A DNA stretch of 37,634 nucleotides, from NCBI GenBank assembly GCA_016199665.1, contig JACQGG010000020.1:1-37634 (forward strand), given 5' to 3'. A program made the translations under genes and the position numbers. Positions 1-37,634 of the stretch are shown here, piece after piece; the stretch's first letter is position 1; the number at the start of each line of letters is the position of its first letter. Under the pieces are notes generated by a model that was not told the origin of the DNA, made no database searches, and was given only the letters and a program-made list of their open reading frames with translations. Source of the stretch: Acidobacteriota bacterium (GTDB lineage: Bacteria; Acidobacteriota; UBA6911; JACQSX01).

Positions 1-1599
1 AGCCTGCCCCACCGCCTGATTGTTGGCGGCAGTAATGCCCATATAGTGGTCGTTTTCAATAACGCGAACCTGCGGGTAGTATTCCCTGACAAATTGCACG
101 CTTCCGTCCGATGAAACATTGTCGGAGAAGATGATCTCAAAATCCTGAAAGGCGCCGTGGTAGAGTGAATCAAAGCAGTTGGCCAGATATTCTTTGCCGT
201 CCCAATTCAGAATGATCACACTGACAAGGGGGGCCGCCATAGCCGCCGCCGCTCTGTGCGGCGCCGCATCCTCCGGCCGGACTTTCCCCAAGGCGGTAGT
301 ACCCAGCTCTTCAGCGCCGCCCGACAGCCGTTGCCATTGGGAGTGTCGCAACTGCTCATAGCACACGGCCAGGACCGCCGCTATCAAAAAGACAAACGCG
401 AAGCTGGCTACAATTTCAGCCACCATTACCAGATTGGCCAGCAGGAACAAAGCGCAGACCAGATTGAACGATCCCCAGACGAACAGGCAGAAGGTTGGGA
501 AATCTCTGGTGAGAACACGCACTGCCTGGGGCGCAAAAGTGACCTTGCTGTAAAGAAAATGCTTGGTCAACAGACCGGACTTGGCCGCATAACTGCGCAC
601 CCAGTTCCAGGCTCCAGCCTGCTGCTTAACGCCCAGGACTGTCTCATAGTAAAAATCGGCCAGATCGTTCATCCTATGGAGCATGTCCCTGGTGGCCGCA
701 GCTTGCGCCTGAAGCATGGATGCTTCCTGTTCCAGGTTTTCAACAACAAACTCTTCTCCCAGCTTCTTTTTCAGTTGCAGCAGTTCCAAATCGCTGTCCA
801 ATTTGCGCAGGGACGTCTGGACCTTCAGTTTGTCTATCGCCAGCGCCTGCATTTCTTTGATAAACAACGTCTTCAAAGCGACAACTTGATCCGCTATTTC
901 GCTTCCCTCTTTCTCAATAGACCTTCTCAGCGCGCGCAGTGGATCGATTTCCCGGGGTGTCGCCTCCACAATCTCTCGGTCTACCTTCGAAAGTTTTGAT
1001 TGCATCGCAGCGTTGGCGGTGCCCAGCTCAACAATGCGGCCGGCCAAAGCCTGCAGGCGGGTGACTGCCTCCTCCATCTCTTCCAGCAGAGAAACTTTCA
1101 CCTTAGGCTGAGGAGGCGCTAGGGCCGGCGCTTTTTTCTCCGCGACCTGGCGGATCCGCGGCAACAGCCTCAACGCCAGCCATAGAGGCAGGCGATACAG
1201 CGGGACAACGGCCAGCAACAGCAGGGCCAAGACGGTGAAGATGGATCTGGGAAATTCTTCGGGTCCGCCCCGGGTCAAAGTCATGAACTGCACCATGAAC
1301 GTCATCTGCAGCAGAACCCCGGCAAGCAGCCCCAGGATCAGCACGCCGATGCGGCGCAACTGTAGCTGATAAAGTCCGAAGATCTGAAAAGCCAGCAGAA
1401 GACTGACTACGATCAGCCACTCGTCATGGTCGACGTCGCCGTAAAGCTTTGCCAGGGGAGTGGCAAAGAAAAACCAGCCGGGTTCTCGCAGCGTCCAGGC
1501 ATAGCTATACAATCTACGAACCACGAAGGCATCAACAGCCACCAGTAGCGGCGTCTGTACCCAGAGAGCCGTCTTTACCAGAGAATCTGAGAATTTCAT
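1..1599 (-). CDS. Membrane/coiled-coil protein fused to a C-terminal GT2 glycosyltransferase domain (3'-truncated by window edge; absent from ORF track)
   Basis: My translation of the minus frame from ATG 1599 (ATGA overlap with the upstream stop at 1596-1598) is open to position 1 (533 codons). It starts MKFSDSLVKTALWVQTPLLVAVD, has hydrophobic segments and a charged helical stretch, and from 240 reads MAAPLVSVIILNWDGKEYLANCFDSL...FEIIFSDNVSSDGS...NNQAV, a typical GT2 N-terminus. Confidence 0.88.
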   Translation of the reverse strand, partial: MKFSDSLVKTALWVQTPLLVAVDAFVVRRLYSYAWTLREPGWFFFATPLAKLYGDVDHDEWLIVVSLLLAFQIFGLYQLQLRRIGVLILGLLAGVLLQMTFMVQFMTLTRGGPEEFPRSIFTVLALLLLAVVPLYRLPLWLALRLLPRIRQVAEKKAPALAPPQPKVKVSLLEEMEEAVTRLQALAGRIVELGTANAAMQSKLSKVDREIVEATPREIDPLRALRRSIEKEGSEIADQVVALKTLFIKEMQALAIDKLKVQTSLRKLDSDLELLQLKKKLGEEFVVENLEQEASMLQAQAAATRDMLHRMNDLADFYYETVLGVKQQAGAWNWVRSYAAKSGLLTKHFLYSKVTFAPQAVRVLTRDFPTFCLFVWGSFNLVCALFLLANLVMVAEIVASFAFVFLIAAVLAVCYEQLRHSQWQRLSGGAEELGTTALGKVRPEDAAPHRAAAAMAAPLVSVIILNWDGKEYLANCFDSLYHGAFQDFEIIFSDNVSSDGSVQFVREYYPQVRVIENDHYMGITAANNQAVGQA

Positions 1600-4500
1600 C
1601 CTCTAATCCCGCGCCAAAAATGGTCTCGGCCGATCCGCCACAGCGTCGCGCAGAGAGTCACGAGACTAACCAAAACGCCCACCTCAAGGAGCACTTGAGG
1701 GCCATACTCCGCGACAATCCGATATTGGCCCGGGCGCCGGATATACCAGCCATTGTCATGAAGATTTGCCCTGAAATGTTCCTTGAGAAGGGTCCGGTGG
1801 TTCCGCTCAAAAAACCAGCTCAGGAGCGCCGAAAACTCAAACCAGTGCGAGCGGGAAGCGCGCCGCTCGTCCAGGATATAGGCCTTCCATCCAGGGTGGA
1901 ACTCCTGCCAGAGAAGCAGCCAAAAAGGCCCCTCGCTCCTTACGTCAAAGGTGTAGCGCGTCAGACGAGAGGAGCGATGAACCTCGGCGAAACTGCGGTT
2001 TATGACGGGTCTGGTAATACCCTTGCGCATCTCCACAAGCGCCACTTCAAACGTGGCATCCAACTTTACGTTGAGACCTCCGGGGATGTAGCCTGCAGAC
2101 TCCGCATGGAGGGACGTGGGTTTGGACCACAGGAATTCACTATTCAAACCATTTGCATAGTCCTGCGACTCGGGCTGGAACTGAAACAGTTCTTTGCCCA
2201 GAGTGAAAAGGGGTCGGTCGATTGCATGAGATAACAGACGGGGCCAGTTCTCAAATCTGCCGGAGAAGGGCACTTTGGAGTAAAGCCCCACTTCCTCTAT
2301 CTCAAAAGAATATTCCTGTGGACCTCGAGTCGGCTGGAAAGCCCGGGATCGAGCCAATCGCAGACGTAAGGTCACAGGTCTGGCCTGTGGGCTCCTGGGA
2401 TAGAACTCAGCCCGGAGGTCTGGCCAGTTCAGCTCCAACGTGTTCCCTCTTCCCCCAAAAATATTCGAGTGGGGGAGAGGCAGATACTCCACCGAGTAAA
2501 CCTCCTGGGGAGCAGTTCCTGAAGGCACGGTTATCTGCAGCAGGCGCCGGGGCACATCCTCCTTCGGAGGCTGATCCGCAGGCTGAAGCGGGAAACCCCT
2601 CCAGCCAATCACCTTCACGGCCTCCTCATCGGGGGGCCAGCCGTTCCAGGTTGTGGCCAGAGGCACGCCGTTTTTTTTGACGACAAAGTAGTCCATACCC
2701 CACGAAGTCTCCGCCTGATTGCTTGTGTCGTACACATTCGGGAAGTCCTGCGGAAGCCGGGTTTGGAACACCTGGTACGGCCCCACGGTGTCCGCATACT
2801 TCCATTCCTTCAGCGCCTCGCGCTTGCCGGGAAACAGAGTTTCGTCTCCCTTGCCATCGCCGTCTACATCAATCACCAGTTCCGGCATCAGCGTTTGAGC
2901 CGCACGGTCATCGAGCCGGTAGGTCACCATCAGAGAGGAGGCCTGTGCGAAGTTCGCCCCCCTCAGGTCGACGGACGCAACCAACGCGTCTGGAGCAAAC
3001 TCCGTCTGGCTCTCAGGTTCGAGATCCACTCGAAGTGAGATTCCGTCCCTTCGTAACGCAACAGTCGCTCCATCGAGCTCTTTAACTCTCGCTACGGTTA
3101 TCGTCTGCTCGTCTTCTTTGACTGCAGTCCCCGTAACTTGGGTGATGCGGGAATGCACCTTAGGCTCCTTCAACGTCTCCTGAAGCTCCGTTGGGACTTC
3201 ACTTTCCGCAGTTGTTTCCAACTGCGCGGCGGTTTCCGATACTTTCGGGTAATCCACCTGAACCCTGCTCAGCTCGGCCTTGAGAATGAACGTAGCCGTG
3301 GACCCAAGCCGCGATGTCGCTATCACTCTATCAGTCCGGTTCTCATAGGTGCCGGATACAACCCAGGTGTTTTCGTCAGTCACAAGACTTCGATGGCGAA
3401 GAGCCGATCCATCGGGTCGTTGTACCGGCTGCAAGGTCCAGCTCTCCCAGCGGGACAAGGACACTTTGTCTTCCCTGACCAGTAATGACAGGTCGTTGTA
3501 GATAGACAATTCCCGGATCTCGAAAGTGAAAGGCGCCTCCTTGCTGAGAGCGGCCGTTCCTTTACCCGGCTTTTTCCTGGCAACCAGAAACAATCTCACC
3601 AGGCGAGGCTTGGCAAGCCGGTAGAATGCATCCGCAACCGGCGTATTCCGGACAACGTCGGGTTCAGGAATACCGGCCAGTTCCATGGTACTGAGCTTGG
3701 CGGTGACTTCCAGCTCATTTGGCCGATCTTTGACTCGGCTGGCGGTCGCTGGAATCCACTCGCTGACTTCCTCACTGCCATTATGACTGATCCCAAAAAC
3801 CACATCCATCGCCTGAACTGACGGGTCCGTAACAAACAATCGCAGCTTGAAATACGGGTAATCATCCAGGTCAATGCCGGGAGTCGGACGGCCTGTCGCT
3901 GCTCCGGGCGAAGCGAGATCCGACAGGTCCCTTTCGAGAATCTCATACTCCATTTCAGGGGAATCCTTATCGAAGAACATTCTCACCTGCATGCCATCCG
4001 CTGTCCCTGCTAACGCCGTCACCACGGTCGCCTCCGGTGGGATTCCAGTATCTGCCCGTTCTTTTTCCTTAAAATCCAGACCCTCCCAGATTTGAATACT
4101 GGCCGCCCGGTCATCTGCGTTGTCCAGAAGTTCGGTGAGTCTCTCCACTTTCTGCGGGGTGTAGAGCAATAATTCATTGGCCCCCGGTTTCAACGTGACA
4201 TCCTTCAACTCAATCAAATCGCCGCCGACAGGAAATGGAGTCTGGTACCGCGCCCACGACTTTCCGAAAACCCAGGAGCTCACCAGTCGCTGGAAAGAAA
4301 AAGGGGCCTCAAGGTACCGGGAGCGCAGCCTGAAGTTGCGCGTCTGGTCTCTATTCAGGGACACCCGCAGATCGCGATCCCCGACACTGGATACGTAGAA
4401 ACTCAGATCCCCTTTAACAGAAAAACGGCGCGGGTTGACTAGCAGCATCCTCATGTTGTTGGATCCCCAGCGCCAGCGGTGGTGATGGTCTGTTTCCAAT

Positions 4501-7500
4501 TCGTAAATGTTCTCTCGATCGAGCACAAAGGGTTTGGCTGATCTCTCCGCTGAGCCCTCGCTCCGGGTGATAAGGGGATTGAACCAGCGCGTCGCTTCCA
4601 CTTCCCAGTTGCGTTCCCCGGAAAGTGCAAAAACCGGACTCGAGTGCAAGCGAGGTCTGATCAGCGCACGCATCTGATAATCCCCTGGGGCGGGAACCAA
4701 AACATCGTTTCGATTTTGCGTTATTCCATGCTCATACTTACCGCGAACATCCGTCGGAGCATATCCCGTGGATTGGTAGCGCTCGACGTCCCGGCGTTCC
4801 TGGGTTTGAATTAAATTTCGATAAGGCTCTTCATTTGTTGCCACAATCCGGTTCAAGAGAGAATTTACCTCTGCCTTGGGCGCAACTAAAACTGCGGAAA
4901 CATGGCGGTTCATGTTGCGAGAAAGGAAGAAAAGCCGGGCATTCGCCAGCGAGTCACGATCTGCCATGGACGCAGACCGAAATCCAACAATGACACTCCG
5001 CCGTTTCTCATAACCAATTTCGTAGAGAGTCTGGTCGCCCTTCCGAAGTTCTGCATCCGGGCCGATTTTCTCGCTGGTGCTCAAAGCAGACCAGTCCCCG
5101 TAAGTTGAGGCAATTTGCCGGTCACCCAGAAACAAAAGGGTTGTGGCATTCCCGCCACGGGTGTTGTAGTCCGGGAAGTCTTTGGGCAGGTTTGCCTCGA
5201 ACAGTTTTATCGATACATCCGGAATGTACCTGGGACGCCAGCTTTTCAGATTCGCCAATTGGAAAACCTTGATCTCGTGGCGCCCTCTGTCAAGATTGGC
5301 CTCGCCGTGAAACTGCCACACTCGGGAAAGCTGGACCAGTTGACCGGTGGGGCTGGTTTGGTCCGCAGGCGCCAGCAGTTGATCGTCAACGGTGAGCAGG
5401 ATTTCCGCAGGCCTCTGGTCTGGCACCCTTTGGGAAAGCACGTAGCGTGTTTGGGATTCGGATGCAGAGTTGAAGGCGAGACCGGAACCGTTGCCGGCAG
5501 CCAGGCGATACGGGGAGTCTATCAAGTTCAGAACAAAATCGGCCACGTCCTTGCCCAGAAGCAGCCTGCTCTGGGTGGCACTGAGCAGTGACTCAAGCCT
5601 TTCGAACGGAGCCGTGCCCTGGCTCTTGCCCTGACCGTTGGCAGATACAAAGATTTGCCGGGGATCCCATGCGTTCTTAAACATTGCGGGCAGTGAATCC
5701 AGCTTGGAAGTCTCGTCCTGAAAGTCGCGATACGGAACATTGGTTAGCACGGCGCTCTCTTTGGCGGCGCTCTCCAATGAACTGTCCGGGCGAAGCTCAT
5801 AGAAGGCAAAATAGGGAGTCTCCCGGATCAGCGTGAAGAAGCGGACATCGGCTAAAATCGCGCGTAAGGCCCAATAATCCCTCGGCGGATTCGGAGACAC
5901 GGGAGGAAATACTATGGAAGCATTTTGATAGTCCTTGTGCACCAGCAGGTAGCGAAAGCGCGAAGTCTTCAGGAGTTGATAAGCCATCTCGGGGTCGCCC
6001 CCAACTCCTGAGCTTAGAACCTGCGGTGTGATTCCCAGGCGTCGCCTTCCCGTCAGGGAGTAGCTGATCGGGCCTTTTGCGGGCTCTTCACTGTAACCCG
6101 TCACCAGACCCAGGCTTGGAATCGACCTCAACAGGCCAGGGATGTCGGGAAACGTAAAATACGGCCACCAGCCATAAACCGCAGGACCCATCTCCCACCA
6201 GGGTAGATTGAGGAGACGGTCTCCCTCCCTGTGATTCTTCAAAATGTAAGTGTGAACCCACTGATACGGTTCGGGAATCTTGACGGTCGGTGTGTGGAAC
6301 GGAGCCATATGCCTCTTCCACGGTCCATAGGTTGGGCGGACACTGATCAACTGAGGCCATCCGTTAACAAGAGTAATATGCGACACGATGAGAGCGACTA
6401 TCAGGACTCCCAAGTACGGCCGGAACCTGGTGTGGAGGTGTGAGTTCCAGAAATGCTGGAGTATGTTCTGGACAGTTGCTCCCGCAAGCACCGCGTAAAG
6501 AATGCCCATTATGAAAAGCCAATAGTTGGGTGACTGAATGATGTTAAATCCCGGAACGTAGGTAAACATCAGAACATATAATTTATCAAGTACCGGGTAA
6601 TGGGACGCCGCCGCCAGAACGGTCAGCAGGAGGGAAACCAGAGCAAAGGGCAAAGTTCTCCGTCGGGGCTTCCAGAGCAGACAGGCATAAACATACAGCG
6701 GACACAACAAACTTAGAGGCGCCCACGGAACCTGCATCATTATGCCTGATGCGATGTTGTCCGGATTGCCCGTGATCAGCCGCGAAATCCAGAGTACCCC
6801 GGCCCAAGGCTTGTTGAATTCATACCATTGGATCCTTTGAGTGAAAACACCCTCCGTTACGAACAAATCACCGATTGCGTTGCCCGTGTAGAACCAAACG
6901 ATCGGTAAGATCCAAAAAAAGTTCAACAGGATCATCATGGTGGCAGCGACAGACAAGAACTTGAGCGTCAACCAACCGCGGAGTTCGGGTTCGAATAATA
7001 GTCGAATCAGGATGTAAGCGCCGACGGCAACTCCGGTTATGATGGTGAAGCGAGGGCTCGGTGCGCTCATGAGAAACCCTAACGCGACGAGCAGAGCAGG
7101 CTTTAACGCACCTTTGCCGGGGTTTTCCAAACCCCGAATCACCCCGGCCAGAATCAGCGCATCTCCCCCCAGAGCAAGCGAGAAAAGCGATGTGCCCGGA
7201 AATTCGGGCTGCAACATCGCAAACATGGCAGCCACCAGGCTGGAAATTTGCGAAAACCGGCCTCGAAAAACAGTATGTCCCAAATACAAAACTCCCCAGC
7301 CCAAAGCGGCGGTGGGAACCACCAAGTACAGCCTGTTTAAGACCCACAAGGGTACCTTGAGCCAGTAAAGGACACAGACCATCAAGTGCCAGGGCCCAAA
7401 AGACAGCCAAACGTTGGCCTGGCCCCACAAATTATAGGGGGACCAGGTCGACAGGGCTTCTTCAAGGCTCTTGGCCGGGTCCATGGGGGCAACCAAGTCT

Positions 7501-7622
7501 CCCCAGTTGATATAGGTTCCGGGCGTGAAAAAGCCCGGGCAGTGCCACAGCGCCATGGCCAACAGCACAATCACCAGGGCGGGGCCAAAGCGGCCGATCG
7601 AAGGAACGAGGTTTTTACTCAT
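1596..7622 (-). CDS. 2008-aa GT-C-like integral membrane protein (AftD/YfhO-like) with very large extracytoplasmic region
   Basis: About 430 N-terminal residues of stacked hydrophobic helices with an acidic first loop (YINWGDL). Then a RLLNLP...RYLLVHKD segment, a long beta-rich soluble region, and a YfhO-like C-terminus (FWLLLWQEFHPGWKAY...ANLHDNGWYI...EYGPQ..LEVG..VSL plus TM helix). Confidence 0.75.
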   Translation of the reverse strand: MSKNLVPSIGRFGPALVIVLLAMALWHCPGFFTPGTYINWGDLVAPMDPAKSLEEALSTWSPYNLWGQANVWLSFGPWHLMVCVLYWLKVPLWVLNRLYLVVPTAALGWGVLYLGHTVFRGRFSQISSLVAAMFAMLQPEFPGTSLFSLALGGDALILAGVIRGLENPGKGALKPALLVALGFLMSAPSPRFTIITGVAVGAYILIRLLFEPELRGWLTLKFLSVAATMMILLNFFWILPIVWFYTGNAIGDLFVTEGVFTQRIQWYEFNKPWAGVLWISRLITGNPDNIASGIMMQVPWAPLSLLCPLYVYACLLWKPRRRTLPFALVSLLLTVLAAASHYPVLDKLYVLMFTYVPGFNIIQSPNYWLFIMGILYAVLAGATVQNILQHFWNSHLHTRFRPYLGVLIVALIVSHITLVNGWPQLISVRPTYGPWKRHMAPFHTPTVKIPEPYQWVHTYILKNHREGDRLLNLPWWEMGPAVYGWWPYFTFPDIPGLLRSIPSLGLVTGYSEEPAKGPISYSLTGRRRLGITPQVLSSGVGGDPEMAYQLLKTSRFRYLLVHKDYQNASIVFPPVSPNPPRDYWALRAILADVRFFTLIRETPYFAFYELRPDSSLESAAKESAVLTNVPYRDFQDETSKLDSLPAMFKNAWDPRQIFVSANGQGKSQGTAPFERLESLLSATQSRLLLGKDVADFVLNLIDSPYRLAAGNGSGLAFNSASESQTRYVLSQRVPDQRPAEILLTVDDQLLAPADQTSPTGQLVQLSRVWQFHGEANLDRGRHEIKVFQLANLKSWRPRYIPDVSIKLFEANLPKDFPDYNTRGGNATTLLFLGDRQIASTYGDWSALSTSEKIGPDAELRKGDQTLYEIGYEKRRSVIVGFRSASMADRDSLANARLFFLSRNMNRHVSAVLVAPKAEVNSLLNRIVATNEEPYRNLIQTQERRDVERYQSTGYAPTDVRGKYEHGITQNRNDVLVPAPGDYQMRALIRPRLHSSPVFALSGERNWEVEATRWFNPLITRSEGSAERSAKPFVLDRENIYELETDHHHRWRWGSNNMRMLLVNPRRFSVKGDLSFYVSSVGDRDLRVSLNRDQTRNFRLRSRYLEAPFSFQRLVSSWVFGKSWARYQTPFPVGGDLIELKDVTLKPGANELLLYTPQKVERLTELLDNADDRAASIQIWEGLDFKEKERADTGIPPEATVVTALAGTADGMQVRMFFDKDSPEMEYEILERDLSDLASPGAATGRPTPGIDLDDYPYFKLRLFVTDPSVQAMDVVFGISHNGSEEVSEWIPATASRVKDRPNELEVTAKLSTMELAGIPEPDVVRNTPVADAFYRLAKPRLVRLFLVARKKPGKGTAALSKEAPFTFEIRELSIYNDLSLLVREDKVSLSRWESWTLQPVQRPDGSALRHRSLVTDENTWVVSGTYENRTDRVIATSRLGSTATFILKAELSRVQVDYPKVSETAAQLETTAESEVPTELQETLKEPKVHSRITQVTGTAVKEDEQTITVARVKELDGATVALRRDGISLRVDLEPESQTEFAPDALVASVDLRGANFAQASSLMVTYRLDDRAAQTLMPELVIDVDGDGKGDETLFPGKREALKEWKYADTVGPYQVFQTRLPQDFPNVYDTSNQAETSWGMDYFVVKKNGVPLATTWNGWPPDEEAVKVIGWRGFPLQPADQPPKEDVPRRLLQITVPSGTAPQEVYSVEYLPLPHSNIFGGRGNTLELNWPDLRAEFYPRSPQARPVTLRLRLARSRAFQPTRGPQEYSFEIEEVGLYSKVPFSGRFENWPRLLSHAIDRPLFTLGKELFQFQPESQDYANGLNSEFLWSKPTSLHAESAGYIPGGLNVKLDATFEVALVEMRKGITRPVINRSFAEVHRSSRLTRYTFDVRSEGPFWLLLWQEFHPGWKAYILDERRASRSHWFEFSALLSWFFERNHRTLLKEHFRANLHDNGWYIRRPGQYRIVAEYGPQVLLEVGVLVSLVTLCATLWRIGRDHFWRGIRG

Positions 7623-7678
7623 GATCTATCTGATGGTAACACTGAAAGCCCAGCCTGCCGGCTCTTAGCGGGAGTACC

Positions 7679-9034
7679 TCACTTGTCCATAGGGGGGGGA
7701 ACCTTACTGCAAAAAATTCTGGGAAGCGTCTGCAGAAACGCCCTGTCAAAAATAGCCTCAGAGGTGCATTCATAAGCCAACTCGCCCGCATTCTTTCTAA
7801 ACTCCCGGAGCACGTTCTCGTCACCGAGTAAATCAATCACCGCCTCGGCAAGATCCTCGGCCTGATATTCGATGGTATGCCCGGCTCGGTGCCGGCTTAT
7901 CGTCTGCGCAAACTGGGGAACCGATGTAATAACCACGGGGAGTCCGCACACCAGGTACAGTTTCGGCTTGCCAGGATCACAGTGATAAGCGGGGTTGTCC
8001 GGAAGGTCCGAGTAAGGAGCAACGCCTATGGCGCACCGCGAGAGCGCCCGGCAAAGATCCTCCTGCCTCTTGATGAATCCTTCAAAAACAAAATGTCGGT
8101 CCATGCCCGCCTTGACCACCTCATTCTTGAACGGCCCCCAGTCTCCATAGCCGAACAGGCGCACTTTGACATCGGGAAGCTTCTCTGCAATCAGTGGCAG
8201 GGCTTCGACCAGCAGTGAGAGACCATGATAGAGGCCAGGCCCTCCCACATATCCAATAGTCCGCCGCTCAATGTCATTCATGGGAGATCGTTGAACCAGC
8301 CTGGAGCTGAACCCCAGCGGCACGAGGGTGGAAAGATAGCTCCCTTCCGGAACCCCACCGATCCTGGCGCGCCCCTTTTCGATCCCTTCGGAAATGCTCC
8401 AAGCGAAGTCGGACTTGCGCACCCCAAGCCGATCAAATGCAAAAATCAGCCGGCGAATGACGTTGTGAAAATACAGGCGATCCGACAGAGGAAAATAATC
8501 GATGCTGTAGTGAATCAGCTTACTTACCACCCCCATCTTCTTCAGACACATCCCAACCACAATGGGAAAGCAGCCGATGCCAATAAATAGGTCGAATTTA
8601 CGCCCCAGCCTGAACATTGTTCGAAGGATAGAAAACAGGCAAATCAGGTAAATGGGAAAGATCAGCGGAAGCCGGAACCAGGCATGGTTCTTGAGCCGCC
8701 CACTCCTAATCGTTCGAAAGTGCTTGGCGCCTCCTTTTTCGAAGACGGAAACACGGGCCGTGTCTTCGGTCGCATAGGTGTTGTTGGTGCCAATGACCGC
8801 GAGTGTTCTGACACGCTCCTGAAGGTATTCCTCCAGGACTTCGGTCCGCGCCGTCAGCAGTTCTCCCGCAATCAGGACATCCAAATCGGCCAAAGAGGGG
8901 TAATCCTGCACACCCTGGGAACGTGGGGATTCCACCGGCGTGGAGCTGGAGGCGAACGGGGGCGGATACACGTCCGCATCCCGCCCGGACCGTCCAGACA
9001 TTCTAGGCTCTAATTCTGCCCCAGACTTACCCAA
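7679..9034 (-). CDS. GT4 (GT-B) glycosyltransferase
   Basis: C-terminal GT4 features: TIGYVGG...HGLSLLVEAL, CAIGVAP, DPGKPKLYLVCGLPVV. Start uncertain (TTG 9034 or ATG 9001). Confidence 0.85.
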   Translation of the reverse strand: MGKSGAELEPRMSGRSGRDADVYPPPFASSSTPVESPRSQGVQDYPSLADLDVLIAGELLTARTEVLEEYLQERVRTLAVIGTNNTYATEDTARVSVFEKGGAKHFRTIRSGRLKNHAWFRLPLIFPIYLICLFSILRTMFRLGRKFDLFIGIGCFPIVVGMCLKKMGVVSKLIHYSIDYFPLSDRLYFHNVIRRLIFAFDRLGVRKSDFAWSISEGIEKGRARIGGVPEGSYLSTLVPLGFSSRLVQRSPMNDIERRTIGYVGGPGLYHGLSLLVEALPLIAEKLPDVKVRLFGYGDWGPFKNEVVKAGMDRHFVFEGFIKRQEDLCRALSRCAIGVAPYSDLPDNPAYHCDPGKPKLYLVCGLPVVITSVPQFAQTISRHRAGHTIEYQAEDLAEAVIDLLGDENVLREFRKNAGELAYECTSEAIFDRAFLQTLPRIFCSKVPPPMDK

Positions 9035-9036
9035 GA

Positions 9037-10455
9037 TTATGGCTTGTAAAGCGCTGGCACGTTGTCCCGCAGCACGAAAATGCTGAGAAATTTGGAAAGG
9101 GCAAAGCGAAACGAATCGTAATCCCTCATGTAGTCATAGAGAATTCGCGGACGCAGGTTGAAGCGAAGATGTGCATAACGTCGAATCTTGTCCAGTTCCT
9201 CACGCGTCATCCCTTGAGGAGCATAGGTCACCTTGTCGGTCGACAATAACGTGAAGTCAAAATTCGCTGGCAACTCTCCATTCTCTTCAATTATATGGTA
9301 GACCTCAGTTCCCGGAAGCGGCAGGAGGCAGGAAAATGCAGCCCGATAGAGACGCAGGGAACAAGCGAATTGGATTGTCTCCATCATTTCTTCGCGCGTC
9401 TCGGTCGGATAGCCCAGGATAAAATATCCGATAGGACGATAACCGCACTGGTACAAAAGGTCGACCTGAGCCCGGATCTCATCTTTAGTCAGCTTCTTCT
9501 TCATGATCTTCAGGATTCGGTCGGAACCGGATTCAATGCCGACCGCCACCCGGGCGTCAAAACCGGCTTTTTTCATCAGCAGCAGAAGTTCACGACTGAT
9601 TGAATCAAGGCGAATCCCATTGGGGAGCGTGAACTTGACCTTCAAGCCCCTTTCCAGAATCGCGTTGCAGAACTCTTCCACAAAGCCGGCGTGCATGGTA
9701 AAGACTTCATCGTAGACCACAAAATGACGCGTACCGTGATTCTTGTAGAGGTACATCAGCTCGTCCATGGTCACTTCAAACGGGCGGCGGCGGAATTTGT
9801 ACCCGGCGATAATCCAGACGGAACAAAAGCTGCAGTGAAACGGACACCCGCGACTTGTGATAAAGGGCGCCGCTCCTTCACCAATCATGTTTCCGTGCCC
9901 TGCGTAGCTCTCCGGCGGTATCAAGTCCCATGCGGGCATACCCAGTTCTTCCAGGTCTGAATAATAGACCGGGGAGTTGTGGAAGACCTTCCCATCCTCT
10001 CTCCATATCAATCCCGGAATTTCCGGAAACGGCTTTGTTTCGCCCCCCCAAAGGTTATTCAACAGTTGCGGCAAGCCGACTTCCGCTTCGCCCTGAATGC
10101 CATAATCTGCATCTTTGAGGAGCTCCAGGCTTTCCACAGGCAGCGCCGATGGATGCGGCCCTCCGATCATCGTCACAATATTGGGATCGACTTCCTTGGT
10201 CAGACGGAGACCCTTCTGGACCTCTGCCAAACCCAAGGACCAAGTCGTGAAACCGACCACGTCGGGCTTCTGGGATCGAACAATGTTGGAAAATGCGGAA
10301 TCGGTAATCTGCGTGTCCCGGACGCGGTCCACGATACTCACGTCATAATCATGCCTTCGCAAAGCTGTGGTCAGATAGCCCAGCCCGATCGGAGGAAATT
10401 TTTCCAGCCCAAAATATTTTCCTTTGGGAGGAACTACCAGCATGACCTTCTTCAT
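9037..10455 (-). CDS. Cobalamin-binding radical SAM protein (class B methyltransferase-like)
   Basis: N-terminal B12-binding domain (PPIGLGYL, PDVVGFT, GGPHPS, GEAE), TSRGCPFHCSFC motif at 9823-9846, GIESGS, FILGYPTET. RBS AAGGAG upstream. Confidence 0.92.
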   Translation of the reverse strand: MKKVMLVVPPKGKYFGLEKFPPIGLGYLTTALRRHDYDVSIVDRVRDTQITDSAFSNIVRSQKPDVVGFTTWSLGLAEVQKGLRLTKEVDPNIVTMIGGPHPSALPVESLELLKDADYGIQGEAEVGLPQLLNNLWGGETKPFPEIPGLIWREDGKVFHNSPVYYSDLEELGMPAWDLIPPESYAGHGNMIGEGAAPFITSRGCPFHCSFCSVWIIAGYKFRRRPFEVTMDELMYLYKNHGTRHFVVYDEVFTMHAGFVEEFCNAILERGLKVKFTLPNGIRLDSISRELLLLMKKAGFDARVAVGIESGSDRILKIMKKKLTKDEIRAQVDLLYQCGYRPIGYFILGYPTETREEMMETIQFACSLRLYRAAFSCLLPLPGTEVYHIIEENGELPANFDFTLLSTDKVTYAPQGMTREELDKIRRYAHLRFNLRPRILYDYMRDYDSFRFALSKFLSIFVLRDNVPALYKP

Positions 10456-10519
10456 GGTCAGTCTCCTTCAGTTGCCAACGGAGGCGCCCGGCTGGAGTCC
10501 GAAATTCCTAATTTCCAAC

Positions 10520-10572
10520 AGGATACCACCCACCCCAAGTCTTGTGTATGCCAGAACTGGAGTCGGTGTCAA
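10520..10572 (-). promoter_or_regulatory. Possible internal sigma70-type promoter elements upstream of the radical SAM gene
   Basis: Minus-strand TTGACA (10572-10567) and an extended -10-like TGGTATCCT (10528-10520) in a 253-bp gap. The two are too far apart to form one canonical promoter. Confidence 0.25.
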
Positions 10573-10708
10573 CAAGAAACTACGCCGGGCCGCCCCGGGG
10601 CATTATTTGGCGGCATTCCGGGACCGCATTGCCGGCGTCGCCCGGCGGGTCGGCACGCCGCTCGGCCTGAGCCTGAGTACGACAAGACAGACCCAAACGG
10701 TTGATCCG

Positions 10709-11017
10709 CTACGATGGCTGCTTCGGCTTGACCCCCTGGCTCACCAGCTTCATCCGGATGTACTCACGAACCAGCTCGATTGGAACTTCGGCCGTTGCAT
10801 AGACGGTCTTGCAGCGGTCGCATTGCCGGTCACGCGCTCTAAACTCCTGAACCGGCAATACTTTATTGATCTCCAACTGTTCATATTCCTTCATGCGAAT
10901 CAACTGCGTCTGCATGCCCAGGTCATAAAAATTGATTGTGTGATTGTTTGTTTCACCGCAATGGGGACACTTAAATGAATTGATCATAATTAGCTCCGTC
11001 ATCTGCCCTAAACTCAT
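10709..11017 (-). CDS. Small zinc-ribbon protein resembling the NrdR N-terminal zinc ribbon, without ATP-cone
   Basis: CPHC...RARDRQCDRCKTVYATAE. Fills an otherwise empty gap in the operon direction; start uncertain among several Met. Confidence 0.7.
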   Translation of the reverse strand: MSLGQMTELIMINSFKCPHCGETNNHTINFYDLGMQTQLIRMKEYEQLEINKVLPVQEFRARDRQCDRCKTVYATAEVPIELVREYIRMKLVSQGVKPKQPS

Positions 11018-11077
11018 GGATCATCGGGAGTTAATGATCGTAGGACAAGGCCGCATTGCCCGTGTGCCAGCGGTGGC

Positions 11078-12430
11078 TCATTCGCCAACCAGCAAACGGA
11101 GCTCGTCAAGAAACTCCTGCGACAGGCGCGCGCCATCGCCACGCCCCACGGCCAGATACACCGTTCCTTCGGGCAGAGAGCCCTGATCCAGCCAGCGCCA
11201 GCAGTCTACCACGATGAAAGGGTTCTTCTGGGGCCATCTCAGGCTTCTTAATTCCGGCAGTTCGTTAGTGACCACCAGAACGTTCGCCGAACCAACACAT
11301 TGCTGCAGACTGTCGCAGTAGGTGACCGAACCGGACAGAGACGGCATCGACTTTGCGTAAACCGAAGGGTCATAGACGAACACCGGGACATTCCGCTCGA
11401 GCAGCGACCGTGCAAGGCCCAGACCGAAAGAGCACTCGGTAACGTCGGTATGAAGTTTGTAACTCAGACCAGCCACACCCACGGTCATACCCGGCTGATA
11501 GCGCGACAGCGCCAGATCAACCAGTTCCCTGGCTCGAAGCTGATTGGACTCATGAACGGTCCGGGCCAAGCTGGCCTTCCGTCCCACCTTCTCCGCCACA
11601 TAGAGCATCGCCAGGTTGTCGCGAGGGAAGCAGGGACCTCCATACGGGATGGCTCCTTTCAGGAAGCGCGCTCCTCGGTTTCTGTGGCCAAGCGCCTCGG
11701 TGACGGAATCTACATTGGCGCCCGGCAGATTCTGACACACGTCGGCAATCATGTTGGCGAAGGTGACCTTGGTTGTGTCGAGACAGTTGGAAGCGAGCTT
11801 AGTCACCTCAGCATCGATGAAACTCATCTTCAGGATAGGCGGATTGTTCTCGCACAACTGGCGATAGATGCCTTCGATAACGGTGGCCGCCTTCAAGTCG
11901 GAAGATCCAATGAGCGCGTAATCCGGGCGCAACAGTCCCGACAGGACGTCGCCCAAAGCGATGAACACAGGGCTATAACAAAATCCAAAGCCTTCGTCGC
12001 AGCGCTTTCCCGATTTCCTTTCAATGAAAGGCTGCAGCACGTACTGCATCGAACCCGGAACGACGGTGCTGGTCAGCGCGATCACGTGGTAATCCTTTTT
12101 ACGCGACAGGGGCCCGGCTATCTCCTCAAGGGCCCTACAAACGTACTTCAGGGAAAAGCTGCCCCGGGTCGTGCTGGGCGTCGGCACGATAATGAACGTG
12201 ACCTGGGAAGACTGTATAGCTTTGTCATAATCCATCGTGGCAGTGAGCCGGGGGGCCGCCGAAGCCAGGAGTTCCTTCAAACCCGGCTCCACGAGCGCGC
12301 ATCGCCCATTCTGAATATCCTCGACGACTGCCGCATTGACATCCACTCCCATGACGTTGAAACCGCGGTGCGCCAGCGAAGTCGCCAGACACATCCCCAG
12401 CTTACCCAGACCCACAACTGAAATATCCAT
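11078..12430 (-). CDS. Nucleotide-sugar dehydrogenase (UDP-glucose/GDP-mannose dehydrogenase family)
   Basis: GLGKLG Rossmann motif, IVPTPS, STVVPG, AEVTKLASN, catalytic GGPCFPRD, GLSYK. RBS GGAG upstream. Confidence 0.93.
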   Translation of the reverse strand: MDISVVGLGKLGMCLATSLAHRGFNVMGVDVNAAVVEDIQNGRCALVEPGLKELLASAAPRLTATMDYDKAIQSSQVTFIIVPTPSTTRGSFSLKYVCRALEEIAGPLSRKKDYHVIALTSTVVPGSMQYVLQPFIERKSGKRCDEGFGFCYSPVFIALGDVLSGLLRPDYALIGSSDLKAATVIEGIYRQLCENNPPILKMSFIDAEVTKLASNCLDTTKVTFANMIADVCQNLPGANVDSVTEALGHRNRGARFLKGAIPYGGPCFPRDNLAMLYVAEKVGRKASLARTVHESNQLRARELVDLALSRYQPGMTVGVAGLSYKLHTDVTECSFGLGLARSLLERNVPVFVYDPSVYAKSMPSLSGSVTYCDSLQQCVGSANVLVVTNELPELRSLRWPQKNPFIVVDCWRWLDQGSLPEGTVYLAVGRGDGARLSQEFLDELRLLVGE

Positions 12431-12465
12431 CCCAGTTCTCTCCGCGCTGTTGAATGATCCGATGG

Positions 12466-13467
12466 TTATGATTTCTGATCGGCCGCCGCCTTGTTATGTC
12501 GGTACCAGTCCACAGTCCGCCTCAGTCCCTCGCGAAGCGACGTCGCAGGGCGCCAACCAAGACACCGGGCCATGCGACCAACATCGAGAGTCTTGACCCG
12601 TTGCCCATCCGGCTTGCTGCTGTCATAGGCGATCTCCCCGGTGTAGCCCACAACGTCGGAAAGAGTCTCCACCAGTTCCCGGATGGAAGTCCCTCTTCCG
12701 GGGCCCACGTTGACTGGCGCGGGATCATCATAAACCTCCGCCGCCCGCAGCACGACTTGCGCACAATCTTCGACGTACAGAAAATCCCTGACGGGCCGAC
12801 CGCTTCCCCAGACCTCAATCCGGGCCGCACCTTGCTCCTTCGCCTCAACAAATCTTCGTATCAGCGCCGCAACGACGTGCGACCGGTCGGGGTGAAACGT
12901 GTCACGCGGCCCGTACAGATTGGCCAGGATCAAATGAACGGCATTGAACTGATATTGCTCATAGTAGATCATCCCCTGAACGATCATCATCTTCTTGGAA
13001 AGGCCGTAGTGATAAACCGACTTGTGCGGAAAGCCCTTCCAGAGGTCATCCTCGTTCATGGAGTCCCCAATATCCCCGGGATACGAACAGGCCGTCCCGG
13101 TCACAACAACCTTGGCAACACCTGCAAGGCGCCCCGCTTCCAGCATGTTGGCGCCCATTACCAGATTGTCATAATAAAGCTTTGCCGGGTTCACCTGCAT
13201 CATGCCCAAGCCGCCTCCGTAGGCAGCCCCATGAATTACAAGGTCCGGCTGGAAATTGTCTAGGCAAGCTTTGGCTTCCGCGAAATTGACAAGGTCATAT
13301 TCGTGGCGCCGGGGAGCAAACGTCTCGCACTTGAACCCTGACAGGACGTCGACAATATGGCTGCCCAGGAAGCCGGCTCCCCCCGTCACCAGAACTTTCT
13401 TGTGCCTCCAAAAGGCCGGACGCAGCATCCCTCCATCTTGCGCCGGAGCGGCTGTCGTGTCAGGCAT
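12466..13467 (-). CDS. fcl: GDP-L-fucose synthase family epimerase/reductase (possibly ColC-like)
   Basis: TGGAGFLG, GTACSYP, YGLSK, ANLYGPRD, SHVVAAL, VWGSGRPVRDFLYVED, KPDGQ. ATGCCTGA overlap with the upstream gene. Confidence 0.8.
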   Translation of the reverse strand: MPDTTAAPAQDGGMLRPAFWRHKKVLVTGGAGFLGSHIVDVLSGFKCETFAPRRHEYDLVNFAEAKACLDNFQPDLVIHGAAYGGGLGMMQVNPAKLYYDNLVMGANMLEAGRLAGVAKVVVTGTACSYPGDIGDSMNEDDLWKGFPHKSVYHYGLSKKMMIVQGMIYYEQYQFNAVHLILANLYGPRDTFHPDRSHVVAALIRRFVEAKEQGAARIEVWGSGRPVRDFLYVEDCAQVVLRAAEVYDDPAPVNVGPGRGTSIRELVETLSDVVGYTGEIAYDSSKPDGQRVKTLDVGRMARCLGWRPATSLREGLRRTVDWYRHNKAAADQKS

Positions 13468-14389
13468 TGGCGTAGGGGCGCTGGATGCTTACGGTGGAGA
13501 GGCCCTTGATCAACTCATCGAGTCCGCACTCGATGGAAACCGTGGTGTCGTAACCCAGATTCCGAATCTTTTCGTAACTCACTTCATAATTCCGCTTGTC
13601 CTGATCCTCGCCCTGATCGGCCCAGTAGATCAAATAGTCAATCTTCTTGCGGATCAGGTTGGCGACATCCTCTTTGCTCAAGTTCATTCGCTCGGAACCC
13701 ACATTGAAGACTTCGTTGACCATCCGGTCATAATGTTCGATGGCAAAAATAAAGGCGCGCGCAATGTCGCGCACGTGGACAAACGTGCGTTTAAAATGAC
13801 GCTCGTAAATCACCAGATAGTGATCCTGCAGCGAGCGGTAGACAAAATCGTTTATCAGCAGATCCAGCCTCAATCGCGGCGACAAGCCGAAGGCCGTGGC
13901 GAAACGAAAGGCCACCACGTTACCCGCCTCGAGAAGATGCTCCTCGGCGGCGGTCTTGGTGCGACCATAGACAGTGAGCGGTCGCAACGGTGTCTTCTCG
14001 GTGCAGATTTCCCCGACCACGGCGCCGTAATTACTTCCTGTTGAAGCAAACATTACCGGCTGGGACTTGCTGCGCACCTTGTCCACAATCCGGGTGCCGC
14101 CTAAATTAATTTCTTCGGCGGCACGCGGATCTTTGTTGCAGGCCGGGTAGCCGACGATGCCGGCAAGATGAATGATCAGGTCGACGCTCTTGACTGCATC
14201 CCTGACGCCCGACTCATCGCGAATGTCGCCTTTGATGAAGGAAAAGTTCGGGTTGATGAAATGGCTCAACATCCCCAATCCGCCGTGCAGCAGGCTGTCG
14301 TAGACGATAACGGAGTAACCCCCTTTCAGTAACTCGGGGACCAGAACCGAGCCCACATAACCGGCCCCCCCGGTAACCAAAACTTTCAA
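13460..14389 (-). CDS. NAD-dependent epimerase/dehydratase (extended SDR)
   Basis: TGGAGYVG, HLAGIVG, STGSNYG, YGRTK, RLDLLINDF. GGAGGTG RBS before the TTG start. Confidence 0.9.
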   Translation of the reverse strand: MKVLVTGGAGYVGSVLVPELLKGGYSVIVYDSLLHGGLGMLSHFINPNFSFIKGDIRDESGVRDAVKSVDLIIHLAGIVGYPACNKDPRAAEEINLGGTRIVDKVRSKSQPVMFASTGSNYGAVVGEICTEKTPLRPLTVYGRTKTAAEEHLLEAGNVVAFRFATAFGLSPRLRLDLLINDFVYRSLQDHYLVIYERHFKRTFVHVRDIARAFIFAIEHYDRMVNEVFNVGSERMNLSKEDVANLIRKKIDYLIYWADQGEDQDKRNYEVSYEKIRNLGYDTTVSIECGLDELIKGLSTVSIQRPYANA

Positions 14390-14425
14390 TTCTCACCTCC
14401 TGATAAGATTTGAAGATTGAGACTC

Positions 14426-15742
14426 CTAAATGGAGCGCATGAACTGGTGGATGCAGCGTACCAGATATTCTCTTTGCTGGTCCCCGATACCCTGGTGGTT
14501 GCCAAGGAAGAAGCCGTTTCTCAGAATGAACCTGGCATTCTTCAAGGATCCCACGCGGCGGTGTTTGAAAAGCTTCAGGCCGGGCTGCTCCGCCATGTTC
14601 CCGCCTTCGATCTGGCGCGTCTCAATTCCCTTGCGCTCCAGGAAGTCTGCCAGTTGATCCTTTGTAAACGGGGCGCCGCGCTTGACCATCAGTGCATACG
14701 CAAACGATACGTGGCGCGTCCCCGGCCTCTCGCGCGGAAGCGCTAGGCGCCTCGAGAATCTCCGTAGTTCTTCAGTCCAGAAGGCTGCGTTGCTCCGCCG
14801 GATTTCAATGAATTCCTCCAGACGCTTCATCTGCTGCAGGCCGAAAGCCCCTTGGACCTCCGTCGGGCGGAAATTGAACCCTGAGTGAATAAACAGAAAG
14901 CGGGGATCAATCTGGCGGTATCTCTTCCTCAACGCCTGCTCATTCTTTAGCTCGCGAATCCATCCGTGCGCTCGCAGGGATTTTGCGATCTCGGCATACG
15001 GCTCGTTATTGGTCACCAACATGCCACCTTCAACGGTAGTGATGTGATGCGAGAAGAAGAAGCTGAAAGTGCCCAGGTCGCCCAGGGTTCCCGCTTTCTT
15101 CCCCTTGAGCTCCGCTCCATGCGCTTCGCAAGTGTCTTCCATGATGTGCAGCCCGTGTTCCCTGGCGATTGATTTGACGGCGCCCATGTCACATGGATTG
15201 CCCAGCAGGTGCACCGGAACAATCGCTTTGGTCTTCCGCGTGATTGCCTTGCGTACCTCCGCTGGATCCAGGTTGTAGCCGTCCATCTCCACATCCACCA
15301 GCACGGGGACCGCTCCGACGTTAATGATGGGCCAGATGGATGTAGACCAGGTGACCGCGGGCACGATGACCTCATCTCCCGGCTTGATCGGGTTTTTGAC
15401 TAGGGGGCTGGCCAGGACGGAGAGTGCAACCAGATTGGCCGACGAACCTGAGTTGACCATCACGGCGCGCTTCACTCCCAAGTAAGACGCAAACTCCTCT
15501 TCAAACCGACGCACCTTCGCCCCCATGGTGACCCGTGTGCTGAGAAGCGAATCGAGCGCCTCGCAGACCTCTTCGCTTCCGTAAGGGCAGTCAATTAGAG
15601 GAATGCCCCTAACCACCTTCTGCGCTTCAAAAAGTCTGAAGTAGCGCCGAACCAGAGAAAATATGTTCTGCCTTGTCGATTCCAGACCATTCACGATCTT
15701 CATAACTTCCGCCACGTGTCCCAAGCCTCGTCCAGTCAACAC
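14426..15742 (-). CDS. colD: PLP-dependent GDP-4-keto-6-deoxy-mannose 3-dehydratase-like enzyme (DegT fold, His in place of catalytic Lys)
   Basis: VNSGSSANL, EDTCE, SFFFSHHITTVEGG, LRAHGW. No Cys cluster after the motif, unlike the [2Fe-2S] enzyme E1/RfbH. Start may be ATG 15703. Confidence 0.78.
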   Translation of the reverse strand: MLTGRGLGHVAEVMKIVNGLESTRQNIFSLVRRYFRLFEAQKVVRGIPLIDCPYGSEEVCEALDSLLSTRVTMGAKVRRFEEEFASYLGVKRAVMVNSGSSANLVALSVLASPLVKNPIKPGDEVIVPAVTWSTSIWPIINVGAVPVLVDVEMDGYNLDPAEVRKAITRKTKAIVPVHLLGNPCDMGAVKSIAREHGLHIMEDTCEAHGAELKGKKAGTLGDLGTFSFFFSHHITTVEGGMLVTNNEPYAEIAKSLRAHGWIRELKNEQALRKRYRQIDPRFLFIHSGFNFRPTEVQGAFGLQQMKRLEEFIEIRRSNAAFWTEELRRFSRRLALPRERPGTRHVSFAYALMVKRGAPFTKDQLADFLERKGIETRQIEGGNMAEQPGLKLFKHRRVGSLKNARFILRNGFFLGNHQGIGDQQREYLVRCIHQFMRSI

Positions 15743-15760
15743 TCCCCCGTCGATGCGCGA

Positions 15761-15769
15761 ATGGTATCA
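15761..15769 (-). promoter_or_regulatory. Possible extended -10 element upstream of the colD-like gene
   Basis: Minus-strand TGATACCAT (TGn-TACCAT) in a 142-bp intergenic gap; no clear -35. Confidence 0.3.
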
Positions 15770-15884
15770 CACCAGTGCCGCTGATGTTGAACAACGGATC
15801 GCACCGCCACCCGGCGTCGTGCCGCCGACCCAATCAAATCCGCCCCTTTCAAGGCCACCTAGAACCCGACGGCCAGTCCCATCC

Positions 15885-17852
15885 CTAGAGAAGTCTAAAA
15901 ATCTTAACAATCGGCCCCCAGTTCTTGCCGTCAGGTCTGACTTCGTAGACCTGTTCAAAGTCGCTTCCTTTGGCCCCGGCCAGCAAGGGAAGGTAAAACT
16001 CCCGGGCGTTCTTGACCAGGTAGAAGAGCAATCCGTGAAAACTGTCTTCCTGGTAGGAAGCGGCTTGTTTGTTGTTCGCCAGCGTGTCCTCTATTCCGGA
16101 CGGATCGAAGAGCCCTGTCTTTCTCGCGTCGTCATCCAGCAGAAAATGACAGTAGGCAAAACTGGAGATGACCAGATATTGGGCCCCCTGCTGCTTGAGC
16201 TGTTTCAGCGAGTAGAAGTTAAAGCGGCTGTACAGATGCCTGATGGCCGGATACCGCAGCGCTTTTTCCACCACGGCCGCCGGCATCTCCTTGGGCCAAT
16301 GGGGCTGGTCGGTCGCGTACATCGCGCTCAGCAGCGGATAAGTGGTTCGGTCCCGGACTCGTTCGAAGTACGCGTTCTTGAGCGATGCGTCAATGTGATT
16401 TTCCCAGTAGTCGGTGGCGCGCGGATTGCTCACCGCCACCGGAGCGGCCCCGGGCAGTTGGGGCCCGAGTTCAAACCAGTCCACCGCAATCCGGGTACCG
16501 GCAGGGATATGCGTGGTCACCCAGGCCACCGCAATCTCACGCGTGTCCGGCTCTGATCTTGCCGAGTCCAGCCGCGCGACCCGAACCACGGATCCCGAGA
16601 TGATAGCCAGACAGGAAAACGCCATCACCCATTTTCGCCACGCGGACGGAACACGCGAAGCCAGATCGGCGCACAGGCGGGCTGCAAGCAGGCAGAGAAC
16701 TCCAAAAGTGGCAACCAACAGATGCAGATAGCGAATACCCCATCCAGAAAGCGCAAACAGCGTCACAGCCAGGAACGAAAGGATCAAGAGATCCCGCACG
16801 GTATGCCGATAGATGGCGTACAGGATGCCTGCAACCAGCATCGCTCCCAGGAGCAATTCCTGACGGACCAGTTCTCTGGCAAACCAGATTGAGATACTCA
16901 ACATGCCCGGCCTGTAGGTCGCTCGAGATGAAATGCCCAAGACTCCTATCTGGGAGAGCTCAGAGAACTTCTGGTGAATTTCCCGGTACTGGAAGAGCCA
17001 CGCCAAATTTCCCGCAAGCGACGACGCCATCAAAGCGAGAGCCCCCCACGCCGCCGGCTTGACGACAGACCGGGCTGATCGATCCCGAACCGCGACCCAA
17101 ACGTGGGTCAGGAGAAGAGGAAACAGGAGAAACAAGCCGTGGTATTTGATCGAAATGGCTGCTCCTGCCCACAGGCTGGCCAAAACAGAATTGGAAACTT
17201 GGGGGGAATCCAGATACTGGAACAGGTAGTGGAGCGTCACCGTGCACGCCACCGCCAGAAAGATGTCGGGCAAAGCCCATTGAGAATGCCCAACCAAATG
17301 AATCATGCACATTCCAAACAGAATGGCGGCCCAACCGGTGGCAGTCGTATACAGGCGTCTGCCGACGAAAAACAGAACGACTCCCAAGCCGGTTCCTGCG
17401 ACAACGCTCAGCAGGCGTCCCAGCCAGAAAAAGGGGCTGGAGTCGACAAAATAATGCACCGCGAAATCCGAAGGCCCATGAAACCAGCCCAGCAGCATTC
17501 CGACGGCATAGTATCCTCCATAGGCAACCAGCAGGAAGTACTTGTGCAGGGCGGGATAGGTGTGATCCACGGGCAGGGGGCTCAGCCGCTGCCCCATGCT
17601 CAGAGCATCCAGGACCTGCCTGGTTTCGTCAGGGTGAAACACGGAAGGAAGTCCATAGCCCATGCCCGCAAAGCGCAGCGTAAATCCCAAAATCACCAGG
17701 ACGCACAGCAAGAGAGCGTCCTGCTTGGACCAGCAAGTGGCTGAAGCAGACTGGCGACCCATGGTCTTTTCCGATCCGGACCCTTCCTGTGCTCTTTCGG
17801 CGCCGACGGTGTTCGCCTCCTGAAAAGGCGTGGAACCGGTCTCCCTGTCCAT
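15885..17852 (-). CDS. GT-C glycosyltransferase (ArnT/PMT_2, GT39/GT83-like)
   Basis: Polytopic membrane protein with first-loop HPDE, YPALHKY, GRLLSV, SQWALPD, SIKYHG, RYLHLL, DTREIA and a soluble C-terminal domain. I prefer ATG 17852 (just after the upstream stop) over the track start 17900. Confidence 0.85.
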   Translation of the reverse strand: MDRETGSTPFQEANTVGAERAQEGSGSEKTMGRQSASATCWSKQDALLLCVLVILGFTLRFAGMGYGLPSVFHPDETRQVLDALSMGQRLSPLPVDHTYPALHKYFLLVAYGGYYAVGMLLGWFHGPSDFAVHYFVDSSPFFWLGRLLSVVAGTGLGVVLFFVGRRLYTTATGWAAILFGMCMIHLVGHSQWALPDIFLAVACTVTLHYLFQYLDSPQVSNSVLASLWAGAAISIKYHGLFLLFPLLLTHVWVAVRDRSARSVVKPAAWGALALMASSLAGNLAWLFQYREIHQKFSELSQIGVLGISSRATYRPGMLSISIWFARELVRQELLLGAMLVAGILYAIYRHTVRDLLILSFLAVTLFALSGWGIRYLHLLVATFGVLCLLAARLCADLASRVPSAWRKWVMAFSCLAIISGSVVRVARLDSARSEPDTREIAVAWVTTHIPAGTRIAVDWFELGPQLPGAAPVAVSNPRATDYWENHIDASLKNAYFERVRDRTTYPLLSAMYATDQPHWPKEMPAAVVEKALRYPAIRHLYSRFNFYSLKQLKQQGAQYLVISSFAYCHFLLDDDARKTGLFDPSGIEDTLANNKQAASYQEDSFHGLLFYLVKNAREFYLPLLAGAKGSDFEQVYEVRPDGKNWGPIVKIFRLL

Positions 17853-17859
17853 AGTTCTC

Positions 17860-18966
17860 TTAGCGGGCGGAAAAGAAATCTGAGACCGCCTGAGCCACAA
17901 AAGAGACCTGGTTCTCGCCCATCTCCGGGTACATGGGCAGCGACAGGATTTCTCCGGCTGATTTTTCCGTTACTGGAAACTTTCCCGCGGGGTAATTCAA
18001 GTCCCGATAAGCGTTCTGGAGGTGAATGGGGATGGGGTAGTGCATCCCCGTGGAGATGGCCCGGCTTTGCAGCCAAGCCTGCATTTCATCGCGCCGGCGA
18101 GTTCGAATGACGTAAAGATGATAGACGTGTTCTGCCAATGGGCTGGCAAACGGGGTGACGACCTCCACGTCCTTTAGCAACTGGTCGTACAGGGCTGCTC
18201 GCTTCCGCCGGTTTCGGTTCCACTCGTCCAGGTGGCGCAGCTTGATACGAAGGACCGCCGCCTGGACCGTGTCCAGGCGGTGGTTGAACGCGAGAAAGTC
18301 GTGGACATACTTTCGGCTTTGACCATAGTTCCGGAGCATTCTCACCTTGTCGGCGACCTCGGCCGAGTTGGTTACCAGCATGCCCCCATCCCCGAACGCG
18401 CCCAGGTTCTTGCCGGGATAAAAGCTGAAGGCGGCTGCGTGCCCGAGCGAACCGACTCGGCGCCCCTTGTAGTGGGCTCCATGAGCTTGGCAGGCGTCTT
18501 CCAGAACGACCAGCCGGTGTTTTTCCGCGATTGACAGGATGGGATCCATGTCGGCCGGCTGGCCGTAGAGATGGACGGGAACAACGGCTCGCGTACGATG
18601 GGTGATCGCGGCCTCGACGGCGGGAGGATCCATGTTATAGGTCCGCGGGTCCACATCCACTAATACCGGCCTGGCTCCCGCAAAGGAGATCGATGACGCG
18701 GTTGCGATGAAGGTGTTGGCAACGGTAATGACTTCATCTCCCGCCTGGATCCCCAGCGCGCGCAGTCCCAGCTCCAGCGCCGAAATGCCGGAGTCAAGGC
18801 CCACCGCGTACCGGACCCCGCAGTACGAAGCGAACTCCTCCTCAAGCAGCGATACTTCTTCCCCAAGAATGAAGTCAGCTCGGTCCAGAACGCCCTCAAT
18901 GGCTTGCAGAACCTCTCCCTTGAGAGCCCGGCATTGCGTTTTCAAGTCAACAAAGGGAACTTGCAT
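17860..18966 (-). CDS. DegT/DnrJ/EryC1/StrS sugar aminotransferase
   Basis: VPFVDLK, VHLYGQPAD, EDACQAHGA, SFYPGKNLGAFGDGG (catalytic Lys), LSLPMYP. AGGAG RBS. Confidence 0.95.
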   Translation of the reverse strand: MQVPFVDLKTQCRALKGEVLQAIEGVLDRADFILGEEVSLLEEEFASYCGVRYAVGLDSGISALELGLRALGIQAGDEVITVANTFIATASSISFAGARPVLVDVDPRTYNMDPPAVEAAITHRTRAVVPVHLYGQPADMDPILSIAEKHRLVVLEDACQAHGAHYKGRRVGSLGHAAAFSFYPGKNLGAFGDGGMLVTNSAEVADKVRMLRNYGQSRKYVHDFLAFNHRLDTVQAAVLRIKLRHLDEWNRNRRKRAALYDQLLKDVEVVTPFASPLAEHVYHLYVIRTRRRDEMQAWLQSRAISTGMHYPIPIHLQNAYRDLNYPAGKFPVTEKSAGEILSLPMYPEMGENQVSFVAQAVSDFFSAR

Positions 18967-19074
18967 TCGGTCAACTCCTGCGTGCGAAGCGTCGGCGCCT
19001 TTACCAGCGCCGTGTGAGTGCCGCTGGTCTTACCAGCAATCGCCTCATTTCGAAAAGCTGTTGCACTTACCAGT

Positions 19075-20082
19075 TCAGCCAGGCCGCTCGCGATCCTGTA
19101 CTCGAACTGTCTCGACGAACATCTTCCGGGCTGCCCGCTCCCGAAGCGTATAGTAGGCGTAAATTGCAGTTTGCACGAAGCTTACCACCGGGTGGTAGAG
19201 CCAGTATCGGTTTCGCTCTCTCAGAGCCAGATAAAGGGCATGCGCCATCGAAACGACTGGAATGCCGCTGTAAAGGGCCCATAACGCGAGCTTCCATTTA
19301 AAGGAACGATTAAAAACCCACCGCATATTCCGCGTCCGGTAGTTGCTGGCCAGATGATACCGATAGTTGCGCGCCATCTTTGCAGACCACTCACGCAGCG
19401 AAGTGACTGTATGGTGGTAGGTCTGCAGCGAAGGAATGTAACCGACCCGAGTGTGCCCTTTTTCAATCAGATCCTGAAAAACGTCATTGTCGCCGAAAAA
19501 GCCTTCCTGCAGAATGGCGTCCCGTACCAGGTCCATTCGATAAACCAGCCCGTTGGCTCCCCAAACCAGCGGTTTTTCCGGCGTCACGTCGAAGGTGTAG
19601 CAGTCGGCGGCAGGGTCGTGCCGTGCGGATCGAAAGTAGTGTTTCAGATTCTTGTTGAGAAAGTGGTTGATCGGATCGCTTTGAATCAGCTCATAGTATT
19701 TATTGATAGGAGGATCCTGGTCTCCTGAAACCAGCTTCCCCCACAGGGCAGCCAGCTTTGAATCTCCTTCAAACTGCCGGGAAGCGCGCTGCAGCCAGTC
19801 GCGGCCTTTCAAACCATTGTCGGCAGCAAAAATGACCAGCAAATCGCCGCTGGCGTTTTTAACGTTGATCTTCGCGCCGAAATCCGCAAGTTTTCTCGGA
19901 TTGGGGAAGATTCTCGCCCCATACCGGCGGGCAATCTGCAGAGTTCCATCCGAGGAGCCGCCATCCGCCACCAGGATTTCCACTCGCTCCCGCGGATAGT
20001 CCTGATCCCGGATTGACCGGAGACATTCCGCCAAATACCGCTCAGCGTTGTACGTCGGCAGGGAAAAACTGAATTTGAGCAT
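19075..20082 (-). CDS. GT2 glycosyltransferase
   Basis: LPTYNAE, ILVADGGSSDGT, FAADN, GDND and a C-terminal hydrophobic segment. ATG 20082 forms a TAATG overlap with the HAD stop (track start 20091). Confidence 0.9.
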   Translation of the reverse strand: MLKFSFSLPTYNAERYLAECLRSIRDQDYPRERVEILVADGGSSDGTLQIARRYGARIFPNPRKLADFGAKINVKNASGDLLVIFAADNGLKGRDWLQRASRQFEGDSKLAALWGKLVSGDQDPPINKYYELIQSDPINHFLNKNLKHYFRSARHDPAADCYTFDVTPEKPLVWGANGLVYRMDLVRDAILQEGFFGDNDVFQDLIEKGHTRVGYIPSLQTYHHTVTSLREWSAKMARNYRYHLASNYRTRNMRWVFNRSFKWKLALWALYSGIPVVSMAHALYLALRERNRYWLYHPVVSFVQTAIYAYYTLRERAARKMFVETVRVQDRERPG

Positions 20083-20741
20083 TACACGCAAACCCTCGGA
20101 AGAATGGAGACCAGTTCCGCCAGATCTCGGATAATGAAGTCCGGGGAGACGCCGGCCAGGGGGTCGCGACTTCGGATGCCGTTCAACACAGCCACCGAAG
20201 CCAACCCCAGGGCCCTGGCGGCCAGGACATCCACTTCGGTGTCTCCCACCAGCAGAAGGGCATCGCGCAGACGCTGCGGCGCCGTTTCAATGAGCCGCCG
20301 CTTCAAAATCCACCCTTCGGCAGACTGCGTGTCACCGGAACAGAGGATTTCGTCAAATGCGCCGCGCACTCCCAAACGTTCGAGTTCCCAAAGCAGGTTG
20401 TCACACTGCTGCCTCAAGGTAGCCGCCGCAAGCTGAAACCCTTCGCCGCGAAGATGCTGCAGCGCCGGAGCCGCGCCCTGCTGTATCTGATCAAGATACA
20501 GGAACCGCCGATCTTCTATGCTTTCGAGCCACCGGACGCGGTAGCGCGACAGGACGCTCGGGTCGGCAAGACCGGGCTCTATTTGATCGAGCGCCTGCCG
20601 TTTTCGCTTGCCTTCCCAGTAGACGGCATAGGGCGCCGGGGTGACATCGATATCCTTGAGGATTTCGCTATGAACCGCGTAATAGCGCCGTGATACGTCG
20701 ATGACCGGACCATCCAAGTCCAGAAAAATAGTTTTGCCCAT
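20082..20741 (-). CDS. HAD-superfamily hydrolase/phosphatase
   Basis: Motif I FLDLDGP, motif II ATLR, motif IV VGDTEVD. Start ATG 20741 or 20759. Confidence 0.9.
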   Translation of the reverse strand: MGKTIFLDLDGPVIDVSRRYYAVHSEILKDIDVTPAPYAVYWEGKRKRQALDQIEPGLADPSVLSRYRVRWLESIEDRRFLYLDQIQQGAAPALQHLRGEGFQLAAATLRQQCDNLLWELERLGVRGAFDEILCSGDTQSAEGWILKRRLIETAPQRLRDALLLVGDTEVDVLAARALGLASVAVLNGIRSRDPLAGVSPDFIIRDLAELVSILPRVCV

Positions 20742-20774
20742 CGGGCTCCCCGCCCGCATCCTGACAAATGCGAG

Positions 20775-21779
20775 CTAGACCTTAAAACGTGTCCAGCGGC
20801 TGATATGATCCGCCAGCCAGTCCAGCTCCTCCACAATGCCGTCCAGGAGCCCCACCTGAGGCTTCCAGCCCAGCAACTGCGTCGCTCGATTGGGACTGAG
20901 GATCATCGTCTGCAGTTCCGACGGCAGCCGCACTCGCCCTTCAACCAGCGCGGAACTTTCTCCCGGCTGGATCGATTCATGCACGATATCGATGGTGCCC
21001 TGGCTCAAGCCGGCAACCTTCTCCGCCAGTTCTCGGACCGACGTTCCGGTGCCGCTGGAAACATTGAGCGGCTCCCCGCAGTTGTTGAACCGGCGCACCA
21101 ACAGCGTGTTGAGCCGGGCCACATCGGATACATGCACAAAATCACGCTGTTGGCCGCCATCCCCAAAAACCACGAGGTGCTTCTTCTCCAGCAATCGCTT
21201 CAGGAACACGGTAAGGACCCGGCCGTACCACTCCCGCGAGCCAAAGACGATGGAGTACCTTAAACTGTAAACGGGAATCCCGTGCTCCCGCTGGTAGTAG
21301 TCGGCGTAGAGTTCCGCCGAAAGCTTGCTGGCGCCGTAGGGCCAGTTTGGCTTCAACGGATGGGATTCGGCCTCCGGCACAGACTGAGCCTGGCCGTATA
21401 CGCACGCCGACGACGCGTTGATCACCGCCTCAACGCCCTGCTCGATGCAGGCCTGCAGGACGTTGACGGTGCCTGCGGTATTGATGGTCAGGTCATGCAC
21501 CGGATGGTCGATGCATTTTATGATTTCGAGCTGCGCCGCCTGATGGGAAACAATTTGATGTCCCGCAATCGCGTTGGACAGTGCCTCGAAATCGAGAATG
21601 TCCCCTTCGACAATCCTGACGTCGGCCTGCACTTCCTTCAGGTTTTCGCGGTAGCCGGAGGAAAAATCATCGTAAACGGTGACGCGAGCGCCCTGGCGCA
21701 CCAGATCTTCGACCACATGGGAGCCGATGAATCCAGCGCCTCCCGTCACCAGAATCCGGAGGTTGTTCAAATCAGGCAT
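20775..21779 (-). CDS. NAD-dependent epimerase/dehydratase (GalE/WbpP-like extended SDR)
   Basis: TGGAGFIGSH, HQAA, ASSACVYG, YGASK, GDGGQQRDFVHV. ATG 21779 overlaps the upstream stop (ATGCCTGA); track start 21809. Confidence 0.9.
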   Translation of the reverse strand: MPDLNNLRILVTGGAGFIGSHVVEDLVRQGARVTVYDDFSSGYRENLKEVQADVRIVEGDILDFEALSNAIAGHQIVSHQAAQLEIIKCIDHPVHDLTINTAGTVNVLQACIEQGVEAVINASSACVYGQAQSVPEAESHPLKPNWPYGASKLSAELYADYYQREHGIPVYSLRYSIVFGSREWYGRVLTVFLKRLLEKKHLVVFGDGGQQRDFVHVSDVARLNTLLVRRFNNCGEPLNVSSGTGTSVRELAEKVAGLSQGTIDIVHESIQPGESSALVEGRVRLPSELQTMILSPNRATQLLGWKPQVGLLDGIVEELDWLADHISRWTRFKV

Positions 21780-22758
21780 TGCCTTGAGGTTCCCTGCCGT
21801 CGGCCACAAAAAATTCCTGCCAAGTCCGGAGCATCAGGAGATCGAAGACCAGTCCCCGGGAAGGGTCCGGGATCGGCTGGCCCTGGTAAAGCTGAAGCAG
21901 CAGGAGCGGAAGGTTCAATCCTGCCTTGACCGTCAGCGGCAGGCTGGCCGGAAATTTCGGATTGATTTCAATCAAGAAGATCTCCTCTCCCCTGCGAATG
22001 CACTGGATGTTGACGCGCGGAGTCAGATCAAACAGACGGGAGACCTTTCGGGCATATTCCACCAGAAGGGGATCCCCCACCGTCCTGCCCTTCACCTGCA
22101 TGCCCGCCTTGACCTCAATTCGAACTTTGGGCAGAGCGCAGATGAGCTCTCCCTTGAGATCCGTCAAAACATCTATGGTGTACTCGGCCCCCTCCACAAA
22201 ATCCTGGATGATGGCATCCGGCACGTAGCTGGAGAAGAACGCGAGCTCTTTCTTGTTCTCGATCCGGTAGACATTGGCCGACCCGCGGCCTCTTGACGGC
22301 TTAATCAGGAGCGGAAAAGACGCCTCTTCCAGTTCCGGCGCTCCCGGCAAATAAGTCCGCGGAGTGAGCAAGCCGAGCTCCTGGCAGCGCTTGAAGAACG
22401 CGTACTTATCCTTGGTAATCCTCACCGTTTCCGCGGTATTGCCGATTACGGTCACACCGTGGCTCTTGAAGAATGCAGCCTGCTCGGCAAAGACAGGAAG
22501 CTCCTCATCTATGATCGGGAAAACATACCCGGCCCCGCGAGAACGGCAGATCTCGAGAACCCTGGGAACAAACTCAGGAGCATCGGCCCTGGGCACGACG
22601 AAATTCTCATGGGCCAGCCTGAAACCCACCGACCGCGGGTTCATGTCGGCGGCCAACAGCGTCAGGCGACCATCGGCTCGAAGAGCCTGAAGCACGGCAA
22701 AGCCCGGAACCGAGCCGGCGCTCATGACCAGAACACTGGGGGGGGGGCTAGCGGGCAT
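21772..22758 (-). CDS. ATP-grasp domain protein (carbamoyl-phosphate-synthase-like ligase)
   Basis: FPIIDEEL, KDKY, LIKPSRGRGS, IQDFVEGAEYTID, NIQC, IEINPKF. ATG 22758 overlaps the upstream stop; track start 22860. Confidence 0.9.
   Translation of the reverse strand: MPASPPPSVLVMSAGSVPGFAVLQALRADGRLTLLAADMNPRSVGFRLAHENFVVPRADAPEFVPRVLEICRSRGAGYVFPIIDEELPVFAEQAAFFKSHGVTVIGNTAETVRITKDKYAFFKRCQELGLLTPRTYLPGAPELEEASFPLLIKPSRGRGSANVYRIENKKELAFFSSYVPDAIIQDFVEGAEYTIDVLTDLKGELICALPKVRIEVKAGMQVKGRTVGDPLLVEYARKVSRLFDLTPRVNIQCIRRGEEIFLIEINPKFPASLPLTVKAGLNLPLLLLQLYQGQPIPDPSRGLVFDLLMLRTWQEFFVADGREPQGNA
22738..22747. repeat. G10 homopolymer in the 5' end of the ATP-grasp gene
   Basis: ggg+ggggggg at 22738-22747; reads AGC CCC CCC CCC (SPPP) on the minus strand. 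Confidence 0.9.
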
Positions 22759-23806
22759 GTGAAGCCGCCGGAGACTCAACAGGTTCAGCCGCACTGCCAT
22801 TTTGAATCGATCTTTCGATTGCCTTGAGAATTCGTATGATTCCGACGGCGTGCCTTCCATCCGTCAACGGGGTTTGGCCCAAGGCAACGCACTTCAGAAA
22901 GTGCGCACACAGGTTTTTCAGCGGCTCGCTGGCTTCAATCTTGGGAGACCTGATGGCGCCGTCTCTCATGAGAAGCTTGAATTCTCCAAAGCTGTCCACT
23001 TCCGCCTGCACCGGAACCACACCCTTTTCAAAGATGCGTATCGGCTCGAGTGAATCGAGGTCGTCAAATACGATCCGCTGATTGCTCCCAACCACGGTGA
23101 CACGCCGGACCTTGTTGGGGTCCGCCCAGCTTACGTGAATGTTGCAGAGCACGTTGTTGGGGTAGTGCAGGGTGATGAAAGCTACATCTTCACGCGCATT
23201 TCCCAGAAATCGGGCGCCGACGGCGCTGACGCTCACCGGTTCATCCCCCAGTACAAAATTCGCAATTGAGATGTCATGGGTGGCCAGGTCCCACACCGCG
23301 TTGACGTCCTTGCGAATCGGACCCAGGTTGGTGCGAGTGGCGTGGATATAGTAGGCTTTGCCGAATTCGGCGCTCTCCACATAGTGTTTCAACGCTGTCA
23401 CGCCGGCGTTGAACAGGAAGGTGTGGCCGACCATCAGGACGCATTTCCGCGCCTGGGCGAGCGCTACCAGCGCCTCCGCCTCACCCACTTCCAGCGTGAT
23501 TGGCTTTTCAACCAGCAGATGTTTCCCAGCCTCGAGAACCTGACAAGCCACCGCATAGTGCGTCGCGGCGGGAGTGGCGACCACCACGGCATCCGCTTCG
23601 GCCAGCAACGCACCCATTTCCCGGTAAGCTCTGATCGCGGGAAATCGTTCCAGAGCCATGGCCACGCGGGGGGCGTCCGGCTCCAACAGTCCGATCAACT
23701 GCGATTCGCGGATTTCACTGAAGACCCTCAGATAGTTCATCCCCCAGTGGCCGCACCCGATGACGCCGATCTTTAGCTTCTGGCTAGAATCCACCCGTTT
23801 CTCCAC
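22748..23806 (-). CDS. Gfo/Idh/MocA family oxidoreductase (sugar 3-dehydrogenase-like)
   Basis: IGCGHWG, VATPAATH, LVEKP, VGHTF, WDLATHD. GTG 23794 with GGAG upstream is the more likely start. Confidence 0.93.
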   Translation of the reverse strand: MEKRVDSSQKLKIGVIGCGHWGMNYLRVFSEIRESQLIGLLEPDAPRVAMALERFPAIRAYREMGALLAEADAVVVATPAATHYAVACQVLEAGKHLLVEKPITLEVGEAEALVALAQARKCVLMVGHTFLFNAGVTALKHYVESAEFGKAYYIHATRTNLGPIRKDVNAVWDLATHDISIANFVLGDEPVSVSAVGARFLGNAREDVAFITLHYPNNVLCNIHVSWADPNKVRRVTVVGSNQRIVFDDLDSLEPIRIFEKGVVPVQAEVDSFGEFKLLMRDGAIRSPKIEASEPLKNLCAHFLKCVALGQTPLTDGRHAVGIIRILKAIERSIQNGSAAEPVESPAASHAR

Positions 23807-23895
23807 GGAAGAATTTCAGGAAAAAAGACAACTTTTTCCCTTCCTCAATGTCTCGCTCTAAGAAAAACAACAGAAAGATGTTCGAAAAAACCGTC

Positions 23896-25386
23896 TTAAT
23901 GCGGGGTAGCGGCAGAGCTGAGCTTAAGGTTGTCGAGCGCAAAATCCTTCAGGTGACCTACAACTTTCCATGCTGCCCGCCCCAGGAACTTGATGTCATC
24001 CAGGCTTCGCACCGATATCACCTTGCGCGCGATGTATTGCGGACTCATAAATGACTTGTACAACTGCTGGGATAGCTGCAGAACATCTTCGGTGGTCAGT
24101 TGGCTTACCATCACTTGTTCGCGCATGTCGTAGCGATCCCAGTCCTCATGCAGCAGCCAGCCGTTCTCTCTGCACTGCTTGAACAACTGCGTTCCCGGAT
24201 AAGGGATCGTGATGGTGGCCTGAAGGGTATCGATCCATCCGCGCTGGAACAGATCCTTGCATAAATCGATGGTCTGCTGGGCCTGCGCCTTGGTTTCCCA
24301 TGGATAGCCGACCATGCAGGTAACGTGGGGTTCCAGGCCCGCTCTTTTCGCCATGCGCATTGCGTCGCGGATATCCTGAACCGTGTTTCCCTTGTTGAGC
24401 CTTTCCAGCGTCCGGTCATTGCCCGACTCCACCCCGTAAAGAATGAAGCGGAAACCGGCCCGTCCCATCAAATTGTACTGCTCCTGATTTAACGCTCCCG
24501 GCTTCATATTGCAGCCGAATTTGAGCTTCTTGTTGTACCCGCGCGCGATCATCGCTTCGCAGAATTTCTGCAGAAACGCTCCACCCGGGAAAGTGCCGGT
24601 ATCGTCAAAGATTTCCTTGACACCGTACTTGTGGATCAGTACTTCCACTTCTTCCAAAAGCTGGTCGGCAGTCATGACCTGAAACTTGGGAAAGATCGTC
24701 GTCCAGGAGCAGAAAGTGCAGCCGCCATCCTTGCGCCACCAGCAGTCCCGGCCCGCCATGGTGTAGGTTCCCGGCAAGTACTTGTAATTCCCGTTATGAT
24801 ACGCGTAGAGCCGCCACTTAGTGAGGTCACGGTCCAGCATTGGGATTTCGTGGAGACTCCCTTTTTGTTCGAAATGCCCGGTTGACTTAAAGCCGTTGCC
24901 GTCGCGATAGAAGACCCCGGCCGCGAGCGCCTCGCCTCCGGAAATGTTTCCGGCAAGATTCAGCAGCGAAAGATCATAGTTGCCGCCTGTTATCACATAG
25001 TCCACCCCGGAGTTTTCCATCGACTCCTCAGGAAAACCGGTGACGTGATCCCCCATCAGCACCGTAATGATGTCCGGGCGCAGCTCTTTGATGCGGTTGA
25101 TGATGCGCCAGTGTGTGCGGATGACGGGCGTCTTGGATTCAATCGCAATCAAATCGACATCCGAGTGTTGCAGCTCCTCCAGCCAGGGGCGCAGCCTCTT
25201 TTTTTCCGCGATCGCGTCGTCCCACACCACTTCGTATCCGCTCCGCTTCAGGAGAGTGGCCGCATAGGCGGGCACCATGGGATAGATGTAGGTGGGAGCA
25301 TTAAAGTACTGAAACTGCCGATTTTGAGCCAGAAGCGGAGTCCCCTTGGGAGAATCAATTGGCGGATAGGAAATCGCAATTTTCAT
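23896..25386 (-). CDS. Cobalamin-binding-domain radical SAM protein with non-canonical CX7CX2C motif
   Basis: N-terminal YPMVPAYAA/GDHVT region, GRDCWWRKDGGCTFC (24709-24744), GVESGN, VGYPWET, PYPGT. Confidence 0.87.
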   Translation of the reverse strand: MKIAISYPPIDSPKGTPLLAQNRQFQYFNAPTYIYPMVPAYAATLLKRSGYEVVWDDAIAEKKRLRPWLEELQHSDVDLIAIESKTPVIRTHWRIINRIKELRPDIITVLMGDHVTGFPEESMENSGVDYVITGGNYDLSLLNLAGNISGGEALAAGVFYRDGNGFKSTGHFEQKGSLHEIPMLDRDLTKWRLYAYHNGNYKYLPGTYTMAGRDCWWRKDGGCTFCSWTTIFPKFQVMTADQLLEEVEVLIHKYGVKEIFDDTGTFPGGAFLQKFCEAMIARGYNKKLKFGCNMKPGALNQEQYNLMGRAGFRFILYGVESGNDRTLERLNKGNTVQDIRDAMRMAKRAGLEPHVTCMVGYPWETKAQAQQTIDLCKDLFQRGWIDTLQATITIPYPGTQLFKQCRENGWLLHEDWDRYDMREQVMVSQLTTEDVLQLSQQLYKSFMSPQYIARKVISVRSLDDIKFLGRAAWKVVGHLKDFALDNLKLSSAATPH

Positions 25387-25432
25387 AGGGTATTACCCGC
25401 GCCGACCCGGACGCGACAGAGCTTGCCTGAAC

Positions 25433-25462
25433 ATACTAACCGCTGGCCAGTGCCCTGCGCAA
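25433..25462 (-). promoter_or_regulatory. Possible internal sigma70 promoter
   Basis: Minus-strand TTGCGC-18 nt-TAGTAT in the 136-bp gap upstream of the radical SAM gene. Confidence 0.3.
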
Positions 25463-25522
25463 TAGTTTTCTCTGACGACTCCGACGATCTCTCTGTAACG
25501 CTCTCTGTTGCAATACCGCGCT

Positions 25523-26521
25523 TCATCGAACCAGCCTTCGAGTAAGCAAACCCTTTATGAAATAGAGCCCGTAGCAAAAGTGCGTCGTGAAGATCCCTGC
25601 CCCACTCAGCAGCCCAAGCGCGAGGCTCCTGGTTCGGGCGGAAACAGCCGCCACTGAGACGATCAGCAGCGCTCCATAAGCCGTCACCAGCATCAGTGGA
25701 AGTCTGAGCAGCGGGCTGCTGCTGAAAACTGCAGGCAACGCCGCCAGCAGGGTGATGGTGAAAGCCGAAGGGAGGAAGTAGCTGGCTCGGAGTGACGTAT
25801 CAGGGTAAACCTTGGCAAAAAATCCCCGGTGCAGGGCATAATTGGTTATCTGCCTGAGGTGAGGCAGGAAGAGCTCCCGGCGGTGGTGCCATACGAAAAC
25901 ATTCGGATCATAAATGATCTTTAGCCCCAGTTCCTTGGTCACCGCCAGGCAGAGCTTGGTGTCTTCCCCCGGCCAAAAAGTTGAATCAAACCCCCCCGCC
26001 TTTTCAAATACGTCCCTGCGAATGAGGAAGTTGACCGAAGGGTAGTCGTCCACCTCGCGTTTTCGCTGGGGCACATAACGATATGCAAACACCCCTCCTC
26101 CAAGCCAGGTGGAAAAGACTTCGCCCGAGGCCTTCTGCCAGAGGTTGTCATCGACAGGGGTGACGGCCGGCCCTCCGACAGCCCCTACGCCGGGGTCCTC
26201 AAAGTGAAGCAAGGCATGATCGAGCCAGTCAGCCGTCGGATAAGCGTCGTCGTCGAGAAACGCCAGAACCTGAGCATCGGAAAACCGGAGAGCCATATCC
26301 CTCTTTTCGGCGGGACCGACGGCGCCAGTGGGCAAGATCTTGACCCGGCCGCCGCCAGGGAAGAACTCGCCTGTTTCGGCAGCGTCCGGCAGAATCAGAA
26401 CTTCAAAATTGCCGTAGTTGAGGTTCAAAATGTGAGGGACAGACTCCCTCACGTAGGCGTTGATCTTTCTAACGGGAATAATGATCGCGACTTGCGGCGA
26501 TCGCAGCGGATCGAGTTGCAT
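25523..26521 (-). CDS. GT2 glycosyltransferase with C-terminal membrane segments
   Basis: IIIPVR, AFLDDDAYP, VGGP, GGFD..GED and a hydrophobic C-terminus. Confidence 0.92.
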   Translation of the reverse strand: MQLDPLRSPQVAIIIPVRKINAYVRESVPHILNLNYGNFEVLILPDAAETGEFFPGGGRVKILPTGAVGPAEKRDMALRFSDAQVLAFLDDDAYPTADWLDHALLHFEDPGVGAVGGPAVTPVDDNLWQKASGEVFSTWLGGGVFAYRYVPQRKREVDDYPSVNFLIRRDVFEKAGGFDSTFWPGEDTKLCLAVTKELGLKIIYDPNVFVWHHRRELFLPHLRQITNYALHRGFFAKVYPDTSLRASYFLPSAFTITLLAALPAVFSSSPLLRLPLMLVTAYGALLIVSVAAVSARTRSLALGLLSGAGIFTTHFCYGLYFIKGLLTRRLVR

Positions 26522-27767
26522 GGACTATTCTCACCAGCAGCAAGACACAGGCCATGAGGCCCGTAACCGTCATGTAGAAAAGGACATCGGGAATGTTCCG
26601 ACTCCAGAAGTAGAGGCTCCCAACCTGAAACAAGGAGACGAATGCAAGAACCTTGTAGGTATCCTGGATGTCACGGGCCAGGCAATAATTTACCGATAAG
26701 GTCATGATGGCAAAACAGACCATAGCCAGTCCGTAAGGTCCGAGGAAGGCGGCTCCCCCCTGGTATTGGCCCCCCAGAAACAGACGCAGCAAAGGCTCCG
26801 GAAAAGCATAAAAAAAGATAACGCCGGCCAGCGAGATGCCGGCTGTCAGCACGGTCGAGAAAACAAACAAGCGGAAGGACTCGGCGCGCTCTGCGCCCGA
26901 AACCTTGGGGAGCAACACCTGCGCCACGGCCGCCGGCAGGTACAGAATGGTTCGTCCCAGAACACACACGCCGGCGTAGATCCCGGCCTGCTCGGGATTG
27001 AACCGGTGTTTGACCAGCACCATGTCGATGAAAGTGATCAGAGTGAGAAAGAAGAGCGTTGCCGATGTGGACGAGAACTGCAGGCTCTCGGGCTTCTCCC
27101 CGTTCTCGTCCGGGTAGGGCCGGAGAAGGCTGCGGATCAACAGGAAAGAGAGGATAAATACCGCCGCCGTGGCGAGGATCGCCGCCGAGAGCGCTCCCAC
27201 CAGCGCCGCACCCGCCCAAACCAGGAGGACCGCCGCCACGAGCCGAATTCCGCCCAGAATCGTCCCGAGTCCTGCATACACGGCAAAGCGCTGAAGACCC
27301 TGATAAAAGCCGATGTTGAGCGCCGCCAGAAGGGACCAGAACACCAGAACGGCAAACAACATGAGCGGCCAGAACTGCTCCAGGTTCAGGAACCGCTGCA
27401 GCGGAGAAAACATCAGGACCACCGTGGCGGCGGCGGCTCCGGAAAAGAACGCCGTCTTTTTCAGCACCGAGTAATAGAGGGCCCGAATCTGCCCCCAGGA
27501 CTCTCGACGCGCCATGCGAGCAATGTGTTTGGCCTTGACCAGCGTGATGGTGGCGGCCGGAACCGAAATGATGATCGTCAACGACAGAATGGCATTCAGC
27601 GCGCCGAAATCGGCCAGCGTTAAAAGCCTCCCCATGGCAAACTGGTAAAGGTAGTTGGCCACATTCCCCAACATTCCGACAACCAGGACCACGGCGCTGG
27701 AACGAAGCAGATCCCGCCGCTCGGTGTTCAGCAGCGTGCGTCCCCACCTCAGTACCAGCGAGGTCAT
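26469..27767 (-). CDS. Oligosaccharide flippase (Wzx/MOP family)
   Basis: About 12 hydrophobic helices; NYLYQFAMGRLL..ADFG, GFYQGLQRF, IDMVLVKH, AGIYA, LLPKVS. Confidence 0.87.
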   Translation of the reverse strand: MTSLVLRWGRTLLNTERRDLLRSSAVVLVVGMLGNVANYLYQFAMGRLLTLADFGALNAILSLTIIISVPAATITLVKAKHIARMARRESWGQIRALYYSVLKKTAFFSGAAAATVVLMFSPLQRFLNLEQFWPLMLFAVLVFWSLLAALNIGFYQGLQRFAVYAGLGTILGGIRLVAAVLLVWAGAALVGALSAAILATAAVFILSFLLIRSLLRPYPDENGEKPESLQFSSTSATLFFLTLITFIDMVLVKHRFNPEQAGIYAGVCVLGRTILYLPAAVAQVLLPKVSGAERAESFRLFVFSTVLTAGISLAGVIFFYAFPEPLLRLFLGGQYQGGAAFLGPYGLAMVCFAIMTLSVNYCLARDIQDTYKVLAFVSLFQVGSLYFWSRNIPDVLFYMTVTGLMACVLLLVRIVHATRSAAIAASRDHYSR

Positions 27768-27768
27768 A

Positions 27769-29511
27769 TTAATGTTTCAATTCCACGGCGACAGGCTTGA
27801 TCCCGGAACGCTGGTTCAGAAGCAGCGCCATCCAGCATCCGACTCCGTAGGCGATGTGCGTCGACACAATCCCACTCCCGATTGCCAGGATCATTCCAGG
27901 TCGGAGACTTGAGAAGGATTCCAAAGCCACCAGCACCAGGTAAACTGCGATCGCCGCCAGGAAAACTTTTGCAAAAAGAGGACTGAGCAACGCCATGGGA
28001 AGACCCACTGCCAGAAAAAGCACCAGCAGCGCAGGCAGAACAAAGACCGTCTCCGGCCACCGGAACAGCGAAGCTGGATTCAACCTTATATACTGGCCGC
28101 GAGTGTGACCCCAGGTGAAAATCGTCGAGAAGTAGGGGACAAACAGAGGCGCAAACCTGCGGTGCACAACCACCTCCGGATCATAGACAACGCGTTTGCG
28201 CCCTTTCTGGATGTAATGACCCAGCCACGTCTCTACACCGGTATCGAGGCGATTTCGCCTCAACGCCGAGACCAGGTCTTCTTTTTTCATGATCAGGTTC
28301 TCAAGGGTAATCGTATTGACGTAGCGATGGAGAGACTGCATATAGCGATATCTAAATCCGCCGCAACCCATTAATGAACTCAAGACCTCCCGCACCGCCT
28401 CGCTCCAGAAATCGCCCGCCTGCGGCAGGATCGGCCCGGACACGGCGACGATGTCAGCCGAACCCAGGTTCCTGGAGGCTTTCTCAAGCCAGAATCTGTC
28501 GGGTACTGCTCCCGGCCTCACGAATGCCAGCGCCTCTGTGGGCAGTCCTTCGATGATTTCCAGAAGGGACGCCCGTCGCGCGTCCAGTGGTACATAGAGG
28601 ATCCGGTCCGACTCCAAACGCGGGGGATCGGTTCCACAGGCGATCACGGTGAAACTACCGAATTGGATATCCAGACACCCGCGCAGCGTTTCTTCGACTT
28701 CCGGAGAGTACCGGTCGTATGGAACGATCACCGATACGGTCGGGTACGAACCCTCTCTGAGGAACTTCAGGTCATAGTATTTCAAAATATGCATCCGATA
28801 AAAAATCGCCAGGGTATCGAGCAGCGTGCTCCAGAGCGTGTCATAAGTAACGCGTCCCCATCGAACCGTTCTCCTGAACTCCAGCTCGATCGGCGCCTCG
28901 ATGATCTTGTAGTTCAGCCGGTGGATGTTGGCCAGCAACTCAACGTCCAGTGCGAAGCGCTTGCAGAGAATCTTGTAAAAAACCTCTTCCAGCACCCGGC
29001 GCCGGAACACTTTCAGCCCTACCTGCGTGTCCCGGAGCGGAAGGCCGAACAAAAGCCAGAGGATAAAATGGTAGGTCTTGCTGATAAGTCTCCGGCGCAG
29101 CGGGTAGGAAACGCGAGACTCGGGGTGGCGCTTGGACCCGATGACCACATCAGCGTCCTGCTCCTGCATGAGCTGAAAGAACTTTCCCAGCACGCGCGGG
29201 TGCAGGTCAAGATCCGCGTCCAGGAATACAACGTAGTCTCCATCAGCGGCCTGGAAGGCGCAACGGAGCGCAAATCCCTTGCCCTCGTTCTGCCGGTAGT
29301 GAAGGACCCGGATGTGCGGGTCCCGCTCGGCCACCGCCTTTAGCTTTGCCAGAGTTCCGTCCTGGCTGCCATCGTCGACGCAGATCACTTCATAGCTTTC
29401 GGAAAACTCGGCGAAAAAGGCGCTGATCTCGCGCAAGTTCTCCCGGATGGATCCTGCCTCGTTGAAACAGGGAATCAGGACACTGATCTTTCCTTGAATC
29501 GGGGCAAGCAT
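27769..29511 (-). CDS. Two-domain GT2: polyprenol-phosphate sugar synthase-like N-domain plus degenerate GT2 C-domain with TM tail
   Basis: N-domain IPCFNE, VDDGSQDGT, NEGKG, FLDADLD, IGSKR, DTQVGLK, FALDVELL (DPM/DPG-synthase-like). The C-domain aligns by eye with 25523..26521 but lacks DXD. Confidence 0.87.
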   Translation of the reverse strand: MLAPIQGKISVLIPCFNEAGSIRENLREISAFFAEFSESYEVICVDDGSQDGTLAKLKAVAERDPHIRVLHYRQNEGKGFALRCAFQAADGDYVVFLDADLDLHPRVLGKFFQLMQEQDADVVIGSKRHPESRVSYPLRRRLISKTYHFILWLLFGLPLRDTQVGLKVFRRRVLEEVFYKILCKRFALDVELLANIHRLNYKIIEAPIELEFRRTVRWGRVTYDTLWSTLLDTLAIFYRMHILKYYDLKFLREGSYPTVSVIVPYDRYSPEVEETLRGCLDIQFGSFTVIACGTDPPRLESDRILYVPLDARRASLLEIIEGLPTEALAFVRPGAVPDRFWLEKASRNLGSADIVAVSGPILPQAGDFWSEAVREVLSSLMGCGGFRYRYMQSLHRYVNTITLENLIMKKEDLVSALRRNRLDTGVETWLGHYIQKGRKRVVYDPEVVVHRRFAPLFVPYFSTIFTWGHTRGQYIRLNPASLFRWPETVFVLPALLVLFLAVGLPMALLSPLFAKVFLAAIAVYLVLVALESFSSLRPGMILAIGSGIVSTHIAYGVGCWMALLLNQRSGIKPVAVELKH

Positions 29512-29557
29512 GGTGTTTCAACTGCCTTTCAATCTCAGTCTGCGGATGAATCCATAA

Positions 29558-30607
29558 TCAATCCGAATTCTCACTCCAGGATCGATCGGAATAGTACTCG
29601 ATGACCCGCCGGATCATGTCGTCCAGCTGCACCCGGGGTTCCCACTCGATGTAAGCGCGGATCTTGGAAATGTCGGGAACCCGGCGCGGCATGTCCTCGA
29701 AACCTTCGCCGTAGACCTGGTCATAGGGCAGGCGCTGGATCTCTGAATCGCTGCCGGACGCGAGCTTGACTCGACGCGCCAGATCCTCGATGCTCACTTC
29801 GACGCCGTTTCCGACATTAAAAATCTGTCCCACGGCCCGCTCGCAGGATGCCAGTTGCACCAGGGCGTTCACCACATCCCCGACGTAGCTGAATGACCGC
29901 GTCTGCCTGCCGTCGCCATAAACGGTAATCGGTTTTCCAGCCAACGCCTGCTTTACAAAGTTAGGGAGGACCATCCCATAGCGACCCGTCTGACGCGGCC
30001 CCACGGTATTGAAGAGGCGCACGACCACCACAGGCAGCCGTTTCTCCTTCCAGTACGCGATCGTCAGAAACTCGTCCAGGGCCTTGGAACAGGCATAGGC
30101 CCATCGGCCTTTCACCGTGGGGCCGAGCACCAGATCATCATCCTCCGAAAAAGGCACCTTGGTGGCTTTGCCGTACACTTCAGACGTGGATGCCAGCAGC
30201 ACTTTCTTTTTCTTCTTGTGGGCCAGCTCCAGAACCACCTCGGTGCCGCGCACATTGGTTTCGATGGTCCGAACCGGACTTTCCACGATCAGCCGCACCC
30301 CGACTGCCGCCGCCAGGTGGTAAATCACGTCGCACTGATCCACCAGTTCCGCCAGAATCGGGACGTTCAGGACGGAATCAATTGTATAGTCGAACCGCGG
30401 AGTTCCGCCCGCGGTCGATGGATCGCCGCCACGGCCGGTGCCCACGGTCCCGCCGGAGCGGGGATACCGGGCTTTCAAGTGCTGCACATTCTCGATGGAA
30501 CCGGTGGACAGGTCATCGATGATGGCCACGCCGTGCCCCTGGCTCAGCAGAGCTTCGGCCAGATGACTGCCGATGAAACCGGCGCCGCCGGTGATGAGAA
30601 CCCGCAT
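29558..30607 (-). CDS. NAD-dependent epimerase/dehydratase (UDP-glucuronate decarboxylase-like extended SDR); first gene of the cluster
   Basis: TGGAGFIGSH, HLAAAVGV, STSEVYG, YACSK, RLFNTVGPRQ, GDGRQTRSF. Confidence 0.92.
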   Translation of the reverse strand: MRVLITGGAGFIGSHLAEALLSQGHGVAIIDDLSTGSIENVQHLKARYPRSGGTVGTGRGGDPSTAGGTPRFDYTIDSVLNVPILAELVDQCDVIYHLAAAVGVRLIVESPVRTIETNVRGTEVVLELAHKKKKKVLLASTSEVYGKATKVPFSEDDDLVLGPTVKGRWAYACSKALDEFLTIAYWKEKRLPVVVVRLFNTVGPRQTGRYGMVLPNFVKQALAGKPITVYGDGRQTRSFSYVGDVVNALVQLASCERAVGQIFNVGNGVEVSIEDLARRVKLASGSDSEIQRLPYDQVYGEGFEDMPRRVPDISKIRAYIEWEPRVQLDDMIRRVIEYYSDRSWSENSD

Positions 30608-30641
30608 AAAAACTTCAACCTCGCGTCATAAATAAGGGGCT

Positions 30642-30670
30642 ATTGTGCACCAAAGCGCTGCCGGTGTCGA
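30642..30670 (-). promoter_or_regulatory. Putative sigma70 promoter of the glycosylation cluster
   Basis: Minus-strand TCGACA (30670-30665), 17-nt spacer, CACAAT (30647-30642), about 35 nt upstream of ATG 30607. Confidence 0.5.
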
Positions 30671-30773
30671 ATCACCCCGGGGGGAAAACCCCGCGCATCC
30701 TTGAGATTGCGGGAAGATTGCGGGCGGGTTTTGAGCCCTCACCCAAGCTTTCACTAGCGCTTCACGCTGACCA

Positions 30774-30866
30774 GGGCGGTCAGCATTCAGCCGTCAGCCC
30801 GTCAGCGGTCAGCCGACAACATTCGCCAGCAGAAGCTGACCGCCGAATGCTGAATGCTGATCGCCC
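30774..30866. repeat. Palindromic element built from ~7-nt xxTCAGC units
   Basis: Arms gggcggtcagcattcagc (30774-30791) and gctgaatgctgatcgccc (30849-30866) are 17/18 complementary, with further tcagc/gctga units inside. May act as a terminator for the upstream minus-strand gene. Confidence 0.75.
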
Positions 30867-30892
30867 AGTCCAGTTGTTTATTGGACACGACA

Positions 30893-31597
30893 CTAGCGCT
30901 TCGCGCTGGGAAGCGGTACTGAAGCGGGCCGGTCCAAGACGAGTTCCAGGGTTGTGCCTCTTTTCAACACCTGGTCCTTGCCTCCTTCGGCCAGGCTCCC
31001 GATAATGCCGGCGATAATGCCGATGCCGGCGCCGATCGCGGCGCCCTGCCTGCCATCGACCGCCGCGCCAACCGCCGCTCCTGCTCCCGCAGCGCCGACT
31101 ACAGTCGTCTTGCGCAGGCCAGACACCTTCCGACCTACATCTCCTTCATCGGACGGATTCAGTGCTTCTCCGCCTGCCGCCACCGGAGACGCGCTAATGT
31201 CAAACGCATGGCCGGAAGGAAGCTCCACAGTGTGAAAGTGCAGCGCCAGCTCGGCGCGACCCCGGAGACGACCCGCCCGGCTCGCCCGTACAATCGATCC
31301 ACGCAAGACACTTCCTTTTGGAATTGCCAGGTTGTCCTCGATCCAGAAGTCATGGCTCAACACTGCCTCAAACTCCTCGCCTTTGGTGGCCGTCCGGGTT
31401 GAGATTTCCCGTGAAAGCCGCACTTTCAAGTGGGCTCCCTTCTCAATTTCGATCGTCTGACAAAGGAGCCAGCCGCTGGAAAGCTGGAACAACAGCACCA
31501 GCGGGCCCCCCCATCGCCAGGCGCGGGTCCCCGCCCCAAGACTGCGACCCCCTTTTTTCTGTCGCAGACGGGAATATTTGTGTGCCCCAGGATTCAC
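30893..31597 (-). CDS. Exported beta-rich protein with glycine-zipper segment (TrbI/VirB10-like beta domain)
   Basis: Signal-like PLVLLFQLSSGWLLC, then LKVRLSREIST..GEEFEA..IPKGSVLRGSI..AGRLRGRAELALHF, GAAGAGAAVGAAVDGRQGAAIGAGIG, VLKRGTTLELVL. Start uncertain: GTG 31597 preferred because track start 31735 collides with the divergent gene. Confidence 0.65.
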   Translation of the reverse strand: MNPGAHKYSRLRQKKGGRSLGAGTRAWRWGGPLVLLFQLSSGWLLCQTIEIEKGAHLKVRLSREISTRTATKGEEFEAVLSHDFWIEDNLAIPKGSVLRGSIVRASRAGRLRGRAELALHFHTVELPSGHAFDISASPVAAGGEALNPSDEGDVGRKVSGLRKTTVVGAAGAGAAVGAAVDGRQGAAIGAGIGIIAGIIGSLAEGGKDQVLKRGTTLELVLDRPASVPLPSAKR

Positions 31598-31694
31598 AAG
31601 ATTCACTTCCACTGGCCCCAAGTATACCGCAGCATTCACTTGGATGGTTGCCGGAACGGAAAGGTTCGCAAAATTGCAGCACGCAATCTTGATC

Positions 31695-31724
31695 TTGAAA
31701 CCGCTCGGGCAAAACCTGTAACTT
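31695..31724 (+). promoter_or_regulatory. Possible promoter giving a near-leaderless GntR transcript
   Basis: TTGAAA-18 nt-TAACTT ending 9 nt before ATG 31734; no Shine-Dalgarno sequence visible. Confidence 0.3.
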
Positions 31725-31733
31725 TCTAGCAGC

Positions 31734-32687
31734 ATGACCCAGGTTCATTTCACAGTGGATAAGGACTGCGGCCTTTCGTTGTACGAGCAGGTCAAAGGAC
31801 AACTGCTTTCCGGCCTTTACACGGGAAAGCTCAAACCGGGCGACCGCCTTCCCTCCGTGCGCGAGATGTCGCGCCATACCGGCATTAACCTGAAATCCGC
31901 GCAGCGGATTTATCAGAAGCTCTCCCTGGAGCATTGTGTCGAAATTCACAGGGGAAGCGGGGTATTTGTCCGCGAGCGGGATCAGCAGACTTATGACCGC
32001 ATGCGACGCAAGGCAATTCACAAGCTGATCTCCGATGCGCTGGAAAAAGCCCGCGGTCTCGGACTGACGCCGGAAAAGCTGCAGCAGTTGATTGAGAACC
32101 TCAGTACCGGCAGAAACCTCCGCCGTATCGTGCTCACCGTGGTTGACCACGAAGAAGAGGCCAATATCTTCTCCAACGAGATTCGGGAGCGCGTCGCGCC
32201 GGCCGAGGTCTATGCCCTCTGCCTGGAAAAGAGGCAGAACGGCGTGGACCCCGCCGCTCTGGAAAAGTCAGAGTATGTTCTCACTACTAGCTGGCATCTC
32301 GATGCGGTTCAGGAGCTGGTCCGCCGGTATGGAAAACCGGTCCTTGAGATCCGGCCCAACCCGCTGATCTCAGCCGAGATCCTGGAAGCGGCGCGCACCC
32401 GGAATGTGGCGCTGGTTGTCAAAGATGAGCACACCATGCATGCAAGCTGGGACATGCACATGACAATTTTTCACCCCTCCACGGACAGGAAGTTCTTCAT
32501 CTGTCCCTTGAGTCGGAAGGAAATGATTCGGAAGATTCTGAAGGAAGCGCAGGCAATTTATGTCACTCCAGCCTGCTGGGATGAAATGCGCAAGATCACT
32601 CCTTTGCATGTTGAACTGAAAACCTACCAGAGTTTCATCTCTGACGAGACGATTGCAACGCTGCGGGAAATCCAACTGTATGACTGA
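31734..32687 (+). CDS. GntR family transcriptional regulator
   Basis: wHTH LYEQV..G.LKPGDRLPSVREMS...IN..SAQRIYQKL...HRGSGVFV with a ~200-aa C-terminal domain. Confidence 0.92.
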   Translation: MTQVHFTVDKDCGLSLYEQVKGQLLSGLYTGKLKPGDRLPSVREMSRHTGINLKSAQRIYQKLSLEHCVEIHRGSGVFVRERDQQTYDRMRRKAIHKLISDALEKARGLGLTPEKLQQLIENLSTGRNLRRIVLTVVDHEEEANIFSNEIRERVAPAEVYALCLEKRQNGVDPAALEKSEYVLTTSWHLDAVQELVRRYGKPVLEIRPNPLISAEILEAARTRNVALVVKDEHTMHASWDMHMTIFHPSTDRKFFICPLSRKEMIRKILKEAQAIYVTPACWDEMRKITPLHVELKTYQSFISDETIATLREIQLYD

Positions 32688-32727
32688 TCGCAGGTAGCCG
32701 TTTCATAGACTTGGAGGCCAGGCTGCG

Positions 32728-33732
32728 ATGACGCACGCTGCCGGGACGGAACTGCGAGACATTTCAAAGATTGAAACGCACCTGCATCTGGAAGGTTCTC
32801 TGACCGAGCAGCGCCTGGTTGCCCTTGCCAGCAAACATCAGAGTTCTCTGCTGGAGAAAGGTCCGGACGCGGCCGCCCAGTTGTACAACTTCGAAACCTT
32901 CACCGGCTTTCTCAACGCCTACAAGGTCTGCTGCGAACACCTTAAAACGCCGGAAGATTACCGGCAACTTACCGCGGAGCTGTTGCAGCGGCTGGCGGAC
33001 CAGCACTGCGTTTATGCCGAGATTCTTTTTACTCCCTCCATCTGCCCTCGTTTCGGTCTCCCAGCCCGGGAAGTGATAGAAGCGGTGCTGGAGACCGGCC
33101 GCGAAGGGCAGCCTCGCGGAATCCAGGTGCGATGGATTTTTGACACAGTGCGGCAGTGGGGCGCCGATCCCTGTTGGCAGACTCTGGAATGGGCCCTGCA
33201 ATACCGGGACCACGGCGTGGTGGGACTCTGCATCGGCGGCGACGAAGCGAGCCAGCCGGCCCGCGTCTTCCGCGACGTCTTTGAATCGGCGGAAAAGGCG
33301 GGCCTGCACCGCTCCGCGCACGCCGGGGAGATCTGCGACGCCCGCAGCGTCTGGCATGCCATCGAAGAACTTCGTGCGGAACGCATCGGCCATGGCGTTC
33401 ATGCGCTTGAGGATCCACTGCTGGTGGACTATCTGATCCGCCACAGTCTGCCCCTGGAGATCAGCATCACCAGCAATTTTCGAACCGGCGCCGTCGACAA
33501 GGATTGCGTACATCCTATCCTTGAGATCAACCGGCGCGGCATCCCGTTCACGTTGAACAGCGATGATCCGGGCTTGTTCCGGACCTCGCTACAGCGTGAA
33601 TGGGAACTCGCGGCGGGGATATTGGGATGGTTTCCAGAACAGTTTGTCGAACTGGTGCGGCGCACCTTGCGCTATACATTCCTCACCGAGGACGAGCGTG
33701 AGCAGATCCGGGCCATACTCGGAGACGGCTGA
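32728..33732 (+). CDS. add: Adenosine deaminase family protein
   Basis: KIETHLHLEGS, YAEI, GGDE, HAGE, ERIGHG, LEIS..SN, NSDDP. GGAGG RBS. Confidence 0.92.
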   Translation: MTHAAGTELRDISKIETHLHLEGSLTEQRLVALASKHQSSLLEKGPDAAAQLYNFETFTGFLNAYKVCCEHLKTPEDYRQLTAELLQRLADQHCVYAEILFTPSICPRFGLPAREVIEAVLETGREGQPRGIQVRWIFDTVRQWGADPCWQTLEWALQYRDHGVVGLCIGGDEASQPARVFRDVFESAEKAGLHRSAHAGEICDARSVWHAIEELRAERIGHGVHALEDPLLVDYLIRHSLPLEISITSNFRTGAVDKDCVHPILEINRRGIPFTLNSDDPGLFRTSLQREWELAAGILGWFPEQFVELVRRTLRYTFLTEDEREQIRAILGDG

Positions 33733-33783
33733 AACTTCCCGCGCTCCCGGACGGAGGCAGCGGCTGAACCGCCGCATGTTTTC

Positions 33784-35724
33784 ATGGTTTCAAGCTACAA
33801 TAAGTGCAGGATGAATCCCTTAAGTCCAGGCCAAGACATCGGACATCCAAGCTGGGACCGCAAGAGGGCGGACCTCTCGAGGTCGCGACTTCCGCTTGCT
33901 GAGATCCGTTTCCCGGATTTTTCACGGCGGCACCCTCGGCACGCGGCATCCCCCCGGCGGCCGCGGGTCAGGCGCGCCCTTTCATGCATGGCTTTGAACG
34001 CAATTCTTCTCTGCGTCGCATCGGCTCAGGACGCGGGCCGTTCCGACCGCGGGACCGGCAAGGACAAAAGTCCGCCGGGCAGCTCGGAACAGAGCCGGTT
34101 TGAGCAGCTCGTGGCCCAGTGGATGGAAGATTCCCTGCGGCTTGACCCGGTTCAGGCGACCATTCTGGGAATCCACAAGTATGACGATCAACTCGGTGAT
34201 TTCTCGGCGGAGGGCTTCCGCACCCGCTCCGAACTGGCCAAAAGACACCTGAGCGCTCTGGAGAGTATCCCGGTGGCTTCGCTGTCACCGTCAGCTCAGG
34301 CCGACTACCGGGTGTTGCAAGGACATTTGAAAGTCGCGGTCAAGGACCTGGACCAGATTCAGTCCTGGAAGAGAATGCCTTCGCTCTATTCGGATATCCC
34401 CACCAGGATCGTTTTCCTGATGGCGTCCCGGGAGTATGCGCCGCTTGAGGACCGTCTGAAGAACATCATCGCCCGCATGCGACAGATTCCGGAAGTGCTG
34501 GAGGCCGCCAGACGCAACCTGAACGACCCGCCCCGGATCTGGACTGAAATTGCTATTGATTCCACCGGTGGGAGCATTGAATTCTTTGACCGCACTGTCC
34601 CGGTTCTTGCCGGCGCCATCCCCCCGCTGCAGCAGAGCCTTGCTCTTGAAAGCCGGCGCGCAGCCGACGCCTTTCGCGAACATTTGAAATTCCTCAAGGA
34701 AGACCTGCTGCCGCGATCCGGGGGAGACTTCAAAGCTGGAAAAGAGAACTTTGAGTACTATCTTAAGAACAACTACTTGCTGGAAGAGAGCAGCGACCAG
34801 CTGCTGGCATTGGGGCGCATGGTTTTTGACCGGACCAGAAAACAGGTCATCGACGTGGCGAAGCTGGTCGATTCCGGCAAGGACTGGAAAGAGGTGCTGG
34901 ACGGCGTCAAGCGACATCATCCATCCGCCTCCACGTTGATGGATGAATACCGCAGGGAAGTCGCGCGGGCCCGAGCTTTCCTGCTGAAGAAAGACCTGGT
35001 CGCTATTCCCGCGGACGAAAAGCTTCAGATTATCGAGACACCCGTTTTCCAGCGCGGAACGGTTCCTTACGCCCAGTATTACAGTCCCGCGCCCTATGAA
35101 AAAGATCAGACCGGATACTTTACCGTTACTCCTGTGGACACCGGCCGGCCGCCGCAAGAGCAGGAAGCGCAACTGAGCGGTCATAGTCACGGCGATATCG
35201 TCAATACGGCTGTCCACGAGGCATACCCCGGTCATCATTTGCAGTTTCTTTACTCCAATCGAAGTGAATCGACGATCAAGAAAATATTAGCGAGCTCTAT
35301 CTTCTCGGAAGGATGGGGACTTTATTCGGAGGAACTGCTTTCCGAGAGCGGCTATTACTCTCCGGAGGAAAGACTCATCCAGTTGCAGTGGACGCTGGTG
35401 CGGGCGGCCCGAGTCCTGATTGACGTCGGACTGCACACGGGCAGCATGTCTTTCGACGATGCAGTCGCCTTTCTGACAGACGAAGTGCGGCTGGACAAAG
35501 CCGGGGCAACCGCGGAAGTCAGGCGCTACACCATGAATCCCACACAGCCTCTCAGCTATCTCGTGGGGCGCGAGTTGATCTTCCGGATTCGGGATGACTA
35601 CGCCCGAAAACAGGGAAAGAAATACAAGCTCAAGAACTTCCACGCTGAACTGCTCGGCAGCGGCGCGATCCCGCCTCCGTTGATTCGGGAGCTGATGCAG
35701 CGGAAGGGACTGCTGGAAAGGTGA
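33784..35724 (+). CDS. DUF885 family exported protein (putative metallopeptidase-like)
   Basis: AT.LG.H.YD, HEAYPGHHLQ, FSEGWGLYSE, RAARVLIDVGLH, EVRRY..PTQPLSYLVG, FH..LL..G. True start probably downstream of 33784; signal-like ALNAILLCVASA. Confidence 0.88.
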   Translation: MVSSYNKCRMNPLSPGQDIGHPSWDRKRADLSRSRLPLAEIRFPDFSRRHPRHAASPRRPRVRRALSCMALNAILLCVASAQDAGRSDRGTGKDKSPPGSSEQSRFEQLVAQWMEDSLRLDPVQATILGIHKYDDQLGDFSAEGFRTRSELAKRHLSALESIPVASLSPSAQADYRVLQGHLKVAVKDLDQIQSWKRMPSLYSDIPTRIVFLMASREYAPLEDRLKNIIARMRQIPEVLEAARRNLNDPPRIWTEIAIDSTGGSIEFFDRTVPVLAGAIPPLQQSLALESRRAADAFREHLKFLKEDLLPRSGGDFKAGKENFEYYLKNNYLLEESSDQLLALGRMVFDRTRKQVIDVAKLVDSGKDWKEVLDGVKRHHPSASTLMDEYRREVARARAFLLKKDLVAIPADEKLQIIETPVFQRGTVPYAQYYSPAPYEKDQTGYFTVTPVDTGRPPQEQEAQLSGHSHGDIVNTAVHEAYPGHHLQFLYSNRSESTIKKILASSIFSEGWGLYSEELLSESGYYSPEERLIQLQWTLVRAARVLIDVGLHTGSMSFDDAVAFLTDEVRLDKAGATAEVRRYTMNPTQPLSYLVGRELIFRIRDDYARKQGKKYKLKNFHAELLGSGAIPPPLIRELMQRKGLLER

Positions 35725-36031
35725 GCCGCAAATGAACGCGAATGAACGCGAATGTTGTCGGCCGCTGGTGTTTCTTGCCGCTCGCCGCGAATGAACGCGA
35801 ATGTTGTTGGGCGCTGGTGTTTCTTGCCGCTCGCCGCGAATGAACGCGATTCTTGTCGGCCACTGATTTCTTGCCGTTTGCCGGGCCGGGAAGGGACGCG
35901 AATGAACGCGCACCTCTGCCGATGCACCGGCTCGGTCAGCCCCGCCTCTTGACTCGAGAGGCGCAGGAGGCACGTAGAATGCGCCCACCTGCATCGGTAG
36001 AGATGCGCGTTCATTTGCGTTCATTTGCGGC
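35725..36031. mobile_element. 307-bp MITE-like palindromic element with 26-bp terminal inverted repeats
   Basis: gccgcaaatgaacgcgaatgaacgcg (35725-35750) and cgcgttcatttgcgttcatttgcggc (36006-36031) are 25/26 complementary. No target-site duplication seen, so mobility is inferred. Confidence 0.55.
35737..35882. repeat. Three tandem 49-bp repeats (third degenerate)
   Basis: Units begin cgcgaatgaacgcga at 35737, 35786 and 35835; units 1 and 2 differ at 2 positions. Confidence 0.9.
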
Positions 36032-36775
36032 CCTTGTCAGTCTGACGAAGTATTCCTGATTCCCTTCAGCGCCCAGAATCGGGCAAGGAAAGACTTGGGG
36101 ATCGACAAAGCCTGCCCGGAACCCGGCCTCGACGACACGCTGCACCACGCTTCTCCCTTCTTCCGGATTCTGGACCAGCCCGCCCCGAGCGATCCGATCC
36201 GGGGGCAACTCGAACTGCGGCTTGACCAGAAGCAGCAGCAGCGAGTCGGCTTCTCTTTTGGCCTGAAAGCCGGCGGCGATCGCGGGCACAATCCGTCGCA
36301 AGGAAATGAATGATACATCGACCGTCATCAAGAAGAAGGACCGGGGAAGGTCATCGGGATTCAAATACCGCACATTGAATTGATCGCGTAGGCTAACACG
36401 GGGGTCGGTGGCCAGACGCCAGGCAATCTGGCCGCGACCAACGTCAAATGCGTAAACATGGCAGGCGCCATTTTGCAGAAGGCAGTCCACGAATCCTCCG
36501 GTCGAAGACCCGAGGTCGACGCATACGCGGTCCCGCACCGGGATCTGGAAGAACTCCAAAGCGCGTTGGAGCTTCTCGCCGCCGCGGCTGACAAACCGGG
36601 GCGACCTGCGCACTTCAATCGCCGCTGTGGATGAGACGAGCGTCCCCGGCTTCTCAATTTTGTTGGAACCAACAAAGACGCGCCCGGCCAGAATCAGGGC
36701 GTGGGCCTTTTGACGATTTTCAGCGAATCCGCTCTCGACGAGTAACTGGTCAAGTCGAGCTTTCGATTTCGGCAT
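36011..36775 (-). CDS. tlyA: TlyA family rRNA methyltransferase (S4 + FtsJ domains)
   Basis: [49 protein letters not shown]. Confidence 0.95.
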
Positions 36776-37634
36776 TCATCCAGGAAGATTTTGACGCGAT
36801 GGTAGATTCCGTCGGCATCAAGCCCATACTTGGCGTACAGCAGATCGGGCGGGCCGTGGGGAATAATGCGGTCGGGCACGGCAATGCGCAGGATCTTGAT
36901 GTCAAAGAGGCGCCGGTCGGCCAGCATTTCCAGTACGGAACTGGCAAAGCCTCCGTGCTCGCTGTGATCCTCCAGCATCACCAGCAGTCCCGTTCGCGCT
37001 GCCGCCGACAGGATCAAAGCCTCATCCAGCGGCTTCACAAAGCGCGCGTTAATAACCCCGGCTTCAACCCCGTCCTTATGCAGCATTTCGGCCGCCGTCA
37101 ATGCCGGATGGACCATGCTGCCCAGAGCGACCAGCGCCAGGTCCCGCCCCTCCCGCAACTGCTCTCCTTTGCCGATTTCCAGCGCATGGAGTTCTTCATC
37201 CAGCGTGACGCCCAAGCCACTGCCGCGCGGGTAACGAACGGCCGCAGGATGGGGACATTCAATGCAGGTCTTCAGCATATGCTGCAGTTCGTTCTCGTCC
37301 TTGGGCGCCATGACATGCATGTGAGGCAGAGTCCGCAGGTATGCCAGATCATAAATTCCATGGTGTGTTGTTCCGTCCTGCCCCACCAGGCCTGCGCGAT
37401 CCAGGGCGAAAGTGACCGGCAAATCCATCAGGCAGACGTCATGCACGATCTGATCATAGGCGCGCTGCAGGAAGGTTGAGTAAATCGCCGCCACGGGCTT
37501 GAGGCCTTCCAGAGCCATCCCGGCGCAAAACGTCACGCCGTGCTGCTCGGCGATGCCCACGTCATAGAACCGGTCCGGGAAGGCCTGCTGGAACTTGTCG
37601 AGCCCCGTCCCGTCGGGCATGGCGGCGGTGATGC
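36694..37634 (-). CDS. dxs: 1-deoxy-D-xylulose-5-phosphate synthase, C-terminal part (5' end outside window)
   Basis: [64 protein letters not shown]; dxs-tlyA gene order. Confidence 0.96.

Follow-up and report, generated by a model that had tools for sequence, protein, structure and literature searches.

The window, a 37,634-nucleotide stretch, is one entire contig (C237) of an acidobacterial genome assembled into 259 contigs (2.54 Mb, 77.7% complete). Twenty-one ORFs run head to tail on its minus strand, from 30607 to 1, forming an operon that spans ~30 kb; the spacing of the ORF calls ranges from -113 to +253 nt and overlaps occur at 7 of the 20 junctions, including an ATGA at 1596-1599, which agrees with the description of about 21 co-directional, often coupled genes in the first-pass annotation. 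All features discussed below lie on the minus strand. Because the contig stops inside the last gene (1..1599), the operon is incomplete and its remainder is hidden; a contig continuing it past this end was looked for and not found. The locus is an accessory island, missing from the equivalent site of a genome of the same genus. Just upstream of the first gene there is a weak sigma-70-like promoter match (30642..30670, TCGACA-17-CACAAT, 9/12), which is a match to the consensus only, in a region with 5 such sites against 3.8 expected. The parts list proposed from the sequence (a GT2, a flippase, two GT-C enzymes, further GT2/GT4 enzymes, sugar enzymes, and two B12 radical SAM proteins) was borne out by Pfam and NCBIfam searches together with fold comparison, and the profiles and PDB sequence matches assigned the lipid-loading candidate to an ArnC/DPMS/GtrB-like GT2, its neighbor to a Wzx-type flippase, and one membrane protein to the PMT_2 GT-C enzymes.

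The second gene of the operon encodes a 580-aa GT2 resembling polyprenyl-phosphate sugar synthases (27769..29511; Glycos_transf_2, 121.8 bits), in which a synthase-like N-terminal domain is followed by an extra middle region and then, at the C terminus, by hydrophobic helices visible in the sequence. Every one of its seven best PDB sequence matches is a polyprenyl-phosphate glycosyltransferase, with ArnC the best (E 1.2e-16) and DPMS and GtrB among the others, and DAD motifs occur at residues 98 and 119. A GT-A domain with DxD, these nearest relatives, and the trailing membrane helices together place it as a predicted GT2 of the GtrB/ArnC/DPMS type. The flippase gene (26469..27767) begins 1 nt past the stop of this GT2. 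Its product scores 38.6 bits with Polysacc_synt (PF01943; cut-off 28.2), and a crude hydrophobicity scale gives it ~8 hydrophobic segments, as would be expected of a Wzx-type (MOP) flippase, and flipping itself is predicted from this assignment.

The operon is rich in sugar-tailoring genes, with a UDP-glucose dehydrogenase, five enzymes of the SDR epimerase/dehydratase family, two DegT-family enzymes, a GFO/IDH/MocA oxidoreductase, a HAD hydrolase, and an ATP-grasp ligase. The first gene (29558..30607; Epimerase, GDP_Man_Dehyd) encodes an SDR of the UDP-xylose synthase or ArnA C-terminal (UDP-glucuronate decarboxylase) type, scoring 157 bits with NF008872 and 124 bits with ArnA, both under the equivalog cut-offs. 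The oxidoreductase (22748..23806) is UDP-GlcNAc 3-dehydrogenase-like (NF040723, 178 bits, below cut-off), and the ORF call of the ATP-grasp ligase (21772..22860) overlaps that preceding gene by 113 nt, so that its true start is probably later. These are followed by an SDR epimerase/dehydratase (20775..21809), a HAD-family hydrolase that is a candidate sugar-phosphate phosphatase (20082..20759), and a DegT-family sugar aminotransferase of PseC/ArnB-like type (17860..18966). Further along lie a second DegT-family enzyme resembling the 3-dehydrase RfbH (14426..15742; NF011936, 348.8 bits, cut-off 423), another SDR epimerase/dehydratase (13460..14389), a GDP-L-fucose synthase-like SDR (12466..13467; NF047922, 248 bits against 500), and a nucleotide-sugar 6-dehydrogenase of the UDP-glucose dehydrogenase type (11078..12430; TIGR03026, 291 bits against 189.8). 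A 102-aa ORF at 10709..11017 has weak zinc-ribbon matches, all subthreshold, and an in-frame codon score of 0.135, under that of the neighboring genes, making it a weak gene candidate.

The first of the two putative GT-C enzymes is a 671-aa protein with a C-terminal soluble domain (15885..17900) that matches Pfam PMT_2 at 36.2 bits (cut-off 26.1) and PMT at 27.3 bits (cut-off 22.7). It has at least 7 hydrophobic segments and a probable start at Met47. PMT_2 and PMT enzymes have an acidic D-E motif in their first loop, and here HPDE is found at residue 91, past the first hydrophobic segment; profile and motif together argue for a GT-C enzyme of this family. Three further genes encode predicted glycosyltransferases: a GT2 of 332 aa that ends in two hydrophobic segments (25523..26521; Glyco_trans_2_3 type) and has an MftF-like match of 112.7 bits, below cut-off, and a weak AglG-like match; a 338-aa GT2 (19075..20091); and a GT4 (7679..9034).

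ArnT is itself a GT-C enzyme of the PMT_2 kind, and a UDP-glucose dehydrogenase, a UXS/ArnA-C-like SDR, an ArnB-like DegT enzyme (240 bits), and an ArnC-like GT2 with ArnC structures as its top PDB matches are all present. These genes could be taken to modify lipid A or core, with UDP-glucuronate converted to an amino-pentose, loaded onto undecaprenyl phosphate, and transferred to lipid A by the PMT_2 protein, while the remaining genes would serve unrelated glycan synthesis. We consider this improbable. The Arn scores fall far under the equivalog cut-offs (67.7 against 529 bits for ArnC, NF007986; 240 against 631 for ArnB; 124 against 777 for ArnA), the window ORFs contain no match to the formyltransferase family of the ArnA N terminus or to the ArnD deformylase family, the 671-aa PMT_2 protein has no NCBIfam match at E ≤ 1e-5, and no more than 5 of the 21 genes find an explanation in it. 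By these marks the locus does not match the lipid A aminoarabinose pathway, in which the ArnA formyltransferase domain and ArnD accompany ArnB, ArnC, and ArnT, and the 580-aa GT2 is not an ArnC equivalog.

Two genes encode B12-binding radical SAM proteins, of 496 aa (23896..25386) and 472 aa (9037..10455), each with both domains above the Pfam cut-off. The larger has a Cx7Cx2C triad (Cys 215, 223, and 226) in place of CxxxCxxC and the smaller has the canonical CxxxCxxC (C204, C208, and C211), with 9ccb and AprD4 (E 7e-18) as its PDB matches. The combination of B12 and radical SAM domains with a three-cysteine motif assigns both to the class B, or cobalamin-binding, enzymes, for which cobalamin use is predicted. 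In the hopanoid side-chain module, HpnI is a GT2 and HpnJ a B12 radical SAM enzyme acting in ring contraction, and the operon has a comparable arrangement in which the membrane-associated GT2 at 25523-26521 is directly followed by the 496-aa protein, whose top NCBIfam match is HpnJ. At 145 bits, with the cut-off at 577.6, it is nevertheless not an HpnJ equivalog, and the window has no hopanoid genes, its context being one of nucleotide sugars and glycans.

The largest gene (1596..7622) encodes a membrane protein of 2008 aa with no Pfam match even at E ≤ 10, including any CBM or F5/8 domain. It consists of an AftD-like GT-C domain (residues 1 to ~615), ~1270 aa of periplasmic sequence without a known domain, and a conserved C-terminal module (~1888-2000) that includes the final transmembrane helix. 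A profile built from the giant and six full-length relatives matches mycobacterial AftD at E 1.2e-14 over AftD residues 33-545, and another profile of its family matches AftD structures at E 1.2e-6. The curated AftD family (PF11847, GT-C_AftD) does not match the giant at E ≤ 10; it is therefore a distant AftD homologue and not a member by the curated threshold. An AlphaFold model of residues 1-620, built with 63 sequences (pLDDT 87.7, pTM 0.91), has AftD 6w98 as its best Foldseek match (E 2e-9, TM 0.59), and ranks 1-35 are all GT-C enzymes. The 13 top rows of a VIA-align comparison are likewise all GT-C enzymes (Z 11.7-20.1), including AftD at Z 19.1 with an rmsd of 4.1 over 475 residues and ~15% identity, and profile and fold together mark the giant as a GT-C enzyme.

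In GT-C enzymes the first loop on the extracytoplasmic side is expected to carry a conserved acidic residue, and the giant has one in Asp42, within an N-x-G-D just past helix 1, which is kept in 19 of 19 and in 62 of 63 aligned sequences. HMMER places the invariant Asp column of the family 2 positions before the aspartate of the AftD K-L-D, so that the alignment is inexact there. The residues given as essential in AftD are K39, D41, E251, K361, and D474 in the part of the report available (bioRxiv 10.1101/2019.12.22.885152); counterparts of E251, K361, D474, and K39 have no confident placement in the giant by the same alignment. The columns W60, G67, P450, R469-x-L-x-x-P474, and D564 do align with identical AftD residues.

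AftD (PDB 6W98, 6WBX, and 6WBY) is thus the best match of the giant in both sequence profile and Foldseek searches, and the two look similar in layout, with an N-terminal GT-C superdomain, a very long periplasmic region, a C-terminal membrane anchor, and an acidic first-loop residue. AftD has a C-terminal transmembrane bundle and CBMs in its periplasmic region, whereas the giant has a single C-terminal hydrophobic segment and no detectable CBM; the window also lacks the genes for decaprenyl-phospho-arabinose (UbiA, DprE1/E2). AftD homologues are described as found only in Actinobacteria (bioRxiv 10.1101/2019.12.22.885152), but the family of the giant has members in other phyla. Among 1.84 billion representatives, 120 relatives were found at E ≤ 1e-3, all through the N-terminal ~610 aa, and the AftD-like GT-C family is present in 5 of 401 genomes of the phylum. 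Of 32 relatives scanned, 5 passed the Pfam GT-C_AftD cut-off (26 bits) and 17 carried a lectin-like Laminin_G_3 domain after the GT-C domain. On sequence grounds, the giant belongs to a rare and undescribed family of AftD-like GT-C enzymes outside Actinobacteria, which we count as a new point.

The structural comparisons also bring protein glycosylation into consideration, in which an oligosaccharide on a monophosphate carrier, as in the archaeal Agl pathway, would be transferred by the giant to envelope or S-layer proteins as by an oligosaccharyltransferase, with the PMT_2 enzyme adding a final sugar. Archaeal AglB is the top VIA-align row (Z 20.1), model residues 447-612 fit the C-terminal globular domains of AglB (Z 8.0) and PglB (Z 6.0), oligosaccharyltransferase complexes occupy Foldseek ranks 2-5, weak NCBIfam matches to the AglM, AglJ, and AglG models occur, and the giant's family conserves a Y-x-W-W stretch ~60 residues past the last membrane-domain helix. 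Oligosaccharyltransferases are recognized by a WWDYG motif and a first-loop DxD, however, and neither WWDYG nor the second acidic residue of the DxD was seen in the family. All GT-C enzymes have this fold in common, which leaves their order by Z (19-20) uninformative; homology at the sequence level is to AftD only, and the lectin-like domains of the relatives suggest a glycan acceptor. We accordingly give protein glycosylation little credence.

The absence from the window of Wzy, Wzz, Wza, an ABC exporter, and an initiating phospho-glycosyltransferase, reported by the first-pass annotation, held up in profile searches: Wzy_C, Wzz, Poly_export, ABC, and Bac_transf/Glycos_transf_4 had no match in the 28 window ORFs (E ≤ 1e-3). 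An identity of the two membrane proteins as Wzy or O-antigen ligase would have overturned its proposal, yet neither matches Wzy/WaaL profiles, being PMT_2 and AftD-like instead, and at E ≤ 10 PF04932 matched none of three proteins, namely the giant, the product of the cut gene, and the PMT_2 protein; the same profile does pick up genes on contigs C6 and C37 of this genome. The product of the cut gene has hydrophobic segments, a coiled-coil-like stretch of ~230 aa, more hydrophobic segments, and the start of a GT2 domain (from ~457; Glycos_transf_2 at residues 460-533). The entire ORF scores as coding, and relatives were found for the GT2 part only; the N-terminal 450 aa, in which hydrophobic segments flank the coiled-coil-like stretch, had no Wzz-family match at E ≤ 10.

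These observations bear on whether the locus is an ordinary Wzx/Wzy O-antigen or exopolysaccharide cluster, in which the GT2/GT4 enzymes would build an Und-PP repeat on a phospho-glycosyltransferase product encoded elsewhere, Wzx would flip it, a polymerase and chain-length regulator would lie past the contig end or on other contigs, and the GT-C enzymes with the GtrB-like GT2 would add side branches only. The operon does hold a Polysacc_synt flippase and four cytoplasmic-type glycosyltransferases and is cut by the contig end; elsewhere in the genome, contig C171 encodes Bac_transf, C6 encodes Wzy_C, and C37 encodes both Wzy_C and Poly_export; and the membrane and coiled-coil N terminus of the cut gene product could recall the layout of a chain-length regulator, in which two membrane anchors enclose a periplasmic coiled coil. 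Set against this, no Wzy, Wzz, or phospho-glycosyltransferase profile matches in the 30.6 kb of the operon or within 10 kb of the GT-C gene in 10 related loci, the two GT-C genes, one of 6 kb, stand in midoperon and are not a small add-on, and the flippase gene comes immediately after that of the lipid-phosphate sugar synthase. We judge such a cluster rather unlikely, and the genes for Bac_transf, Wzy_C, and Poly_export elsewhere in the genome could make the acceptor polymer.

It is reasonably probable, in our view, that this accessory operon serves a polyprenyl-phosphate-based glycosylation that GT-C enzymes perform outside the cytoplasm. Each part is assigned by homology or fold, and we infer the order of steps, the sugars, the choice between a mono- and an oligosaccharide donor, and the acceptor. 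Cytoplasmic enzymes would make several modified nucleotide sugars: the UDP-glucose dehydrogenase, UXS/ArnA-like decarboxylase, and a DegT enzyme may yield an amino sugar derived from a uronate, the GFO oxidoreductase and a DegT enzyme a 3-amino sugar, and the RfbH-like and Fcl-like enzymes a deoxy sugar, while the ATP-grasp ligase would attach an amide-linked substituent and the two B12 radical SAM enzymes would carry out C-methylation, deoxygenation, or ring rearrangement. The ArnC/DPMS/GtrB-like GT2 would then load a sugar onto undecaprenyl phosphate, the other GT2/GT4 enzymes may extend it to a short lipid-linked oligosaccharide at the inner face, and the adjacent Wzx-type flippase would turn the lipid-linked donor outward. 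Finally, the giant AftD-like GT-C and the PMT_2-type GT-C would transfer the donor to an envelope acceptor, which is most likely a glycan because the giant's relatives carry lectin-like domains. Several points count against this explanation: flippases of the Wzx kind serve ordinary Wzx/Wzy pathways too, Wzy proteins often escape profile detection, polymerase, chain-length, or export genes may lie past the contig end, and no NCBIfam score at the equivalog level, whether of a sugar enzyme or of ArnC, reaches its cut-off.

All parts of a GT-C-based system that loads, flips, and transfers are therefore present by homology, but the earlier description of it as undescribed is not supported in that wording, since three- and four-component schemes of lipid-phosphate, GT-C-dependent extracytoplasmic glycosylation are already known (PMC11127046, in the sections available). 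GtrA/GtrB/Gtr*, ArnC/ArnEF/ArnT, and the Citrobacter youngae system, described in the same sections, likewise co-encode a lipid-phosphate sugar synthase, a flippase, and a GT-C enzyme, and the last, comprising a polyprenyl-phosphoribose synthase, a MATE flippase, and GT136 (PMC11127046 and PMC8035078, in part), shares with the operon a flippase of the MOP/MATE superfamily. Carbohydrate-binding-type domains, here borne by relatives of the giant, are a further likeness to these systems. By comparison with those accounts, the operon is seven times larger, with two GT-C enzymes, four more glycosyltransferases, and its own sugar-tailoring enzymes; it lacks a UbiA-type phosphoribosyltransferase, and its GT-C is neither of GT136 nor of Gtr type.

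The closest precedent is the lactococcal Wps pathway, an elaborate form with cytoplasmic glycosyltransferases, a Wzx-type flippase, and two GT-C enzymes, which makes the polysaccharide pellicle with WpsA/WpsB, WpsC and other cytoplasmic glycosyltransferases, the flippase WpsG, the GT-C WpsH with WpsI, and the GT-C WpsJ (PMC10821137, in the portions available). As set out there, the chain is begun by a DPMS-like GT2 on undecaprenyl monophosphate and lengthened by cytoplasmic glycosyltransferases, after which a Wzx-type flippase and two external GT-C enzymes act, with no need for a phospho-glycosyltransferase, all of which resembles the course proposed for the operon. The Wps host is Gram-positive, however, and the window has no sequence relationship to Wps proteins; one GT-C enzyme of the operon is of the PMT_2 type and the other, of 2008 aa, is AftD-like, and the GT2 of the operon has its own membrane helices in place of a WpsB/GacJ partner. 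The operon also adds radical SAM, ATP-grasp, and many sugar-tailoring genes, and it has no known rhamnan-type acceptor locus.

What is new is therefore the AftD-like GT-C family member and its radical SAM neighbors, the scheme itself being already known. B12 radical SAM genes adjoin the AftD-like GT-C gene in 6 of 10 related loci, a second point that we count as new. One conjecture, which we regard as doubtful, is that an AftD-like GT-C, a B12 radical SAM protein of the 472-aa type, a GT4, and GT2 enzymes form a conserved module across unrelated, mostly uncultured phyla, making an unseen class of radical SAM-modified sugars (C-methylated, deoxygenated, or ring-rearranged) on a monophosphate lipid carrier that would be polymerized or attached outside the cytoplasm like mycobacterial arabinan; the acidobacterial enzyme would have become fused with ~1400 aa of periplasmic domains for which other loci have separate genes, and it may span the periplasm as a scaffold or ruler for itself.

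Conservation of the neighborhood had been suggested as a check, and the neighborhood does recur in related loci. Across these, 136 neighbor ORFs were scanned without a match to Wzy, Wzz, ABC, Poly_export, or Bac_transf, and several have no family assignment. A radical SAM/DegT/GFO/SDR/HAD/GT2 block is shared with the operon at 31-55% identity. In locus L010, the DegT enzyme (55% identical to that at 17860..18966), a cut radical SAM gene (47%, to the 496-aa protein), a neighboring gene (44%, to the GFO/IDH/MocA oxidoreductase), a HAD gene (32%, in conserved order), and a GT2 (32% to that at 19075..20091, which is 29% identical to a GT2 of L007) all have counterparts here. L009 and L011 carry GT4 genes with 38-39% identity to the GT4 of the operon, the 472-aa protein is 41% identical to radical SAM genes adjoining the GT-C gene in L009 and L013, and a cut ORF of L009 shares 35% identity with the C-terminal domain of the PMT_2 protein.

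The window is one entire contig (C237) of a genome assembled in 259 contigs (2.54 Mb, 77.7% complete), and a row of 21 ORFs occupies its minus strand from position 30607 down to position 1. Gaps between ORF calls within this operon range from -113 to +253 nt and seven junctions overlap, among them the ATGA overlap of the last gene with the gene for a 2,008-aa membrane protein, here called the giant. Ahead of the row is a weak promoter-like site (30670-30642), and no convincing intrinsic terminator was found inside the row. Because the contig breaks off within the last gene, the operon is cut, and the look leftward of the window proposed in the first-pass annotation is impossible in this assembly. 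Six relatives of the last gene's GT2 domain, used as tblastn queries, hit no contig beginning with the missing C-terminal part.

The gene list of the first-pass annotation, a glycosyltransferase and sugar-tailoring set, was borne out by Pfam and NCBIfam. In transcription order, the operon encodes a UXS/ArnA-C-like SDR, a 580-aa GT2 (27769-29511), a Polysacc_synt (Wzx-type) flippase, a membrane-associated GT2 of 332 aa, a 496-aa B12 radical SAM protein (23896-25386), a GFO/IDH/MocA oxidoreductase, an ATP-grasp protein, an SDR, a HAD hydrolase, a 338-aa GT2, a DegT aminotransferase, a PMT_2 GT-C (15885-17900; 671 aa as called, with the start probably at Met47), an RfbH-like DegT enzyme, an SDR, a GDP-fucose-synthase-like SDR, a dehydrogenase of the UDP-glucose type, a doubtful 102-aa ORF with weak zinc-ribbon matches, a 472-aa B12 radical SAM protein (9037-10455), a GT4, the giant (1596-7622), and the cut gene (1-1599). 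The equivalog-level NCBIfam matches of the sugar enzymes all fall under their cut-offs, so the sugars cannot be named. The operon's largest gap (10456-11077), which holds the doubtful ORF and a GC-rich hairpin at 10585-10598, could be an internal transcript boundary.

The 580-aa GT2 is a candidate lipid-phosphate sugar synthase: its best seven solved-structure matches are ArnC (E 1.2e-16), archaeal DPMS and GtrB, it carries DAD motifs at residues 98 and 119, and its C terminus is hydrophobic. The flippase gene starts 1 nt past its stop. The PMT_2 GT-C passes both the PMT_2 and the PMT cut-offs and has HPDE in its first loop; a single-sequence PDB search with this protein gave nothing meaningful. 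An Arn-like modification of lipid A through the PMT_2 branch is a less probable rival reading of these genes. By homology, the parts found in the window match a published three-component arrangement (PMC11127046) in which a lipid-phosphate sugar synthase works with a flippase and a GT-C. The additional cytoplasmic glycosyltransferases, the Wzx-type flippase and the presence of two GT-Cs fit the lactococcal Wps system even better; there, according to its description (PMC10821137), a C55-P-linked oligosaccharide is built inside the cell and flipped, after which one GT-C polymerizes it and another attaches it to rhamnan. Given this better match, the locus is most likely a Gram-negative variant of the Wps logic with a large sugar-tailoring section. 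A lipid-linked sugar, either a mono- or an oligosaccharide, would be made inside, flipped, and moved to an acceptor by the two GT-Cs; the pairing of each GT-C with its donor, the kind of donor and the acceptor are inferred, as is the part played by the radical SAM enzymes.

The most serious of three rivals to the Wps-like reading, because the operon is cut, is an ordinary Wzx/Wzy locus with its missing genes off the contig. Profiles for Wzy_C, Wzz, Poly_export, ABC and phospho-glycosyltransferase proteins match none of the 28 ORFs in the window, and matches to the same profiles occur elsewhere in the genome (Bac_transf on contig C171, Wzy_C on C6 and C37, Poly_export on C37). Neither the giant nor the PMT_2 protein matches Wzy or WaaL profiles, and the first-pass view of the two membrane proteins as GT-C-like enzymes rather than a Wzy or O-antigen ligase thus stands.

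The giant has approximately ten hydrophobic segments in residues 1 to 430, followed by ∼1,450 hydrophilic residues and a final hydrophobic segment near residue 1977. It has no Pfam match even at E ≤ 10, a word-based search of 5.8 billion proteins returned nothing but itself, and a single-sequence PDB search gave no meaningful match. When residues 1 to 1200 were run with full HMMER against 1.84 billion representatives, 120 proteins came up at E ≤ 1e-3, of which 33 also reached E ≤ 1e-30; almost all align through residues ∼10 to 610. In a Pfam scan of 32 relatives, 17 carry a Laminin_G_3 lectin-like domain behind the GT-C part and 5 score above the cut-off for GT-C_AftD (PF11847). A profile of 19 short family members matched the AftD structures 6W98/6WBX at E 1.2e-6, and a profile of the giant and six full-length relatives matched AftD residues 33 to 545 at E 1.2e-14.

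Structure prediction agrees with this placement. AlphaFold with a single sequence gave a pLDDT of 40.4 for residues 1 to 650, and with a 63-sequence alignment it gave a pLDDT of 87.7 and a pTM of 0.91 for residues 1 to 620. Foldseek with the giant model placed AftD first (E 2e-9, TM 0.59, rmsd 6.1 over 659 columns), with GT-C enzymes throughout ranks 1 to 35, and the 13 best rows of VIA-align against 48,161 chains were likewise GT-C enzymes (Z 11.7 to 20.1), including AftD at Z 19.1 (rmsd 4.1 over 475 residues) and AglB at Z 20.1. The fold matches listed by the two programs include neither a Wzy nor a WaaL chain. Protein glycosylation with the giant used in an OST-like manner is a further, less probable rival to the Wps-like reading.

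Within the family, the first-loop Asp42 of the giant (N-x-G-D) is conserved in 62 of 63 aligned relatives, as are W60 (63/63), R281 (58/63), W485 (62/63) and D564 (60/63), and position 493 is acidic in 52 of the 63. In the HMMER alignment of the family with AftD, the columns of W60, G67, P450, R469/P474 and D564 are identical to AftD residues, and the Asp42 column lies two positions off the aspartate of the AftD K-L-D. Judged from these alignments, Asp42 is likely the equivalent of D41, described as essential to AftD in bioRxiv 10.1101/2019.12.22.885152.

The periplasmic part of the giant, ∼1,270 residues, has no Pfam relative and no solved relative when searched with a profile of seven giant proteins; geminin rows (E 0.08 to 0.4) were dismissed as coiled-coil noise. 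It is common to four other giants (P0037, P0048, P0086 and P0093; 1,748 to 1,904 aa) at ∼25% identity over 861 to 1,432 aligned residues, and the last ∼110 residues with the final helix are common to most family members, whatever their length. In an Omnitrophica locus (L006:12067-14301), a separate gene of 744 aa just downstream of the GT-C gene matches giant residues 1031 to 1299 and 1736 to 1994, so the giant looks like a gene fusion. It would be a tractable example of acceptor recognition by a periplasm-spanning transferase.

The cut gene, at least 533 aa long, breaks off early in a GT2 domain. Its N-terminal part is fused in frame with that domain and also scores as coding. The first ∼450 aa comprise hydrophobic segments, a coiled-coil-like stretch of ∼230 aa and further hydrophobic segments. 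This part found no relative in a word-based search of 5.8 billion proteins, the four matches being through the GT2 domain only, and may act in chain-length control or as a scaffold. Elsewhere in the genome, a 9.7-kb contig (C60) bears a tandem of five GT2 paralogues at 3341-8157.

The AftD-like family is rare. The giant as query found no relative in 40 related genomes, and a search with the family profile across 401 genomes of the phylum had hits in 5 (own genome counted), three of them from one genus. Pattern scans with a 7-sequence alignment yielded 3 loci in species genomes (Omnitrophica, Nitrospinales and an uncultured bacterium) and 10 in metagenomes. We left out exact duplicates (L012 of L006; L017 of L008) and fragments under 3.5 kb (L015 and L018), excluded L025 (genome G080), whose match is a YfhO-family protein, and added L024 from the phylum survey, giving 10 distinct loci whose neighbors (136 ORFs) were scanned with Pfam. 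AftD-type enzymes are reported from Actinobacteria only (bioRxiv 10.1101/2019.12.22.885152). The locus reveals a rare sister family whose hosts are Acidobacteriota, Omnitrophota, Nitrospinota-like and other uncultured bacteria.

B12-binding radical SAM genes occur in the scanned flanks of 6 of the 10 distinct loci (four in L006, one each in L008, L009 and L010, three in L013, two in L016). The radical SAM gene of a seventh locus, L011, gave no B12-domain match, and the scanned flanks of L007, L014 and L024 have no radical SAM gene. In four genomes counted, the B12-binding domain occurs at 3.9 to 9.2 per Mb, or 0.08 to 0.2 expected per 21.7-kb locus; 12 were observed in ∼181 kb, a rough comparison, given non-independent loci and the clustering of such genes. 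GT2 genes occur in 8 of the 10 loci, and Wzy, Wzz, ABC, Poly_export and Bac_transf found no match among the 136 neighbor ORFs, many of which are without any family. An amine-oxidase-like flavoprotein, absent from the window, adjoins the AftD-like GT-C in five loci (L006:18931-21531, fused to a B12 radical SAM protein; L008:3188-4492; L010:13407-14813; L014:2620-3939; L024:10222-11526).

Several loci share further genes with the window. L010 keeps the order of the 496-aa radical SAM protein (47% identity, cut by the contig end), DegT (55%), GFO enzyme (44%), SDR (31%), HAD (32%), GT2 (32%) and GT-C (32%). L009 has counterparts of the GT4 (38%), the 472-aa radical SAM protein (41%) and the GT-C (30%), plus the C-terminal domain of the PMT_2 protein (35%) and, over 73 aa, the GT2 of the cut gene (49%). 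L011 has counterparts of the dehydrogenase (39%), GT4 (39%) and GT-C (26%). Judged from these common genes, two recurring blocks seem to have merged in the window around the AftD-like GT-C.

Extracytoplasmic glycan assembly through GT-C enzymes has been studied in depth for mycobacteria, for enterobacterial serotype conversion and for Gram-positive wall polymers, and the principle of the locus is already known. What is new is the nonactinobacterial AftD-like family, its giant fused form and the recurrent company of B12 radical SAM genes. Searches of one literature library found no paper on these points and none linking radical SAM enzymes to GT-C, polyprenyl or flippase; DUF3367 is named in one paper, on M. 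abscessus. Among solved structures, the radical SAM enzymes come closest to 9ccb (an unnamed protein), the sugar diol-dehydratase AprD4 and the methyltransferase TokK. The 496-aa protein has its top NCBIfam match in HpnJ, a hopanoid enzyme, at a score far under the cut-off. If the cobalamin radical SAM enzymes repeatedly found beside the AftD-like family act on sugars, the products would be new monosaccharides. We note that the 496-aa protein (minus strand) is without CxxxCxxC, its sole nearby cysteine triad being C215-x7-C223-x2-C226.

The site of the locus is a variable, accessory island. A same-genus genome (G001) keeps the right flank (DUF885, 69%; adenosine deaminase, 70%; GntR, 82%; glycine-zipper protein, 58%) but has other genes beyond it, and none of the 21 locus proteins has a match at E ≤ 1e-5 in the next 10.5 kb. 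A gene at 30893-31735 was rejected as an operon member, being conserved with the flank in this genome without the locus. The GC content of the locus is 56.4%, versus 58.6% for the genome. For the organism, the locus would be a strain-specific surface-coat island, which bears on recognition by phages and predators. The equivalent site in G001 (contig C46, 8398-18400) instead carries a nucleotidyltransferase/HEPN pair, an EH_Signature protein and a SNF2-helicase/Mrr-nuclease protein, which look like defense genes. Two of the related glycan loci have an AbiEii-type toxin gene at their edge (L008:20064-20825 and L011:18771-19484).
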